A stretch of DNA of 64,000 nucleotides from an uncultured bacterium. Its GTDB lineage: Bacteria; Patescibacteriota; Minisyncoccia; Phycocordibacterales; PALSA-1337. The stretch is taken from positions 175,341 through 239,340 of the forward strand of contig CAWKEA010000005.1 of the NCBI GenBank assembly GCA_963848635.1, read 5' to 3'. The notes below the pieces were generated by a model. It made no database searches, was not told the DNA's origin, and saw only the letters and a program-made list of their open reading frames with translations. Positions 1 through 64,000 of this stretch are shown here, piece by piece; position 1 is the stretch's first letter, and each line of letters begins with the position of its first letter. A program made the position numbers and the translations under genes.

Positions 1-354
1 AAAAGGGACAACTGCGCAGGAGCCGTCTTATTCTTGGCATCTATGTCCTTTAAAAATTGAAAATATACCAAAGGCTTTTCATCAGTGGTTCTAGCCAATT
101 CTTCATAATCATTCAATGCCCTCAGGAGCTCCTGTACGTCATTGAGATATTTCTTCTTTGGAGTGTCATATGTCTTTGCAAAGGAATCGAACTTTTTTTC
201 GATCGATCTGATGTCAGATTCCATCCTGCTGTCATTTTCAGAAGCGTATAAAAGACCGAGGTTCCATTGGTGTTTATTTAGTTTTTTCATTATTATATAA
301 AGCAAGATAGCACAACCAAATCGCGAAGGATAGGCTTCCGCATGCGGGTCTGCC

Positions 355-948
355 TCACGCGAACTTCTTCAAAACCTCGAAGTCTTTTTGCAAAGTATCT
401 CGCATTCCGCCGTTGTAGAGTGCGGCGGCTGGATGGTAGAGGGTGACGATCGACAGCGGACCATAGGGCGCCTTCGTCTCGAATACTTTTCCGTGGATCT
501 TTGAGATCGGTTCGAGCTCGAGATCGAGGCCGAATTTTTTCATGACATACTTCATGCTGTATCGGCCGAGAGTGGCGATGACCTTCGGCTGGATTATCTC
601 TATCTGCCGATCGAGGAACGGCCCATAGAGGTCGATCTCGCCCTGCGTCGGGTCGCGATTCTCCGGCGGACGATCCTTGACGATATTGGTGATGTAGACC
701 TTGTCGCGCGTGAGGCCGATCGATCCGATCAAGAAAGTCAAGAACTTCCCTGCCGCGCCGCAAAACGGCTTGCCCGTCAGCGCTTCGTTCTTGCCCGGCG
801 CCTCGCCGACGAACATGATATGCGCATCGTGGCTTCCTTCGCCTATGACGGGAAAATATTCATTCTGCGTCCGATACTCAAAAAGCGGCGACTCCTCGAA
901 AGCAAAGAGCTCGTCGCGGACCTTTTTCATCTCTTCGAATTTCGACAT
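355..948 (-). CDS. Uracil-DNA glycosylase, family 4
   Basis: Translation carries 'MFVGEAPGKNE' (the GEAPG motif) and the C-terminal 'HPAAALYN' typical of family-4 UDG. 197 aa. Confidence 0.85.
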   Translation of the reverse strand: MSKFEEMKKVRDELFAFEESPLFEYRTQNEYFPVIGEGSHDAHIMFVGEAPGKNEALTGKPFCGAAGKFLTFLIGSIGLTRDKVYITNIVKDRPPENRDPTQGEIDLYGPFLDRQIEIIQPKVIATLGRYSMKYVMKKFGLDLELEPISKIHGKVFETKAPYGPLSIVTLYHPAAALYNGGMRDTLQKDFEVLKKFA

Positions 949-1026
949 GATGCTATTTTAACATGGAAATCGGCTCGGAAACGCGCTTCAAAAAAAGGCA
1001 CCAATGATGGCCTGCGCCCGCTCATT

Positions 1027-1113
1027 CGAGATTTGATCTTGATTTTTGAGATCCGATCTTGTTATTCTGAGATCCGATCTTGATTTGTTCGTACAAGATC
1101 CGATCTCGTTTTA
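1027..1113. repeat. Array of four ~22-bp units each containing AGATCCGATCT (two GATC sites) in the udg/comEC divergent promoter
   Basis: Direct reading: gagatttgatcttga / gagatccgatcttgt / gagatccgatcttga / caagatccgatctcgt. The same 20-mer (19/20 identical) occurs twice inside holB at 11229-11270. Confidence 0.75.
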
Positions 1114-1118
1114 AAAAA

Positions 1119-1165
1119 ACTTTAGAATTATTTTAACTTTTCTTAATGGGCTTTTTGTATACTGC
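1119..1165 (+). promoter_or_regulatory. Conserved promoter module, copy 1 (cTTTAGAATTATTTTAACTTTTCTTAATg..tttttgTATACT) 7 nt upstream of the comEC ATG
   Basis: Near-identical module at 4251-4294 (reverse), 18796-18837, 44334-44378 (reverse) and 58891-58949. Ends in a TATACT/TATAAT -10-like hexamer. Confidence 0.6.
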
Positions 1166-1171
1166 ACGGAT

Positions 1172-3463
1172 ATGCCGATCGACAAGATATTCTATTCTGC
1201 ATGCCTCGGCTTTTCGGCCGGCGTTTTGTGGCGCTCCTTGGCGCGTCTCGACCTTATAGACGTCATATGCATCGGCTCGATATATCTTCTGCTTGTCTTT
1301 CTTTTCTCGATCATTTTAAAGAAAGACTGGGACATCCTTATATCGGTTTTCACGATCGCCCTTGTCCTTGGAATAGCGAGATTCCAGATAGCAGATATAC
1401 AGCCGCCAGCTATCTTTGAAGACCAAGTGAATAAAACCGTTTCTTTTTCTGCCATGATCGTTGACGAACCGGCGAGAAATGCGAGCCAGACGAAATTGAT
1501 CCTCGAGACGAATGGCTCTCTCGAGTCGGCTACAAAAATCACTGGCGATACAAAAGACGTCCCCGACGCTCACACTGAAATAGGCCAAGCAAAAACTGCC
1601 GATATGCGCATTAAAACAAATACAAAGACTGAAAAAGATCCGCTCCGAGTCGGCATCGTCGTCTTTTCAAAAGGAAACGGCGGATTCCATTACGGCGACC
1701 TTGTCAAAGTGACTGGCAAATTAGAAAAGCCCGCTGATTTCATGACAGACCAGGACATGGAATTCGACTACGTGGACTATCTGCGCAAAGACGGGATCTT
1801 TTACACCATTCATAATCCTGATATCAAGATCCTTTCATCCGGTCACGGCAACCCTATCAAGCGCTGGCTCTTCTCGTGGCGGGAAAGATTCGATACAGCC
1901 ATTGATACGGCGATACCCTCGCCCGAATCAACAGTGATCGGTGGCATCATCATCGGCGAACGCTATGCCTTCAGCGAACAATTGCGCCAGATATTCATGG
2001 ATACGGGCACCATCCACATCGTCACTATCGGCGGCTATCATGTCACTCTCGTGGCTGAATGGATCATGAAGATATTCTCGTTCCTACCGAGATTCGCAGG
2101 CTGGGGAGCCGGCATCGTCAGCATATTCCTCTATGTCATCGTCACGGGCGGAGCAGAGACATCAATCCGCGCAGGGATCATGGCGGCTCTCGCCATTTTT
2201 GCCACTGCGACCGGACGCACATACGCTTCCGGCCGAGCGCTCGTCCTCGCCGCGATCGTCATGATATGCATAAATCCGTTCGTCCTCGTCTACGACATAT
2301 CGTTTGATCTGTCGTTCATGGCCACGATCGCCATCATATTCCTTTCGCCGCGTCTCGAGCCGTATCTCGAATGGATCCCATGGAAATGGCTGCGCGGAAT
2401 CGTCACTGTCACCGTTTCGATGTATGCTTTCGCGTTGCCCTTCGTGCTCTATCGCATCGGCAATCTCTCGCTCGTATCACTGCCCGCGAACATGGCTATC
2501 GTGCCCCTCATGCCCGCGACTATGATCGCCGGATTCATCACCGGTTTCGCGGGGCTGATATCGCCCATGCTTGCTGTCATTCCCGGCAAGATCGCTTACA
2601 CGCTCCTCTACTATCAGATCGGCGCCGTGGCTCTCCTTGCAAGATTGCCGTTCGCCGCAGTCGCCATCCAGAATTTTTCACTGCCGATCGTCATCGCCAT
2701 TTACGCGTGCTTCGGTTGTATCTTTTTAAAGGGAGACAGTAAGGCAAGAAAAGCCGCAGGCGCGGCTCTCGGGCCGCAAAGCCTGACGGCCAAGCGTCTT
2801 TCGAAGCTCAATGTTCTCATGCTTTCGATCCCCCTCATCATCACTTTTTCAGCCGCAGGTTTTCTGTATTACAGCCATTACCGGTCAGACCAAGCTTCCT
2901 TGAAAGCCATTCAAAAGCTTCTTTACGAAACAACGACTGCTGACCCTTCGGAAGTATTTTCTTCCACATCGACGGCTCATGTCTTTATGCCGAATCCAAG
3001 AACTGCTTCAAGCGATTGCAAAATAAATGGTGTTTACCCCGACCACACGTGCACACCCGGCGCCGTATTCACCGACGCGACAACAGAGGATGTCTGCGTC
3101 AAAGGCTATACAGCGACCGTCAGAAACGTGTCGGAAAAGACAAAGAAACAGGTATTCGAAGAATACGGCATAGCCTATCCGCAACCGGCTGGCGCGTACG
3201 AGGTCGACCATTTCATTCCCCTGGCTCTTGGCGGGGCGAACGATATCGCCAATCTTTTCCCAGAGGCGGCCGCACCGACGCCGGGATTTCACGAAAAAGA
3301 CGTCGTCGAAGTCTTCTTGCAAGAAGAAGTGTGCTCCGGCCACGCCGCGCTTGCCGCCGCTCAACGGCAAATCTCCACCGATTGGCTGGCAGTCTATGAG
3401 AATATCCCGTTCGAAGACATTCAAAAGATCAAGAATAAGTATGGCGGGAGCGCGGTTCAATAA
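1172..3463 (+). CDS. comEC: ComEC/Rec2 DNA-internalisation channel with a C-terminal HNH-like nuclease domain (no metallo-beta-lactamase domain)
   Basis: 763 aa. N-terminal OB/DUF4131-like region, then a polytopic competence domain. The C-terminal ~150 aa carry 'YEVDHFIPLALGGANDIANLFP' (HNH D-H...N...N signature) where the usual MBL domain would be. Confidence 0.8.
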   Translation: MPIDKIFYSACLGFSAGVLWRSLARLDLIDVICIGSIYLLLVFLFSIILKKDWDILISVFTIALVLGIARFQIADIQPPAIFEDQVNKTVSFSAMIVDEPARNASQTKLILETNGSLESATKITGDTKDVPDAHTEIGQAKTADMRIKTNTKTEKDPLRVGIVVFSKGNGGFHYGDLVKVTGKLEKPADFMTDQDMEFDYVDYLRKDGIFYTIHNPDIKILSSGHGNPIKRWLFSWRERFDTAIDTAIPSPESTVIGGIIIGERYAFSEQLRQIFMDTGTIHIVTIGGYHVTLVAEWIMKIFSFLPRFAGWGAGIVSIFLYVIVTGGAETSIRAGIMAALAIFATATGRTYASGRALVLAAIVMICINPFVLVYDISFDLSFMATIAIIFLSPRLEPYLEWIPWKWLRGIVTVTVSMYAFALPFVLYRIGNLSLVSLPANMAIVPLMPATMIAGFITGFAGLISPMLAVIPGKIAYTLLYYQIGAVALLARLPFAAVAIQNFSLPIVIAIYACFGCIFLKGDSKARKAAGAALGPQSLTAKRLSKLNVLMLSIPLIITFSAAGFLYYSHYRSDQASLKAIQKLLYETTTADPSEVFSSTSTAHVFMPNPRTASSDCKINGVYPDHTCTPGAVFTDATTEDVCVKGYTATVRNVSEKTKKQVFEEYGIAYPQPAGAYEVDHFIPLALGGANDIANLFPEAAAPTPGFHEKDVVEVFLQEEVCSGHAALAAAQRQISTDWLAVYENIPFEDIQKIKNKYGGSAVQ

Positions 3464-3480
3464 TAGAAGTCGGACCCCGA

Positions 3481-3503
3481 GTGTCAAGATGACATCTTGA
3501 CAC
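3481..3503. repeat. REP-like palindrome GTGTCAAGATGACATCTTGACAC (copy 1)
   Basis: Perfect 10-bp inverted arms in the comEC/LTD convergent gap. Same core as seven other loci. Confidence 0.8.
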
Positions 3504-3519
3504 GAAATTTAGATATATC

Positions 3520-4206
3520 TCACTTCGTTTTTTTTAACTTTTTTGAAAAAAACGGTGCGACAAAAGCCGCGCCATTCTCCGCTTTCGGAGTGCCCCCAAT
3601 AGCCGACGAAGTATGCCAGCCGAGCGTCTTTGGATCGCGCTCCATCGTCCTCTTGGTCGCGTCATCGCCCGCAGGCCATCTTGAGCTGGCAACAACCTGA
3701 TCGATCAAGGAACAATACCTGTCAAAGAGCCGGAAGCTGTCGCCGGCATTTTTGATTATGCCGACGAAAAAATTGTCCGCTTTGATGCTCGGCAAAAAAT
3801 CCATTCCGCCTCGTTCCAAAAGATAGAGCCCTCCCGCCGCGACCTTTGCCCCGCTCCGGAAGACGACTTTTATCTTGCCGCTCGCATTCGCGAGCTCCCA
3901 GCCGCCGATCGAAACAGTGCTCGAGGAGACGTTCTTGAGCTCGATCCACTCGTGATTCGAGCTCGTCGCATCGCCCATCCAGGCGATCTCGTTCATGATG
4001 ACAGGAACATGCTCCGGGATCTCTGTCGTGTCGAAAGCGCAGTTCGTGATCGGAGCCGTCGAAGCACTGCTTACGCCCGTCGATGAAGACGCTTGACCGA
4101 CGCTATCCACCAGATTTTTGACGCTGTTATTCCTTGAAAAATAAAAAGCCATCCCGGCAATAGCTAGTACTGTTATACAGGTGAGGATCGGGTGTTCGCT
4201 GAACAT
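3520..4206 (-). CDS. Lamin-tail-domain (LTD) protein with N-terminal membrane anchor
   Basis: 'NEIAWMGDATSSNHEWIELKN' is the LTD signature. N-terminal TM helix. 228 aa. Confidence 0.7.
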   Translation of the reverse strand: MFSEHPILTCITVLAIAGMAFYFSRNNSVKNLVDSVGQASSSTGVSSASTAPITNCAFDTTEIPEHVPVIMNEIAWMGDATSSNHEWIELKNVSSSTVSIGGWELANASGKIKVVFRSGAKVAAGGLYLLERGGMDFLPSIKADNFFVGIIKNAGDSFRLFDRYCSLIDQVVASSRWPAGDDATKRTMERDPKTLGWHTSSAIGGTPKAENGAAFVAPFFSKKLKKTK

Positions 4207-4250
4207 GAAAGTTATACGGCTTTATCTCCATCGATATCATCTACACGCGC

Positions 4251-4294
4251 AGTATACGAAAAATTCATTAAGAAAAGTTAAAATAATTCTAAAG
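4251..4294 (-). promoter_or_regulatory. Conserved promoter module, copy 2 (reverse orientation), upstream of the LTD gene
   Basis: Reverse complement reads ctttagaattattttaacttttcttaatgaatttttcgTATACTgcgcg, near-identical to copy 1 including the TATACT. Confidence 0.6.
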
Positions 4295-4316
4295 AAACCC
4301 TAAAATGACACATTAC

Positions 4317-4380
4317 ATAGGTCCGCATAGGTCGGACCTTGGTACATTGATATATAGGTCGCTATATAGGTCGGGCCTAT
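4317..4380. repeat. Cluster of four ATAGGTCG(G/C) motifs (two direct, one inverted pair)
   Basis: ataggtccgcataggtcggacc ... tatataggtcgctatataggtcgggcctat. Lies between the 4-gene operon end and the LTD promoter. Confidence 0.6.
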
Positions 4381-4433
4381 GTAAACTAAGAAAAAACCGC
4401 CCCGTTTTTAATGAGGTGGCCTATGATCGTCGG

Positions 4434-4946
4434 TTATTTCGTCGTGACAGAGAAATCGAGAGCTCGAACAGAAAGCTCCTGCGGCAAATAGCGTTTCTCG
4501 ATGCCCCAGCGGTCGCAGTTGCCATGCTCCCATCGCGCGCCAAACGATGATTCCCAACCATGGATGAAGTGAAGCGCACTGACTTTGCCGGAAAGGAATA
4601 CCTTCTCGTAAAAGTCATTCAGGATCGGCGTGCAATATTCTTCCGCCGGATTCTGTCTGTGCCATTCGAGGTAGAGCTCGACCATCTTATCCTCGAAAGG
4701 CATCTGGCTGAAGATATTCCGATGCGATTCGCCGATGAGGATCTCGATGACGCCTTCGAAGACTTTCCGATTGCCCTGAATAGTGCCGACGCCGCCAGTC
4801 GAGATCGGTCCAGACACCATTTCGGCTTTTCCAGGCGTACGGCGAAGGATATCGAGAGCGATCGCCGCCAAATCGACGAACGACTTCGCGTCCTTGAGAG
4901 CATCGTGATCCCGAGGGTTCCAATGTCTGTAATGTTCAATGTTCAT
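4434..4946 (-). CDS. Hypothetical protein, possibly SLOG / nucleoside 2-deoxyribosyltransferase-like (DUF4406-like)
   Basis: 170 aa. 'MVSGPISTGG' resembles the glycine-rich strand-1 loop of NDT-like / DUF4406 proteins. Assignment from memory of the family motif only. Confidence 0.45.
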   Translation of the reverse strand: MNIEHYRHWNPRDHDALKDAKSFVDLAAIALDILRRTPGKAEMVSGPISTGGVGTIQGNRKVFEGVIEILIGESHRNIFSQMPFEDKMVELYLEWHRQNPAEEYCTPILNDFYEKVFLSGKVSALHFIHGWESSFGARWEHGNCDRWGIEKRYLPQELSVRALDFSVTTK

Positions 4947-4993
4947 ATTGTCGAAAATCTACTCCACATACAGCTAAAATGCAAATCTAAAAA

Positions 4994-5362
4994 TCATTTT
5001 CCGGATCTGTGTTTTTTCTTGATATCCTTGTATTTTTTTGAGATATCACTTCCGCTGATAGCGCTTGGGGGATATTTCTTTGCGGCCGCCGAGAGCTTGT
5101 CATGAACGATCTCTCGGATATCGACGTTGAGGACGAGCGCCATCGCGATCGCATAGACGAAGACATCCGCCAATTCCTTGACGATCTCTTTCTTTATCCG
5201 TGGATCCTTTACGACCTCTTCGCCGAAGAAATTCTCCCACTGGAAATGTTCCAGCAATTCGGCGGCTTCGATGACGATCGATTTCGCCAAGTCCGCAGGA
5301 GGCTGATCGGACCAACCCCGCTCTGCCATGAATCTTTTGACTTCTTCTCTGGAGTTTTCCAT
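4994..5362 (-). CDS. MazG-like nucleotide pyrophosphohydrolase
   Basis: 122 aa all-alpha protein. 'EAAELLEHFQWE...ELADVFVYAIAMA' matches the MazG/HisE EExxE..D core. Confidence 0.7.
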   Translation of the reverse strand: MENSREEVKRFMAERGWSDQPPADLAKSIVIEAAELLEHFQWENFFGEEVVKDPRIKKEIVKELADVFVYAIAMALVLNVDIREIVHDKLSAAAKKYPPSAISGSDISKKYKDIKKKHRSGK

Positions 5363-5392
5363 GACGTTTTTTATGAGGGATATGCTAGCATT

Positions 5393-5767
5393 TCAGCTCT
5401 TAAAAAGATACTTGTTCATTATATATCCATTCTTGTCTTTCTTTTGTTCAAGGAGGATGCCTCCCGCTGATTCGATGACTTTTTTTGAAGGAAAATTAAG
5501 ATCGTCGCAGACGACTGTTATCCTAGCGATGCCAAGATCATGCGCTTGCGTGATCGTATCATTGAATAGTTTTGTTCCAAAGCCTTTGTGCTGAAAATCC
5601 GGATAGATTTCATAATAGATATGGCTCTCAAAACCTTCCGGCATTTCATCGCTTTTTTGCGCAGTGAGCCTTATTTGAGAATAACCGACCGGAATGTCGT
5701 CATCATTGAACAATCTATATACTAACGTATTCCCTTTATTGAGCTTTTCTTTAAATGCAAACCTCAT
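5393..5767 (-). CDS. GNAT family N-acetyltransferase
   Basis: 124 aa from an internal ATG (MRFAFKEK...). 'IYPDFQHKGFGTKLF' is the acetyl-CoA-binding motif A. The upstream part of the listed ORF is antisense to the next gene. Confidence 0.7.
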   Translation of the reverse strand: MRFAFKEKLNKGNTLVYRLFNDDDIPVGYSQIRLTAQKSDEMPEGFESHIYYEIYPDFQHKGFGTKLFNDTITQAHDLGIARITVVCDDLNFPSKKVIESAGGILLEQKKDKNGYIMNKYLFKS

Positions 5768-5769
5768 GG

Positions 5770-6612
5770 CTATATCTTGCACATCAACCGGGCCTCGTTG
5801 AGGATCTTGTCTGCCTTGACGCCTTTGACGCCAGCGTCTTCGAGATATCCGGGATATTTGACGAGATCGCGGCACAGGACGATGCCATTTTGGAAGAGGT
5901 TGCGGCGGATTTCGCCGTCGACGGAAGCGAGAATAGTGAAAGGATAGAGCGAAAGCTCCTCGATGATCTGGTGCAAATTGCCTGAATGCGGATAATTCCA
6001 GCCGATCAAGGGGAGTCCCGCGCATTGGGCGTACTTGATGGCTTCGGAAGTGAATTTGGTATTGGTGATGAGCCAGCCTTTCGAGAGCATGCGCTCGCGG
6101 CCGCCAAAGGTGAATTTACGGCTCGCGAGATCCTCGAAGCGCGCTTTGACGTACAGGGCGACTTTCAGATCGGACTTCAGGCCGAATTCATTGTGGAATT
6201 TAGCTTCGACCATATCGAGCTTGTCGTCTTTCCAGGCGACGACATCAATCTCGTGCTGGACGCAGTGGCCTTCGACGATGACATCTGTCGTCGTCTCGTA
6301 CCCCCAGGCCTTGAAGATTTCGGCCACGAATTTTTCGAACGGATAGCCGTTCGGTCCGAGCTCGGCCAAAGCGCGGCGCATGGAATACCGTGCGGCGGCA
6401 TGGTGCAGATTCGACGAGCGGAGGTAATCAAATGCTCGGGCATAGATGAGAGCCGTCGACATGCCGTCTTTTATTTCGCTCTCCACTCTGTCGACGATCT
6501 CCTCGATGGCTTCTTTCGATCCGCCGGCGGCTCGAAGCGATTCAATGAGCTTGTTCTCCTCGAAAAGCTCTTTTTCGCCGTTCGATTTTGTGACATTGAT
6601 GAGGCGATTCAT
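5770..6612 (-). CDS. ATP-cone domain fused to Mrr-like restriction endonuclease domain
   Basis: The N-terminal 'INVTKSNGEKELFEENKLIESLRAAG' is an ATP-cone. The C-terminal 'GHCVQHEIDVVAWKDDKLDMVEAKF' fits a PD-(D/E)xK Mrr_cat core. Confidence 0.65.
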   Translation of the reverse strand: MNRLINVTKSNGEKELFEENKLIESLRAAGGSKEAIEEIVDRVESEIKDGMSTALIYARAFDYLRSSNLHHAAARYSMRRALAELGPNGYPFEKFVAEIFKAWGYETTTDVIVEGHCVQHEIDVVAWKDDKLDMVEAKFHNEFGLKSDLKVALYVKARFEDLASRKFTFGGRERMLSKGWLITNTKFTSEAIKYAQCAGLPLIGWNYPHSGNLHQIIEELSLYPFTILASVDGEIRRNLFQNGIVLCRDLVKYPGYLEDAGVKGVKADKILNEARLMCKI

Positions 6613-6744
6613 TGGGAATATTGTAGCATGTCGCCCAAGAAAAAACCTTAGATAACTTGAAAAGAAAAACGTATATTTTATGTAAATAATTTCGCTTCTG
6701 TGTCCTTATCCCCACATTGTTCACTTTTCCGATTGCTTTTTCCC

Positions 6745-6772
6745 CTTGACCTATTTCGAGGCATGCTACAAT
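6745..6772 (+). promoter_or_regulatory. Putative sigma70-type promoter for dnaB (TTGACC-N15-tgcTACAAT), ATG at or near +1
   Basis: Read directly. Extended -10 TGnTACAAT. The ATG at 6779 follows 6 nt later. Confidence 0.35.
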
Positions 6773-6778
6773 CAGTGC

Positions 6779-8194
6779 ATGGCAGAGACGACAAAATCTC
6801 CTTACTACAAGACATCCGACCTGCGCATACCGCCGCAGTCGCTCGAGGCGGAGCGCGCTCTCCTCGGCTCGGTGATGATGCGGCCCGAAGTCATCCACGA
6901 GATCATCGATGTCGTCTCAGACAGGACCTTCTATTCGGATCGTCATCGCCTGATCTGGCTCTCTATGCTCGAGCTCCACCAAAAAGCCACGCCGATCGAC
7001 CTGCTCTCGCTCTCCTCGAGGCTCAAGGAAAAAGAACTGATCGAAACGGTCGGCGGCATGACCTATCTGACCGAATTGGTCCAAAGCGTGCCGTCATCGG
7101 CCAACGCGAAATATTACGCGGAGATAATCCAGAAGAAACAGCTCATGCGCGACCTCATCAGCGCCTCCGAATACATCGGCAATCTCGGCTTCGATCAGGA
7201 TGGAGACCTCGAAGAGACATTGGATAAGGCGGAAAAGAGGATATTTGACGTGACCAATTTTGCCGGCAGTCAGCACAAGTTCATCGCTCTGAAAGACACC
7301 CTCGTCGAAGCATGGGAGCGCCTCGAAAAGCTCCACGAGACTCGCGGCGAATTGCGCGGCATACCGACCGGCTACAAGGAGCTCGACAACAAATTAGCCG
7401 GCTTCCAAAAGTCAGACCTTATCATCCTCGCCGCCCGGCCATCCATGGGAAAAACGTCGCTCGCGCTCGACATCGCCCGCAAGGCGGCCGTCCTCCACAA
7501 TGTATCCGTCGGCATATTCTCCCTGGAAATGAGCTCGCAACAGCTCGTCGACCGCATGCTCGCGGCAGAAGCATCAGTCGACGCCTGGAAATTGCGCACC
7601 GGCCATAACTTGTCCATCGAGCACGATTTCAAGGCGATTCGCGACGCCATGGACCGCCTCTCAAAAGCGCCGATCTATATCGACGACCAGGCGGCCAACA
7701 ATATTCTAAAGATGCGCGCCGTCGCTCGCCGGCTCAAGAGCGAGAAAGGCCTCGGCCTTATCGTCGTGGACTACTTGCAATTGATGGTGCCGACGAATGC
7801 GCGCCACAACGACAACATGGTTCAGCAGGTCACTGAGATTTCGCGCTCGCTCAAACAGCTGGCGCGCGAATTGGAAGTGCCCGTCCTTGCCCTATCACAG
7901 CTGTCTCGCGCCGTCGAACAGCGCGGCGAAGGCGGCCGTCCGAAACTATCCGACTTGCGCGATTCCGGTTCCATCGAGCAGGACGCCGACGTGGTCATGT
8001 TCATCCATCGCGAGGACAAATACAACAAAGACTCGGGCAAGCCGAATATCGCCAATATCATCATCGAAAAGCACCGCAACGGCCCGACAGGCACGGTCGA
8101 ATTGTACTTTGACGAGAAGAAAACTACATTCCTTTCCATCGAAAAGGCCGATTTTGGAGATTTTGACAAAGGCGGGAACGATCAGCCATTTTAA
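6779..8194 (+). CDS. dnaB: Replicative DNA helicase DnaB
   Basis: N-terminal 'ERALLGSVMM' followed by Walker A 'ARPSMGKTSLAL' and the RecA-like core. 471 aa. Confidence 0.9.
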   Translation: MAETTKSPYYKTSDLRIPPQSLEAERALLGSVMMRPEVIHEIIDVVSDRTFYSDRHRLIWLSMLELHQKATPIDLLSLSSRLKEKELIETVGGMTYLTELVQSVPSSANAKYYAEIIQKKQLMRDLISASEYIGNLGFDQDGDLEETLDKAEKRIFDVTNFAGSQHKFIALKDTLVEAWERLEKLHETRGELRGIPTGYKELDNKLAGFQKSDLIILAARPSMGKTSLALDIARKAAVLHNVSVGIFSLEMSSQQLVDRMLAAEASVDAWKLRTGHNLSIEHDFKAIRDAMDRLSKAPIYIDDQAANNILKMRAVARRLKSEKGLGLIVVDYLQLMVPTNARHNDNMVQQVTEISRSLKQLARELEVPVLALSQLSRAVEQRGEGGRPKLSDLRDSGSIEQDADVVMFIHREDKYNKDSGKPNIANIIIEKHRNGPTGTVELYFDEKKTTFLSIEKADFGDFDKGGNDQPF

Positions 8195-8247
8195 TAATGT
8201 AAAATTAAAAAATCAAAAGGTAAAATGACATATTAAAATTTAAAAAT

Positions 8248-8556
8248 ATGAAACTATACAAAAATTGGAGTCTTTGGTACTGGATAATCATTTTTGCTTA
8301 TTGGTTTTTTTATCAAATTCCACTATCCAACACTTTTACTCCTAGTACACTAGGAGTTCCAAATTCAGCAGATTTTGTACTCTACGCAATTTCTGATATT
8401 ATCCCCGCTTTCTATATTTGGTTTATCATAAAAATAATTCTCAGTATTTTAAAGAAGATAAAAACTCAACAAAATAAAGTCAATTATTCTATTCTTTTAG
8501 TTTGTGTTATTCTCTCTAGTGTTCTTATTGCATGGTATGTGTTTAAGTTATTTTAA
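8248..8556 (+). CDS. Hypothetical small membrane protein (cassette cargo)
   Basis: 102 aa, three predicted TM helices, very AT-rich codon usage. Confidence 0.45.
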   Translation: MKLYKNWSLWYWIIIFAYWFFYQIPLSNTFTPSTLGVPNSADFVLYAISDIIPAFYIWFIIKIILSILKKIKTQQNKVNYSILLVCVILSSVLIAWYVFKLF

Positions 8557-8577
8557 GTGTGACATAAGAACATCAAA

Positions 8578-8952
8578 ATGGAAAATGACAGAGAAAAATT
8601 CAAAAATGAATTCAAGAAAAGGTTGTATGCTTGGGTGTTACGACTTGTAAAATTCATTGATTCATTAAAGAAAGATTCAACTTCGTTAGTTATTGGCAAA
8701 CAGTTATTACGAAGCGGAACAAGCATTCTTGCCAACTATATCGAAGCACATTCTGCAAGCTCAAAAAGAGATTTCGGTAACTTTTTCAATCATTCACTTA
8801 AATCTGCAAATGAATCAAAGGTCTGGCTTGCAATAATTCGTGATACTGACAAAGGTAACCAGAGAGAAGTATCGTGGCTCTTGAAAGAGTTGACTGAAAT
8901 ATCAAATATCTTTGCTTCAAGTCTATTAACACTTCGAGGTAAAAAGAAATGA
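8578..8952 (+). CDS. Four-helix-bundle protein (TIGR02436-like; 23S rRNA intervening-sequence protein family)
   Basis: 'LVIGKQLLRSGTSILANYIEAHSASSKRDFGNFFNHSLKSANESKVWL' matches the family signature. Confidence 0.7.
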   Translation: MENDREKFKNEFKKRLYAWVLRLVKFIDSLKKDSTSLVIGKQLLRSGTSILANYIEAHSASSKRDFGNFFNHSLKSANESKVWLAIIRDTDKGNQREVSWLLKELTEISNIFASSLLTLRGKKK

Positions 8953-9012
8953 ATATTTTGTCATTTTACATTGTAATTTTCCCTTTTGATTTTTAATTTT
9001 TACATTCTTATT

Positions 9013-9645
9013 ATGGATCCCGTCAACAAACTCATCGAGCTCTTCTCCGAATTCCCCGGCATCGGGCCGAGGCAGGCGCGGCGGTTCGCGTATTTCATTT
9101 TGACGCGCAACAACGGCTTTTTGGATGATTTTACAAGGAATATCGCGGCGGCAAAGAAATCGTTGCGGGTTTGCTCGATGTGCCAGCGCTTCTTTACTTC
9201 TGCGGAGGGTAGACCTCCGCAGGCCGCAAAGACATGCCCCATCTGCTCTGACGACACGCGCGACCAGGCCAGCCTCATGATCGTCGCACGCGACAGCGAT
9301 TTCGAAGCGATAGAAAAGAGCGGCGTCTATCATGGCCTTTATTTCATCCTCGGCGGCAGTGTGCCGATCCTCGAAAAAGAGCCGGAAAAGAGAGTGCGAT
9401 TGGCGGAGCTCAAAAAGCGAGTGCAAGGCGTTGGTCAAGATGTCATCTTGACAGAGATCATCCTCTCTATGAGCGTCACGCCTGACGGCGAGCATACGGC
9501 AGAAGTCGTCAAAGCTTTCCTTGAAAAGTCGATCGACGCTGAAAAAGTCAAAATAACTGTCTTGGGCAAAGGCCTTTCGACGGGAACGGAGCTGGAGTAT
9601 TCTGATACGGAGACGCTCAAGAATGCGCTCAAAAATCGGGCTTGA
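9013..9645 (+). CDS. recR: Recombination protein RecR
   Basis: 'FPGIGPRQARRFAYF' HhH, C4 zinc finger 'CSMCQ...CPICSD', Toprim 'MIVARDSDFEAIEKSGVYHGLYFILGG'. Confidence 0.9.
   Translation: MDPVNKLIELFSEFPGIGPRQARRFAYFILTRNNGFLDDFTRNIAAAKKSLRVCSMCQRFFTSAEGRPPQAAKTCPICSDDTRDQASLMIVARDSDFEAIEKSGVYHGLYFILGGSVPILEKEPEKRVRLAELKKRVQGVGQDVILTEIILSMSVTPDGEHTAEVVKAFLEKSIDAEKVKITVLGKGLSTGTELEYSDTETLKNALKNRA
9434..9452. repeat. REP-like palindrome GTCAAGATGTCATCTTGAC inside the recR CDS (encodes GQDVILT)
   Basis: Perfect palindrome in-frame within recR. Confidence 0.8.
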
Positions 9646-9780
9646 CGGATTGTTAAAAAATGATAAACTTTTCTTGGATCCTTAACTGCATGGTTAAGTC
9701 GTTCGTTGCATCGATAGATGGCGAATAAGGAAGTGTACGCATTCTTCTTCTAATGCATAATCGAGAGAAAGGAGTGCTGT

Positions 9781-10161
9781 ATGGCACACCAAAATAAGAT
9801 AATAAAAGCACCGTCAAAATGGGACCTCCACCTGGCCTTCTTTGATTTGATTCCAGAAAGGTCTGCATCGCAGGAAACTCGGCGAACAGCCCGGTTCGAT
9901 GTCAGAGGACCTGATTTTGTTCCCTTTCCAACGGACATTTGGCCCGGTGAAACATACAGAGTCGATCTGGTGATCGATATGCTTGAATGGGAGGACGGGT
10001 CAGGAAATAGCTGGAATTTCAAAGGTCACGTAAAGATGATCAACTTCGTTCATGAAGAATGGAATGTAGTTCAAGGCCGATTTAGCACTACGAATCGTAC
10101 CGGATGGATTGAGTACCTGGAAAAGCCCCTCTCACACCAACTGGCTTCATCAATAAAATAA
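9781..10161 (+). CDS. Hypothetical protein
   Basis: 126 aa. RBS aaaggag 7 nt upstream of the ATG. Followed by an intrinsic terminator. Confidence 0.6.
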   Translation: MAHQNKIIKAPSKWDLHLAFFDLIPERSASQETRRTARFDVRGPDFVPFPTDIWPGETYRVDLVIDMLEWEDGSGNSWNFKGHVKMINFVHEEWNVVQGRFSTTNRTGWIEYLEKPLSHQLASSIK

Positions 10162-10189
10162 CCTATCTTTAGTGGATTTTATCCGACAC

Positions 10190-10216
10190 CAAAACCGCCC
10201 TCCCGGCGGTTTTCCT
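10190..10216 (+). terminator. Rho-independent terminator (ACCGCC-ctccc-GGCGGT + TTTCCTTT)
   Basis: 6-bp GC stem plus T-rich tail immediately after the 9781-10161 CDS. Confidence 0.7.
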
Positions 10217-10226
10217 TTGTTAAATT

Positions 10227-10251
10227 TTGAGGTCGCAAATTGTGACCTCAA
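10227..10251. promoter_or_regulatory. Palindrome TTGAGGTCGCAAATTGTGACCTCAA
   Basis: Near-perfect 12-bp arms. The half-site TTGAGGTCGYAAATTGYGA recurs at 46719-46745. Confidence 0.5.
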
Positions 10252-10515
10252 AAATCATAAAGCGACGCCTCCTGGAGATTTATTTTTTTAGGCCTACATT
10301 TTTTAATCGTAGGATCGTACGATTTTCCAAGACTCATAGCCGTACAATTAACGTTTTGCATGCCAAATCGTAGAATTGTACGGTTTACAAAAGCCTCATT
10401 TAAAAAGATATGCCATAGATACATACCATCAAAAAAGCTGCTTCTAAGCGACTTTTTTATTTGTGTTTTTCCTTTTATACTTTTTATATTTTCAGGCCTA
10501 TTATTTAAAATCCTA

Positions 10516-10875
10516 TTATTTGAAATCCTCTATCTTTATCGAAAAATATGGTTGGCGATGGCCGGCTTTCTTGAAATACTTGCTCTTTTGCTTGTACTTG
10601 ATGACCGTGACTTTTTTGGCACGGGCGATCCGAGCGATAGTGCCGGTGACGCGGGCCTTTTCGATATACGGAGTGCCGATAGTAGTGTCAGAGCCATTGT
10701 CGACGAGCAAAACCTTGTCAAAGACGACTTTGTCGCCCTCCTTATATTCGGCGGTTTTTGCGGCGTCTTTGCCGTCCCCTTTTCCTTTTGGAGCCGCGAG
10801 CTTTTCAATGCGAATGAGGTCGCCTTTTGCAACGGTGTATTGCTTGCCGCCTGTTTCGATGATGGCTATTTCCAT
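10516..10875 (-). CDS. rplU: 50S ribosomal protein L21
   Basis: 'MEIAIIETGGKQYTVAKGDLIRIEKL' is the canonical L21 N-terminus. No rpmA follows. Confidence 0.9.
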   Translation of the reverse strand: MEIAIIETGGKQYTVAKGDLIRIEKLAAPKGKGDGKDAAKTAEYKEGDKVVFDKVLLVDNGSDTTIGTPYIEKARVTGTIARIARAKKVTVIKYKQKSKYFKKAGHRQPYFSIKIEDFK

Positions 10876-10976
10876 AGGGAATTATTCTCGCATATTTGTA
10901 AAAAGAATGCAAATTTTAGCTTCCCTTGTCGGACTCAAAAAACCGAGCGACCAGTTGAAGGCTGGCACGACTGCAT

Positions 10977-11714
10977 TCAAACGCTGAGCGCCATATATTC
11001 CAAAAGCTGTTTTACGGATGCCGCGCGATCGCGGAGATATGATTCGGTTCGCGCGATGGCGGCAAGAGGAGCGGCGTTCTTTTCGATGCCGCTGTCATGC
11101 AAAAGCTTCGAGAGATCCGCGCAGAATTCGAGAGCGGCGCTTTTCGGCTTTTTGCCGTCAGAGATATCCGCGGATAGCTTGTCGGCAAAGGCGACGCGGC
11201 TAGCCAGCGGTGAAGCGAGAAAATCCCGTACGAGATCCGATCTCGTGGCCGATACAAGATCCGATCTTGTAGTCCGCACCATGTAAAGCCTCGAACGCAC
11301 CGTCGGCAGGAGCGATTCATCCGAAGGTATGACGATGAAAAAAAGCGCGTACCCGTTCGGCTCCTCGAGCATCTTTAAAAGAGCGTTTTGCGCTTCGTGC
11401 GTGATCGAACGGATCACGATGACAAAAAATCTCCGAGCGACATCGCCGCCCCGCGAAGAGAACGGCCGCGTGGCGTGCATATCCTTTAGCTCGCGGGCAT
11501 CGTCGATGGTCAGAATTTCATACGTACGGACGAAGACGTCGGGATTGCCTTGAATTGAGACGCCCTGCTTTTCCTTTAAAAAAGAAAGTATCTCTAGTTG
11601 CGCGTCTTCAGCGCCGACGATGCAGTAGGCATGATGAGAAAGATTTCCGAGCGATTGCGATAGTTCCATGCCAGCTATTGTATCAAATAGTCCCGGCAAA
11701 ATCTGTCTCTTCAA
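10977..11714 (-). CDS. holB: DNA polymerase III delta' subunit-like protein
   Basis: 'THEAQNALLKMLEEPNGYALFFIV' matches the delta'/clamp-loader box. Contains an in-frame tandem 'TRSDLVSATRSDLV' encoded by the AGATCCGATCT repeat. Confidence 0.7.
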   Translation of the reverse strand: MKRQILPGLFDTIAGMELSQSLGNLSHHAYCIVGAEDAQLEILSFLKEKQGVSIQGNPDVFVRTYEILTIDDARELKDMHATRPFSSRGGDVARRFFVIVIRSITHEAQNALLKMLEEPNGYALFFIVIPSDESLLPTVRSRLYMVRTTRSDLVSATRSDLVRDFLASPLASRVAFADKLSADISDGKKPKSAALEFCADLSKLLHDSGIEKNAAPLAAIARTESYLRDRAASVKQLLEYMALSV

Positions 11715-11868
11715 GATTCTCCGATGATTTGTCGTCGTTGATTCACGATGAATGATGGGCTGAACTCACGTGGCTCGCCCTTGGATATGGCATAGACACC
11801 AGTAATTTCAAGTGGTATAACTACAACAGTTAGCCCTTTAAAGAACTTTCAACAAAAGGAGATTCCAA

Positions 11869-13434
11869 ATGAAGATACAAATGAAACGGACGGGAAACGA
11901 CAGTTGGCCGCTCGTGCGGTTCATAGTGCCCGCATATCCCGAAGTGAACATATTCTCCGGCAGTAGGATCACTCCGCTCGGCATCATAAACGTAGCCTCG
12001 TCCGCCAGCACGCTGTGGGGATGGAGGGTGGAGATCATCGACGAGAACAACTACAGGGGTCCGCGGGACGAGAACGGCCTGCCCGACCATAGGAGATTGC
12101 AGGATGAGAACCCCGCTTCAGTCATCGGCTTTTATTGCGGGCTCTCTTCTACTATGGACCGCGTATTCGAACTGTCGAGATTCTACTCGGATCAAGGCAC
12201 CGTGAATATGGGCGGCGGCTGGCATGCCCACTACTGCCCCGCCGAGGTCCTCGAGCATGACTTCGACATCGTCATCCATGGAGACGGCGAGCTTGTCACG
12301 AGAGACATCCTGCAGGCGCTCATGAATGACAGCGATGTGACGGGCCTCGCCGGGATATCGTTCTCGCAGGACGGCGTCAAAAAGACGAACCCACCGCACG
12401 CGCTCGAGCTCGAAGACCTGAGCAGTCTGCCGTATCCGAACTTCGGCCTTATACGATATGCGAGAAAGATAAAGACATATCCGATCGGCAGGACTCGCGG
12501 TTGCTCAAAGCATTGCGAGTTCTGTAGCGTCAAGGGAGCGCCGCGGTCCGCCGATCCGCGCTCCACATTCGGCGTCGTGCAATGGCTCGTCGAGAAGAGG
12601 AATGCCAAGCATTTCTTCATCGTCGACGATAGGTTGGATGGCGACCGCCAAGGTCTTCTGGAGCTCCTCGGCCTCATCAGTGAAAAGTACGGCGATCGCC
12701 TTCATTTCACTGTTCAGATCAGATTGGAAGCCGCCAAGGACGCAGAGCTCCTCCTCGCCATGCAGAAAGCGGGCATAAGGACCGTCTGTATCGGCTATGA
12801 GTCGCCGATAGCTGAAGACCTGAAGTCGATGCATAAAGGCCTGTCGCCCAAGGACATGATCGAATGGACGCTCGTCATGCGAAAGTATTTTTGGGTCCAC
12901 GGCATGTTCATATTCGGATATCCGAACATCGAACCGTCGAAGATATCCGTCGCTGAAGCGGTGAAGCGGTACGAGCAATTCATCCGAAAAGCCGGCATCA
13001 GCAGTATCCAGGTCCTTCACCCGGTGCCGCTCGTCGGAACAGAGCTCCGCGCGCGGCTTGAAAGCGAGGGCCGTCTGTTCCCTCTCGGCGTCGTGCCGTG
13101 GAGGATGTATGACGGCAGTTACGCTTGTTTCCTGCCGGGCAACATGACCATCGCGGAGCTTCAAAACGCTCCGATCGAGATCATGAGATGGTTCTACAAC
13201 CCGTGGAGCTTCTGGCGGATACCTTTGAGAACGCTGGTTTTCCCGATCCATTATCTCGTCGCTGGCTGGAAGCATTGGCATTACGCATGGTTACGCGATC
13301 TGGTGAGGTATGGCGGACATCGTATCCTGCTCAAATGGTTCAGCAACCCCGCAAGCAGGAATTTCGCCGCCACATTGGAAAAGCACGCCAAAGCGCGTAG
13401 GCCTTTCAGCCGAAAAGCCGTTCCTCAAGCATAG
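11869..13434 (+). CDS. B12-binding domain radical SAM protein
   Basis: CxxxCxxC 'GCSKHCEFC' about 180 aa after an N-terminal Rossmann-like B12-binding region. 521 aa. Confidence 0.8.
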   Translation: MKIQMKRTGNDSWPLVRFIVPAYPEVNIFSGSRITPLGIINVASSASTLWGWRVEIIDENNYRGPRDENGLPDHRRLQDENPASVIGFYCGLSSTMDRVFELSRFYSDQGTVNMGGGWHAHYCPAEVLEHDFDIVIHGDGELVTRDILQALMNDSDVTGLAGISFSQDGVKKTNPPHALELEDLSSLPYPNFGLIRYARKIKTYPIGRTRGCSKHCEFCSVKGAPRSADPRSTFGVVQWLVEKRNAKHFFIVDDRLDGDRQGLLELLGLISEKYGDRLHFTVQIRLEAAKDAELLLAMQKAGIRTVCIGYESPIAEDLKSMHKGLSPKDMIEWTLVMRKYFWVHGMFIFGYPNIEPSKISVAEAVKRYEQFIRKAGISSIQVLHPVPLVGTELRARLESEGRLFPLGVVPWRMYDGSYACFLPGNMTIAELQNAPIEIMRWFYNPWSFWRIPLRTLVFPIHYLVAGWKHWHYAWLRDLVRYGGHRILLKWFSNPASRNFAATLEKHAKARRPFSRKAVPQA

Positions 13435-13577
13435 ATCACGGCCGCACAGAAACGGCCTATCCGAAATCAGGATCTTTATGATTCATCACACCCCGCAGGC
13501 TTTTGTCTGGCGGGGTTTTTATTTTATATCTGCCTTATCTGCACCAATAGTATGATTGGGACATTGTTTTCGAAACG

Positions 13578-14333
13578 CTATTTCTTCGCGTCGCCTTTTA
13601 TCGTGGCGATCGCTTCCTGCACCGTCGTCATGAATTGCGCCGGGAAGATGATGGTGGAATTCTTTTCCGTGGCGATCTCTGACATTGTCTGGAGCGTGCG
13701 CAATTGAAGGGCGACCGGGTGCTGGGAGATGATGTCAGCCGCTTCGCCGAGCTTGACCGATGCCTGGAACTCGCCTTCCGCGGCGACGATCTTGGCTCTG
13801 CGCTCGCGCTCTGCTTCGGCTTCTTTTGCCATCGCTCTCTGCATGTTATCCGGCAAAGTGATGTCTTTGATCTCGACGGCTGTCACTTGGGCGCCCCATG
13901 GCTCGGTGTGCGTGTCGATGACGTCCTTGATCTGCACGTTGATGTCGCCCGTCTGCGACAGGAGCTGGTCGAGCATGAATTTGCCGACGACGTTTCGGAC
14001 GGTGGTCTGGCTGATCTGATTGACCGCGTCATGGACGTTCTCGATGGCTATGACGGATTTTTTCGGATCGACGATGTGATAATAGGCAACGGCCGCGATG
14101 TCGATGGAGACGTTATCCTTTGTGATTATCTTTTGCGACGGGATGTTCATGGTGATCGTGCGCAGAGTGACCTTTGTCATGCGTTCAAAGACAGGTATAA
14201 GGATGATGAGGCCGGGACCTCTGACGCCCGTGCATTTGCCGAGAAAAAATATGACGCCGCGATCGTACTCTTTGACTACTTTTAGCGATAATGCGAGCAG
14301 GATGACGACGATTATGATTATTGTGTATAGCAT
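13578..14333 (-). CDS. SPFH/Band-7 (stomatin-like) membrane protein
   Basis: N-terminal TM helix. '[27 protein letters not shown]' is the SPFH C-terminal coiled coil. Confidence 0.85.
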
Positions 14334-14437
14334 GAATGTAGTATAGCGCGATTTTCTTGAACTAGTAAGGATTTCTTACTAGTTGGATTTTACTTTGAAC
14401 TATTAAGCAATCTTTAATGGTTGGGGTTGGCACAGCT

Positions 14438-14953
14438 TTATTGACGGCTTTTTGGCTCCATATCCTTTGTAAGTTTGAAGACGAGCTTGCCCTTCAATTT
14501 GCCCTGATATTTTGGAGACGACATGAGAGCCAGTGTCTCGTCGAGCCCTTCCACAGCTTCAGGTGATCTCTCTAGCTTGTAATGATTGAGAGCATAGCCC
14601 TGCTTTAAATACTCCTTCAAGACACCTGTCGCCCATATGCGGAATTGAGTGGCTTTTTTGGAATTAACCCGATAACCGACAGCGATAATGGCGTCGAGGT
14701 TATAAAACTTCGTATCTCGTTTTACCTTGCGACCGCTTTCGTTTTGAACTATTCGGAATTTCCGAATAGTTGAGATTTCATCTAACTCATCTGTCATGAA
14801 TATATTTTTCAAATGTTCATTGACTGTTGGAACGCTTATTTCAAACAAGTCGCTGATCTGTGCTTGCGTTGCCCAAATGGTGTCCTTTTCGATATCCGCC
14901 CGCAATTCGACGTTACCATCCTTGTCCTCAAAAATGACGATGTTGTTTTTCAT
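14438..14953 (-). CDS. RhuM-family protein
   Basis: 'KFRIVQNESGRKVKRDTKFYNLDAIIAVGYRVNSKKATQFRIWATGVLKEY' matches RhuM (PF13310). AT-rich island. Confidence 0.75.
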   Translation of the reverse strand: MKNNIVIFEDKDGNVELRADIEKDTIWATQAQISDLFEISVPTVNEHLKNIFMTDELDEISTIRKFRIVQNESGRKVKRDTKFYNLDAIIAVGYRVNSKKATQFRIWATGVLKEYLKQGYALNHYKLERSPEAVEGLDETLALMSSPKYQGKLKGKLVFKLTKDMEPKSRQ

Positions 14954-15295
14954 AGTTATGAAAATAATTAATTAGTAAAAAATCACCGGCTGATTTTGCC
15001 AGACACAAGCGACATCAGTAGAGAAAAAGTGGATGTCGAAATCAAACTACGCTGCGAGGATAAATAAACGAGATGATAGCGTGGGGATAGTATAGCAGAA
15101 ATCTGGGAGAAATACAGAAACCGCAACATTTCTGCTGCGGTTTCGCGTTCTGCCACCGAAGCGACAGAAAGTATGTATGTATAATAGCGCGCTGTGAGCA
15201 AATGTCAAGGGAAGTTTTGGGATATTGGAAGTGCAATCAGTCTAGGCTGCCTCAGGCTTTTGCCAAGCGGGGTTTTTGATTTTGGTCTTATATAA

Positions 15296-15610
15296 TTAAT
15301 TGCCCTTACTCATTTTAGAATTAGTAAAAATCAGCCAGATTATCATAATAATATTGATTACAGGAATGAAAAGTAAAAAGGCTGCAAGTTTTTCTCTACC
15401 TAATGTATCCAAACGGTTTCGAACTATTAAATACAACCAAATAACTGCACATAAAATCACGATGCTAAAAACGCTACTGAACAGCACAATACTACCAAAT
15501 GGGATTAGGCAGTAAGATACTAAATACAAGACAATTGGTGTCCCCACCAAAAGACCAAGCAGGGTTAGGACATATTTCTTTCCACTAATAGGTGGTTTTA
15601 TAAAATTCAT
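15296..15610 (-). CDS. Hypothetical small membrane protein
   Basis: 104 aa, three TM helices, AT-rich. Confidence 0.45.
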   Translation of the reverse strand: MNFIKPPISGKKYVLTLLGLLVGTPIVLYLVSYCLIPFGSIVLFSSVFSIVILCAVIWLYLIVRNRLDTLGREKLAAFLLFIPVINIIMIIWLIFTNSKMSKGN

Positions 15611-15724
15611 TTATTTTTTCTTGTGACTTATATAGTATAACTCTATTTGCTTTTTACACCAGTCTTAGCTCTTTTATGTAATACCAAAGCGAATAATGCA
15701 CCCATGCAAAGCTAAATTCATTTC

Positions 15725-16408
15725 TCAAATTATTTCTGGTAATGGCAATGAAAGCACTCCAAGATTTGTCAGATCTGTACCAGATCCACGCTTTAAAAAA
15801 GTTGCGAGCTCCTTCTGGTTTATGTTCTTCTGTATAACTGAATGAAGGTTAAACGATAATCTCCATTTTAATGGATAGATTTGAACAAGTTCATAATCGT
15901 CTTCATATGAGGAAGCTGACAAAATAAATATATTAGCAAAAGGGATTGATATCTTATTTATTGAATCGAAAATTGCATCATAGTCTAATAAATATCCGCC
16001 CTTGCGTGCATATATTAGTAGCTGAAAATAATCAGGATAAGATTTAAATGATTTTTGTTTGATAATATCTTCAATTGTTTTTGAATGTTCTTCAAAGTCA
16101 GTGATCTCAATATTATAAACACCTCGATGATAATTACCGTTGATAATATCAATTTTATAACCATAAATATCTGGGGTCGCCTCTTCGACAACTATTTCCA
16201 GCCAATATTGTGATGGTTGGATTTCGTTGAGACCTAACAAAAAAACTCCAGCAACCCAAGCTTCTCTCTCATGTTTAGTACCATTTGCTAAAATACGCTT
16301 GAGATCGTTCCCACATCTTTCCAATAAAATATCCAGTCTCTTGATTGCAATGGATGGGCTCATCCAAATACCCTTGTAATTTTTTACGTTATATTTTTCA
16401 AAATTCAT
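15725..16408 (-). CDS. Hypothetical protein (AT-rich; start codon overlaps the uvrB stop in ATGA)
   Basis: 227 aa with no recognisable motif. 4-nt overlap with uvrB suggests translational coupling despite foreign composition. Confidence 0.5.
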   Translation of the reverse strand: MNFEKYNVKNYKGIWMSPSIAIKRLDILLERCGNDLKRILANGTKHEREAWVAGVFLLGLNEIQPSQYWLEIVVEEATPDIYGYKIDIINGNYHRGVYNIEITDFEEHSKTIEDIIKQKSFKSYPDYFQLLIYARKGGYLLDYDAIFDSINKISIPFANIFILSASSYEDDYELVQIYPLKWRLSFNLHSVIQKNINQKELATFLKRGSGTDLTNLGVLSLPLPEII

Positions 16409-18738
16409 CTTTTTGCTCTTCTTTTCCCCCTCTTCTCCGGCGCCACGAGATTGAACTTCTTTCTCAAAACCAATATCTCATCGCGTAGAATAGCGGCAGT
16501 CTCGAAATCGAGCTCTTTGACAGCATCGGCCATCTGCTCTTCTTTCTCGCGGACAAGGCCTTTTGGATCGGTTCGCATACGTTCGGAATCGATGACAACA
16601 AGATCGCCGACGGCTTGGTCATGGTCACTCCTCATCTGGTCGGTGATGTCGTGGATGGCTTTCTTGATAGTGATCGGGGTGATGCCATGCGCGGTGTTGT
16701 AGGCGACCTGAATGGCGCGGCGGCGGTTGGTTTCGTTGATGGCGTATTGCATCGAGCCGGTCATGTTGTCGGCGTACAGGATGACGCGGCCGGCGGCGTT
16801 GCGAGCGGCGCGGCCGATCGTCTGGATAAGGGCCGTCTCAGAGCGCAGGAAGCCTTCCTTGTCTGCATCGAGGATGCCGATGAGGGACACCTCGGGCAGG
16901 TCGAGGCCCTCGCGCAAGAGGTTAACGCCGACGAGGATGTCATACGTGCCTTTGCGGAATTCGGTCAAAATATTGATGCGCTCGATCGTCTTGATGTCGC
17001 TGTGGAGATAGGCCGCCTTTATCTTCTTTTCCTTTAAAAATTCGCTCAGATCCTCGGCCATTTTTTTGGTCAAAGTAGTGGCAAGGACGCGGTCGCCTTT
17101 CGCGATCACTTTTTCCGATTCGTCTATAAAGTCGAAAATCTGGCCTTTGTAGGCGGAATTTTTACTGCGCTCATCGGCAGAAATTTCTCGCAACTCGCTA
17201 CCTGTACCTGTCGCTTTCGACGACTTTGAAAAGTCGGCAAGATTCTTGTCATCTTTTTGAGTCGACGGTAAAGACATACCCCCCGCTTGTTCAGAAAGAT
17301 CATTTTGTCGCGACGATTCGCCTCCCCTACCTTTTACTTTTGACGACTTTGAAAAGTCGGCAAGATTCTTGTCATCTTTTGCAGGCATGCCTGAGGACAT
17401 AGCCGCCCCTTGTATAGCTGTCCCTTGCATAGCAACTCCTTGCAAAATCGGTCTGACTTCAACTTCTGGGTCAATAAGGCCGGTCGGACGTATGACTTGT
17501 TCCACGATCTGCTCGCTGACTTCCCTCTCGTAGTCGCTCGGCGTCGCGGACGTAAAGACGACAGGACCGACGCGTTCCTGAAACTCTTCGAACGAGAGCG
17601 GGCGATTGTCGCGGGCGGAGGGCAAGCGGAAACCGTAGTCGACGAGCGTCTGCTTGCGGCTGGCGTCACCCGCACGCATGCCGCGGATCTGTGGCACTGT
17701 CACGTGCGATTCGTCGATGATAGTAAGAAAATCAGGCTTGCCGTCTTTGGTTTTTGGAAAATATGATAGAAGTGAATCCGGCGGTTCACCCGGCTGTTTG
17801 CCAGAGAAATGGCGCGAGTAATTTTCGATGCCGTTGCAGTAGCCGACCTCCTTGATCATGGCAAGGTCATAGCGGACGCGGCGCTTGAGGCGCTCGGCTT
17901 CCAAAACTTTTCCTGCTTTTTCAAGCTCGGCCAAACGGTCTTTGAGCTCGGCTTGTATAGTGCCAAATGCGCGCTTTGCATCGTCGTCGCTCGTGACAAA
18001 ATGCTTTGCAGGAAATATAAAAATGCTCCGTGGCTCGCCGCGCAGGGTGCGATTGACCGGGTCGATCTCCATGATGCTCGCGATGGTCGAACCGGAATAT
18101 TCGATGCGATAGAGCGTCTTGTCGCTGACCGGCATGATCTCGACCGTGTTGCCGACAGCGCGGAAAAAACCCGGTTTGAGGTCAGCGCTTGTCCTGGTGA
18201 AATGAATGTCAATGAGCTTTCTTATCAGTTCAAGTCGGGACAGTTCCATTCCCCGTTCCAGCTTTACATTGACCTTCATATATTCTTCAGGACTGCCCAA
18301 ACCATAGATACAAGAAACCGATGCGACGATGATGACATCGCGGCGCGTGAGGAGAGCCTGCGTCGATGCGTGGCGCAAACGATCGATCTCCTCGTTTATC
18401 ATCGCTTCCTTTTCAATATACGTATCCGTCGCGGGCATGTATGCTTCAGGCTGATAAAAATCATAGTACGAGACGAAATAGTGCACAGCGTTATCAGGAA
18501 AGAATTCCTTGTACTCCTGCGCGAGCTGGGCGGCGAGCGTCTTGTTATGCGCGATGACGAGCGTCGGCTTGTCGAAATTCTGAATGATATTTGCCGCTGT
18601 GAATGTCTTGCCAGAACCTGTTACGCCGAGCAGGGTCTCGTGCCGCATGCCCTTTTTAAGGCCTTCGGTGAGGTCTTTTATAGCCTTTGGCTGGTCGCCG
18701 GCCGGCTTCCAGTCTGAACGGAGGTTGAAAGTTGACAT
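16405..18738 (-). CDS. uvrB: Excinuclease ABC subunit B with ~100-aa in-frame low-complexity insertion
   Basis: 'GVTGSGKTFT' Walker A and the UvrB helicase motifs. The insertion 'KDDKNLADFSKSSK' x2 sits where E. coli has 'EVRPVATQVDDLL'. Start taken at the ATG giving MSTFNLRSDW. Confidence 0.9.
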   Translation of the reverse strand: MSTFNLRSDWKPAGDQPKAIKDLTEGLKKGMRHETLLGVTGSGKTFTAANIIQNFDKPTLVIAHNKTLAAQLAQEYKEFFPDNAVHYFVSYYDFYQPEAYMPATDTYIEKEAMINEEIDRLRHASTQALLTRRDVIIVASVSCIYGLGSPEEYMKVNVKLERGMELSRLELIRKLIDIHFTRTSADLKPGFFRAVGNTVEIMPVSDKTLYRIEYSGSTIASIMEIDPVNRTLRGEPRSIFIFPAKHFVTSDDDAKRAFGTIQAELKDRLAELEKAGKVLEAERLKRRVRYDLAMIKEVGYCNGIENYSRHFSGKQPGEPPDSLLSYFPKTKDGKPDFLTIIDESHVTVPQIRGMRAGDASRKQTLVDYGFRLPSARDNRPLSFEEFQERVGPVVFTSATPSDYEREVSEQIVEQVIRPTGLIDPEVEVRPILQGVAMQGTAIQGAAMSSGMPAKDDKNLADFSKSSKVKGRGGESSRQNDLSEQAGGMSLPSTQKDDKNLADFSKSSKATGTGSELREISADERSKNSAYKGQIFDFIDESEKVIAKGDRVLATTLTKKMAEDLSEFLKEKKIKAAYLHSDIKTIERINILTEFRKGTYDILVGVNLLREGLDLPEVSLIGILDADKEGFLRSETALIQTIGRAARNAAGRVILYADNMTGSMQYAINETNRRRAIQVAYNTAHGITPITIKKAIHDITDQMRSDHDQAVGDLVVIDSERMRTDPKGLVREKEEQMADAVKELDFETAAILRDEILVLRKKFNLVAPEKRGKRRAKR

Positions 18739-18795
18739 AAAGGATACTATAGCGCATCGCGCATGATGGGGCAATGAAAAAAGATTTTAATCTTT

Positions 18796-18837
18796 CTTTA
18801 GAATTATTTTAACTTTTCTTAATAACTTTTTGATATG
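18796..18837 (+). promoter_or_regulatory. Conserved promoter module, copy 3, upstream of dprA
   Basis: ctttagaattattttaacttttcttaataactttttgaTATGGT. Confidence 0.55.
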
Positions 18838-18861
18838 GTTGTGAGGTTTGATAAAAAACTT

Positions 18862-19755
18862 ATGACGCCCGCAGAAACCATGCATACCATATTCGAGCTT
18901 CGAAAAACCGAATGGCCGGAGCTTTTACTGCAGATGAACGACCCGCCGAAGCGTCTCTACTGCATCGGCCAACAGCCGGCGCGGAAAGCCATATATCTGA
19001 CAGTCATCGGCTCTCGCACGCCGACGGATTATGGGCGCGATTGCGTGCATCGTCTCGTAACAGGGCTCGCGGGATATCCGATCATCATAGTTTCTGGCCT
19101 TGCCGTCGGCATCGATGGACTCGCCCACGAAGCGGCGCTCGAAGCTGGTTTGAAGACAGTCTCCTTCCCAGGCTCCGGATTGAATTGGGACGCCATCTAT
19201 CCGTCCCAGCATCGTGCTTTGGCCGATAGAATAATCAGTGCTGGCGGATGCCTTTTATCTGAATTCAAACATGAGCAAATGGGCACATATTGGTCGTTTC
19301 CCCAGCGCAACCGCCTCATGGCAGGCATCTCTCAAGCCACGCTCATAATAGAGGGCAAGTTGAAGAGCGGGAGCCTCATCACCACAAAACAGGCTTTCGA
19401 CTACAATCGATCCGTTTTAGCGGTGCCGGGTTCCATCGACAACCCTCTTTCCGCTGGGCCAAACATGCTCTTGCATACGCCTTCGGCTCTGGCTGTCAGT
19501 TCCCCGAAAGAGATACTGGAGGAGCTCGGCTTCGAGGCAGACGAATCAGCGCCGAGCATTTCCCCCGAGCGGCTGGCGGCTCTCGATCCGCTTTCGCGCC
19601 GGATAGTCGAGGCCCTCGAAAACAGGCCGACGAACAAAGATGATCTTTGTCGCGATCTCGGCATGCCGATGACAGAGCTCAATCCGCTCATTTCTTTCCT
19701 TGAAATAGACGGCCTCGTGAGGACAAACGGGAACATGGTGAGGAGAGTCCGCTAG
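18862..19755 (+). CDS. dprA: DNA processing protein DprA/Smf
   Basis: 'VSGLAVGIDGLAHEAALEAG' and 'GSLITTKQAFDYNRSVLAVPGSIDNPLSAGPN' match the DprA Rossmann core. ATG chosen downstream of the -10. Confidence 0.85.
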   Translation: MTPAETMHTIFELRKTEWPELLLQMNDPPKRLYCIGQQPARKAIYLTVIGSRTPTDYGRDCVHRLVTGLAGYPIIIVSGLAVGIDGLAHEAALEAGLKTVSFPGSGLNWDAIYPSQHRALADRIISAGGCLLSEFKHEQMGTYWSFPQRNRLMAGISQATLIIEGKLKSGSLITTKQAFDYNRSVLAVPGSIDNPLSAGPNMLLHTPSALAVSSPKEILEELGFEADESAPSISPERLAALDPLSRRIVEALENRPTNKDDLCRDLGMPMTELNPLISFLEIDGLVRTNGNMVRRVR

Positions 19756-19834
19756 AATTTTCAGACGATTTTTTTGCCGCCTGATTTGCCAAACAATCCG
19801 TCATCGTGCAATACTTACGCGCACAACTATATAT

Positions 19835-22165
19835 ATGAAGCTCGTCATCGTCGAAAGCCCGTCGAAAGCGAAAACGATCTCGAAATATCTCGGGAAGGAT
19901 TTTCGTGTGCTTGCATCCGTCGGCCATGTGCGCGACTTGCCAAAATCCAACAAGAAAGCCATCGACATCGAAAACGGCTTCGTGCCGCATTATGAAGTCG
20001 TGGCAAAGAAAGCCGACATCATCGCCGACATACGGAAAGAAGCGGCAAAAGCAGACGAGATCCTCATCGCTACCGACCCTGACCGTGAAGGCGAGGCCAT
20101 CGCATGGCACTTGCAGGAACTGCTGACGAATAAAAAAATCGGTGGCACAGTGCCAAAGAGTGAGATCAAGCGCATCACGTACCACGAAGTGACGAAAGAG
20201 GCCGTCGAAGAAGCTTTGAAGCATCCGCGCGCCATCGATGAGCACCTGCGCGAGGCACAGGAAGCGCGACGCGTGCTCGACCGGCTCGTCGGCTATGACT
20301 TGTCAGGCCTGATCTGGAAAAAAGTCCGCTACGGCCTCTCTGCGGGGCGCGTCCAATCGCCCGCTCTGCGCATCATCATGGAGCGCGAGCGCGAGATACG
20401 AGCCTTCAGACCGGAGGGCTATTGGACGATTGTCGGCAATTTCAAAACAGTTGGCAAGTCGAATCTGGCCCTGACCTGCGTCGAGGAACCCCGCGACAAA
20501 ACAGAGGTCGATCGAATACTTGATATCGCACGCCTGAATCCTTGGAAAATTTTAGACATAGAAGAGAGCGAACAGAAGCGCCAGCCGCGCGCGCCCTTCA
20601 TCACGTCCACCCTGCAACAGACCGCCAGCTCGCGGCTCGGCTTCTCGCCTTCTCGCACTATGGGCATCGCCCAAAAATTGTACGAGGCCGGATATATCAC
20701 CTATATGCGCACGGATTCGACGAACTTGAGCCAACAGGCTCTCGGAGCGATCGCGACGACCGTGGAAAAGATGTACGGAAAAGAATACCTCCAGTTCCGC
20801 ACGTACTCCGCAAAGAGCAAGAATGCCCAGGAAGCGCACGAGGCCATCCGTCCATCTCATTTCGAAAAAGAATCAGCGGGCGCTAACGATGAGCAGAAAA
20901 GACTCTATCGGCTCATCTGGGCCCGCACCGTCACTTCGCAGATGACCGATGCGCGCGTGGCAAGGACAAAGATAGTGGCGAATGTGGAGGGAGTCAACAA
21001 AGGGCACAAGGCAAAGGGTAAAAGTGAGGAGACAAAAAGCGAAGCGATCGGAAGAGATCGAGGGGATATCCCCAACTTCACCGCCACCGGCTCACGCATC
21101 ATCTATGACGGCTGGCTCAGGGCCGACCCAGAATCGACCGGCGAAGAGGTCAATCTGCCGAAATGCGCAAAGGACGAGAAGCTCGATCTGGTCTCGATCG
21201 ATTCAGAGGCCAAACAAACCCAGCCGCCAGCCCGCTACACAGAAGCAGGCCTCATCAAAGAGCTCGAAAAGCGCGGCATAGGACGTCCTTCGACGTATGC
21301 TTCGATCACACGGACGATCGAGGAGCGCGGCTATGTCGAAAAAGAGGGGCGCTCGCTCAAGCCGACCGATACCGGCGACGTCGTCTCTTCTTTTCTTGAA
21401 GAGAATTTCCCTTCGTACATCAGCGACACGTTCACCGCGGAAATGGAGAACGAGCTCGATGAGATCGCCACAGGCGAACGCACGTATCTTAAGACCTTGT
21501 CCGATTTTTACGGTCCTTTCAACAAAGAAGTCAAGGCAAAGGACAAGCTCGCAAAAGCTACGAACCTCGGACACGCCGATCCGAAATTCAAATGCCCGAA
21601 ATGCGGCAGTCCGATGGAGATAAAGCTCGGCCGCGGCGGCAAATTCTTGTCCTGCTCGCGCTATCCCGATTGCGATGGAGCCCTTTCTATCGACGGCATG
21701 GAATACAAAAAAGACGAACCGATCGGCACGGATCCGACGACTGGCCTGCCGATCTTCGTGTTGAATGGACGATTCGGCCCCTATGTCCAGCTCGGCGTCA
21801 AATTGCCAAAGGAAAAGAAGACAAAGAAGCCAAGAAAAACGAAACGTGCAAAAGAAGCTTCTGCGCCAGCGCCTGCAAAGCCGCGAATGGCCTCGATCCC
21901 AAAGACCGTCGATCCATCCAAGGTTACCGTGGCAGAAGCCTTGAGATATCTTTCCTTGCCGCGCATCCTCGGAACCGATCCCTCGACTGGCAAAGAGATA
22001 AAAGTCTCCATCGGCAGATTCGGGCCGTATGTCGTGCGCGACAACGATTTCCGTTCCATCAAGCCGCCGGAAAATCCCTACGACATAACCCTTGAAATAG
22101 CCCTCGAGCTTCTCGCACAAGAGAAAAAACAGCGCGGTTTCGCAAAGAAAAAGAAGGCTGAATGA
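19835..22165 (+). CDS. topA: DNA topoisomerase I
   Basis: 'MKLVIVESPSKAKTISKYLG' Toprim, active-site region, C-terminal C4 zinc ribbons 'CPKCGSPM'. Carries the 24-nt repeat agcgaagcgatcggaagagatcga in frame at ~21036. Confidence 0.9.
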   Translation: MKLVIVESPSKAKTISKYLGKDFRVLASVGHVRDLPKSNKKAIDIENGFVPHYEVVAKKADIIADIRKEAAKADEILIATDPDREGEAIAWHLQELLTNKKIGGTVPKSEIKRITYHEVTKEAVEEALKHPRAIDEHLREAQEARRVLDRLVGYDLSGLIWKKVRYGLSAGRVQSPALRIIMEREREIRAFRPEGYWTIVGNFKTVGKSNLALTCVEEPRDKTEVDRILDIARLNPWKILDIEESEQKRQPRAPFITSTLQQTASSRLGFSPSRTMGIAQKLYEAGYITYMRTDSTNLSQQALGAIATTVEKMYGKEYLQFRTYSAKSKNAQEAHEAIRPSHFEKESAGANDEQKRLYRLIWARTVTSQMTDARVARTKIVANVEGVNKGHKAKGKSEETKSEAIGRDRGDIPNFTATGSRIIYDGWLRADPESTGEEVNLPKCAKDEKLDLVSIDSEAKQTQPPARYTEAGLIKELEKRGIGRPSTYASITRTIEERGYVEKEGRSLKPTDTGDVVSSFLEENFPSYISDTFTAEMENELDEIATGERTYLKTLSDFYGPFNKEVKAKDKLAKATNLGHADPKFKCPKCGSPMEIKLGRGGKFLSCSRYPDCDGALSIDGMEYKKDEPIGTDPTTGLPIFVLNGRFGPYVQLGVKLPKEKKTKKPRKTKRAKEASAPAPAKPRMASIPKTVDPSKVTVAEALRYLSLPRILGTDPSTGKEIKVSIGRFGPYVVRDNDFRSIKPPENPYDITLEIALELLAQEKKQRGFAKKKKAE

Positions 22166-22238
22166 ATTACTCTCACCGCACGCGGTGAGAAATTGTATCG
22201 ATTGAAAGCCTCTGGTGCGACAGAATTTTAGCGCGAGA

Positions 22239-23213
22239 TTATAACGAAAAATCTTTCAGGGAGTACAGATCTGAATTGTCATCCTTGTCCTTTTCTTCGG
22301 GCGAACGGTCGTCTATCGGCGCGGAATCTGCTTGGAGAACAGCATTTCCAGGAGCATGCAGAGACTCCGCGGCGCCCCCTTTGCCCTTGTTCAAAAGCTC
22401 GAGTATGCCCCGCACATCGGCATTCGAGAAGAAGTCGATCATGATCTTGCCGCCCTTCTCCCTTTTTTCAATATAGACCTTTGTGCCGAGCGATCCTGCA
22501 AGCATATTCTCGAGCTCCTCGAGCTCCGGATCGTTCTTGTCTTTCTTGCGGGCACGGTCCTGGGCGATGCGGCGAGCGAACATCTCGGCTTCGCGCACAT
22601 TTATCTTGTTCGTCTGGATCTCCTTGAAGAGGACCATCTGCTCTTCGGGCCTGTCGACGAGCATGAGGAGTGGCCTCGTGTGGCCTTCCGACATCTTGCC
22701 CGCCGAGACAGCGTCGAGCATCTCCGCGGGCAACGCCAGGATGCGCAAGGTGTTCGAGACATATTCGCGGCTCTTGCCTATCTTTTCGGCGACTTGGACA
22801 TGCTTCATGCCGAATTCTTTTATCAGACGGTCAAAGGCTCGCGCGCGGTCGACGGCGTTGATGTCCTCGCGCTGGAGGTTCTCGATGATGGCGAGCTCGA
22901 GCTTGATCCTGTCTGAATCTTCGGAGGTGCGGACAAGCGCCGGAACGCGGGCGAGACCGGCGATCTTTGAAGCGCGCAGGCGGCGCTCACCTGAAATCAA
23001 TTCATAGCTGACAATAAGCCCGTCCTCATGCGGCGTCTCCTGGCGCGTGACGACGAGCGGCTGGAGGATTCCGTACATGCGTATCGATTCGGAAAGGTCT
23101 TTCAGTTTGGCCTCATCGAATTCGCGGCGCGGCTGGAAAGGATTCGGCTGGATCTTTTCGACTTCTATCCAAAAGATAGAGTCGGCGAAGTACTTGTTCT
23201 GGGGGTTTTGCAT
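22239..23213 (-). CDS. parB: Chromosome partitioning protein ParB/Spo0J
   Basis: 'ELISGERRLRASKIAGLARVPALV' ParB box II. HTH 'HVQVAEKIGKSREYVSNTLRIL'. Confidence 0.85.
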   Translation of the reverse strand: MQNPQNKYFADSIFWIEVEKIQPNPFQPRREFDEAKLKDLSESIRMYGILQPLVVTRQETPHEDGLIVSYELISGERRLRASKIAGLARVPALVRTSEDSDRIKLELAIIENLQREDINAVDRARAFDRLIKEFGMKHVQVAEKIGKSREYVSNTLRILALPAEMLDAVSAGKMSEGHTRPLLMLVDRPEEQMVLFKEIQTNKINVREAEMFARRIAQDRARKKDKNDPELEELENMLAGSLGTKVYIEKREKGGKIMIDFFSNADVRGILELLNKGKGGAAESLHAPGNAVLQADSAPIDDRSPEEKDKDDNSDLYSLKDFSL

Positions 23214-23369
23214 GGTATGATTATATCAAAGGACATTGATTATGAACAATGAAAAGAAAAAGACGGTGAAAATCATGTTGCCGCCTCCTAAAAAAGGCAG
23301 ACAATTGAACATTGGGTTTACGTTATGGAAGCATAATGTAATCAATCCTCAAATCAAAGGACAACGTTT

Positions 23370-23507
23370 ATGAAAAGGAAAATCACATTTCTGTGTTTGA
23401 TCAATCCGGTTCGCAAGCCTTGGTGGGTTCCTCTCGCCATACTTGCTTCCAGTATAATTATAAGCACAATACTCACTCTTGTGCCGTCACCTCATTGGTT
23501 CAGATAA
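23370..23507 (+). CDS. Possible 45-aa small membrane protein
   Basis: AAAGGA 9 nt upstream of the ATG. Single TM helix. Terminator follows. Low confidence. Confidence 0.3.
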   Translation: MKRKITFLCLINPVRKPWWVPLAILASSIIISTILTLVPSPHWFR

Positions 23508-23523
23508 GCGAGAAAAATTCAAA

Positions 23524-23549
23524 GCCGCACCCACTGTGCGGCCTTTTTC
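23524..23549 (+). terminator. Rho-independent terminator (GCCGCAC-ccact-GTGCGGC + TTTTT)
   Basis: 7-bp stem plus T5, read directly. Confidence 0.55.
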
Positions 23550-23595
23550 TTGATTTTCTTGCAAAAAAAGACTATCCTTGAACGGTCAAGCAAGC

Positions 23596-23677
23596 GCCGG
23601 GATGGCGGAATTGGTAGACGCACACGACTCAAAATCGTGCGGAGCAATCCATGGGAGTTCGATTCTCCCTCCCGGCA
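23596..23677 (+). tRNA. tRNA-Leu(CAA)
   Basis: Manual fold: acceptor GCCGGGA/TCCCGGC, anticodon stem CACGA/TCGTG, loop CTCAAAA, long variable arm. CCA not encoded. Confidence 0.85.
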
Positions 23678-23999
23678 CATTATTTAACCACATACAGAGC
23701 ATTGCATAGCAATGCGGAGCGAGAATCGAAAGCCGGAGCAATGTTCCGAGCAGCAGCGAGGAACTGCGAGGCGTGGTCACGGAAATTTTCGAGCGACGGC
23801 GAGAAAATTATCTGTGACCGATTCTCCCTCCCGGCACATTGTTTAACCACATACAGAGCATTGCATAGCAATGCGGAGCGAGAATCGAAAGCCGGAGCAA
23901 TGTTCCGAGCAGCAGCGAGGAACTGCGAGGCGTGGTCACGGAAATTTTCGAGCGACGGCGAGAAAATTATCTGTGACCGATTCTCCCTCCCGGCACAAT
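23661..23999 (+). repeat. Two tandem 160-bp units, each ending in the 19-bp tRNA-Leu 3' end (gattctccctcccggcaca), plus a diverged third start
   Basis: Units at 23680-23839 and 23840-23999 are near-identical. The listed ORF 23651-24025 is just translation of this repeat. Confidence 0.85.
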
Positions 24000-24458
24000 A
24001 TATGACCACATACAGAGCATTGTGATGACGACACGGCAAGATGATCGAAAGTCGGAACACGCCAGGCCAAGCACGACGAGCCTGCGAGACAAGCGATCGG
24101 ATAAACAAAAAAGAATAAACTCTGGAAAAATTCCGAGCGGCAGTGACACAGCAAAAACCGCCCGAAGCCCTCGGGCAGTTTTTGAGCGGATCACTTTTTG
24201 ACGGCGCATCCACAGCTACATGTTCCGTCTTTTTCCTTGTGCTCGTGGCCGCAGGTTGGGCATGTTTTCATATGATATATAAAATTGCCTGATAAATTCG
24301 ACCCCGTGACGGCAGGCAGACGCTATAATACGGGTATGCCGATTAAAGCGATGCTCGACAACGTGATAAAAAAATTGCGTTGTATTGTTCAACGGCACGG
24401 TCAAAATGCATTGAAAAGAAAAACCGCCATGCGACGCACAGCGGCTGATATTTTGAAA

Positions 24459-24531
24459 GTGGACCCTACAGGTCTCGAACCTGCCACCTCCTCATTGCAA
24501 ATGAGGCGCTCTACCAGATGAGCTAAGGGCC
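24459..24531 (-). tRNA. tRNA-Ala(TGC)
   Basis: Manual fold on the reverse strand: acceptor GGGCCCT with the G3:U70 pair, anticodon loop TTTGCAA, T-arm GCAGG/CCTGT. Confidence 0.85.
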
Positions 24532-24620
24532 CTTTTATCGCAGACAGTACAGCTTACCTTGAAACGGCTATTTCTTCAAATTTTTTGGCGTCTTATCGAT
24601 AAACGACTGCTTTTACTGAA

Positions 24621-25640
24621 CTAAGCGACTGTTAAATCGATCAGGTGTTCGACAAGCTCCTTGACGGACGAACCGACTGCATTGAGCGCCTTTGGCACCA
24701 GCGATCCATCGGTCAGTCCCGGCAAAGAATTGGTTTCGAGCACGAAAATGCCGCGGCGGGGCGAGACGATGAAATCGGAGCGCGAATACTGCGAGAGCCC
24801 GAGGGCTGTATGCGCGATGATGGCGAGGCGCTCGAGCTCTTTTTTAATTGAAGAGGAAAACGTCGCAGGAACGATCTCTTGCGCCGCTTGACGAACGACT
24901 GCAGAAGCATCTTGTACGGATACATCGTTCTCGCCGCCATATTTATCGACATAGCCGAAGATATGCCCCTCGCTTTTGCGTATCTCGATCGGCGGCAAGG
25001 CATACATATCCTGGCCGCGGAAGCCTTTGATGACGCCGACGGTCGCTTCGATGCCGGGAATGAATTCTTCTATGATGACCGAGCCATGCTTTTTAAGAAT
25101 ATCTCTCAAGGCGCCCGCGAACTCCGCCCTGTCCGTCACGAGCGCGACGCCGAGAGACGAGCCTCCAGAAGCTGGCTTGATGACATAGGGCAAGGAGAAC
25201 TTTGAATGGACAAGAGCGAGAATCTTAGCAATATCGGGTTCTTTATCATCCGCCTTTTGAACGAGAACATGCAGAGGTGTTTTCAAACCTTCGCGCCGAT
25301 AGACTTCTTTGGCGACGTGCTTGGCCATCGTCATGGCAGATGAAAGCGAATCAGAACCGGTAAAAGGGATGCCGTGCGTCTCGAATAACTGCTGTATCTT
25401 GCCGTCTTCGCCATACGATCCGTGCAAAGCGTTGAAAACAGCATCGGCTCGCCGCAAAGCTGAATATGGCTTCACTTCAACGCCTTGAATATGCCAAGCA
25501 CCGCTCTTCGATATGTGGATATCCAATGGATCATACTTTTCCTTGTTTAAAGCGAGGAGCACTGCCGTGCCGGTTTTGAGCGATATATCATATTCGTCGC
25601 TCGGGCCGCCGCGCACCACGCCGATTCGAGTCTTTGTCAT
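24621..25640 (-). CDS. ddl: D-alanine--D-alanine ligase
   Basis: 'RIGVVRGGPSDEYDISL', ATP-grasp 'EEFIPGIEATVGVI', C-terminal 'LETNSLPGLT'. Confidence 0.9.
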   Translation of the reverse strand: MTKTRIGVVRGGPSDEYDISLKTGTAVLLALNKEKYDPLDIHISKSGAWHIQGVEVKPYSALRRADAVFNALHGSYGEDGKIQQLFETHGIPFTGSDSLSSAMTMAKHVAKEVYRREGLKTPLHVLVQKADDKEPDIAKILALVHSKFSLPYVIKPASGGSSLGVALVTDRAEFAGALRDILKKHGSVIIEEFIPGIEATVGVIKGFRGQDMYALPPIEIRKSEGHIFGYVDKYGGENDVSVQDASAVVRQAAQEIVPATFSSSIKKELERLAIIAHTALGLSQYSRSDFIVSPRRGIFVLETNSLPGLTDGSLVPKALNAVGSSVKELVEHLIDLTVA

Positions 25641-25800
25641 GCGATAATTGTAGCAATTTTCTGAACAATTAAAAAGGCGATCTTTAAAAAGAGGCTGATA
25701 TCTGCAAAAACTTCTAAAAAGGAAAAGATACGAATTGTGTCCGACCCACCTTGCACTGCCTCATTTTGGTGATAATTCTAGTTGCGATTTAATCGCATCT

Positions 25801-25860
25801 AGATTGCGAATGTTAGCCGTGTAATTAAAAACAGTTGCGACTGAGTCGCAACTAAAAATA
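25801..25860. repeat. Palindrome-bearing element gttagcc..AGTTGCGACTGAGTCGCAACT, homologous to 36601-36660
   Basis: Perfect 10-bp arms here. The copy at 36575-36660 has the same layout and is also followed by a CCCCG..CGGGG hairpin. Confidence 0.6.
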
Positions 25861-25958
25861 ATCGAAAAACAACCTCCTCCCCGCAGTTCCTGCGGGGTTT
25901 CCTGGAAAAGAAAAACCGCCCGACACATATGAGTGTAGGGCGGCGTCGAGATTGTGCG

Positions 25959-26366
25959 CTAGCGCTTATTTGCGACGTGAACGAAGTAGCCGTTCGTTAT
26001 AGACAGCTCTCGAGCAGCTTTTATGATGACCCAGCTATCAGACCAATTGCCGTAACTGCCATCCATATACGTATAAACGTTGACGATCGGTTGGTTCGTA
26101 GCTGTCTCGTTCTGGATGAACGATGAGAGCTCGCCATTTGCATTCGTGTGTGCGTCGCTGATGTAATACCACCCGTCTGTCAGATGGACAGGTTCACTTG
26201 AGTTGATCCCCTTTTCGGCGATGACGTGAAGCATGGCAGTCAAAGGATCTCCAGCTGTCAGCTGTGCCTCTTCGACATGAGGAATCAGTAAGGCGGCAGT
26301 TATTGAGATTAAGGCAATCACGATCAACAATTCGCTAAATGAGAATCCGCCATTTTTCGTCTTCAT
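25959..26366 (-). CDS. Type IV pilin-like protein (prepilin N-terminal methylation motif)
   Basis: 'GGFSFSELLIVIALISITAALLIP' is a class III signal plus a hydrophobic pilin helix. Confidence 0.7.
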   Translation of the reverse strand: MKTKNGGFSFSELLIVIALISITAALLIPHVEEAQLTAGDPLTAMLHVIAEKGINSSEPVHLTDGWYYISDAHTNANGELSSFIQNETATNQPIVNVYTYMDGSYGNWSDSWVIIKAARELSITNGYFVHVANKR

Positions 26367-26498
26367 AAGTTCCTTTCAATGTTCGTGTCATTCGAAGCTC
26401 TGTTGAGCGGTTGGAGGTGGAGTGACGCACCTTTACTTTAACTTATAATATAATACATATTCATAGTATATATGTCAAGATGCCGTCAATTTCGATTT

Positions 26499-27860
26499 TC
26501 ATTTTAAAAAATTCCTCTTACGAAGGTTCTTGTGATAGAGAACGGCAAAACGATGCGCTTCGCTGTTGGCAAGGATGATCGCGCGTTTGTAGCCAGCGAG
26601 CAGAGCCGGATTCTTGGCAGTCAACGATTCATCGGCAAGGATGCCGCGTGCCTTATGCTTGTCGTCCTTGACCAAGGCGACCGCCATGATGTCTGATTTG
26701 AGCTCCGACAGGACTTTCTGGGCAACATTGAGCTGGATCTGGCCTCCATCGACGACGATAAGCGACGGGTACGGCCACTCTGGATGGCCGAGGCGGCGCA
26801 AGAGCACTTCGCGGAGGGCCGCCGCGTCGTCGTTCTTTTCCTTTGATATCTTGAACTTCCGATACTCATTCTTGTTCGGCTCGCCTCCTTCGACAACCGT
26901 CATGACGCCGACGACGTTCTTGCCGGAGAGATGCGCGATATCGTAGGCTTCGATGCGGAACCGGCCGTGATTGCCCGCCAAACCTGCAGTCCTGTCGTCT
27001 TTTATGAGAGCGACATCCTCGATGTGCTCGAGCGCGTAAATAGTATGTTTGACCTTGTCTGCCTTCTCGAATTCCTGATCTTTTGCGTGCGCCATCATCT
27101 CCTTTTTCAGATTTTTGACGATCATCGCCTTCTTGCCGTCGAGAAACAGCCTGATATTCTTGATCGTCTTTAGATACTCGTCGTGCGAAGCAGAGCCGCC
27201 AAGGATGGGAGAAAGGCCGATCGAAGCATAGAACGAGCGATGCTTGGGGTCGAGGGACTTCTCGTCGAGATAGGGAAAGATGCGGCGGATGATCTTGAGG
27301 GCGTCGCGCAAAAGACCACCTGCGGGATAGGGGCCGAAGACCTTTGGCCTAAGGTTCGAGCTTCGCGACGGAAGAGTCTCAGGAGCACGAACAATTTCCT
27401 GCTGGAAATTTTCTCCCACTCGCGCCGTCGAGGCTCTAAGGCTCCTTCGATCTCTTCCGATCGCTTCGCTCTCAACTTTTCTTGATTTCTCAAGGTTCCT
27501 TCCCCGTTCAACGATCACGCGCGGCCATTCTTCGCCGGTGATGACGATATAGTTCCAGCTTTTGTCGTCTTTCTCGTCGGTGTTGTACTTCGGCTGGTAT
27601 TTCTTTATCAGATTGGCTTCAAGGATTATCGCCTCGAGGACAGAATCGGTCTTTTCAAAAGCGACTGTTTTGGCGCGCGTGACCATATCGACGATGCGCG
27701 ACCCGCGGGTGCTTATGACGTCGTCGCTGAAATAGCTCCGGACACGGCTGCGCAATGACGTGGCGCGGCCGATATACAGAGTCCTTCCTTTTGAATCCTT
27801 GAAGAAATAGACGCCCGGGACATCGGGCAGATTCAGTTTTCGCAATCCTCGGATTTTCAT
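26499..27860 (-). CDS. uvrC: Excinuclease ABC subunit C (short form: GIY-YIG plus RNase H-like domain, no HhH)
   Basis: 'GVYFFKDSKGRTLYIGRATSLRSRVRSY' GIY-YIG, 'EAYDIAHLSG' nuclease motif. In-frame insertion 'ESEAIGRDRRSL...' shares a 24-nt repeat with topA. Confidence 0.85.
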   Translation of the reverse strand: MKIRGLRKLNLPDVPGVYFFKDSKGRTLYIGRATSLRSRVRSYFSDDVISTRGSRIVDMVTRAKTVAFEKTDSVLEAIILEANLIKKYQPKYNTDEKDDKSWNYIVITGEEWPRVIVERGRNLEKSRKVESEAIGRDRRSLRASTARVGENFQQEIVRAPETLPSRSSNLRPKVFGPYPAGGLLRDALKIIRRIFPYLDEKSLDPKHRSFYASIGLSPILGGSASHDEYLKTIKNIRLFLDGKKAMIVKNLKKEMMAHAKDQEFEKADKVKHTIYALEHIEDVALIKDDRTAGLAGNHGRFRIEAYDIAHLSGKNVVGVMTVVEGGEPNKNEYRKFKISKEKNDDAAALREVLLRRLGHPEWPYPSLIVVDGGQIQLNVAQKVLSELKSDIMAVALVKDDKHKARGILADESLTAKNPALLAGYKRAIILANSEAHRFAVLYHKNLRKRNFLK

Positions 27861-27862
27861 GG

Positions 27863-30514
27863 CTATTTTTTCTTCAGCTTTTTCTTCAGATACATCCCAG
27901 TATAGCTCTTTTCATTCCGCGCGACGTCTTCCGGTGTTCCCTTTGCCACTATCTTGCCGCCATGCTTGCCGCCGAGGGGACCGATGTCGATGACGTAGTC
28001 GGCGTTTTTGACGAGGTCGAGATTGTGCTCGATGACGACGACAGTGTTCCCTTTGTCGACCAGCCTCTGCAAGATCTCAATGAGCTTCTTGACGTCTTCA
28101 TAATGAAGGCCGACCGTCGGTTCGTCGAGCAAGTAGATCGTCTTTTGGATATGTGCGCGATACAGCTCGGCGGAGATCTTGACGCGCTGGGCCTCGCCGC
28201 CAGAGAGCGTGGTCGCGCTCTGGCCGAGCGTCAGGTAGCCGAGGCCGACCTCGTTGAGCGTGAGCAAGCGGTCGGAAATGGCCGGGATGTCTTCGAAGAA
28301 GCTCATAGCTTCCTCGACGGTCATCTGGAGGACTTCGTGGATGTTCTTGCCTTTGTAATCGATGTCGAGGGTCTCTTTCATGAATCGAGTGCCGCCGCAG
28401 ACGTCGCACGGCACATAGACGGTCGGAAGAAAATGCATCTCGACGGCTATCTCGCCGTTGCCTTCGCAGGCTTCGCATCGTCCGCCTGGGCGGTTAAAGG
28501 AAAAACGCCCCGGGCCCCAGCCTCGGGCGCGGGCTTCGGAGCTAGCGGCGAACATGTCGCGGATATGCGACCATGCGCCGGTATAGGTGGCCGGGTTGCT
28601 CCGCGGCGTGCGGCCGATCGGCGACTGATCGATCAGAATGGATCGACCGAGATATTCCGATCCTGAAAACGAATCGGCGTTGTAGGTCAAGGAATTCCGC
28701 TTGCTCCTTTCGAGACGCGCTTCGAGGTTCTTGTGCAGGATCTCGTACATGAACGACGACTTGCCGGAACCGGAAACGCCGGTGATGACATTGAAGACGC
28801 CGAGCGGCACGTCCACATTCATGTCTTTGATATTGAAAATATTCCCGCCGCGTATCATGATCTTGCCTTTCGGCTCGCGGCGCTTGTTCGGCGTATCGAT
28901 CTCCATTTCCCCGCGCAGATAGGCAAGCGTGATCGATTCCTTGCCTTCGCCTTTTGCAAGAGTCTTTTTGGTCAAGAGGTCTTCAAGCCAGCCCGATACG
29001 ACGACTCTGCCGCCATGGATGCCTGCGCCCGGGCCTATGTCGATGATATAGTCCGAAGCATACATGGTGTCCTCGTCATGTTCGACGACGATGATGGTAT
29101 TGCCGAGGTCGCGCAGGTCGAGAAGGGTGCTGATGAGCCGATCATTGTCGCGCTGATGGAGCCCGATGGTCGGCTCATCGAGGACGTAGAGCGCGCCGAC
29201 AAGACCGGACCCAAGCTGTGAGGCAAGGCGTATGCGCTGGGCTTCCCCGCCGGATAACGTGTTGGCGCGTCGGTCGAGCGTCAAATATTCGATGCCGACG
29301 TTTATCATGAACGATAGCCTCGAGCCGATCTCTTTCATGACCACTTTTGCGATCTCTTTTTCCGTCGGCGTGAGCGTCAGATGATCGAAAAAATTCGCAG
29401 CCTCAGTGATAGACAGCGCGGTCGTCTCGACGATATTCTTGCCGTCCACAAGCACATGCAATGCCTCCTCGCGCAGTCGTTTTCCTCCGCACATCTCGCA
29501 TGGGTCGTCGCTGAAAAAGTCCTTGGTGCCGAGGCCTTTGCAGGCAGGACAGGCGCCGTACGGCGAGTTGAACGAGAAGAGACGCGGCTCGATCTCGGGA
29601 TATGAAAAACCGTCATGCGGGCACATGAATTTGACGGACATGAGCTTCTCTTCATCTGGAAATTCGACTTTGATCAGGCCGCTCGCTTCGGTGACGGAAC
29701 GCTCGAGCGCTTCGGACAGGCGTTCGCGCGAATTCTTCGAGTCATTCTTGTCCCGAAGCTCACTCGAGAATATCTCATCGATGAGGATGTCGATGTCGTG
29801 CTTTTTGTTCTTTTCTATGATGATCTGGTCTCTCAGATGGTATGTCGTCCCGTCGACGCGCACGCGATCGTAGCCTTTGCCGAGCAAGTCATACAGCAAC
29901 TGATAGTATTCTCCTTTTCTGCCGACGACGACCGGCGCCCAGATGCGGATCTTTTCATCGGAGATCGTGACGCCCATGATCTTCTTGTCCGCCGCCTTTT
30001 CGCTTTTATCTATGCTTTTTGCTTTATGCCTCCCGCTTTCTGCCTTTCCTGCTTGACCCAAGACTATCTCGAGTATCTCTTCCTTTGATATACGATGTAT
30101 CTCCCTATTGCAGACGAGGCAATGCGGCGTCCCCACGCGGGCAAAGAGGATGCGCATGTAGTCGTATATCTCGGTGATGGTGGCGACGGTCGAACGCGGA
30201 TTGTTGGAGCGCGATTTCTGGTCGATGGAAATGGCGGGAGACAAGCCGATGATCTCGTCGACGTCGGGCTTTTGCATTCGATGCAGGAATTGCCGGGCGT
30301 ATGCCGAGAGCGACTCGACATAGCGCCGCTGGCCCTCGGCAAAGATCGTGTCGAATGCGAGCGACGATTTCCCAGAACCGGACAGACCGGTGATGGCTAT
30401 CATCCGATTGCGCGGCATCTCGACGGTGATGTTTTTCAGATTGTGCGTGCGCGCGCCTTTGACGATTATCTTGTCGTCAAACGGTCCCGCGCCTTTCTTT
30501 TCGTGAGCATGCAT
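27863..30514 (-). CDS. uvrA: Excinuclease ABC subunit A
   Basis: Two ABC ATPase modules ('[12 protein letters not shown]', '[10 protein letters not shown]') and zinc-finger cysteines. 883 aa. Confidence 0.9.
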
Positions 30515-30576
30515 CGTGGCGCGGATTATAGCAGATATTTTACAAAAAAGGAAGGATATTTTATCCTATCTCCCGG

Positions 30577-31350
30577 CTATCCGACCATTTTCTCGACTTG
30601 AGCGACGATCTCGTCGAGAGAGACGGCGGCCTTGATTATGAAGCCGGCGGCGCCGAGCTTCTTTGATTTCTCTATATCCGATGGCGACGACAGGTTAGAA
30701 AGCATGATGACCGGAATTTTCTTGAATCTCTCCTGCATCTTGAGCTTTTGCAAGACTTCAAACCCATTCAGGTCCGGCATGACGATGTCGAGCATGACGA
30801 TGTCAGGGGTGTCACTCTCAGCGAGCTTCAATGCTTCGACGCCATTGCTGGCTTTGATGAGATTGTAGCCGAGTGAGATGAATTTCTTTGAAAGAATGTC
30901 CGAAAGGAATTTGTCGTCCTCGACCCATAGTATCTTGATCGCCTTTTTTGCCTTCCCTTGTGCCATCTCTGGAACGTAATTGAGTATACTGCAGACCTTG
31001 TCGATGACTTCTTCGGGGCTGATATGCGTCTTGATCAGATATTCCCGGATGCCAACGACGGGCAAGCGCTTCATATCGACAGGAAGCCCCATGTTCGAGG
31101 CGACGATGACGGGAATCTTTGTTATGTCTTTGTCGTAGGATTTCGCCGCGAGGAGGTCGTAGCCGTCCATGCCCGGCAGTACCACGTCGGCGATGAGGAT
31201 ATCGGGACGCAGTTCGCGCATCTTTGACAATGTGGCGTTGCCGTCTTCGACAGTGATGGCGCGCATGCCTTTTTCTTTTGCCAAGGCAGAGATCGATTCG
31301 GCAAGAAAGGCGTCCGAGAGAGCTATGAGAATGAGCTTTGAAGGGATCAT
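30577..31350 (-). CDS. Response regulator with two tandem receiver (REC) domains and no output domain
   Basis: 'DILIADVVLPGMDGYDLL' and 'DIVMLDIVMPDLNGFEVL' are acid-pocket/phospho-acceptor patterns, each followed by 'KIPVI..S'. Confidence 0.75.
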   Translation of the reverse strand: MIPSKLILIALSDAFLAESISALAKEKGMRAITVEDGNATLSKMRELRPDILIADVVLPGMDGYDLLAAKSYDKDITKIPVIVASNMGLPVDMKRLPVVGIREYLIKTHISPEEVIDKVCSILNYVPEMAQGKAKKAIKILWVEDDKFLSDILSKKFISLGYNLIKASNGVEALKLAESDTPDIVMLDIVMPDLNGFEVLQKLKMQERFKKIPVIMLSNLSSPSDIEKSKKLGAAGFIIKAAVSLDEIVAQVEKMVG

Positions 31351-31458
31351 GTGTAGTATCAAGCAGAGAAATGATACCACGGCGACTTCGATCGGACAAC
31401 CAACAGAAAAGCGCGCCGACGGGTGTCTTCATGAAGCGCTTCATGATATAATGTGGGC

Positions 31459-32154
31459 ATGAACGGCACTGCCATCGCGTATGCATTCCTTGCAGGGGTC
31501 TTGCCATCGCTTCTTTGGCTCTTTTTCTGGCTGAGAGAGGACAATCTCCATCCCGAGCCGCGCCTTATCATCGCTCTCGCGTTTCTGCTCGGCATGCTGT
31601 CGGTCGCTTTGGCTATCTATTTCGAGAGCATATCGTCGGTTTTTCTCAAAAGCCAGACCGAGCAGTATATCGTGTGGGCGGTCATCGAAGAAGCCGTGAA
31701 GGGCCTCGTCGTCGTGGTTATGGTCTTGTTCTCGAGCGAGATAGACGAACCGATCGACTTCATGATCTATTTCATCGCCGCCGCTCTCGGCTTCGCTGCC
31801 ATAGAAAACTCATTTTTCCTGCTCGATCCCCTATCGAACGGCAACATATCATCCTCGATCAATCTGGGAGATTTCAGGTTCATCGGCTCGACCTTGGTCC
31901 ATACCGTCTCATCCGCTTTCATCGGCTTTTGCGTCGCGCTCGTCTTTTATCGCGGAACGTTCCTAAAGATACTCATGGCGCTCGTCGGCCTCATCGGGGC
32001 GTCAGCCTTGCATAGCGCCTTTAACCTATCCCTCCTGTCAGCGCCGCACTACAGCGTCATCTATGTCTTTGCGTGGATATGGTGCACCGTCATCATCCTC
32101 ATGATCCTGTTCGAGGAGATCAAAGCAGTGCGCAATCCTTTGAAGTCGACATAG
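31459..32154 (+). CDS. PrsW-family intramembrane metalloprotease
   Basis: 'VIEEAVKG' (EExxK), 'FAAIENSFF' (FxxxE), 'ALHSAFNLS' (HxxxN) across multiple TM helices. Confidence 0.7.
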   Translation: MNGTAIAYAFLAGVLPSLLWLFFWLREDNLHPEPRLIIALAFLLGMLSVALAIYFESISSVFLKSQTEQYIVWAVIEEAVKGLVVVVMVLFSSEIDEPIDFMIYFIAAALGFAAIENSFFLLDPLSNGNISSSINLGDFRFIGSTLVHTVSSAFIGFCVALVFYRGTFLKILMALVGLIGASALHSAFNLSLLSAPHYSVIYVFAWIWCTVIILMILFEEIKAVRNPLKST

Positions 32155-32279
32155 GCCTGGAAGGACTATAGATAGAAATAAACAAAACTCGTGTGAAGAC
32201 ATACGCAAACTGAGGGAGCTACCTTTATCCACAAGAGCAGAGGCAGAAGTGCGGCGGGATTATATGGTAGAATAATCGC

Positions 32280-32762
32280 ATGGCAAAAAACAAACCTTCG
32301 TTTTTTGAAAGACTCACGGGCGCCGTCAATCTCGATGACGCTGACGCTCGAACAGCGAGCATATCGCCAGCCATGCGAGCTATGGAAACGCCGTCCATCA
32401 AAACTGCCTCATGGGCAGAAGAGAGCGCCGAAGAAGGCGAACTGACTGTCGATGTCTATCAGAACAACGACACTATCTTCGTCAAAGCAATGATAGCCGG
32501 AGTCAGACCAGAGGATCTCGACATCAATATCAGCCGCGACATGGTCACTATCCGTGGCAAGCGCGAAGAAGAGCGGGCGAGCTCGAACGACGACTATTTC
32601 ATCCGCGAGCTCTATTGGGGATCGTTCTCACGCTCCGTTTCCCTGCCCGAGGAGATCGACGTCGACGAAGCCGAGGCGATAGAAAAGCACGGCTTGCTCA
32701 TATTGCGCCTGCCAAAATTAGACAAGAAAAGGCAGTCGAAATTAAAGGTCAAGACGATCTAG
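32280..32762 (+). CDS. Hsp20/alpha-crystallin small heat-shock protein
   Basis: 'ELTVDVYQNNDTIFVKAMIAGVRPEDLDINI...LPEEIDVDEAEAIEKHGLLILRLPK' alpha-crystallin domain. Confidence 0.85.
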   Translation: MAKNKPSFFERLTGAVNLDDADARTASISPAMRAMETPSIKTASWAEESAEEGELTVDVYQNNDTIFVKAMIAGVRPEDLDINISRDMVTIRGKREEERASSNDDYFIRELYWGSFSRSVSLPEEIDVDEAEAIEKHGLLILRLPKLDKKRQSKLKVKTI

Positions 32763-33218
32763 CTGAAGCGTCTCTCCCACATAAAGGGAATGCTGTCGTG
32801 CGAGGCCGGAATTAACCTCTATCACATATTTCGAAGGAGAGCCCGGATAAAAGACGCTCGGATAGGTCGAGGGAGAAAGGCTGTTTTCGATGTGGACTAT
32901 TTTAAAATCCTGATCAAGCCAGATGATGTCGATGGGAAATTCCATGTCCTTCATCCAGAATCCGTAATTGTTCGGCTTGTCAAAGACAAAGAACATGCCG
33001 GAATTCGGTGATAGCGAAGGCCTGTCGCCGAGACCAAGCTCCTGTTCGGCCGAAGTCGACGCTATGGTCAAGGTCAAAGTCTCACCGGGCAATGACCACA
33101 CAAAGCTGTTTTCCGGAACAGCAGTCACAGGAAAGACGTCCCGTACACAAAAGACTATGACGCAGACAGCGACGATCGAACAGGCGGCGGCGATTATATT
33201 TTTCGTCTTTCCGCTCAT
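32742..33218 (-). CDS. DUF192 domain protein with N-terminal TM anchor
   Basis: 'FWMKDMEFPIDIIWLD' is the DUF192 core. Confidence 0.65.
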   Translation of the reverse strand: MSGKTKNIIAAACSIVAVCVIVFCVRDVFPVTAVPENSFVWSLPGETLTLTIASTSAEQELGLGDRPSLSPNSGMFFVFDKPNNYGFWMKDMEFPIDIIWLDQDFKIVHIENSLSPSTYPSVFYPGSPSKYVIEVNSGLARQHSLYVGETLQLDRLDL

Positions 33219-33241
33219 GCGATTATGATTAGACGCCCAGT

Positions 33242-33499
33242 CTACGACAGATGTTTCGAGACAAGCTTTGTCATTTCGAACATATTGACCACAGATTTGC
33301 CGTCGAATACTTTTTTCAAAGCCTCATCGGCGTTGATATTCCTCTTGTTCTTTGGATCCTGGAGATTGTTGCCTTTTATGTATTTCCACAGAGCTTTGAC
33401 GACTTCCGAACGCGGCATCGGCCCCTTGCCGACGATGACTGCGAGGTCGGGACTAATGTCCATCGGCTTCATAAACGCTGAATTTGTTTTCTTTTCCAT
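33242..33499 (-). CDS. SWIB/MDM2 domain protein
   Basis: 'PRSEVVKALWKYIKGNNLQDPKNKRNINADEALKKVFD' SWIB fold signature. 85 aa. Confidence 0.8.
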   Translation of the reverse strand: MEKKTNSAFMKPMDISPDLAVIVGKGPMPRSEVVKALWKYIKGNNLQDPKNKRNINADEALKKVFDGKSVVNMFEMTKLVSKHLS

Positions 33500-33634
33500 A
33501 TATTTTGTGCTGTTTTATTTGAATAAGCGGATAAATGATCGATGCAGAACAGTATAGCATATAAAGTCAACAGCGTTGTATCAGAAGGATTCTTGAGCGC
33601 TCGACTACCTATTGACATTCAAGCTGACTCGTGT

Positions 33635-33722
33635 TGGCGGAGGGTAAGAGATTCGAACTCTTGGTGAGTTGCCCCACACACGCTTTCCAAGCGTGCGCAC
33701 TAGACCACTATGCGAACCCTCC
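33635..33722 (-). tRNA. tRNA-Ser(GGA)
   Basis: Reverse-strand fold: acceptor GGAGGGT, anticodon stem CACGC/GCGTG, loop TTGGAAA, long variable arm, CCA encoded. Confidence 0.8.
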
Positions 33723-33852
33723 TCATTTTGTGCTTTGTACCGCTTCATTTATAGCACGGATCGCCCCTTTAATAAAACTCAGACCAGACATCGCCCGATA
33801 TGATAGAATGAGGGCAAAGGTCGATAATTTCATCATAACGAATACAATAATC

Positions 33853-34056
33853 ATGAACGGAGAAAATAATCAAAAGACATGCGGCCATCACAAGGTCATG
33901 CCCTTTGCGCTCATCATCGTGGGCATCGTCGCGCTCCTCGCGGATTTCAATGTCTTTTCCTGGTCAGTCTTTAACATCGTTTGGCCGATCCTCATCATCC
34001 TCGTCGGCTGTGCAAAGATGTGCAAGTGCGGCAAGACGTGCGAGGCGCCGAAATAG
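33853..34056 (+). CDS. Small membrane protein with Cys-rich C-terminus
   Basis: 67 aa from an internal ATG. Two TM helices then 'CAKMCKCGKTCEAPK'. The upstream part of the listed ORF overlaps the tRNA. Confidence 0.4.
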   Translation: MNGENNQKTCGHHKVMPFALIIVGIVALLADFNVFSWSVFNIVWPILIILVGCAKMCKCGKTCEAPK

Positions 34057-34220
34057 ATAGCGATCACATTCTTTTCAAGAAGAACAAAGACAGCCGAGCG
34101 CTGTTTTTGTTTTGGCTTATTTATTGTCCGAACTTCCCTTTTTTGGATTTTTATGCTTTAATGGATGTCCGAGCGATTCCCTTGTCTCGCGGGGTCAGCT
34201 CTCTTTTTTAATTTACTCAT

Positions 34221-36035
34221 ATGGAAATCCGTAATATCGCTATCATAGCCCACGTCGACCACGGCAAGACGACGCTCACCGACGCCATCATGACCCAATG
34301 CGGCCATGCCGACGAGGGATCGATGGACTCGAACGCGCTCGAACAGGAGCGCGGCATTACGATATATGCAAAAAACACCTCGATCATCTATCCCTCGCCG
34401 GGCTCGGGACGTCCCGCCACCAAGATCAACATCGTCGACACGCCAGGCCACGCTGATTTCGGTTCAGAGGTTGAACGCGTGCTCCGCTCGATCGACACCG
34501 TTCTCCTCGTCGTCGACGCCCAGGAAGGCCCGATGCCGCAGACGCGCTTCGTTCTGAAAAAATCGCTTGAGCTCGGTCTTAAGCCGATCGTCGTCATCAA
34601 CAAGATAGACAAAGCCGCCGCGGATCCAGAACGCACCCATAACGAGGTGCTCGAGCTTTTTATCGAGCTCGGCGCGCACGATTCTCAGATAGATTTCCCC
34701 GTCATATACGCCATAGGCCGCGAAGGAGTGGCAAAGAAAACGTTAAAGGAAGGATTCAAGGACATCACACCGCTTTTGGACACGATACTCGAGCATGTCC
34801 CGCCGGCGAACAAGGATTCAAATGCGCCTTTGACAGCGCAAGTCTTCAACCTCAGCTACGACAATTTCCTCGGACGCCTCGCCGTCGCGCGCATCTATGA
34901 TGGAACTATAAAAGACGGTCAGAATGTCTGGATAAAGGACATAGACGGAAAATCATTCACAGGAAAAGTGACCAAGCTCTTCACCTTCGACGGCAAGAAG
35001 CGCCTCGAAGTGCCGCAAGCCGAATCAGGCGACATCATCACGGTGGCCGGCATCCCGGATATTTACATTGGCGAGACTATTGCTGATAGCGAGTCGACGA
35101 CGCCCTTGACCGCGATCAAAGTCGACGAGCCGACGATTTCACTCCAATTCCTCGTCAATAGCTCCCCTTTTGCAGGCCGCGAAGGCACGTTCGTCACCGG
35201 TCGCCAGATACGCGAGCGGCTTGAGCGCGAGCTCGAAACGAACGTCGGGCTGAAAGTCGATTTCTCGTCGAACGAATACTTCACCGTCTACGGCCGTGGC
35301 GAGCTTCACATCGCCATCCTCATCGAGAACATGCGCCGCGAAGGCTATGAGCTCCAGGTATCTCAGCCGAAAGTCATATTAAAGGAAGAGGGCGGCAGGA
35401 CATTCGAGCCTTTCGAAGAGGTCATCATCGATACGCCACAGGAATATTCAGGCCCGATCATCGAGACCCTCGGCAAGAGAAAGGGCGTCATGACAAATAT
35501 GACGAACCACGGCAACCAGGCGCGCCTCGTCTTCGAGATACCGACGCGCGGATTGCTCGGATATCGCAACGCTTTCACCATCGACACCAAAGGCGAAGGC
35601 ATCATGTCGAGCCGCTTCATCGAATTCCGCGAGCATGCCGGCCAGATCGAAAAGCGCGAGACCGGCTCCATGACATCCATGGCCTCCGGCAAATCGCTCG
35701 GCTTCTCGCTCTGGAATCTCCAGGATCGCGGACGCCTCTTCATCGGCCCGGCTGTCGAAGTCTATGAGGGCATGGTCATCGGCGACACCGCAAAAGGAGA
35801 CGACCTCGACGTCAATCCGACCAAGGGCAAACAGCTCTCGAACATGCGCTCGTCCGGCAAGGACGAGGCCCTCATGCTCGTGCCGCCATTTGAATTGTCC
35901 ATCGAGCGCGGTCTCGAACTGATGCGCGACGACGAATATCTCGAGATCACGCCGAAATCCGTCCGCCTGCGCAAGAAATTCCTGACCGAGCTCGATCGCG
36001 CGAAAGCAGGCAGGAAGGACGGGACGCTGAAATAG
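34221..36035 (+). CDS. typA: Translational GTPase TypA/BipA
   Basis: '[20 protein letters not shown]' G1, 'DTPGHADF' G3, then EF-G-like domains. 604 aa. Confidence 0.9.
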
Positions 36036-36158
36036 TTAGTGGTTTGTTAGAGGTCTACCCTCACACTCAGGTCTCACTCTGGACGGACCTGGGCCAATTT
36101 AAATCACGAACGAAATGCCGCCTCACGGTCAGTTTTCTTTTTTTGCTCTTTTTCTAAA

Positions 36159-36268
36159 TATAACCAATTGGTTATATATGCAAACTAATATAAATATTTG
36201 GGCTCGAATACCGCTAAATGACGGCTGTCATTTTTGCTCTTTATTGAAATATAACCAATAGGTTATAA
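36159..36268. repeat. Two copies of a ~58-bp direct repeat each centred on palindrome TATAACCAATTGGTTATA (second copy TATAACCAATAGGTTATA)
   Basis: Read directly in a 685-bp ORF-free convergent intergenic region. Confidence 0.7.
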
Positions 36269-36475
36269 ATTTAAAATCACATAAAATATTGCACCGCGGC
36301 CTGGAGGATAAAAAATGAACCCGGCACGCGCTCGGGGTTTTTGTATTAAATGAATATAAATTAAGGGCTGAAACTTTCGTTCCAGCCCTTGTTGAATCTT
36401 GCTGATCGCTTACGTTGCCATCTCCCCGTCAACTGTAATGATTTTTGTCATGTAAAAATGGTAGCATTTATTGTA

Positions 36476-36493
36476 CGAGATGTCATCTTGACG
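36476..36493. repeat. Degenerate REP-like copy CGAGATGTCATCTTGACG
   Basis: The surrounding 'ttgtacgagatgNcatcttga' matches the RAYT 5' flank at 58951-58973. Confidence 0.6.
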
Positions 36494-36721
36494 TAAAACT
36501 TATGAAAAAATGCATAAATGATGTAGTTATTTACCCCACGCTTGCCACCTATGACTATCTCATTTTTGACAAAAAACTAGTTGCGACTCAGTTGCAACTA
36601 GTTCACGAAAGTTAGCCATATAATGAAAAGTAATTGCGACTCAATTACAATTAGAAAACTCGATAAAAAAATAACCCCGGGCCGCAGCTCGGGGTTGTTT
36701 GATGGGTGCATCTTTTCAAAC

Positions 36722-37024
36722 TCAATCGAGACCAAACTCGGGAAAGGCTTTCGCTTTCCAACAATCCCACAGCAGATTGCTTCGCCTCCAAGGATACGAG
36801 ATTGCATCAACAATCGCGACTGTGGAAGCGACGAGCAATGCGACCGTTATTGCAAGACCGATACATGCGAAAAGCATGAAGATTCCACAAGCGTGCAAAC
36901 TCGTTAGCGGCACCAGCTTGTCCAACGACCCAGTGAGCAACATGCTACCAATGCACAGCATGAATAAGATCACTGACAATGTGAGCAGTCCGATTGTGAT
37001 ACTGATAATTTTCAATATTTTCAT
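36722..37024 (-). CDS. Hypothetical membrane protein
   Basis: 100 aa, three TM helices. Confidence 0.5.
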   Translation of the reverse strand: MKILKIISITIGLLTLSVILFMLCIGSMLLTGSLDKLVPLTSLHACGIFMLFACIGLAITVALLVASTVAIVDAISYPWRRSNLLWDCWKAKAFPEFGLD

Positions 37025-37114
37025 AAGAACTTTTTATTTCTTCCAACTTTTATCTCCCCTCCCTTCTCGCACGTCGCGGAAAAAAAGCGTGAAGCAAAGT
37101 GTTTTATCAAGAAC

Positions 37115-37870
37115 TTAAAACTCTCCAATTTTTGTCCTCTTTATAGAAAAAGCAAAAGCGACGGTGCCGGCTCCTCTTCCGATCCGTTCCGCGAGACTGC
37201 GCATGTAGGTGCCGCTTGTGCATGCAACACGAAGCTTAATTAAAGGAAAATCAACGGCGCCATATTCCCTTCCAAATTTTTTCCAGCCGGTGATTATCTC
37301 TTCTTGCCGAAAATCGCCATTCACTTTTGTTATATTCCCTATTGCTTGCGCGGCGATGTCACTGCCGCTCAATAAATCCGCCTGTTTCGAGCTTTTTTCA
37401 TGGCTGCGGCCGGCAAGCCCTTTACCTATTTCTTCTATCGAATATATCTCGACCTCTTTTGTCGGCATCTCATCGGGCAATTCACCAGTTCGAGCGAGAG
37501 AGTGGAGCTGGCGGCCATCAACTGTCTTTGAAGAATACGCCGGATAAGCCTGCATGAACTTGCCGCAGAATTTTGTCTGTACGAGATGACATCTCGTACA
37601 GACAACTTTGGTTATCAGCCCGAGCGCATCTCCAGTGTCAGTTTCGATGCCAAAAAGCACCTCGACCTCATACTCCTTGTCCAGACCGAGATATTTTTCT
37701 TTTTCCTTGCACTCGTCGCCGACGAGCGCCAAAAGCTTGCCGCAGGCAAGCGGGTCAAGCCGGCCAGCATACGTCATCGGCACATCTGCGGCAATGCCAT
37801 TTTCAAGCCGCGCCCTTTCGAGGCATTCGAGCGGCGTTTTGCCGATTTCTTTATTTAATATCAGCTTCAT
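37115..37870 (-). CDS. truB: tRNA pseudouridine(55) synthase TruB
   Basis: 'AGRLDPLACGKLLALVGD' with the catalytic Asp, plus the TruB core. Confidence 0.85.
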   Translation of the reverse strand: MKLILNKEIGKTPLECLERARLENGIAADVPMTYAGRLDPLACGKLLALVGDECKEKEKYLGLDKEYEVEVLFGIETDTGDALGLITKVVCTRCHLVQTKFCGKFMQAYPAYSSKTVDGRQLHSLARTGELPDEMPTKEVEIYSIEEIGKGLAGRSHEKSSKQADLLSGSDIAAQAIGNITKVNGDFRQEEIITGWKKFGREYGAVDFPLIKLRVACTSGTYMRSLAERIGRGAGTVAFAFSIKRTKIGEF

Positions 37871-37944
37871 TTTCAGTTACTCCTAAGTATGCTTGTTTTT
37901 ATGAAAAAGGAAAGCGACGGGCACAAGAGGAAAGCGACGGGCAC

Positions 37945-37976
37945 AAAAAAGCCGCCCGATGGTTGTCGAGCGGCTT
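37945..37976 (-). terminator. Rho-independent terminator on the minus strand (AGCCGC..GCGGCT stem, A6 on plus = T6 on minus)
   Basis: Lies between the small ORF 37995-38186 and truB. Preceded by a direct repeat ggaaagcgacgggcacaa x2. Confidence 0.5.
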
Positions 37977-37994
37977 GAAACAAAGAGGTCAAGA

Positions 37995-38186
37995 TCAATC
38001 GGAAGGACCTCCGTAACCAGGACCGGAACATTCCACAGCCGTCGGAACGCTTGTCCCGACTACCGCTGGTTCCCCTGGATCATCATCGAAGCCAAGTCCT
38101 GGAGACTGAGTATCCTCCGCCGTCGGAGGCCGCTGTACCGTACTTGGAATATCGTTTCCTCTAAGGGATCTCGTTGTGACAGGCAT
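37995..38186 (-). CDS. Hypothetical 63-aa Pro/Gly-rich protein
   Basis: Has its own downstream terminator. No recognisable domain. Confidence 0.3.
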   Translation of the reverse strand: MPVTTRSLRGNDIPSTVQRPPTAEDTQSPGLGFDDDPGEPAVVGTSVPTAVECSGPGYGGPSD

Positions 38187-38433
38187 ATTGTTATTTCGTT
38201 GTGATTTGTTGTGTGCTGTTCTTGCTTTTCAATCCCGACCGCTCGTGCGGCCGGGAAGCAAAACGGACTCCGCTTTGGAGTCCGTTGTGATAATCAATCG
38301 AGAGAGATTCATTACCATGACCGACCCCAAAGCGCCCCGTCATACTTGACGGAGAGCGATGTAAAGGCTGATGTGGCAATCGAATGAATCATGGGTTTCA
38401 TTGTAGCATAGCCTGATTTTTTGAGAAGGGGCG

Positions 38434-39433
38434 TCATTTTTTCCTCAAAACCGCCTTTTTTGCCGCCGAATAGATGCTGTTTTCGTCCATTCCGTAGAGC
38501 CTGATGAGCTCCTCGGGAGTGCCGCTCTGACCGAATCTGTCATGGACGCCGATGAATTCAATGGGCACGGGAAAATTACGGGCGAGACATTCTGCGACGG
38601 CCGAACCCATGCCGCCGGCGATCTGATGTTCTTCGACCGTGACAACGGCGCCCGCCTCATGGGCAAGGTGGACGACGGCTTCTTCATCGAGCGGCTTTAT
38701 GGTGACGAGATTCATGACGACTGCCGCAATTCCTTCACCCTCAAGTTTTTTGGCGACGACAAGAGCTTTGTAGAGGAGCGCACCGGTGGCAATGATGCCG
38801 ACGACAGGCTTTTTCCCGCTTGCCCTGAAATATTCCTGCGCTTTTCCAATTTCAAAAGGAGTGTCCGCAGTCGTGATGAGCGGCGTCTTTTCGCGGGCGA
38901 GGCGGATGTACGTCGGATCTTTTGTTCGAGCGGCGGCGATGGTCGCCTTCTTTGCCTCTATCGCATCGCACGGCGAGATGACGACCATGCGCGGTATGAC
39001 GCGAGTAATGGCGATATCTTCGATGGCCTGATGCGTGCCGCCGTCGGGGCCGACAGAAACGCCAGCGTGCGAGCCGGCGATTTTCACCGGCACATTGTTA
39101 TAGGCAATCGTCGTGCGGATCTGCTCCCAATTGCGGCCAGGCGAGAACATGGCGTACGAACTGATGAAAGGGAACCTTGCCCATGTGCGCCATACCAGAG
39201 GCGACCGCTGCGAGATTCTGCTCAGCGACGCCGATCTCGACGAACCTGTCGGGATATTTCTTTTGAAAGAGGTCCATGCGCGTCGACTCTGCAAGGTCAG
39301 CGCAAAGCCCGACGATATTCTTGTCGCTGTCTGCCGCGATGACGAGGCCTTCGCCAAAACCCTGGCGAATCGGCAATTGCTCGACGTCGGGCGAGAAGAG
39401 CTTTGCGTTGAGTTTTAGGTTAGGGTTTAACAT
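38434..39433 (-). pseudogene. tktB: Transketolase C-terminal subunit, interrupted by a +1 frameshift near 39168-39170
   Basis: Frame A gives 'MLNPNLKL...GMAHMGKVPF'. Frame B continues 'ISSYAMFSPGRNWEQIRTTIAYNNVPVKIAGSHAGVSVGPDGGTHQ'. An extra T in ccctTTcat (AAA on the plus strand). Confidence 0.75.
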
Positions 39434-39507
39434 GAGTAAAGTATAGCACGCACAAAAAATGACTTGTGCACATAACAAAAGCCTGCGGGGGCCAGTCACA
39501 TATTCGA

Positions 39508-39780
39508 TTATGCTTGGACAATCTTTACCTTCAAGCCGAGGACTTTGCAGAATTTTTGCAGGGTGGCAAGGGTAGCGCTGATCTTGCCGGATTCAAAGCG
39601 AGCGATGGCTGATTGTCGCAAGCCCATCTTTTCCCCAAGCTGCTTTTGTGTGAGCTTGTTCCTGATGCGAGCGTCAACTATTGCTTCGTAAAGAACGAAC
39701 TCCGGCTCAAGATCCTCATATGCTTTGCGGCGCCCTGGATCCTTCATAGCTTCCTCTGTAAATTGTTTGAGAGTCTTCAT
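39508..39780 (-). CDS. XRE-family HTH antitoxin (HigA-like)
   Basis: 'LTQKQLGEKMGLRQSAIARFESGK' HTH_XRE. 90 aa, immediately downstream of the toxin gene. Confidence 0.7.
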   Translation of the reverse strand: MKTLKQFTEEAMKDPGRRKAYEDLEPEFVLYEAIVDARIRNKLTQKQLGEKMGLRQSAIARFESGKISATLATLQKFCKVLGLKVKIVQA

Positions 39781-39809
39781 AATACAGAAAGTATAACATA
39801 TCTGTTATA

Positions 39810-40109
39810 TCATGCAAGCTCGGCGATTTCCCTTTGTACATGTCTCGCATAGTTGATATCTTTACGAGGGATTTTCCAAGCTTTTTTGATAAATCCGTGG
39901 ATCAAATAGATTTTATCGTTCTTAAAGACATATAGGATCCTGATTTGTTTTCTTCCGTGAATCCTCAACTCAAATAAACCATCTCCAAGACACTTTGAAT
40001 CCGGCATAGCAAGTAGATGTCCTTTTTGTTCAAGTAAACCGAGCGACCTGCGAGTTCGTCCAAATGATTCATCGTCAAGACAATTCATAAAACTCTCTAG
40101 ATATATCAT
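39810..40109 (-). CDS. RelE/ParE-superfamily toxin (HigB/Gp49-like)
   Basis: 'LGDGLFELRIHGRKQIRILYVFKNDKIYLIHGFIKKAWKIPRKDI' matches the Gp49/HigB fold. Start placed at MIYLESF. Confidence 0.7.
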   Translation of the reverse strand: MIYLESFMNCLDDESFGRTRRSLGLLEQKGHLLAMPDSKCLGDGLFELRIHGRKQIRILYVFKNDKIYLIHGFIKKAWKIPRKDINYARHVQREIAELA

Positions 40110-40201
40110 CGCAAGGAGATAATCGTTTGTAACAAAAGGAATCAAAGCGATCATGGCAACCACTGGTAGCGCTTCACCGATTATTTTAAGGATTTTCATC
40201 G

Positions 40202-40348
40202 TCATTTTAAGTCTTTCACCATCTCCTCATAGCACCCTTTGCATAGATGCCATTTCCGCACCATACCATCCTTGTCAGGTGGCGACAGCAAAATGCCGCC
40301 AAAGTCGATTAATTCTTTCTTGCACCTGTCGCAGATTGGTTTGATCAT
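40202..40348 (-). CDS. Small zinc-ribbon protein
   Basis: 48 aa. 'CDRCKK...CKGC' two CxxC pairs. 4-nt overlap with the upstream gene. Confidence 0.45.
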   Translation of the reverse strand: MIKPICDRCKKELIDFGGILLSPPDKDGMVRKWHLCKGCYEEMVKDLK

Positions 40349-40605
40349 GAATGCAGGAAGACAACGATGGCGCCGAGAACCAAAATCGCGCCTTCGATCC
40401 TGCGAATCCAATATACCCTGTTCATCTTCGGATAGTTCTTTGGATAACCATAGCTCTCGTGCTTGTTAAAGATGAGGACAAGGCCTAGAACAAGGCCGAC
40501 GTAGACGAGCGCCATGAACCAATGGCCAAAAACCTGGCCGGTCACGATGACAGTGATCGACAGAGCGAGGAATGTGAGTTTGAGGATTATTTCGATTATT
40601 TTCAT
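40345..40605 (-). CDS. Hypothetical membrane protein
   Basis: 86 aa, three TM helices. Confidence 0.5.
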   Translation of the reverse strand: MKIIEIILKLTFLALSITVIVTGQVFGHWFMALVYVGLVLGLVLIFNKHESYGYPKNYPKMNRVYWIRRIEGAILVLGAIVVFLHS

Positions 40606-40611
40606 GGTTGG

Positions 40612-41016
40612 CTAGGGTTGAGTATGAAATACAGATTGAACAAGTGTAAAAAGTGCTAATACAACAGGTACAACGAAAACAATTATTGAAATAATGAATG
40701 GAATAATATATGGTTTTGTTGAAAGGTCTTTTTTTCTTTTCCTAATACCAATAAATAACGCCGATGTTATTAAACAAGGAAAGGTTGCGATGGCCGCCAA
40801 AAGCGGCCCCACAAAGATAAAGAGTGCCCTTCCTACGGAATATCCAATCTTAGCTTCCACACTATTGTCACACAAGTTATAGAATTCACAAGTTGCTTTA
40901 TCATAAACAAGTGATAATAAAAATAACGCGAAAGCCACAACTATAATAAACATTATCCAGGTTATTATTATTGAAATGATATCGTCTCTCTTTAAAAAGT
41001 AAACAACTTTATTCAT
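40612..41016 (-). CDS. Hypothetical membrane protein
   Basis: 134 aa, four TM helices, AT-rich. Confidence 0.5.
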   Translation of the reverse strand: MNKVVYFLKRDDIISIIITWIMFIIVVAFALFLLSLVYDKATCEFYNLCDNSVEAKIGYSVGRALFIFVGPLLAAIATFPCLITSALFIGIRKRKKDLSTKPYIIPFIISIIVFVVPVVLALFTLVQSVFHTQP

Positions 41017-41021
41017 ATTAT

Positions 41022-41900
41022 TTATTGATGTTCCCCCCTTACCCTCCCGCCAAGCGTCCGAATCTCACCAAGCGCGCGACGAGCCGTCTCGATCTCGGCT
41101 GGCGTCGTCGGCGGCTTGCCATGCCATTCGAACTGGCGCTCGAATTCGGGGATGCCCTTGGACGGGATGGTGTGGGCGATGATGATGGATGGCCGACCGG
41201 ACATGGCTTGCGCCTGGTTCCAGGCTTCATCGAGCGCGCGAAAATCGTGGCCGGAGACTTCTTGGACATGCCAGTTGAAGTTGACCCATTTTTCAGGCAA
41301 GGGCTCGAGCGGCATGACGTTCTCGGTGTAGCCGTCGATCTGGATGTTGTTGCGGTCGAGGATGACCGTCAGATTCTGCATCTTTTCGCGCCCCGCGAGG
41401 AGGATGGCTTCCCAGCTGTTCCCCTCGTCCAATTCGCCGTCCGACATGAGACAGACGATCCTGCGGCCCGAAGAGACGCCGCTGTCCATTCTGTCTGCGA
41501 TGGCCATACCGACCGCTTGGGACAAGCCGCAACCAAGGGGACCAGACGAAGTCTCGAGCATAGGCAAAAAATCGCGATGTGGATGGCCTTGCAGTCTTGA
41601 ACCTAATTTGCGCAAAGTCTTTAGTTCAGAAACGGGAAAATATCCCGAGTGCGCCATGGTCGCGTAGAGCACGGGACATATGTGTCCATTCGACAAAACC
41701 ACCATATCGCGATAGGCCCACGTCGGATTCTTTGGCTCATGCTTTAACGCGTGAAAATACAAATAGGTAAAGACGTCAGCCATATCGAGCGGTCCGGCAG
41801 TATGGCCGGATTTCGCCTCGATCAACATCTCGATGATCGAACGCCGAATGTCGAGCGCTTTTTTCTCGAGGAATTTTACTTTGTCGTCAGTGAGGGACAT
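41022..41900 (-). CDS. tktA: Transketolase N-terminal (TPP-binding) subunit
   Basis: 'SGHTAGPLDMADVFTYLY' and 'GPLGCGLSQAVGMAIA...SDGELDEGNSWEA' TPP-binding motifs. Confidence 0.85.
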   Translation of the reverse strand: MSLTDDKVKFLEKKALDIRRSIIEMLIEAKSGHTAGPLDMADVFTYLYFHALKHEPKNPTWAYRDMVVLSNGHICPVLYATMAHSGYFPVSELKTLRKLGSRLQGHPHRDFLPMLETSSGPLGCGLSQAVGMAIADRMDSGVSSGRRIVCLMSDGELDEGNSWEAILLAGREKMQNLTVILDRNNIQIDGYTENVMPLEPLPEKWVNFNWHVQEVSGHDFRALDEAWNQAQAMSGRPSIIIAHTIPSKGIPEFERQFEWHGKPPTTPAEIETARRALGEIRTLGGRVRGEHQ

Positions 41901-41909
41901 GTAGGATTA

Positions 41910-42388
41910 TTATAGCACTTTTGCAGGCATCGTCATTTCGACTTGTTCGATTATAGACCCGCTCTTCATTCTGAATTTTTCGTCTTTAATTATTGTATCA
42001 GTCTCTTTAAAACCCAACTTTTTATAGAAATTAATGGCACGCTTGTTATATGTCGCAACTTGAACAATCACAGGTTTTAGAGGATCGAAATATTTTATTG
42101 CTTCATTCCATAACAAAGTACCAATTCCTTTTCTATAATAATTTGGAAGGATATAAATAGCTTGAAGTTGATTTTTATCTCCGTGCAAAACAATTCTACA
42201 ACGGAACCAAGAGCGATGTTCCCCGCAGTCAATTCCTTTTCAAAGAAATCGTATATCTTTTCTTTTTCAAGCTCATACAAAGCCCTGTCGGAGTCGTGCA
42301 ATGCACGCAATCGCTTGATCATCTCCGGCACTTCAAAATACCAATGCGGCTCGCCGATCTTCTTTTTCCATTCATCTTGGTCAAACAT
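41910..42388 (-). pseudogene. GNAT acetyltransferase interrupted by a frameshift
   Basis: N-terminal frame 42095-42388 ('WYFEVPEMIKRLRALH...') and C-terminal frame 41910-42188 ('LQAIYILPNYYRKGIGTLLWNEAIKYF...FYKKLGFKE') overlap at 42095-42188. Confidence 0.55.
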
Positions 42389-42543
42389 GATTTTAAGGTG
42401 CCATCATCTCCTTAAATTTCTGCTGTCGTTCTTCTTTCGTCGTGAAAGAAAGTGCAAAATCCCAAATTGTTTCATATTCTTTGATTGCTATCGAAAAATC
42501 ATCTAGGTCAGAATCTGGCAAAAAATTTATTTCGAGCATGTTT

Positions 42544-43221
42544 TTATATATTCTTGAACCGTTCAATCGTCTCGACGACATTCTCGCTCTCGAATATTGC
42601 CGAACCGATAATGAGGCGGTCTGCGCCGGCGGCGCGCAAAAGCGGCGCTGTTTCGAGATTGACGCCGCCGTCGATCTGGATTTCAAGATCCGGATATTTT
42701 TCCTTCGCTTCTTTTATCTTTGCGATGACTTTTTCATCGAAAGACTGACCTTGGAAACCGACGTTATCTATGCCCATGAGTTGGATGTATTTTATAGTGC
42801 ATTCGCGTATCTTGTCTTTGTATCTTTCAAGAACGTCGATCGGCGTGTCGATGTTCAAAGCCAGCCCTATCTCTACTTTTCCTAATAGTTTTTCAATAGC
42901 GTCCGCTATATTTCCCTTGGCTTCAGTGTGAAGCACGATGCGAGAGGCTCCAGCAGCGACATATGTCAAGATGTCATCTTGACAGTTATTCACCATCAGA
43001 TCGAACTCGTATTCGATTTCTTCCCAATATGGCATGCCACGATCCTCATGCGCAATGGCTTCAAAATTCGCGTCGGGCTTTTTATACGGCCAGCTGGGTG
43101 ACGGCGTGAATTGCCCGTCGCAGATGTCGATTTGGACAAGAGGAACGAGGCCTTTGACTCGAGCGACGTGCTCCTCGAGGTCGGCAAAGTCTTTTGGAAG
43201 GATGGCGGGAATTATTTCCAT
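42544..43221 (-). CDS. rpe: Ribulose-phosphate 3-epimerase-like protein
   Basis: TIM-barrel 'IPAILPKDFADLEEHV...VQIDICDGQF' and C-terminal 'IQIDGGVNLETAPLLRAAGADRLIIGSAIF'. Contains a REP palindrome in frame. Confidence 0.7.
   Translation of the reverse strand: MEIIPAILPKDFADLEEHVARVKGLVPLVQIDICDGQFTPSPSWPYKKPDANFEAIAHEDRGMPYWEEIEYEFDLMVNNCQDDILTYVAAGASRIVLHTEAKGNIADAIEKLLGKVEIGLALNIDTPIDVLERYKDKIRECTIKYIQLMGIDNVGFQGQSFDEKVIAKIKEAKEKYPDLEIQIDGGVNLETAPLLRAAGADRLIIGSAIFESENVVETIERFKNI
42964..42984. repeat. REP-like palindrome TGTCAAGATGTCATCTTGACA inside the rpe CDS
   Basis: Perfect 10-bp arms. Confidence 0.8.
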
Positions 43222-43225
43222 GTGA

Positions 43226-43468
43226 TCAGATAGTTTTCATATCAGGATAGAACTTGTCAAAACGACTTTCGAATCTATCCAAACGCCCACCAAACTGATC
43301 TAATCGATTATTGAATTGATCGAGCCTATTCTCTAGCTTGTCGACGCTCTTCTGGAGAAAACCGACTTTCTCATATAGCCGAATAATAGCTTCCTTTGTA
43401 TTTCCAAGCAACAACAAAGACACAAAGTTGCCGATTTTTTCTGCGATAGTGATTTTTTCAGTAAGCAT
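43226..43468 (-). CDS. Hypothetical coiled-coil protein with NRLDQF heptad-like repeats
   Basis: 80 aa. 'ENRLDQFNNRLDQFGGRLDRFESRFDKF'. Confidence 0.5.
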   Translation of the reverse strand: MLTEKITIAEKIGNFVSLLLLGNTKEAIIRLYEKVGFLQKSVDKLENRLDQFNNRLDQFGGRLDRFESRFDKFYPDMKTI

Positions 43469-43540
43469 AATATTGAGTATGAGTTAGCTGCAAGTAAATT
43501 TTACAATTACAGGTAAAGGAAATCAATAGTAAACGGTATT

Positions 43541-44026
43541 TTATTCGATGCTATCGATCTCCTCTATTCGCCTTCGATGCCTTTCTTCGTTCGAAAACGG
43601 CGTCGAGAGCCATAGTTTGACCGCGGCTATCATCTCGTCCTTTGAAACAAAGCCCGCGCCGATGGAGAGGATATTCGCGTCGTTATGCTCGCGGGAGAGG
43701 CGGATGATATCACGAGAGACGACGTCAGAACCGCCATACCAGACAGCCGCACGAACGCCAGGAAGACGATTAGCCACCATCGCTTCGCCTTGGCCTGACA
43801 TGCCAAAAATGACGGCTTTTGTGTTTTCGGGATCTTCGACGACTTTCATGGCCGCCTTGACCATGAATTCCGGGTAATCGTCGTCCTTGACGAAGGAATA
43901 AGCGCCGACATCTACTACATCAAAGCCTTCCTCTTTTAAATATGAAAGAAGCTCATTTTTGCGCTCAAGGCCTGCGTGATCTGATGCGACGATTATTCTT
44001 AATTCCTTTTTTGGCTGTTTTTCCAT
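43541..44026 (-). CDS. rpiB: Ribose-5-phosphate isomerase B
   Basis: 'LRIIVASDHAGLERKNEL' and 'VIFGMSGQGEAMVANRLPGVRAAV' RpiB/LacAB signature. Confidence 0.85.
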   Translation of the reverse strand: MEKQPKKELRIIVASDHAGLERKNELLSYLKEEGFDVVDVGAYSFVKDDDYPEFMVKAAMKVVEDPENTKAVIFGMSGQGEAMVANRLPGVRAAVWYGGSDVVSRDIIRLSREHNDANILSIGAGFVSKDEMIAAVKLWLSTPFSNEERHRRRIEEIDSIE

Positions 44027-44115
44027 GGTTTTGTTTTTTATTCCGGCTAGCGAGGATCGGCGTGGACGAGTATTCTCGTACATGACGTCCGAGCGAAGAC
44101 GGAAGAAAGTAATCT

Positions 44116-44301
44116 TTATTGTTCGTTCATTATATCAAGCATATCCTCTAGTACGTCAATACGCCTTGATGCATGGTCGAGATCGCTCGATGTGGCATGT
44201 TCCCTGTCGAATTCGTCGAAGCGCTCGTCTATGCATTGTAGTCTATCATAAATGGCGCGGATATCGCGGATAATGAAATCGCTGTTTTGTTCTGTAGGCA
44301 T
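44116..44301 (-). CDS. Hypothetical 61-aa acidic protein
   Basis: Sits 33 nt downstream of a copy of the conserved promoter module. Confidence 0.4.
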   Translation of the reverse strand: MPTEQNSDFIIRDIRAIYDRLQCIDERFDEFDREHATSSDLDHASRRIDVLEDMLDIMNEQ

Positions 44302-44333
44302 GATGTTTTCTATAGCTAACTATTAATGCATAT

Positions 44334-44378
44334 ATTATAGAAAAACGGTTATTAAGAAAAGTTAAAATAAAAATAAAG
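44334..44378 (-). promoter_or_regulatory. Conserved promoter module, copy 4 (reverse), with TATAAT
   Basis: Reverse complement reads ctttatttttattttaacttttcttaataaccgtttttcTATAAT. Confidence 0.5.
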
Positions 44379-44464
44379 ATTTCTTAATAATTCTATCGAC
44401 TCGTTTCTGTTGACAAGGTCGACCAGTTTGATATCATTATGACACGCTACAGTTATGTCCATCG

Positions 44465-44497
44465 AGATTCCCTCCCTAATCGGAGGGAATCGTTTTT
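44465..44497 (+). terminator. Strong intrinsic terminator (GATTCCCTCC-ctaatc-GGAGGGAATC + GTTTTTA)
   Basis: Perfect 10-bp stem. Preceded ~50 nt upstream by TTGACA-N16-TATCAT. Confidence 0.65.
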
Positions 44498-44632
44498 ATA
44501 GAGGATACCATAGACTCGACCTCTGTCTTTATTACTGAGAATTCCTCTTCATTCATCCTTGAAACAAAGCGCAGGAGACGCTTACTGCTTATCATTCTAA
44601 GTTGGAACAACAGTATCATTTGCGGACGATCT

Positions 44633-44941
44633 TTATGGGTCGTTTTTAGTTCCATTTGTTTTGTTCTTAATCTTTCCATAAATCCAACCCAATATTGCAC
44701 CAATAATAAATGAAATGGTAATGATTATTAACCAAATTGAAGCAGTATTATGTGCAAATCCAGACAATGAATTGGCAATCAAAGCAACGGGTACCTGAAG
44801 AAATAGTCCAATCACAAGCAAGACAAAACCTAGAAAAGGAATATCTGCCAACCATTGAAGGCTGTGACCAGACATAAAAATCGTATCTATCACCGCAATA
44901 ATCACAACGATCATTCCGCCAATCAAGATATGCTTTTTCAT
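44633..44941 (-). CDS. Hypothetical membrane protein
   Basis: 102 aa, three TM helices. Confidence 0.5.
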   Translation of the reverse strand: MKKHILIGGMIVVIIAVIDTIFMSGHSLQWLADIPFLGFVLLVIGLFLQVPVALIANSLSGFAHNTASIWLIIITISFIIGAILGWIYGKIKNKTNGTKNDP

Positions 44942-44959
44942 GTTAAATAATTAAAGTTG

Positions 44960-45227
44960 TCCCCCTGCCTTTATCACATGCTGGACGAGCGCGTGGCTGT
45001 ACCTTACTTCATTACCATACCAACTATCAGTAGTCCAAAAAAGATCACTAATACTAGAACCAAGAGAAATTTAAAAAATGGAGAAAGTTCTTTAAATTGC
45101 CTTGTCGTAGTTTTTGTAAACCACCAAGTTGGAAGAAGTTTTGTAAGATTGTTTTTAAGGCTCATGGATTTAATTTTAAACTAATCTACCTGCCTTTATC
45201 ACATGTTGAACGAGCGCGTGGCTGTAG
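44960..45227. repeat. 40-bp direct repeats of the gap 3' end (44960-45000 and 45188-45227) flanking a 187-bp insert
   Basis: cctgcctttatcacatgYtgRacgagcgcgtggctgta, 38/40 identical. The right copy is the genuine gap C-terminus (HALVQHVIKAGRLV). Confidence 0.8.
45004..45165 (-). CDS. Possible 53-aa small membrane protein inside the gap-3'-flanked insert
   Basis: MSLKNNLTKLLPTWWF...LVLVLVIFFGLLIVGMVMK. Below the ORF-track cutoff. Confidence 0.35.
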   Translation of the reverse strand: MSLKNNLTKLLPTWWFTKTTTRQFKELSPFFKFLLVLVLVIFFGLLIVGMVMK

Positions 45228-46207
45228 CCGCCTTCGTTGTCGTACCAGGCGAGGACTTTGACGAGGTTGCCGTCGACGACGCGCGTCATGGAGAGCTCGG
45301 CGATGGACGGATTCGGATTGCCGACGATGTCAGACGAAACGAGCGGATCTTCGGTCACGGCGAATATGCCCTTCCAGCGCGGGTCGAGGGCGGCTTTGCG
45401 GAGGATGTCATTGACTTCTTCGGCTGTAGTATTTTTCTTTGAGATAAAGGTGACGTCAGCGATGGAACCGGCCGGAACGGGGACGCGGAGCGAGATGCCG
45501 TCGAATTTTCCGGCGAGCTTTGTGTACGCCTTGGTCACGGCGATGGCGGCGCCGGTCGAAGCAGGAACGATGTTGATGGCGGCGGCGCGACCTTCGCGGA
45601 TGTCCTTTCTGGCGGGCGCGTCAACGAGAGCCTGGCTCGCGGTGTATGCATGCGTCGTATTCAAAATGGCCTTTTCAATGCCGATGGCTTCGTCAAGAAT
45701 GACGATGACTGGCGACGCGCCGTTCGTCGTACATGACGCGTTCGAAGTGACTTTTGAGGTTGCAAACTGATCCTCATTGATGCCCATCAGAATCGTTGCG
45801 CTCTGCATGGCTGCGCCCGGCTCGTCTTTTGACGGAGCGGAGATGACGACGCGCTTTGCGCCGGCTTTGAGGTGGCCGGAAGCTTTGTCGGCGCTGATGA
45901 AGAGGCCGGTCGATTCGACGACGACGTCGACGTTCATTTTGCCCCACGGCAGATTGGCCGGATCCTTTTCGCTCACATAGGCGACTTCATTTTCGCCAAT
46001 TGTGAACGATGTGTCGCTCTTTTTTGCCACTGGAAATTTACTCCCTCCATAGACTGAATCGTATTTGAGGAGATAAATGGCGTTGTCGATCGATGCGATG
46101 TCGTTGACGGCCACTATCTGGAGGTCGTTCGGATATTCCTGGGCTATCTTGAAAAAGTTCCTGCCGATGCGGCCGAAGCCGTTGATTGCGACGCGTAATT
46201 TTGCCAT
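45176..46207 (-). CDS. gap: Glyceraldehyde-3-phosphate dehydrogenase, type I
   Basis: 'VAINGFGRIGRNF' NAD-binding, catalytic 'SNASCTTN'. Confidence 0.9.
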   Translation of the reverse strand: MAKLRVAINGFGRIGRNFFKIAQEYPNDLQIVAVNDIASIDNAIYLLKYDSVYGGSKFPVAKKSDTSFTIGENEVAYVSEKDPANLPWGKMNVDVVVESTGLFISADKASGHLKAGAKRVVISAPSKDEPGAAMQSATILMGINEDQFATSKVTSNASCTTNGASPVIVILDEAIGIEKAILNTTHAYTASQALVDAPARKDIREGRAAAINIVPASTGAAIAVTKAYTKLAGKFDGISLRVPVPAGSIADVTFISKKNTTAEEVNDILRKAALDPRWKGIFAVTEDPLVSSDIVGNPNPSIAELSMTRVVDGNLVKVLAWYDNEGGYSHALVQHVIKAGRLV

Positions 46208-46718
46208 GTGTTTGAAAAGTTAAGTTAAAGACGGATAAAATGATTGCGGATAAATATTGAACCTATGCTGTATATACTATAGCACAGGCAAAAAAGTTCC
46301 TTAATGGTTATTTAATAGCTCAAGCAGCTTGGCTTTCGCCTCTGCTACCGTTGAAGGCATGTTTCCAGTTATTGTCATGCTCGTTTGATTGGCCGGCTAA
46401 ATATACTTTGATCTTTTTCATTACTTGCTATTATATCAAATCCAACCCTCTTAAATGTGCGACCATGAGTGTGGTGTATTCTTTTTTAAAATGACATTTT
46501 TTGTGTCGTATAACTGTACGATTTTTGACTATTTATAGCCATATAATCGCGATTACCTACCCTAAATCTTATGAATATACGACTTACCAGAAGCCTCTTT
46601 TAAAAAAGGAATGTCACCGCCCGGGTTCAAGGACATTCTAAAGGCTACAGACAAACTAACTTTTCGGACAAGCAAAGTAAAAAGCATGCGGACTGGGGGC
46701 TAATGTCATTCTTTAAAA

Positions 46719-46745
46719 CTTGAGGTCGTAAATTGCGATATCAAG
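46719..46745. promoter_or_regulatory. Motif CTTGAGGTCGTAAATTGCGAtatcaag sharing a 19-bp half-site with 10227-10251
   Basis: Direct comparison. At 46795-46830 sits aaaagtcggcaagaatattgtcaactttt, related to the uvrB in-frame insertion. Confidence 0.45.
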
Positions 46746-47482
46746 TTTGGCACGAAGGATTGACGACTGAAGGACGCATATTTATTGGTCATTTTAAAAG
46801 TCGGCAAGAATATTGTCAACTTTTGTGACCAGCAAAAAAGACCTTCATGCCCGCGATCTTGATCTGCTATTCTTTAATGAAAAAACTGCTTCAGAACTTT
46901 CGTAATGAAGCGGCTGGAAGCGCGGTGCACGAAAGGCGCTTACGCTTGCCCAAGGATCTCCTTTTTGCCTGCCTTGGTCAGCCGGAATGTCGAAACTTGG
47001 CATTGTTCATCATCTTGAGTTCTCTCGCAATAAAGCAACCCCTGGTCTATCGCCCAAGCAGCGCCTGCAGCCAAGAATTGCTGACCCCTCATGTTGCTGT
47101 CCAAAACAACTTTAACTTGAATAATCCTCGGATATATCAATCATGGTATAATGTTCCGAATGGAAAGAACCGACGCCGAAATCATCAAGGCAACGATCGA
47201 CGGCGACACATCGGCGACGCATTGATACTGCTCTATGAGGCAAGATATGGGCCTAGATATTGCCAAAAATACGATTTTAGCATATAGTGCTCATGTAAAA
47301 GACAGACCGCACAGAGCGATCTGGTCGTCAGTTTTACAAAAAATAGCGCGATAAAACCGCAATTGATGTCCCGAGCGCCGTTCATAACCCTGTCAGACAC
47401 GCATATCTTGCGTCTCTCTGGGCTCGGAACTGGATACTCGGCACTTTATTATTAGTTTAAAAAGCGGAGCGCGCCGAATCAA

Positions 47483-48775
47483 ATGTCACTATTCACAAAA
47501 GTAAAAGACAAGATAACCCACAAGGAAGGAGAAGCCGAAAGCCAAAAGCTTAAAACAGAAAGCAGAGAAGAGACAAAGAAAGACAAAGCAGACGAGCCGA
47601 CAGCGGCGGCCGATGAAAGATCGACTGAAAAAGCGCCGAAAGCGGCCAAGACGAAGAAACCCGCATCGAAAGACACGAAAGCCGCAGATGACGCGGCAAA
47701 GGCAAAAGCCGCGACGATGATGGGCAAGCTTTTGACGGAGTCGAAAACTCCCCCATCAGAAGGCGACATCATCGAGGGTCCCGTCATCAATATCGACAAG
47801 ACCGCCGTATATGTCGACCTTGCTCCGTTCGGAACCGGCATCATTTTCGGCAAGGAATTCCTGACCGCGCGCGACATCATACGGAACATAAATGTCGGCG
47901 ACACCGTAGCGGCAAAGATCGTCGGCTCGGACAATGAAGACGGCTACATCGAGCTCTCTCTCAAGGAAGCCCGCCAAGCGATCATCTGGAGCGAGGCGGA
48001 GACAGCGATCAAAAATCGCACGATCCTCAACCTGCCAGTCACGGAAGCCAACAAAGGCGGCCTCATCATACAATGGCAAGGCATATCGGGCTTTTTGCCT
48101 GCTTCCCAGCTGAAACCAGACCACTATCCGCGCGTGGCTGACGGCGACAAGGAAAAGATCTTCGATGAGCTGAAGAAGCTCGTCGGCAAGAATCTGTCGG
48201 TAGCCATCATCACCGCCAGTCCAAAGGAGGGCAAGCTCATCTTCTCGGAAAAGAGCCCCGGCGAGAAAGACAAGGAAAAGATGACCGGCAAATATGCTGT
48301 CGGCGACGAGATAGAGGGCGAAGTGACCGGCGTCGTCGATTTCGGCGCTTTCGTCAAGATCGAAGACAATCTGGAAGGCCTCGTCCACATCTCCGAGATC
48401 GATTGGTCTCTCGTCGAGAATCCGAATGCGTACGTCAAAGTCGGACAAAAGATCCGGGCCAAGATAATCGACATCAAGGACGGCAAGATCTCGCTCTCGC
48501 TCAAGGCCCTCAAGGAGAACCCATGGGTCGAAGCGGCAAAGAAATACAAGAAAGACATGAAAGTCGACGGCGTCATCATCAAATTCAACAAGCATGGCGC
48601 GCTCGCCTCGATCGAAGAAGGCGTGGCAGGCCTCGTCCATGTCTCGGAATTCGGCTCCGAGGAAAAGCTCCGAAAGAACCTCGAACTCGGCAAAGTCTAT
48701 CCGTTCAAGATAACCGTCTTCGATGCCAAGGAGCAAAAGATGGCCTTGTCGTTCGCAGGGAAAAAATCTATCTAA
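47483..48775 (+). CDS. rpsA: S1 RNA-binding domain protein (ribosomal protein S1-like, four S1 repeats) with ~85-aa K/A/E-rich N-terminal extension
   Basis: Repeated 'G..V.G.V..I...GAFVKI..LEGLVHISEI' S1 motifs. Confidence 0.8.
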   Translation: MSLFTKVKDKITHKEGEAESQKLKTESREETKKDKADEPTAAADERSTEKAPKAAKTKKPASKDTKAADDAAKAKAATMMGKLLTESKTPPSEGDIIEGPVINIDKTAVYVDLAPFGTGIIFGKEFLTARDIIRNINVGDTVAAKIVGSDNEDGYIELSLKEARQAIIWSEAETAIKNRTILNLPVTEANKGGLIIQWQGISGFLPASQLKPDHYPRVADGDKEKIFDELKKLVGKNLSVAIITASPKEGKLIFSEKSPGEKDKEKMTGKYAVGDEIEGEVTGVVDFGAFVKIEDNLEGLVHISEIDWSLVENPNAYVKVGQKIRAKIIDIKDGKISLSLKALKENPWVEAAKKYKKDMKVDGVIIKFNKHGALASIEEGVAGLVHVSEFGSEEKLRKNLELGKVYPFKITVFDAKEQKMALSFAGKKSI

Positions 48776-48863
48776 ATTTCGCGAGAACTCGTCTGGAATT
48801 TTTGAAGCAAATCATAAACAAAAACTGCCGATCCATGGGCAGTTTTTTGTTGCGCAGTCGTAA

Positions 48864-48941
48864 TGGTGCCGAGGACCAGGATCCCAGACGCAGGCTGTGC
48901 CTGCTATCGGTAACTTACTATCGGTGCCGAGGACCAGGATC
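48864..48941. repeat. Direct duplication of the tRNA-Phe 3' end (ggtgccgaggaccaggatc) ~40 bp apart
   Basis: Copies at 48864-48882 and 48923-48941. Inter-copy segment holds a GCAGGC-aca-GCCTGC hairpin. Confidence 0.8.
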
Positions 48942-48997
48942 GAACTGGTGACCCTTCCCTCTTCAGGGGAATGCTCTACCAACTGAGCTACCTCGGC
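48925..48997 (-). tRNA. tRNA-Phe(GAA)
   Basis: Reverse-strand fold: GCCGAGG acceptor, loop CTGAAGA, T-arm CCAGTTCGATCCTGG. Confidence 0.85.
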
Positions 48998-49013
48998 GTA
49001 TTGTATTTTACTG

Positions 49014-49325
49014 TTATTGCGATTGATACTGTTTCAGCGCGTTCTGAAGCTCCTGACCGAATGATTGGCTTTGACCCGTACTGCTTCCACCGCTCGTCTG
49101 ACTGCCGGATAAACTGCTCACATCTCCGAGGGCGCCCGTCAACGAATTGATATATGGCTGGATAAAGTAGAATGCGCCGAAAGTCAGCCCTATGATGAGC
49201 ACCCAATACAAAATTTGAAAAGTAGATTGCCAGCGCGCAGAGCGTCGCATCGATTTCAAGAGCTTGTTGTTCTCTTCGGTCAAGGCGGCGGTACGCTCCA
49301 GCAATGATCTTTCTTCGGGTGTCAT
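49014..49325 (-). CDS. Hypothetical small membrane protein with Ser/Gly-rich tail
   Basis: 104 aa from the internal ATG (MTPEERSLLERTAAL...). One TM helix. Confidence 0.45.
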   Translation of the reverse strand: MTPEERSLLERTAALTEENNKLLKSMRRSARWQSTFQILYWVLIIGLTFGAFYFIQPYINSLTGALGDVSSLSGSQTSGGSSTGQSQSFGQELQNALKQYQSQ

Positions 49326-49362
49326 GAGAAATAGTCTAGCAAAAGTCGTGCAAAAAGGCCAC

Positions 49363-50744
49363 TTAGGCCAAGGTGCTACCTTGACCATACGCCGCTGCCT
49401 CGCCTCCTGCAACGTAGCCCGTCGTCCAGCAGAGCTGTAGAGAATAGCCGCCGGATGGACGGTTGATATGCAAAAGGTCGCCCGTGACGAACAGGTTGTC
49501 CACGACTTTCGACGCACACGTGCGCATATCGATCTCATCGAGCGCGACGCCGCCGTCGGAAACGACGGCGCGATCATTGCCCATGAGGCCGGTGATCGTG
49601 ACAGGCAAAGCTTTGAGGAGCCGGACGAGCGTCTTGCGCTCATCACGGGTGATGCTGTGGACTTTTGTTGCAAGGTCGATCGTGCCGGATCGTCCTTTAT
49701 CATCTCCAATATGCGCATCAAAACTTTCGACTAATATCTCGACGCCTTTCGCCATGCCGGCAGGCAGGATATCGCCGAGCACGTTCTTGAGCATCTTATT
49801 CTTGTTCTGATCGAATACTGCGACGACCCTTTTCTCAAAGGTTCCGAGGTCTTCGGCAGGAAAAAGATCGATGCTCGCTGTCACCGCGCCGGACTTCAAA
49901 AGATCGGATACTTTTTTCGCGCTGTTGAGGATAAGAGGGCCCGAAAGGCCGAAATGGGTAAAAAGCAGGCGGCCTTTCTTTGAAAAGGATTTGACCCCGT
50001 CGACAAAAAAAGCTATCTTCATGTCTTCGACGGAAATACCGGCCATCTTTTTGATCCAAGCGTCGCTCACTGAGAGAGGCACGATCGAGGGAGTCGGGTC
50101 TACGACCGTATGCCCTAGTTTTCGAAGCCAGCCAAAGCCGTCGCCTGTCGAGCCAGTTTCCTTGTGCGATGCGCCGCCTGTGGCAAAAATGAACGATCTT
50201 CCATAATATTCCGTTGTGCCGCATGCGACGGAAATGATCCGGCTTTCCCGCTTTTCTTGCACGTCTGCCCTTCGCCTTCTTCCGCGTCTCGCTCATTTTG
50301 AGAGCTTAAAATATCATCGCAATTCACTCGTGTCACCGCCGAGCTTGTCTTGACTATCACTCCGCCGCCGCGCACATATCTTTCAAGGACGTCATAGACA
50401 TCTGTGGCCTTCTGGCTCTTTGGAAACGCTCGCTTGCGCTCTTCGATCACGAGGGGCAAGCCGCGCGACTCAAAGAACGAGAACGTCTCCGCGATGCCGA
50501 ATCTCGAAAATATCGAGAATAGAAATTTTCCAGCCGGGCCATAATGAGCAAGGAGCGCATGCACGTCATATTCTGCATTGGTGATGTTGCAACGGCCTCC
50601 GCCGGTTATCTTGAGCTTCTCGCCCATCTTTGAATTCTTTTCGAGGATAAGGACCCGAGCGCCGATCTCGGCCGCTCGCCCTGCGGCCATCAATCCCGAT
50701 GCGCCTCCTCCGACGACGATGACGTCATAGATGTCTTTGCTCAT
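49363..50744 (-). pseudogene. HI0933-family FAD-dependent flavoprotein interrupted by a frameshift
   Basis: N-terminal frame 'YDVIVVGGGASGLMAAGRAAE...GGGRCNITN'. C-terminal frame 'FIFATGGASHKETGSTGDGFGWL...'. Frames overlap at 50115-50262. Confidence 0.6.
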
Positions 50745-50747
50745 ATG

Positions 50748-50820
50748 TGCCCCCACCAGGAATCGGACCTGGATCTTTTCCTTAGGACGGAATCGTTCTA
50801 TCCATTGAACTACAGGGGCG
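50748..50820 (-). tRNA. tRNA-Arg(CCT)
   Basis: Reverse-strand fold: acceptor GCCCCTG/TGGGGGC (two G-U pairs), D-stem GTTC/GAAC, loop GTCCTAA, T-arm CCAGG/CCTGG. One A-A mismatch at the anticodon-stem base. Confidence 0.6.
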
Positions 50821-50905
50821 AATTCGACTGCGGTCGAATTCGTGCCGGTAGTAGCAACTACCGGCCATGTAAATTAACCGCTGTGCTCATTTATCTATTA
50901 TCTTT

Positions 50906-51138
50906 TTACTTCCCGAGCGCAGCCGCGATGGCTTTCTCATCAAAGCCGACGATGACTGTTTCGCCGATCAGATGACCGGCACGCCCAACTGGCCGGTCTT
51001 GTCGACCATCTCCTTTCGCCTCACTTCGTCAGAGGCGACGTTGTATTCAGTGAAAGCGACGTTGTTCTTCGTGAAATAGTCCTTTGCGGCCTTGCAATAG
51101 GTGCAGGTAGGGGTTGAATATATGGTTATTGATGGCAT
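50906..51138 (-). pseudogene. Glutaredoxin/NrdH-like small redoxin with a frameshift after 'GVPVI'
   Basis: 'MPSITIYSTPTCTYCKAAKDYF...QLGVPVI' then TGA. The next frame gives 'IGETVIVGFDEKAIAAALGK'. Length is not a multiple of 3. Confidence 0.5.
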
Positions 51139-51458
51139 GATGTGGTTTGATTATTATGGCAAGCGAGGATCATGTGATTGCTTGCAAGCACAATGTCCGA
51201 GCGCAGTCATAAGAAAGTATTCTTTATGCGGTTAATTCGTCAGAGAAAGTATAGCACAAATCGATAATGGACCGGAAGCGGCGAACATGACAAACGAACA
51301 TGTTCTAGCTTTGAACCACATCTTCTGTGCCACATAGCCATCGCGATTGATAGAGATACTCTAATCAGAGTACGGGATCGATTGCTATATTTCATTCATC
51401 TTGTTATCATTCTACTGCTCAATAGAGTCATTTTTCGCTTCAATCAAAACACTAATTC

Positions 51459-54377
51459 ATGTTCATTCCCACAAAGAAACTAAAGAGGGTCTTGATTCCA
51501 GCTATCATTTTTTTTGCAGGCATATTTTCATTTATAAATCACGCGCATGCCGCACTCATCAATGCAAGCGCGGTCTTGGGCCAAGGCGGCAGTTATACCA
51601 CCGACACCGCAAACTACCCTTCGGGTAGCGTCACCCCTTATGGATTAAGCCAAACATGGAGCGTTGCTCTCGATACAGTCAATAATCGCCTGTTCGTTTC
51701 AGACTCTGGCAACAACCGCATCCTCGTCTACCCTCTTGATAGCTCCAACAATCTGACGACAACGACCCCGAGCTACGTTCTCGGTTCTTGCAACTTTACG
51801 GCTGCTGGCGCCGGCGGCGTGTCATCGACTACTTTTAGCGCAGGCGATTGGGTTAATGTAGAGTATGATTATACCAATTCTCGTCTCTTTGTTTCAGATG
51901 GCAATCATAACCGAGTACTTGGTTTCAATGTCGCAACTTCGACCATCAGCAACTGCGAGCCCGCTTCGTTCGTCGTAGGCCAAGGAAGCTTCACTTCATC
52001 TACTGCCACAACGACGCAAAACGGCCTTAACGGTCCTGATGACATGTTTTATGATCCGATAAATGGACGTTTATTTGTGTCTGATAACCCTAACAATCGC
52101 GTGATGGCCTTTAGCGTTCCCGCAAACGCCACGAGCAGTATCAACGGCGAAAACGCTATCTTTGAACTCGGTCAATCGAGCTTTTCTGGGAAAGCTACCG
52201 GCCTGTCGCAGAGCGGCCTCAATGGACCAAACGGTCTGTCGTATGATTATGTGAATTCACGCCTATTCGTCTCTGACGGCAACAATAATCGCGTGATGGC
52301 CTTTAGCGTTCCCGCAAACGCCACGAGCAGTATCAACGGCGAAAACGCTATCTTTGAACTCGGTCAGCCGGATTTTAACACAGGCACTGCTGCTACGACG
52401 CAATCAGGATTGAATCTCTCCGATGACAGCGACTGGGATTCGACGGCGAACCGTCTTTTTGTCGCCGATGCCCTAAATGCAAGGATCGTTATTTTCAATG
52501 TTCCCAACAATGCCACGAGCAGTATCAACGGCGAAAATGCTGAACAGAATATAGGTCAATCGAATTGGACGAACAAGACTGCCGGCACCGCGCAAAATCA
52601 GTTTACCTATGTCGAATCTCCTCATGCATATGATCCTGTCAATAATAAATTCTGGACATATGAATGGACGAGGAACCGCGTTCTCGAATTCAGTATGATA
52701 AAGATCACGACTGCTTCGCTCCCTTCCGCTACCGTCGGCAGTCTGTATTCTCAGACCCTCATCTCGACTTCTTCCCAAGGGACGGTCACGTGGAACCTCG
52801 CGAGCACATCCTCAAGCCTTCCCGCCGGTCTTTCCTTGAACTCTTCCACGGGAGTGATTTCAGGGACACCCACTGTCATCGGCAGTTACCCGGTGACTAT
52901 CGAAGCGGATGATAATTACACGACGGGCCCTTTCTTCTATCGACAAAATTATACGATTCAAGTCAATGCTGCGTATCCAACCGTCATTCTCACTGCAGGC
53001 CTCGCCACGTCATCCATAACTCAGACATCAGTGATCTTGAACGCTACTACAACATCGACCGGAGGCGCTTCCACCACCATCGAAGGCTTCAATATCGGCA
53101 CGACGACGAGCTATGGCACGGTAGCATCGACATCCGGAACTTTTGGTATAGGTCCTTTTTCTCAATCAGTCAGCGGTTTAACGTGCGGTACGATTTATAA
53201 TTTCCAAGCGTTTGCAACAAACTCCGGCGGAACAGGTACTTCCTCCAATATGACATTCACTACCAATCCCTGCACCTACACCCTCAGCTACGCCGCCGGA
53301 ACGAACGGCACGATATCAGGATCCTCGACCCAAGTGGTGTCGAGCGGCTCAAGCGGCAGTCCTGTCACCGCCGTGGCCAACTCCGGCTATCATTTCGTCA
53401 GCTGGTCCGACGCTTCGACCACGAATCCCCGCACCGACGCGAACGTAGCCGGCAATGTGACGGTGACGGCGAGCTTCGCTACGACCACCTACACCCTCAG
53501 CTACGCCGCCGGAACGAACGGCACGATATCAGGATCCTCGACCCAAGTGGTGTCGAGCGGCTCAAGCGGCAGTCCTGTCACCGCCGTGGCCAACTCCGGC
53601 TATCATTTCGTCAGCTGGTCCGACGCTTCGACCACGAATCCCCGCACCGACGCGAACGTAGCCGGCAATGTGACGGTGACGGCGAGCTTCGCTACGACCA
53701 CCTACACCCTCAGCTACGCCGCCGGAACGAACGGCACGATATCAGGATCCTCGACCCAAGTGGTGTCGAGCGGCTCAAGCGGCAGTCCTGTCACCGCCGT
53801 GGCCAACTCCGGCTATCATTTCGTCAGCTGGTCCGACGCTTCGACCACGAATCCCCGCACCGACGCGAACGTAGCCGGCAATGTGACGGTGACGGCGAGC
53901 TTCGCTGTGACAGATGTCACGGCACAGCAACAACAAACAACCGCTCCGAGCGTCTCATCCTCTGGCGGTTCGATCTCTGCGTCGGCTTTAGCTTCGATCC
54001 TCGCTCCAAGCCCCGCAACGACCGCCTATCTTGATTCTCTTGAAAAGCAAACTTCCAATTGTCCTCCCGGATTCATGTGCGCGCCGCTTGCAACGGCTAC
54101 GAGCACCTATCCGTCACCTATGGTTCTCCCGCTTGCCTTCACTCGGGACCTGACCATCGGTTCGATCGGCTCTGACGTAAAAGCACTCCAAATATACCTG
54201 AATCGTCACGGATCTATCCTCGCTCAGACAGGCCCCGGCTCTCCCGGGGATGAAACCGCATCCTTCGGCGTCCTCACCAGATCCGCTCTTGCCAGACTCC
54301 AGAGAGCAGATGACATATCGCCGTCCATCGGATATTTTGGCACGATCACGAGAAATTATATTCTGAAGCATCCATAA
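51459..54377 (+). CDS. Large secreted surface protein: NHL-like repeats, Ig-like domain, three identical 71-aa bacterial repeat units, C-terminal peptidoglycan-binding domain
   Basis: Signal/TM 'VLIPAIIFFAGIFSFINHAHA'. 'NNRILVY/NHNRVLGF/NNRVMAF' NHL-type blades. 'YTLSYAAGTNGTISGSS...GYHFVSWSD' x3. 'VKALQIYLNRHGSILAQTG' PG_binding_1. Confidence 0.8.
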   Translation: MFIPTKKLKRVLIPAIIFFAGIFSFINHAHAALINASAVLGQGGSYTTDTANYPSGSVTPYGLSQTWSVALDTVNNRLFVSDSGNNRILVYPLDSSNNLTTTTPSYVLGSCNFTAAGAGGVSSTTFSAGDWVNVEYDYTNSRLFVSDGNHNRVLGFNVATSTISNCEPASFVVGQGSFTSSTATTTQNGLNGPDDMFYDPINGRLFVSDNPNNRVMAFSVPANATSSINGENAIFELGQSSFSGKATGLSQSGLNGPNGLSYDYVNSRLFVSDGNNNRVMAFSVPANATSSINGENAIFELGQPDFNTGTAATTQSGLNLSDDSDWDSTANRLFVADALNARIVIFNVPNNATSSINGENAEQNIGQSNWTNKTAGTAQNQFTYVESPHAYDPVNNKFWTYEWTRNRVLEFSMIKITTASLPSATVGSLYSQTLISTSSQGTVTWNLASTSSSLPAGLSLNSSTGVISGTPTVIGSYPVTIEADDNYTTGPFFYRQNYTIQVNAAYPTVILTAGLATSSITQTSVILNATTTSTGGASTTIEGFNIGTTTSYGTVASTSGTFGIGPFSQSVSGLTCGTIYNFQAFATNSGGTGTSSNMTFTTNPCTYTLSYAAGTNGTISGSSTQVVSSGSSGSPVTAVANSGYHFVSWSDASTTNPRTDANVAGNVTVTASFATTTYTLSYAAGTNGTISGSSTQVVSSGSSGSPVTAVANSGYHFVSWSDASTTNPRTDANVAGNVTVTASFATTTYTLSYAAGTNGTISGSSTQVVSSGSSGSPVTAVANSGYHFVSWSDASTTNPRTDANVAGNVTVTASFAVTDVTAQQQQTTAPSVSSSGGSISASALASILAPSPATTAYLDSLEKQTSNCPPGFMCAPLATATSTYPSPMVLPLAFTRDLTIGSIGSDVKALQIYLNRHGSILAQTGPGSPGDETASFGVLTRSALARLQRADDISPSIGYFGTITRNYILKHP
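53273..53903 (+). repeat. Three tandem 213-bp units, identical at nucleotide level, within the surface-protein gene
   Basis: Unit starts at 53273, 53486 and 53699. The third is truncated. Confidence 0.85.
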
Positions 54378-54430
54378 AAGACATTGGGTCATTTGGCAAT
54401 TGATTCGGTATTTGGCGGTACTAATGATTA

Positions 54431-54604
54431 TGTGCGAGATGCGGGAATCGGTCACAGGTCTCGCCGTGCTCGGCTCGCCCGCGACCCCGCCTCGCTCGCC
54501 TTCGCTCGCTCCGGCTTTCGATTCTCCCATCATCGTCGCAATGATGCTTCGTTCGAACAGCCCCCGGCCGTTCTCACGAATCATTGTGCGAGATGCGGGA
54601 ATCG
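54431..54604. repeat. Duplicated tRNA-Gly 3' end (tgtgcgagatgcgggaatcg) enclosing a ~135-bp mini-element homologous to the tRNA-Leu-associated unit
   Basis: Copies at 54431-54450 and 54585-54604. The element shares 'gagaatcgaaagccggagc' and the terminal 'ggcgaga..ctgtgacc' with the 23680-23839 unit. Confidence 0.75.
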
Positions 54605-54657
54605 AACCCGCGTTTAATGCTTGGGAAGCACTCGTTTTGCCACTAAACTAATCTCGC
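54587..54657 (-). tRNA. tRNA-Gly(CCC)
   Basis: Reverse-strand fold: acceptor GCGAGAT/ATCTCGC, loop TTCCCAA, T-arm GCGGG/CCCGC. Confidence 0.85.
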
Positions 54658-54671
54658 GTTCGCCGCTTTTT

Positions 54672-55058
54672 TTAAAAGACATTTCCAAACCATTCACCGG
54701 CACTTTGCCAAAACGTCATGTGCGTCGTCGTCGCTGTGGCACTAGCCGCGCTATCAATGATGACGGCCAGCGATTCACCTGGCTTGACGATGCGAAAATC
54801 GGTGCGCATGACGGTTTCAGTGCCGGAAGCGGTCGAAAGCTCTGCGATCGACTGCGACAAATTTCCCTCCTGTGTTTTGAGGGCGTCAAACTGATCTTCG
54901 GCCTCGCTGAGACGGCTTTTTGACAGATCATATTTTTCATGGATGCTCCATGTCGCTCGAGCCAACAAGACTACCACGAGCCCGAGGACGATGATCGCCA
55001 CGGGAGAATAGAGCAGGCGCTTCGCCTTGCGTCGAGATTTGAATTGGTTTATGGCCAT
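54672..55058 (-). CDS. Septum-formation initiator-like protein (FtsB/DivIC-type: TM helix plus coiled coil)
   Basis: 128 aa. N-terminal TM 'VAIIVLGLVVVLLA' then coiled coil. Assignment by architecture only. Confidence 0.45.
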   Translation of the reverse strand: MAINQFKSRRKAKRLLYSPVAIIVLGLVVVLLARATWSIHEKYDLSKSRLSEAEDQFDALKTQEGNLSQSIAELSTASGTETVMRTDFRIVKPGESLAVIIDSAASATATTTHMTFWQSAGEWFGNVF

Positions 55059-55606
55059 AGTTTATGATTGAAGATCGATAGTTTGAATTGGGATCTTGAT
55101 ATGCGCGAGCAGAAGATTTCAAATCTACAATTTAAATCGTCAATTTCTCGATCGCTTGCGCGGACCGGCCTTTATAGTATACTACACGGCACAACAATCA
55201 TGCTTTTCCACAAGACAACCCGCAAGGTGCTCAACTGGACCATCATGGCTATCGGCATACTCGTCATCTTGAGCATGCTGATGCTTTATTTTCCAGCGCT
55301 CTGGCAGTCATAATCAGATCAAACACGCGTATTTAACATGTTAGACATCTGCTGATGTCTAACAGAATAAGGCTACGAAATTCAATAAGATCGGAATTAC
55401 ACAGATTTCGTTGACTTTTTCCGAGCTTAGGTATAGCTTTTTATCAGATAACCAAACGAAAGGACTTTACAATGAAAAAGAACATCGACCTCAAACCGTG
55501 ATTCAAGGATCAAAAGGCTCGTAAGATACGAGCTTCCAAAGCTAAAAAAGCTTATGAGGCCGAAATAGCAGGCCTCTTAAAATTCTATAAGAAGGCGAAA
55601 GACAAG

Positions 55607-56266
55607 GTGACCAAATTGATTCGTTCAGGCCAAACCACCGGCAATCGATTGACGGACGAAGTCATATTGCTGAGGGGCCTCGATGGTGACGCGATCGCCC
55701 GAATCAATGCATTCAGTGCAGATTGGTCCCTCGGCCAGGAGGTCTTGATCAGTGTACCGCGACTAAAGTGCACCAGGCATGTATTCATACCCACACCGGG
55801 ACACGATAATGAGTACGTCACTTTGATCGGCTACATATATGGAATTCCGTCGGGCGAAGGCATCATGGTCAATGGGAAGGGCAAAGAGCATCCAGCGGGA
55901 TTTGAAATCATCCTGCCCTTCAAACGCTATGTCATGTGGGACTTCGAACATATGAATACGGTCACCCCCGCCGAAGGACCGTTGGTTGTTGATGGAAACA
56001 TATTTGTCAGTCCAAGCGCTGAAAGATTGCTTGATGCCATCATTTCGGACGGAACACCCATATCGCTCGAGAAAATCGAGAAAAGAATGTTGCATCGATC
56101 GGATATTTTGACACCGGAAATTAAAATAACGATCATCAGCAAGGATAAAGACAGGCTTCCTGCTGAACACCGCGGAGAGACGCAGACGCATACGGCTCTC
56201 GAACACGGGCGTCGGGAAATCCAGGAATCAACGCCAGGCGAAAAGATCGCCGGCGGAGGCATCTGA
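55607..56266 (+). CDS. Hypothetical protein
   Basis: 219 aa. No motif recognised. Confidence 0.5.
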   Translation: MTKLIRSGQTTGNRLTDEVILLRGLDGDAIARINAFSADWSLGQEVLISVPRLKCTRHVFIPTPGHDNEYVTLIGYIYGIPSGEGIMVNGKGKEHPAGFEIILPFKRYVMWDFEHMNTVTPAEGPLVVDGNIFVSPSAERLLDAIISDGTPISLEKIEKRMLHRSDILTPEIKITIISKDKDRLPAEHRGETQTHTALEHGRREIQESTPGEKIAGGGI

Positions 56267-56418
56267 AATTCAGAAATAAACTGCCTCGCAGCAAGCTGCG
56301 GAGTAGTTACTCGTTTGTTCCGTCGTCGCTCGGACGTTGTGTACGAGAATACTCGTCCACACGTTCCTCGCTAGCCGGAATAAAAGCTTCCTCAGAGAGT
56401 TCCGCAAGGGACTCTTTT

Positions 56419-58293
56419 TTATTCCCCCGCCCGCATCATCTTTACAAAAACCTCCTGCGGTATATTAACCGAACCGTGCTCTTTGAGGCGCTTGCGGCCC
56501 TCTTTTTGCTTTTCGCGGAGCTTCATCTTGCGGGTGATGTCGCCGCCGGAAAGCGTGCCTGCGGCGTCCTTTTTCTTGCCAGAAACCGTGCGCGACGAGA
56601 TGATGCGGCCGAGAGCCTTGGCTTGGACCTTGAACGTAAAGAGCTCTCGCGGCAAAATTTTATAAAGCTTTTCGACGACTTCCTCGGCCTCCTGCTCGGC
56701 ACGGCGGCGCGAGACGACACGAGTGAAAGCGACCACAGGCTCGTCGGCTACAAGGATATCCATTCGGACGACATCGGCCGGACGGCTGTCGGTTATGTCA
56801 TACGAGATCGAGGCATAGCCGGACGAAACGCTCTTTGCCTCATCGAAAAAATTACGCATGAGCTCGCGCAAAGGCATGCGCAGAGTGAGCATCGTCCTGT
56901 TGTCGCCAAAATTATCCGTGCCTGTTATCTCCCCTTCATGATCGTAGAGCAATTTCATTATTCCTCCGATATACGCCGGCGGCGTGATTATCTTCATGGT
57001 GACGATCGGTTCGACCACTGACTTGACCTCGTTCTCGTCCGGAAAAAGAGCAGGCGAATAGATCGTGACCATTTTTCCATCCTTTTTTTCGACAATGTAC
57101 GTGATCGACGGCGTAGTGACGACAAGGTTCAAGTTGAATTCGCGATGCAGGCGCTCGGTTATTATCTCCATATGCAACATGCCGAGAAAGCCGCAACGAT
57201 AGCCTTTGCCCAACGTGCCCGAAGCCTCTTCTTCATAGGTAAAGGAAGAATCAGACAAGCGCAAACGGCCAAGAGCCTGACGCAAGAGCGCGAGATCGTC
57301 CTGCGATTCTGGATAGACAGACGCCCAGACGACGGGCCGAGGGCTCTGATAGCCGGGCATAGGCGCCTGCGTATCCTTGAGCGACGCAACGGTGTCTCCG
57401 ACAGACGCGACGCCCGGCTCCTTTATCCCTGTGACGATATAGCCGATCTCGCCCGCTGAAAGCGATTCCATCGGGACATTGTCAGGAGAAAAGATGCCGA
57501 CCTCGAGCGCTTCGAACGCGCGCTTTGAATTCTTGAAGATGAGCTTGTCGTGACGGCGAACCGAGCCCTGCATGACGCGCACATAGACGATGACGCCGGT
57601 GTGATTGGAATATTGGAAGTCAAAGATGAGGGAGCGGAAGGCTGAATTATCTGAGCTTCGCGACGGAAGAGTCTCGCCCTGCGTCGGCGGCGGCACCCGC
57701 TTTATCACCTCTTCCAACAGATGCGCCACGCCTTCGCCTGTCTTGCCGGAGACTTTCAAGATGTCCTCAGGCTTGCAGTCAAGAAGCTGGCAGACTTCAT
57801 GGACGACTTCTTCGGTCATGGCAAGCGGCGAGTCGATCTTTGAAACCGTCGGGATGATGGTGAGACCTGCTTCTCGTGCCATCGCGAGCGTCGTCAAGGT
57901 CTGCGCTTGGACGCCCTGCGTCGCATCGACAAGAAGAATGGAACCTTCGACGGCCTTCAGCGCGCGCGAGACTTCATAGGAAAAATCGATGTGGCCGGGC
58001 GTGTCGATGAGGTTGAGGATGTATTCTTGATCATCTTTGCCTTCAATCACTGGTCCTTGATCTTCAGTTTTGAATTTTGAGTTTTGAGCTTTCAGTTTCC
58101 ATTTCATTCTGACCGGTTGCATCTTTATCGTGATCCCCCTCTCGCGCTCGAGCTCCATGCTGTCGAGGACTTGCTCCTGCATCTTGCGCTTTTCGATGGT
58201 GCCGGTTATCTCGAGCAGACGATCGGCAAGAGTGCTCTTGCCGTGGTCGATGTGAGCTATGATGCTGAAATTGCGTATATGAGATGAATCCAT
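56419..58293 (-). CDS. lepA: Elongation factor 4 (LepA) with short in-frame low-complexity insertion in the G domain
   Basis: 'IIAHIDHGKSTLADRLL', 'DTPGHIDF', C-terminal LepA-specific domain. Insertion 'KWKLKAQNSKFKTEDQGPVIEGKDDQ' before 'YILNLIDTPGH'. Confidence 0.9.
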   Translation of the reverse strand: MDSSHIRNFSIIAHIDHGKSTLADRLLEITGTIEKRKMQEQVLDSMELERERGITIKMQPVRMKWKLKAQNSKFKTEDQGPVIEGKDDQEYILNLIDTPGHIDFSYEVSRALKAVEGSILLVDATQGVQAQTLTTLAMAREAGLTIIPTVSKIDSPLAMTEEVVHEVCQLLDCKPEDILKVSGKTGEGVAHLLEEVIKRVPPPTQGETLPSRSSDNSAFRSLIFDFQYSNHTGVIVYVRVMQGSVRRHDKLIFKNSKRAFEALEVGIFSPDNVPMESLSAGEIGYIVTGIKEPGVASVGDTVASLKDTQAPMPGYQSPRPVVWASVYPESQDDLALLRQALGRLRLSDSSFTYEEEASGTLGKGYRCGFLGMLHMEIITERLHREFNLNLVVTTPSITYIVEKKDGKMVTIYSPALFPDENEVKSVVEPIVTMKIITPPAYIGGIMKLLYDHEGEITGTDNFGDNRTMLTLRMPLRELMRNFFDEAKSVSSGYASISYDITDSRPADVVRMDILVADEPVVAFTRVVSRRRAEQEAEEVVEKLYKILPRELFTFKVQAKALGRIISSRTVSGKKKDAAGTLSGGDITRKMKLREKQKEGRKRLKEHGSVNIPQEVFVKMMRAGE

Positions 58294-58372
58294 GAAAGTG
58301 TCTCGTATACTAGCAGAAAACATTGAAAAAAGCAGGTTTTACAAGGTGGCGCCTCAATCGCGAACAAGGTAG

Positions 58373-58397
58373 CATGTCAAGATGACATCTTGACATG
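58373..58397. repeat. REP-like palindrome CATGTCAAGATGACATCTTGACATG (12-bp arms)
   Basis: Read directly, between lepA and the RRM gene. Confidence 0.8.
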
Positions 58398-58472
58398 GCA
58401 TTGCAACAAAAAACCGCCCAAACTTTTACATTTGCGCGGTTCTTTGTTTTTGACGAGAGGTACGCTCTGTCT

Positions 58473-58748
58473 TTAGCGCGCCATGCGAGGAGCGCGAGGC
58501 TCCATCGGGCGTGCTTCGTTGACGGTAAGCGCTCTTCCATCCATTTCCTTGCCATTGAACATATCAATAGCCTTGGCAGCCTCGTCATCCGCGGACATTT
58601 CCACGAATCCGAAACCCTTTGAACGGCCGGTCATCTTGTCTATGATAACCGTTGCTGATGCGACTGCGCCTGCTTGCTCAAAATAAGTCTTGAGCGAAGC
58701 GTCGTTAGTCGTATAAGGCAGATTGCCTACATATAGCTTTTTTGCCAT
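58473..58748 (-). CDS. RRM-domain RNA-binding protein
   Basis: RNP-2 'LYVGNLPY' and RNP-1 'KGFGFVEM'. 91 aa. Confidence 0.8.
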   Translation of the reverse strand: MAKKLYVGNLPYTTNDASLKTYFEQAGAVASATVIIDKMTGRSKGFGFVEMSADDEAAKAIDMFNGKEMDGRALTVNEARPMEPRAPRMAR

Positions 58749-58849
58749 TTTTCTTTATAACCCTCGTCTTTTACAATAACGGTAAGCGATGAGGAAAACT
58801 TACACCCTGGCATCATAGCACAGAGCGGCTATTTTTGCAAGTTTTGCGT

Positions 58850-58870
58850 CGTCAAGATGACATCTTGACG
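58850..58870. repeat. REP-like palindrome CGTCAAGATGACATCTTGACG (upstream flank of the RAYT gene)
   Basis: Perfect 10-bp arms. Confidence 0.8.
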
Positions 58871-58890
58871 TACTGCTCTGCTGCTCTGCT

Positions 58891-58949
58891 CTTTTCTTTA
58901 TAATTCTTTATAATTATTTTAATATTTCTTAATAACCGGTCTGTATAAT
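58891..58949 (+). promoter_or_regulatory. Conserved promoter module, copy 5, with TATAAT -10, upstream of the RAYT gene
   Basis: cttttctttataattctttataattattttaatatttcttaataaccggtctgTATAAT. Confidence 0.5.
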
Positions 58950-58976
58950 TTTGTACGAGATGACATCTTGAACATC

Positions 58977-59573
58977 ATGCACATAATCGGCGAACGATAT
59001 CACGTCTACAATCGCGGCGCGCATAAAGCGCCTATTTTCAATGACTCAGGCGACTATGATCGACTTATGGCGTTGCTATATATCGCCAACACCTCAAAAA
59101 GGCTCGTTTTCAGCAGAATAAAGGAGGGCGACATTTTCTCGATCGAAAGGCCTGACACCCTCGTCGGAATATTCACCTATTGCCTCATGCCGAACCATTT
59201 ACATATCGGCATGGTTGAAAAAGAAGAAGATGGCATCGAACGATTCCTGAAAAAGCTCGGCATAGCGTACGGCATGTACTATAACAAAAAATATAGCCAT
59301 TCCGGCACTTTGTTTCAAGGCGCATGCAAATGCAAACATATAGACAGCCAAGAATACCTGCAATATCTCATCGAATACATACATTTGAACCCATTTGGAA
59401 TCGAGGAACCGGATCTCTTAAAAGAAGCCAGGCGTGAGCTTCGCGACGAAGCGGTCGCATTCTCGAAAAATTACAGATATTCGAGCTTCATGGATTATCT
59501 TGGCGTCAAACGCCCAGAAAACGCGATTTTGTGTCAAGATAACATCTCGCACAGCGTCAAGATGACATCTTGA
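58977..59573 (+). CDS. REP-associated tyrosine transposase (RAYT; IS200/IS605 TnpA-like HUH-Y1 enzyme)
   Basis: 'HVYNRG' N-terminus, HUH 'LMPNHLHIGM', catalytic Tyr in 'LQYLIEYIHLNP'. Flanked by REP copies at 58850, 58956 and 59555. The last one overlaps the stop. Confidence 0.75.
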   Translation: MHIIGERYHVYNRGAHKAPIFNDSGDYDRLMALLYIANTSKRLVFSRIKEGDIFSIERPDTLVGIFTYCLMPNHLHIGMVEKEEDGIERFLKKLGIAYGMYYNKKYSHSGTLFQGACKCKHIDSQEYLQYLIEYIHLNPFGIEEPDLLKEARRELRDEAVAFSKNYRYSSFMDYLGVKRPENAILCQDNISHSVKMTS

Positions 59574-59575
59574 CG
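59555..59575. repeat. REP-like palindrome CGTCAAGATGACATCTTGACG overlapping the RAYT stop codon; a degenerate copy sits at 59530-59552
   Basis: Perfect 10-bp arms. Confidence 0.8.
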
Positions 59576-59583
59576 CAAAGTGA

Positions 59584-61764
59584 TTACCTTCCCATATCAT
59601 ACAACTGCTTGACCTCCCCCGCCGACAAGGCGCGGTTGTAGATGCGATAATCATCTATGGAGCCATTAAATGTATAACTAGAAACGTTACTAGTACTTAT
59701 TGTTCCATTATTAAATGGTATAGTTGTAGACCCTACATTATAGGATGCTTGGAAAATACCATTCTTATATATCGACGCAGTTATTCCTTTCCGTTCTATA
59801 AGAATGAAGTTCCAAGTATTGAAATCCATACCTACGCTAATTGCCCAACTGCCACATCCAGTACCATTTATACAGTAGTAAGAACCTCCACCAGATGGAT
59901 TTATATATAGACGATTATTTGTGTCGTGATACCACAAAGAGTTATGGCCATTCGTACTACTGGCTGATTTCACCCATGCTGACAATGTAAAATCTCCCAT
60001 CGCGGCAGGAAGCCCAGATAGACCGGTAATATAACTATTCGCCCCATTAAACCTCAACGCCTGACCGATCTTCCCTACCACAGGACTTGTCGTCGCGGAC
60101 ATATTGACCAATGTGCCTGTGTTGCCGTTGCCGCTTCTGTCGGTAGTCGTGGCGGCCGTCCAATTGATATCCTTGCCGTCGAATGTCCAATATCCGACGA
60201 GACCGCAGGTAAGGCCGCTTGAGCATGATGTTGAAACTATGCCGGGGGCGCTTGGCGAGGCGTCGGAATGCCCAGCGGAACCCATGTCGTAGAGCTGAAG
60301 GACTTCCGAGGCGGAGAGGGCGCGGTTGTAGATGCGGACGTCGTCGATGGCGCCGGGATAGAAAAGAGAGACTCCAGAACCAATCAAGACGCCTTCAAAT
60401 GAACGAGTAACGGATGTTGGCGCTCCAGCACCTGAATAGGTCAAGACTCCATTGAGATACACGGAGACATTCGAACCATTCAGCACACCTACTATATGAT
60501 TCCATTTGCCATAACTTATAGTACCGGATTGGAACGCAGCTATGTTCGTTCCATTTGGATCTACTTGAAATCCAATGTCAGTACCTGGAGAATTTCGTAT
60601 ATATAGGCAGAATGCATTACTATATAGGCCAGCATCATTGTTACAAATCACTGGTTTATTCCCAGAACTCGCTGTTGGTTTAATCCACACGGAATAACTC
60701 TGATTTCCCGTTAAATTCAAACTCGCACCAGTCCCACCATTCACATACTGACTCGTCCCATTAAACCCCAACGCCTGACCGATCTTCCCTACCACAGGAC
60801 TTGTCGTCGCGGACATATTGACCAATGTGCCTGTGTTGCCGTTGCCGCTTCTGTCGGTAGTCGTGGCGGCCGTCCAATTGATATCCTTGCCATCGAATGT
60901 CCAATATCCGACGAGACCGCAGGTAAGGCCGCTTGAGCATGATGTTGAAACTATGCCGGGGGCGCTTGGCGAGGCGTCGGAATGCCCAGCCGAGCCCATA
61001 TCGTAGAGCTGGAGGATTTCGGCGGCGGAAAGGGCGCGCTTGTAGACATGGATATCATCCAATCTTCCGCCCCAGTTTCCATCGCCATAAGCATCGCGAG
61101 CGCCGATAGTGCTCGACGGACCAATCGAATCTGAATTGCTTGATGTCGCCAATGAAACGCCGTTCGAGTAAAGAGCTATGCCACTGCCGTTCCATACATA
61201 GCACACATGGCTCCATGTGTTATTTTTGAAGACCTGAGCGCTCGATTGCGCTCCATAAGCCGTGCCGCCGACTTTATATGCCACGCCAAAACTACCGGTA
61301 TTGACGATCTCTTCCATATCTATGCCATTGGAGGAATTAATGTATAAGTTGAGGAACGTCTGATTCCATGCATTCGGAAAAAGAGTTATGTCTTTTATAT
61401 ATGCCCAAGCGCACACTGAGCCTGGACTGGAAGTCGTAGCGATAGGGCTCGAAGCAAGACTGATATATGTAGTAGCGCCATCAAACGAGAGCGCTTGGCC
61501 AACTTTGCCTACGGCAGTACTTGTCGTTGCGGACATATTAGCCATGGTGCCAGTATTTCCATTGCCGCTTCTGTCGGTAGTCGTGGCGGCCGTCCAATTG
61601 ATATCCTTGCCGTCAAATGTCCAGTAGGCGACCAAACCATTCGAAATGTTGAGAAGATATGGCGGCGCAGACATGATGGCGGCATATATTTTGAAAGGAA
61701 TGGCAAACGACATTGCGCATGAGAGAAGATATATACAAGATATGATCAAGGACTTTTTATTCAT
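59584..61764 (-). CDS. Secreted protein with three tandem LamG-like (concanavalin-A-like lectin) domains
   Basis: Signal peptide. Three units with 'GLVGYWTFDGKDINWTAATTTDRSGNGNTGT...GQAL.F.G...DDVRIYNRALSA.E..QLY'. Two ~190-bp stretches are nucleotide-identical (60104-60292 and 60818-61006). Confidence 0.75.
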   Translation of the reverse strand: MNKKSLIISCIYLLSCAMSFAIPFKIYAAIMSAPPYLLNISNGLVAYWTFDGKDINWTAATTTDRSGNGNTGTMANMSATTSTAVGKVGQALSFDGATTYISLASSPIATTSSPGSVCAWAYIKDITLFPNAWNQTFLNLYINSSNGIDMEEIVNTGSFGVAYKVGGTAYGAQSSAQVFKNNTWSHVCYVWNGSGIALYSNGVSLATSSNSDSIGPSSTIGARDAYGDGNWGGRLDDIHVYKRALSAAEILQLYDMGSAGHSDASPSAPGIVSTSCSSGLTCGLVGYWTFDGKDINWTAATTTDRSGNGNTGTLVNMSATTSPVVGKIGQALGFNGTSQYVNGGTGASLNLTGNQSYSVWIKPTASSGNKPVICNNDAGLYSNAFCLYIRNSPGTDIGFQVDPNGTNIAAFQSGTISYGKWNHIVGVLNGSNVSVYLNGVLTYSGAGAPTSVTRSFEGVLIGSGVSLFYPGAIDDVRIYNRALSASEVLQLYDMGSAGHSDASPSAPGIVSTSCSSGLTCGLVGYWTFDGKDINWTAATTTDRSGNGNTGTLVNMSATTSPVVGKIGQALRFNGANSYITGLSGLPAAMGDFTLSAWVKSASSTNGHNSLWYHDTNNRLYINPSGGGSYYCINGTGCGSWAISVGMDFNTWNFILIERKGITASIYKNGIFQASYNVGSTTIPFNNGTISTSNVSSYTFNGSIDDYRIYNRALSAGEVKQLYDMGR

Positions 61765-62684
61765 ATAGATAGACGATCGGCCAATGACCGATGCTGTTGT
61801 GATTCGGCTATATACATGCTTTGTATGGCTGAAATAGGAAGGGCTTGGCCGTATATGCGCACATTATCGACATAATATGGATAGTCAGGACCGCCGAGAA
61901 TGTTGCCGTAGCCTTGGATGGTCACAACTTTATTAGTACCAAAGCCACAAGAGCCTACTCCGCCAGTGCCGCCGCTGGAAGCTATAAATTTTGCATTCAT
62001 ATATATACCGATCTTATTTGTTCCAGTACTGCATACGAGCACTATTTGTGTCCACTGATTGAGCGGTGGAACAGGGACTGAAAGATTTATCGTTCCTCCG
62101 CCAGGATTAAAGTCGAACAAGATAAGACCATTGCTGACATTATGCACGGATAAATCCCATGAGCCAGCACTATTGAGATTACTTGCTGCATTGTTCGATA
62201 TAAAGCTAAAAGCGCCCCAATTCGTCGGATAAAGCCACAAAGAAACGCTGAAATCTCCGGTCGGATAATTATTCAGTGAAGGCGATGCGGCAGTGTCGCT
62301 TGAACCGGTGTTTATATACAGAGCCTTGCCTGAAGGGAAAGGATTCGGTGAAGCAACCAAAGAAGCAGAATCGGAAAGCGTCAAATTGTTGTTATTACTG
62401 CTTTGATCTTTGGCGATCAAGCCGCTGTCATTATCAAAATTCCAATCGGCGACGAGGTTGCTGTAGAGCGCGGCATAGGTGTTTCCGTCGAAGGTCTGGT
62501 TGGCGGCGGTGACGCCCTTTGTCCTCGCTCCGACGAGCGCGGCCATGATGATAGACGACAAAAGGCCGATGATGGAGACAACCACAAGAAGCTCGATCAG
62601 AGTAAAGCCATCGCTCCCGGGCGCGTCTTGTGGGATTGTCTCGGCCCGATGGGCGAAAGAAAAGATGATGATTCGAAATTTCAT
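61761..62684 (-). CDS. Type IV pilin-like protein with C-terminal LamG-like domain
   Basis: 'GFTLIELLVVVSIIGLLSSI' prepilin methylation motif. C-terminal 'YVDNVRIYGQALPISAIQSMY' LamG hallmark. Confidence 0.7.
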   Translation of the reverse strand: MKFRIIIFSFAHRAETIPQDAPGSDGFTLIELLVVVSIIGLLSSIIMAALVGARTKGVTAANQTFDGNTYAALYSNLVADWNFDNDSGLIAKDQSSNNNNLTLSDSASLVASPNPFPSGKALYINTGSSDTAASPSLNNYPTGDFSVSLWLYPTNWGAFSFISNNAASNLNSAGSWDLSVHNVSNGLILFDFNPGGGTINLSVPVPPLNQWTQIVLVCSTGTNKIGIYMNAKFIASSGGTGGVGSCGFGTNKVVTIQGYGNILGGPDYPYYVDNVRIYGQALPISAIQSMYIAESQQHRSLADRLSI

Positions 62685-62729
62685 GGATGTAATAATATAA
62701 CTTTTGATGTCTGAAATAAAGGATCTTGA

Positions 62730-64000
62730 TCAGTTGCCGCCGTCCACCGAACCGCTGGGATCAGAAGCCAGTGGTGGCACTGTTCCCCCAGACGGCGCTC
62801 CTGATGGAGCCGCAACAGGATCAGAAATCGCACTGCTTGTCGGAGCTGAGGCTGTGTCGGACGAATTCGCATCGCTTGATGAAGGATTTGCCGATGACTG
62901 GTCGACAGACGATGACGAGCTCGGGACAGAGCTTGTCGCGGCAGTCGAGGTTGTGGTAACAGAAGAAGCCGAGGCGGCTGATGACGCAGACGACGAGGCT
63001 ACGGCAGATGCAGAAGTCGAAGAGGAAGCTGAGGCCGGAGTCGAGGTTGAAGCCGATGTTGAAATTGATGTTGAAATTGATGTTGAAGCCGATGCGTTTG
63101 CGTTCGTTTGAGAAGCATTTGTCTGCTCTTGATCATTGTTCTCTACATTGGTAACAGCGTTCGATGTTTGGCTACCATTTGTAGCCGTAACCGGCGTCGG
63201 AACAAACATAGCCGAGGTCGATGTCGCTGTGGAACAAGCGCCCAGCGTCTTCGCAAAATCTCCGTCCGTTATCCTGACGCAATATATCTGGCCCGTCGCA
63301 GAATCTGTCATCTGCAATCCGTTCGTCACCGAAGCAGTCTGCGCTTCCAGCGTCTGCGTCTGTATGTCATTCGAATATATCGTCGTCGCGGTCAGCTTTG
63401 CGATGACCCAATTCCCTGCCGACTGGATGAGATTTTGAACCGCAGTGGCGATGGCTTCTATGAATGACGTCGAGGTGGCCAATTCTGTCTCAGTCGTGGA
63501 AGCCAGAGTCTCGGTCGATGAGGCAAGCATAGACAAGGCCAGGGTCGTCGAATCAAAATCTGACTGCAAGCTGGCAGTAGTCGATGAAAGCACGGCCAGC
63601 GAAGATGAAAACGCCGACATATTCTGCTCGTCCGCCGCCACAGCGGCAGTCAACTGGGACAAGGACAGCTGTGTGGTGCTCTGATTCGAGAGGATCGACA
63701 AGTTCGTCGACGAAGCCAAGGCTGACAGCTGGCTGCTGATCGCATTCATCGACTGCCCGTAACATTGCGATCCGTTGGCACAGATGTCGCCCGGCACGGT
63801 CAGATTGCCATTCTCGTCGATGGACAAAACTGTAGCGTTATTTTGATTCTCGACATAGAGGCCATTGGCTCCGCCTTGAGTCGTCGTCGCAGTGGTCGAC
63901 GCTTCTGTGAATCTGAAACCGTTCGCAAAGACAAGGTCGCCGTTATACGAAGTGGTCGATCGAAGGACGCCATTGACATACAAATTGCCGGTAATCGTAG
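62730..64000 (-). CDS. Large Ser/Thr/Ala-rich secreted or fibrous protein (partial; start lies beyond the window end)
   Basis: Open frame runs to the window edge. Structured region 'IYCVRITDGDFAKTLGAC' followed by a S/T/A tail. Confidence 0.55.
   Translation of the reverse strand, partial: TITGNLYVNGVLRSTTSYNGDLVFANGFRFTEASTTATTTQGGANGLYVENQNNATVLSIDENGNLTVPGDICANGSQCYGQSMNAISSQLSALASSTNLSILSNQSTTQLSLSQLTAAVAADEQNMSAFSSSLAVLSSTTASLQSDFDSTTLALSMLASSTETLASTTETELATSTSFIEAIATAVQNLIQSAGNWVIAKLTATTIYSNDIQTQTLEAQTASVTNGLQMTDSATGQIYCVRITDGDFAKTLGACSTATSTSAMFVPTPVTATNGSQTSNAVTNVENNDQEQTNASQTNANASASTSISTSISTSASTSTPASASSSTSASAVASSSASSAASASSVTTTSTAATSSVPSSSSSVDQSSANPSSSDANSSDTASAPTSSAISDPVAAPSGAPSGGTVPPLASDPSGSVDGGN

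Follow-up and report, generated by a model that had tools for sequence, protein, structure and literature searches.

The 64,000-nucleotide stretch of DNA analyzed here (the window) contains six tRNA genes, which were identified with ARAGORN and Rfam. Three of them, encoding tRNA-Leu, tRNA-Gly, and tRNA-Phe, are followed by exact 19–20-nt repeats of their own 3′ ends, as an earlier note on this DNA had claimed. An exact repeat of this length within 160 nt of three of the six tRNAs is far beyond chance. No 3′-end duplicate was found behind tRNA-Ala, tRNA-Ser, or tRNA-Arg of the window.

The intact tRNA-Leu(CAA) gene (23596-23678, plus strand; ARAGORN and Rfam) supplies the repeated segment, X, which consists of its last 19 nt from G57 of the T-loop (23661-23679). 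It is followed on the same strand by a 140-nt element (unit 1, 23680-23819; 87.3 bits with the covariance model) composed of a spacer hairpin (23680-23715), an inverted arm X′ (GGAGCGAGAATCGAA, 23716-23730), and a conserved three-way-junction core ending with GTGACC at 23819. The predicted fold of this unit has an energy of −59.7 kcal/mol (z = −5.6). A second X, copied directly from tRNA-Leu G57 to ACA (23820-23838), leads into unit 2 (23839-23978; 87.3 bits), which is 99% identical to unit 1 and ends at a third X of the same extent (23979-23997). Two tandem units had been described before, but the period assigned to them, 160 bp, is 159 bp when measured (23660-23818 and 23819-23977, 99% identical). 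Both units end in CGATTCTCCCTCCCGGCACA, a copy of tRNA-Leu that runs from C56/G57 in the T-loop to two bases beyond the discriminator. The two units differ at one base, and the same element recurs in L058, an independent contig from a metagenome with synteny on both sides; both observations argue against an assembly artefact. Unit 3, which the earlier note missed, is a degenerate older copy (23998-24152; about 23978-24150) with a model match at 24028-24110 (18.8 bits, E = 0.064) and a decayed terminal tRNA-end copy. A terminator-like hairpin with a T-run (about 24156-24186, plus strand) closes the array of tRNA-Leu and its elements.

The intact tRNA-Gly(CCC) gene lies on the minus strand (54586-54657; X = 54603-54585). 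Its 135-nt element (54450-54584, minus strand; 89.2 bits) has a spacer, an inverted arm (GATGGGAGAATCGAA), and a core that also ends with GTGACC, and is followed by an exact direct copy of the tRNA from G57 to ACA (GATTCCCGCATCTCGCACA, 54431-54449, minus strand). This inverted arm is exactly complementary to the end of a tRNA of the Gly(UCC) type. The homology of the Leu and Gly inserts noticed earlier holds: both are strong model matches and belong to one family. The window contains three occurrences of the 19-mer GAGAATCGAAAGCCGGAGC, compared with 0.04 expected, and CTGTGACCGATTC is present in three exact copies. The T-arm look-alike that had been seen opposite the 19-mer is explained by the reverse complement of the tRNA T-loop and the 3′ strand of the T-stem. 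The inverted tRNA-end copy within the element had been overlooked.

The tRNA-Phe(GAA) gene (48923-48997, minus strand; X = 48941-48923) ends with ACC followed by G, and does not have a full CCA. The 39-nt insert behind it (48884-48922, minus strand) contains a hairpin (GCAGGCACAGCCTGC, 48904-48890), then GTC and CUGGGAUC, which pairs with GAUCCUGG of tRNA-Phe. The conserved core is absent from the insert, and the covariance model gave no match there. An exact 19-nt copy of G57-C75 (48883-48865) with A76 follows (48864-48883, minus strand), giving a full CCA with a terminator next to it. Insert-free tRNA-Phe sites in L008 and L012 consist of the tRNA with CCA and the terminator. The duplicate at tRNA-Phe reported earlier is real, and the architecture suggests that the insert is probably a relic of the same class of element with a deleted core. 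The downstream copy probably represents the original 3′ end of the gene.

Distribution of the family

A scan of 185,579 species genomes with the 19-mer yielded 44 loci. Forty of them belong to Patescibacteria (CPR) and all have strong or moderate scores with the covariance model, so that the unit has further copies beyond the window, across a range that the earlier note had not recognized. The other four are from other phyla, have weak or no model scores, and are about as many as expected by chance. The model found 61 strong or moderate copies in the 40 loci and the window, a sample that is biased because its loci were picked via the 19-mer. Fifty-five of these copies are located 5–90 nt 3′ of a tRNA or tmRNA on the same strand, or in tandem behind another copy. 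Twelve RNA identities host copies, and the orientation of the element is always that of the tRNA. The core is conserved across deep Patescibacteria lineages and is absent from viral contigs. The same bracket architecture is also used by other, unrelated cores, and other partial tRNA duplications are present in these genomes. Rfam 15 has no match to the element, and a literature search found no paper describing the family. Therefore, these folded elements of about 100–170 nt behind tRNAs across Patescibacteria are apparently undescribed.

Pfam searches of nearly all window ORFs of at least 120 aa revealed no integrase, transposase, reverse transcriptase, or Cas1, while ComEC, DprA, and RecR are encoded in the window. 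No recombinase gene was found adjoining an element, and the analysis revealed neither a helper enzyme nor any transposition intermediate or excision junction.

Architecture and boundaries

Each unit is ordered as the tRNA 3′ end (X), a spacer with a variable hairpin, X′, the core with its two variable hairpins, and a second X. X corresponds to tRNA G57-C74, and X′ is its reverse complement extending back to T54. The first base of X comes directly after G53-TTC56, in the middle of the palindromic TCGA of the T-loop, and G57 is the start even with TTCGAAT or TTCGAGT T-loops. Where CCA follows the downstream X, identity to the gene copy stops at C74 (C75 in tRNA-Phe), and the native flank begins beyond this point. 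Such a CCA is present on seven of the 36 downstream X copies where the gene copy does not have it; conversely, in five cases the gene copy has CCA and the downstream copy lacks it or is decayed. The CCA and flank patterns in these seven of 36 cases point to a target duplication of about 18 nt.

The downstream X always matches the type of the local tRNA, including in elements whose X′ is of another tRNA's type (the window Gly, L014 Glu, and L018 Gly elements); a target duplication therefore agrees better with this pattern than an unchanging attP brought by the element. A foreign-looking X occurs inconsistently, in the downstream copy in L013 and in the copy inside the tRNA at tRNA-Arg of L018 and L023. 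X′ tracks the complement of the tRNA 3′ strand via G·U pairs (e.g., L018 Arg and the window Phe), and in L023 Arg, which has a C6·A67 mismatch, X′ has T. Because X′ follows the complement of the 3′ strand and not the 5′ strand of the tRNA, the unit does not represent a tRNA copy that has decayed. Several top-scoring units (L003, L038, and L026) have a downstream X whose acceptor part has degenerated. A terminator-like hairpin lies between the tRNA and the core in 17 of the 52 units, and a terminator often follows the downstream X.

Conserved fold

On the tRNA-sense strand, X′ is predicted to pair with X and to close the core into a three-way junction, two arms of which vary in length. The fold is the conserved feature of the elements. 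Paired cells amounted to 92%, compared with 72% in shuffles, and double changes were found in 19 of the 27 pairs. Covariation was strong, with a score of 0.474, in contrast to 0.134 in shuffles (0 of 500) and about 0.06 for slid partners. One G·U pair is kept in 44 of the 54 sequences. G·U and U·G pairs (79) exceed A·C and C·A pairs (13), a balance that fits only the tRNA-sense strand, and folding is also better on this strand than on the antisense one. Besides G·T, the fold tolerates tandem G·A pairs, and apical loops of the types GC-GAA-GC, GC-GCA-GC, and GC-ATA-GC recur in it. Loops of these types are classic stable DNA mini-hairpins.

Variation among close relatives

The tRNA-Leu site is empty in L054 and L051, and has a partial unit in L052 (whose ParB protein is the same as that of L051), one unit in L050, one full and one truncated unit in L058, and two units and a decayed one in the window. 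In the relatives, tRNA-Leu is a hot spot for variable genes, including a Schlafen-like gene in L051; only one comparison between an empty and a filled site is clean, and none with the same downstream flank was found. The flanks of L018 and L023 are nearly identical wherever both are present, but the elements that the two carry behind tRNA-Arg and tRNA-Gly show no relationship in detail, and tRNA-Arg itself differs in its acceptor 3′ strand. Near-identical copies, with internal segments that match exactly, were found behind different tRNAs of a single genome, and the distal units of tandem arrays are decayed or truncated.

Discussion

We consider it somewhat probable (about 0.55) that the units are small, gene-less, non-autonomous insertion cassettes of about 100–170 nt that depend on their structure and reside in the 3′ tails of Patescibacteria tRNAs and tmRNAs. 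The term non-autonomous tRNA-targeting element used in the earlier note is a fair description of these multi-copy, gene-less units, which are gained, lost, and exchanged among close relatives. A cassette would enter the tRNA tail and duplicate the local G57-C74, leaving the original end of the gene as the downstream X. Arrays may then grow, shrink, and homogenize through unequal recombination between X repeats. Cores may pass between tRNA loci and genomes via recombination or template switching, anchored by the X repeats and the near-universal, partly palindromic T-loop (TTCGA), and natural transformation may assist this movement with the ComEC and DprA encoded in the window. Because the fold is conserved, a partner acting in trans is implied, which may be a nuclease or recombinase that handles the folded single strand, or else the enzymes of tRNA processing, which would work on a read-through transcript. 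For an RNA as the active form, the terminator-like hairpins in 17 of the 52 units argue against efficient co-transcription. Conservation of the core in deep lineages could reflect a host-useful function instead of selfish spread.

Such a function is central to a rather unlikely alternative, in which the unit is a host-serving noncoding RNA module that is co-transcribed with the tRNA and spreads only by ordinary duplication and recombination. The X′:X helix would mimic the acceptor/T minihelix for RNase P, RNase Z, and the CCA-adding enzyme, and the outcome would be either the release of a stable small RNA (about 120 nt) or a 3′-processing signal for the tRNA. The earlier suggestion of small RNAs co-processed with the tRNA is still alive in this form, since the conserved fold, with its covariation and G·U pairs, is specific to the tRNA-sense strand. 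The invariant orientation, the frequent terminator after the downstream X, the tracking of the 3′-strand complement by X′, and the deep conservation of the core also agree with it. However, the decayed acceptor parts in L003, L038, and L026 indicate that mimicry is not required, and the terminator-like hairpins before the cores, the truncated, decayed, or absent copies at the same tRNA in close relatives, the cassettes swapped between nearly identical genomes, and the bracket architecture shared by unrelated cores do not favor a module of this kind.

It is improbable that the unit is a single-stranded DNA mobile element resembling CTX phage, integron attC sites, or IS200/IS605. Its sense strand would be excised or become accessible, as a circle or on the lagging-strand template, and would fold so that X:X′ rebuilds the duplex 3′ end of the tRNA gene, and the hairpin arms would be recognized in trans by an Xer-like recombinase or an HUH/Y1 enzyme. 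The need for inverted and direct target copies would follow from a folded attachment site, and the strand-specific fold tolerating G·T and tandem G·A pairs, the recurrent apical loops, the tandem arrays, and the start of X at the centre of TCGA are all consistent with it. However, no HUH, Xer-like, or integrase gene lies near the examined elements in the window, no circle junction was seen, and an X′ of the wrong tRNA type would make the folded site mismatch its target. To our knowledge, no replicon or transposon circle as small as about 160 nt has been described before.

An intron-like or ribozyme element is highly improbable. X′ would be an internal guide to the T-loop and 3′ end of the tRNA, the core would catalyze cleavage or ligation at C56/G57, and DNA copies would arise via an RNA stage. 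The invariant T-loop complement in the guide-like X′, the junction fixed at C56/G57, the G·U pair adjoining the junction, and the seven of 36 downstream X copies with CCA can be read in this way, and tRNAs of Patescibacteria frequently contain group I introns (PMC13011429). However, an original gene end at the downstream X accounts for the CCA cases just as well, and the five gene copies with CCA show the reverse pattern. Moreover, no Rfam ribozyme or intron model matched, no reverse transcriptase was found among the window ORFs, and the upstream tRNA is intact, making splicing unnecessary.

A tRNA 3′ end repeated directly is the classic mark left by an integrase, as the earlier note pointed out, and the tRNA-Leu hot spot and the other partial tRNA duplications would suit attL/attR scars of integrase islands or prophages, or decayed tandem tRNA copies. 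No evidence for a tyrosine integrase was found among the scanned ORFs of the window. Such origins, or an assembly artefact, can scarcely be right, because X′ follows the 3′-strand complement (as in L023 Arg), the array is reproduced in L058, and deep lineages share a covarying core fold that viral contigs do not have.

The cassettes share features with several known systems. Like tRNA-targeting integrative elements (tyrosine-integrase islands, prophages, and gene-less CIME derivatives of these), they are inserted at the 3′ part of a tRNA that stays intact, with a direct repeat from the T-loop and tandem arrays from serial insertions. However, the unit is only about 140 nt with no nearby integrase, one family occupies a dozen tRNAs with a repeat that is always of the local type, and an inverted tRNA-end copy and a conserved folded core are added. 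MITEs and the structured bacterial repeats Correia, RUP, ERIC, and REP/BIME are likewise short, gene-less, multi-copy, hairpin-forming, and strain-polymorphic, with terminal inverted repeats comparable to X′ and X. In contrast to these, the inverted ends reproduce the target tRNA instead of being fixed transposon ends, the duplication of about 18 nt is set by tRNA positions, and location and orientation are strict; we know of no parent IS. Cas1-type integration generates long target duplications, some of them at tRNA 3′ ends. The likeness to CRISPR arrays and casposons may be regarded only as an analogy: identical short repeats (X) lie beside a leader-like gene, distal repeats are decayed, and the apparent target duplication is long, but the "spacers" are here repeated versions of a single folded element, homologous to one another, and no Cas1 was found. 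Sites folded as single-stranded DNA (CTX attP/XerCD, integron attC, and IS200/IS605 ends) also have strand-specific folds in which structure outweighs sequence, hairpins that could mimic a duplex target, and tandem arrays. However, no link of the elements to Xer, IntI, or TnpA was found, the target is the tRNA T-loop and 3′ end, and the fold is a three-way junction. The tRNA-like processing signals and RNAs derived from trailers (plant mitochondrial t-elements, mascRNA, and the E. coli 3′ETS-leuZ RNA) differ from the cassettes, which often retain the core although their acceptor mimicry has decayed, whose units are repeated, swapped, and lost, and whose core has no counterpart there; they are similarly placed inside a tRNA transcription unit, and many closing helices of the cassettes resemble an acceptor/T minihelix followed by a discriminator.

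tRNA tails in the window

The window carries six tRNA genes, three of which are followed by a second copy of their own 3' end. Behind tRNA-Leu(CAA) (23596-23678, plus strand) lie two tandem units that are 99% identical and repeat every 159 bp. Each of them terminates in CGATTCTCCCTCCCGGCACA, a copy of tRNA-Leu that runs from T-loop C56/G57 to two bases beyond the discriminator. A third, diverged Leu unit has a decayed terminal copy, scores only 18.8 bits with the covariance model of the element, and precedes a terminator hairpin. The tail of tRNA-Gly(CCC) (54586-54657, minus strand) holds a 135-nt insert and then a perfect duplicate of the gene's final 19 nt, and that of tRNA-Phe (48923-48997, minus strand) a 39-nt insert and a perfect duplicate of G57-C75. 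The Leu and Gly inserts are 135-140 nt long. These direct copies confirm the duplicates that an earlier note had reported at tRNA-Leu, tRNA-Gly and tRNA-Phe. Its description of a Leu tandem of two units also stands, except that the period is not 160 bp and that the third unit had been overlooked. The remaining 3' flanks in the window, which the same note had proposed for inspection (tRNA-Ala, tRNA-Ser and tRNA-Arg), were checked and have no tail duplicate. An open reading frame that spans the Leu units (23651-24025) has no Pfam match and is not conserved.

Architecture of a unit

On the tRNA strand, a unit consists of the tRNA ending in X (its 3' segment from T-loop G57), a spacer, an inverted arm X', a core, and a direct copy of X. 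The spacer is variable, mostly a hairpin and at times terminator-like. X' is the reverse complement of the tRNA from T54 toward the 3' end, with a length of 8-20 nt, and in some units an extra hairpin is inserted precisely where its acceptor and T-stem parts meet. The first arm of the core reads AAA-GCC-GGA, a variable hairpin (V1), and GA-GGC-GG; the second arm reads GGUCGCG, another variable hairpin (V2), and yGUGACC, and is followed by the direct X copy. The unit has two conserved hairpin bases. X begins at G57 in all cases, directly after GTTC of the T-loop, and this holds for the T-loops TTCGAAT (tRNA-Arg of locus L023) and TTCGAGT (tRNA-Leu-UAA of L004) as well; the L numbers denote loci from other genomes, fetched by sequence scan or protein homology. 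A terminator-like hairpin lies ahead of the core in 17 of 52 units and after the downstream X in about a third of them.

A 19-mer shared by the Leu and Gly elements occurs three times in the window, against 0.04 copies expected. Its opposite strand had been said to look like a tRNA T-arm. The likeness is real, and it arises because the 19-mer joins the last bases of X' to the first bases of the core.

Unrelated cores lie within the same X'...X bracket in the first unit behind tRNA-Gly of L002 (880-996), behind tRNA-Asp of L007 (3990-4170), and behind tRNA-Leu-UAG of L011 (1975-2110). The shared bracket points to a superfamily, or else to a general mechanism that operates on tRNA tails.

Distribution in Patescibacteria

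The earlier note had proposed a search of related genomes for further copies, and such copies were found. An exact scan with the 19-mer over one genome per species (185,579 species, 596 Gb) returned 44 loci, 40 of them from Patescibacteria (Saccharibacteria, Paceibacteria, Yonath-, Adler-, Campbell-, Vogel- and Falkowbacteria, Minisyncoccia, and unnamed MAGs). The other four loci, from other phyla, have weak or no covariance-model scores, and in 596 Gb any 19-mer should turn up by chance about four times. In nearly all true loci, the 19-mer lies 40-130 nt 3' of a tRNA on the same strand. The element is specific to Patescibacteria, where the window organism is also placed by its ParB and S1 homologues. 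A 17-mer scan of viral contigs gave four loci with no convincing model match (one was weak) and no tRNA.

A covariance model built on 15 element copies gave 65 matches at E-values up to 1 in the window and the 19-mer loci, of which 61 were strong or moderate. Fifty-five of these 61 are located 5-90 nt behind a tRNA or tmRNA on the same strand, or in tandem behind another unit. The upstream RNA genes are those for Gly (26), Arg (5), Leu (4), Pro (4), Glu (3), Ala (3), Cys (2), tmRNA (2), Met, Trp, His and Lys (1 each); one core family is found behind 11 tRNA identities plus tmRNA. An 8-kb Saccharibacteria locus (L018) alone holds five or six copies.

Fold of the element

RNAalifold predicted a three-way junction, with X' and X forming helix P1, and with P2 and P3 at the bases of V1 and V2, respectively. 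Covariation was examined in a model-based alignment of 54 distinct copies, which is biased towards the structure by having been fitted to the model. In this alignment, 92% of the cells are paired (72% in shuffles), 19 of 27 pairs have changes on both sides, and one G.U pair is conserved in 44 of the 54 copies. The covariation score is 0.474, against 0.134 for shuffled alignments (none of 500 reached 0.474) and approximately 0.06 with slid partners. In the MAFFT alignment made before model fitting, 12 of 27 pairs were compensated. No covariation was seen by eye for kissing between the loop of the extra hairpin and that of the second arm.

The window Leu unit folds at -59.7 kcal/mol (z -5.6) on the sense strand and -52.6 kcal/mol (z -4.0) on the antisense strand; the corresponding values for the Gly unit are -50.9 kcal/mol (z -3.6) and -38.9 kcal/mol (z -0.7). 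Over all helices, G.U and U.G pairs number 79, against 13 A.C and C.A. On the basis of these energies and the G.U excess, the constrained structure is that of the tRNA-sense strand, as RNA or single-stranded DNA. What is secure is that a conserved element, folded on the sense strand, lies between the tRNA 3' end and a displaced copy of that end, and that it carries an inverted copy too.

Two of the rival explanations concern a folded RNA or DNA. A secondary structure conserved on one strand with compensatory changes, as seen here, is the mark of a structured non-coding RNA, and the element may be a processed RNA that serves the host. Alternatively, it may be a single-stranded-DNA element whose fold mimics an attachment site. 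The helices often contain tandem G.A pairs, and apical loops of the types GC-GAA-GC and GC-GCA-GC are frequent. Such pairs and loops are known both in RNA and in stable DNA hairpins, and therefore they do not decide between RNA and DNA.

Original end and copy

In seven cases (Met of L007, Arg of L009, Gly of L021, L025, L037 and L043, and Phe of the window), CCA comes after the downstream X and is absent after the gene copy. In all seven, the match between the two copies breaks off precisely at C74 (at C75 in Phe), and a native-looking flank follows. Insert-free tRNA-Phe sites in L008 and L012 have tRNA-CCA with a palindromic terminator directly after it, and they match the downstream X copy at the window tRNA-Phe. 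Given the stop at C74, the native flank and these two sites, the downstream X is best read as the original end of the gene, with G57-C74 as the duplicated segment. We rejected the idea that the downstream CCA proves an RNA intermediate, because the identity ends at C74 and native flank follows; the idea is further undercut by five gene copies that carry CCA where the downstream copy has none or is decayed.

X matches the adjoining tRNA in about 30 cases, also in units whose X' belongs to another tRNA's type. For example, X' of the window Gly(CCC) unit exactly complements an end of the Gly(UCC) type, a tRNA-Glu unit of L014 has a Leu-type arm, and a tRNA-Gly unit of L018 has an Arg-type arm. 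As judged from these sequences, a local X with a foreign X' fits better with duplication of the local target than with an attP borne by the element. Exceptions to the local pattern are L013 and tRNA-Arg in L018 and L023. The apparent target duplication spans approximately 18 nt (G57-C74); alternatively, it could be read as a 3-nt duplication of CGA at the T-loop palindrome.

The 39-nt tRNA-Phe insert of the window has no core and no covariance-model match. It holds a hairpin resembling the extra hairpin of other units, followed by GUC and CUGGGAUC, which pairs with GAUCCUGG of the tRNA, two G.U pairs included. This X' remnant overlaps the downstream X at a palindromic GATC. We infer that the insert is a unit whose core was lost between two GATC copies, or possibly an unfilled site. 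A search through the S1 protein for an empty tRNA-Phe site in close relatives gave loci that are not syntenic and have no tRNA-Phe. Behind 103 other tRNAs, no core-less X'/X palindrome reaches 7 pairs, against 6 pairs at the window tRNA-Phe.

Gain, loss and exchange between relatives

The tRNA-Leu locus of relatives was recovered through the adjacent ParB gene (86-89% identity) and a DNA scan. The tail is empty in L054, where the next open reading frame begins 2 nt after ...GGCACA, and in L051. L052, with the same ParB protein as L051, has only the spacer, X' and the first arm. L050 contains one full unit before the contig ends within X. L058, which is syntenic with the window on both sides, contains one full unit with a core nearly that of the window and a truncated second unit. 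In L059, the tRNA end is the same and the spacer and arms are different. The window itself has two units and one decayed unit. The array is therefore real and variable, and the full and truncated units of the syntenic L058 answer the concern, raised in the earlier note, that the Leu tandem might be an assembly artefact. As L051 and L052 show, the tRNA tail is a hot spot that differs between strains. A Schlafen/AlbA_2-like gene lies just 3' of tRNA-Leu in L051 (681-1259), at the place of the partial element in L052.

Exchange is further supported by L018 and L023, which have nearly identical flanks where both are present and Arg and Gly tail elements that differ throughout. The acceptor 3' strand of tRNA-Arg also differs between these loci, and each version mismatches an identical 5' strand. 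Within L018, the 5' half, with its Arg-type X', is identical in the elements at Arg and Gly, and an identical long V2 occurs in two elements of one contig (L019 and L023). The element is clearly unstable over short evolutionary times.

Exchange is also indicated in L029 (750-960, minus strand), where an intact element lies behind a decayed tRNA-Ala pseudogene and is approximately 97% identical to the L041 element over the first 130 nt. Some further arrangements were observed at these loci. Three tandem units of about 60 nt, each opening with the first ~11 nt of tRNA-Met, lie just upstream of an intact tRNA-Met in L007 (3480-3665), so tRNA 5' ends are partly duplicated too. Fragments of the 5' and 3' parts of tRNA-Pro (2744-2790 and 2968-3015) flank the intact gene in L018, beside an element at 3096-3196, as further forms of partial tRNA duplication.

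Comparison with known elements

A guide-bearing ribozyme or an intron-like element is another rival, and the guide-like X' and conserved junction are the features that bear on it. Rfam 15, searched with gathering thresholds in the window and with E-values in the Leu region and eight loci, returned only tRNAs and spurious microRNA-like hairpins, and no covariance model of a known intron or ribozyme family matched the element. The junction strands do not fit the cores of the hammerhead, HDV, twister, hairpin, or group I/II types, as judged by eye and from the Rfam scans. The element does not interrupt a gene that needs splicing: the upstream tRNA is complete by both ARAGORN and the Rfam tRNA model. 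The literature on such an element yielded only the unrelated group I introns of Patescibacteria tRNAs, which sit at position 35/36 (PMC13011429).

The inserts are also distinct from decayed tandem tRNA copies, in which X' would represent the 5' strands of the tRNA. X' follows the complement of the 3' strand where the two strands differ: tRNA-Arg of L023 has a C6.A67 mismatch at which X' has T, and L018 is alike. In addition, the T-loop is represented in X' by its complement and not by its own sequence. The element differs from a MITE with fixed terminal inverted repeats related to an autonomous IS: its inverted ends X' and X vary with the tRNA, and no transposase was found in the window. As regards substrates of a single-strand (HUH) transposase, of the IS200/IS605 type or another, the observations are the two hairpin bases, the start of X directly after GTTC and no TnpA in the window.

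Ordinary integrase scars or artefacts are the least likely explanation. A direct repeat of a tRNA 3' part that starts in a loop does resemble an att footprint, and the earlier note had called a duplicated tRNA 3' end the footprint of tyrosine-integrase insertion, although for these tiny inserts it suggested a non-autonomous element mobilised in trans or small RNAs co-processed with the tRNA. A footprint with one attB per lineage and its own fixed tRNA end fails on the 12 RNA identities and the local X. The Pfam search of nearly all window open reading frames of at least 120 aa detected no integrase (neither in nor beside the inserts), recombinase, transposase, reverse transcriptase, Cas1 or TnpA; it found housekeeping genes together with ComEC, DprA, RecR and pilin-like proteins.

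Possible mechanism and implications

In the mechanism that we prefer, a non-autonomous cassette would enter the tRNA tail and duplicate G57-C74, after which arrays would change by unequal recombination between the X repeats. Cores could travel between loci and genomes via recombination or template switching, with the near-universal, partly palindromic T-loop as the anchor, and the conserved fold would imply a trans-acting partner. Natural transformation is plausible for the window organism because ComEC, DprA, RecR and pilin-like proteins are encoded in the window.

We give roughly one chance in four to a new class of protein-less, guide-bearing mobile elements that extends across Patescibacteria. 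In such a class, X', in which the complement of the T-loop is invariant, would find the T-loop and 3' end of tRNA genes or transcripts by pairing, the three-way-junction core would be a new ribozyme or a scaffold for an RNA- or ssDNA-guided recombinase or nuclease, and the element would copy itself into the tRNA tail with an 18-nt duplication. We place the element among the small non-autonomous mobile elements, with a real chance, likewise about one in four, that its mechanism is new in kind.

Few mobile elements have been recognised in the tiny genomes of Patescibacteria, and few non-coding RNAs are known from them, yet many of their tRNA genes appear to bear this conserved folded cassette. 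A mobile cassette would rank among the smallest site-specific elements known, and its ends, being copies of the target, would point to targeting by base pairing or by a folded single strand. A functional RNA would instead represent a widespread unannotated class linked to tRNA expression in a major bacterial lineage. The cassette disrupts short-read assemblies at tRNA genes and yields false tRNA fragments. It is also a strain-level marker, and the covariance model can be used for annotation.

Other features of the window

An AT-rich 52-nt motif with the core TTTAGAATTATTTTAACTTTTCTTAAT occurs at 1109-1160, 18785-18836 and 58895-58946, directly upstream of ComEC (1172-3463), DprA (18835-19755) and an unknown open reading frame (58968-59573), respectively. 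It may be a common promoter or operator of competence genes. The near-perfect 20-bp palindrome GTCAAGATGnCATCTTGAC occurs six times (3482-3509, 9433-9460, 42964-42991, 58375-58402, 58850-58877 and 59555-59582), with three of the copies clustered around pilin-like genes, and may be an operator.

Three exact 213-bp tandem repeats (53273-53911) lie in the gene for a 972-aa surface protein with InlB B-repeat domains, and repeats of 714-720 bp (60022-61638) lie in that for a Laminin_G_3/pilin-like protein. Both sets are recent in-frame expansions of protein repeats. The gene for an HI0933-like flavoprotein is broken up into a pair of overlapping open reading frames (49363-50262 and 50115-50756, minus strand), the upstream one of which starts within a few bases of the tRNA-Arg 3' end; the break reflects a frameshift, pseudogene formation or a sequencing error. 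The region 8578-8952 encodes a member of the 23S_rRNA_IVP (bAvd-like) family, and a bAvd gene is also present on a relative's contig (L057), which hints at diversity-generating retroelements in this lineage.
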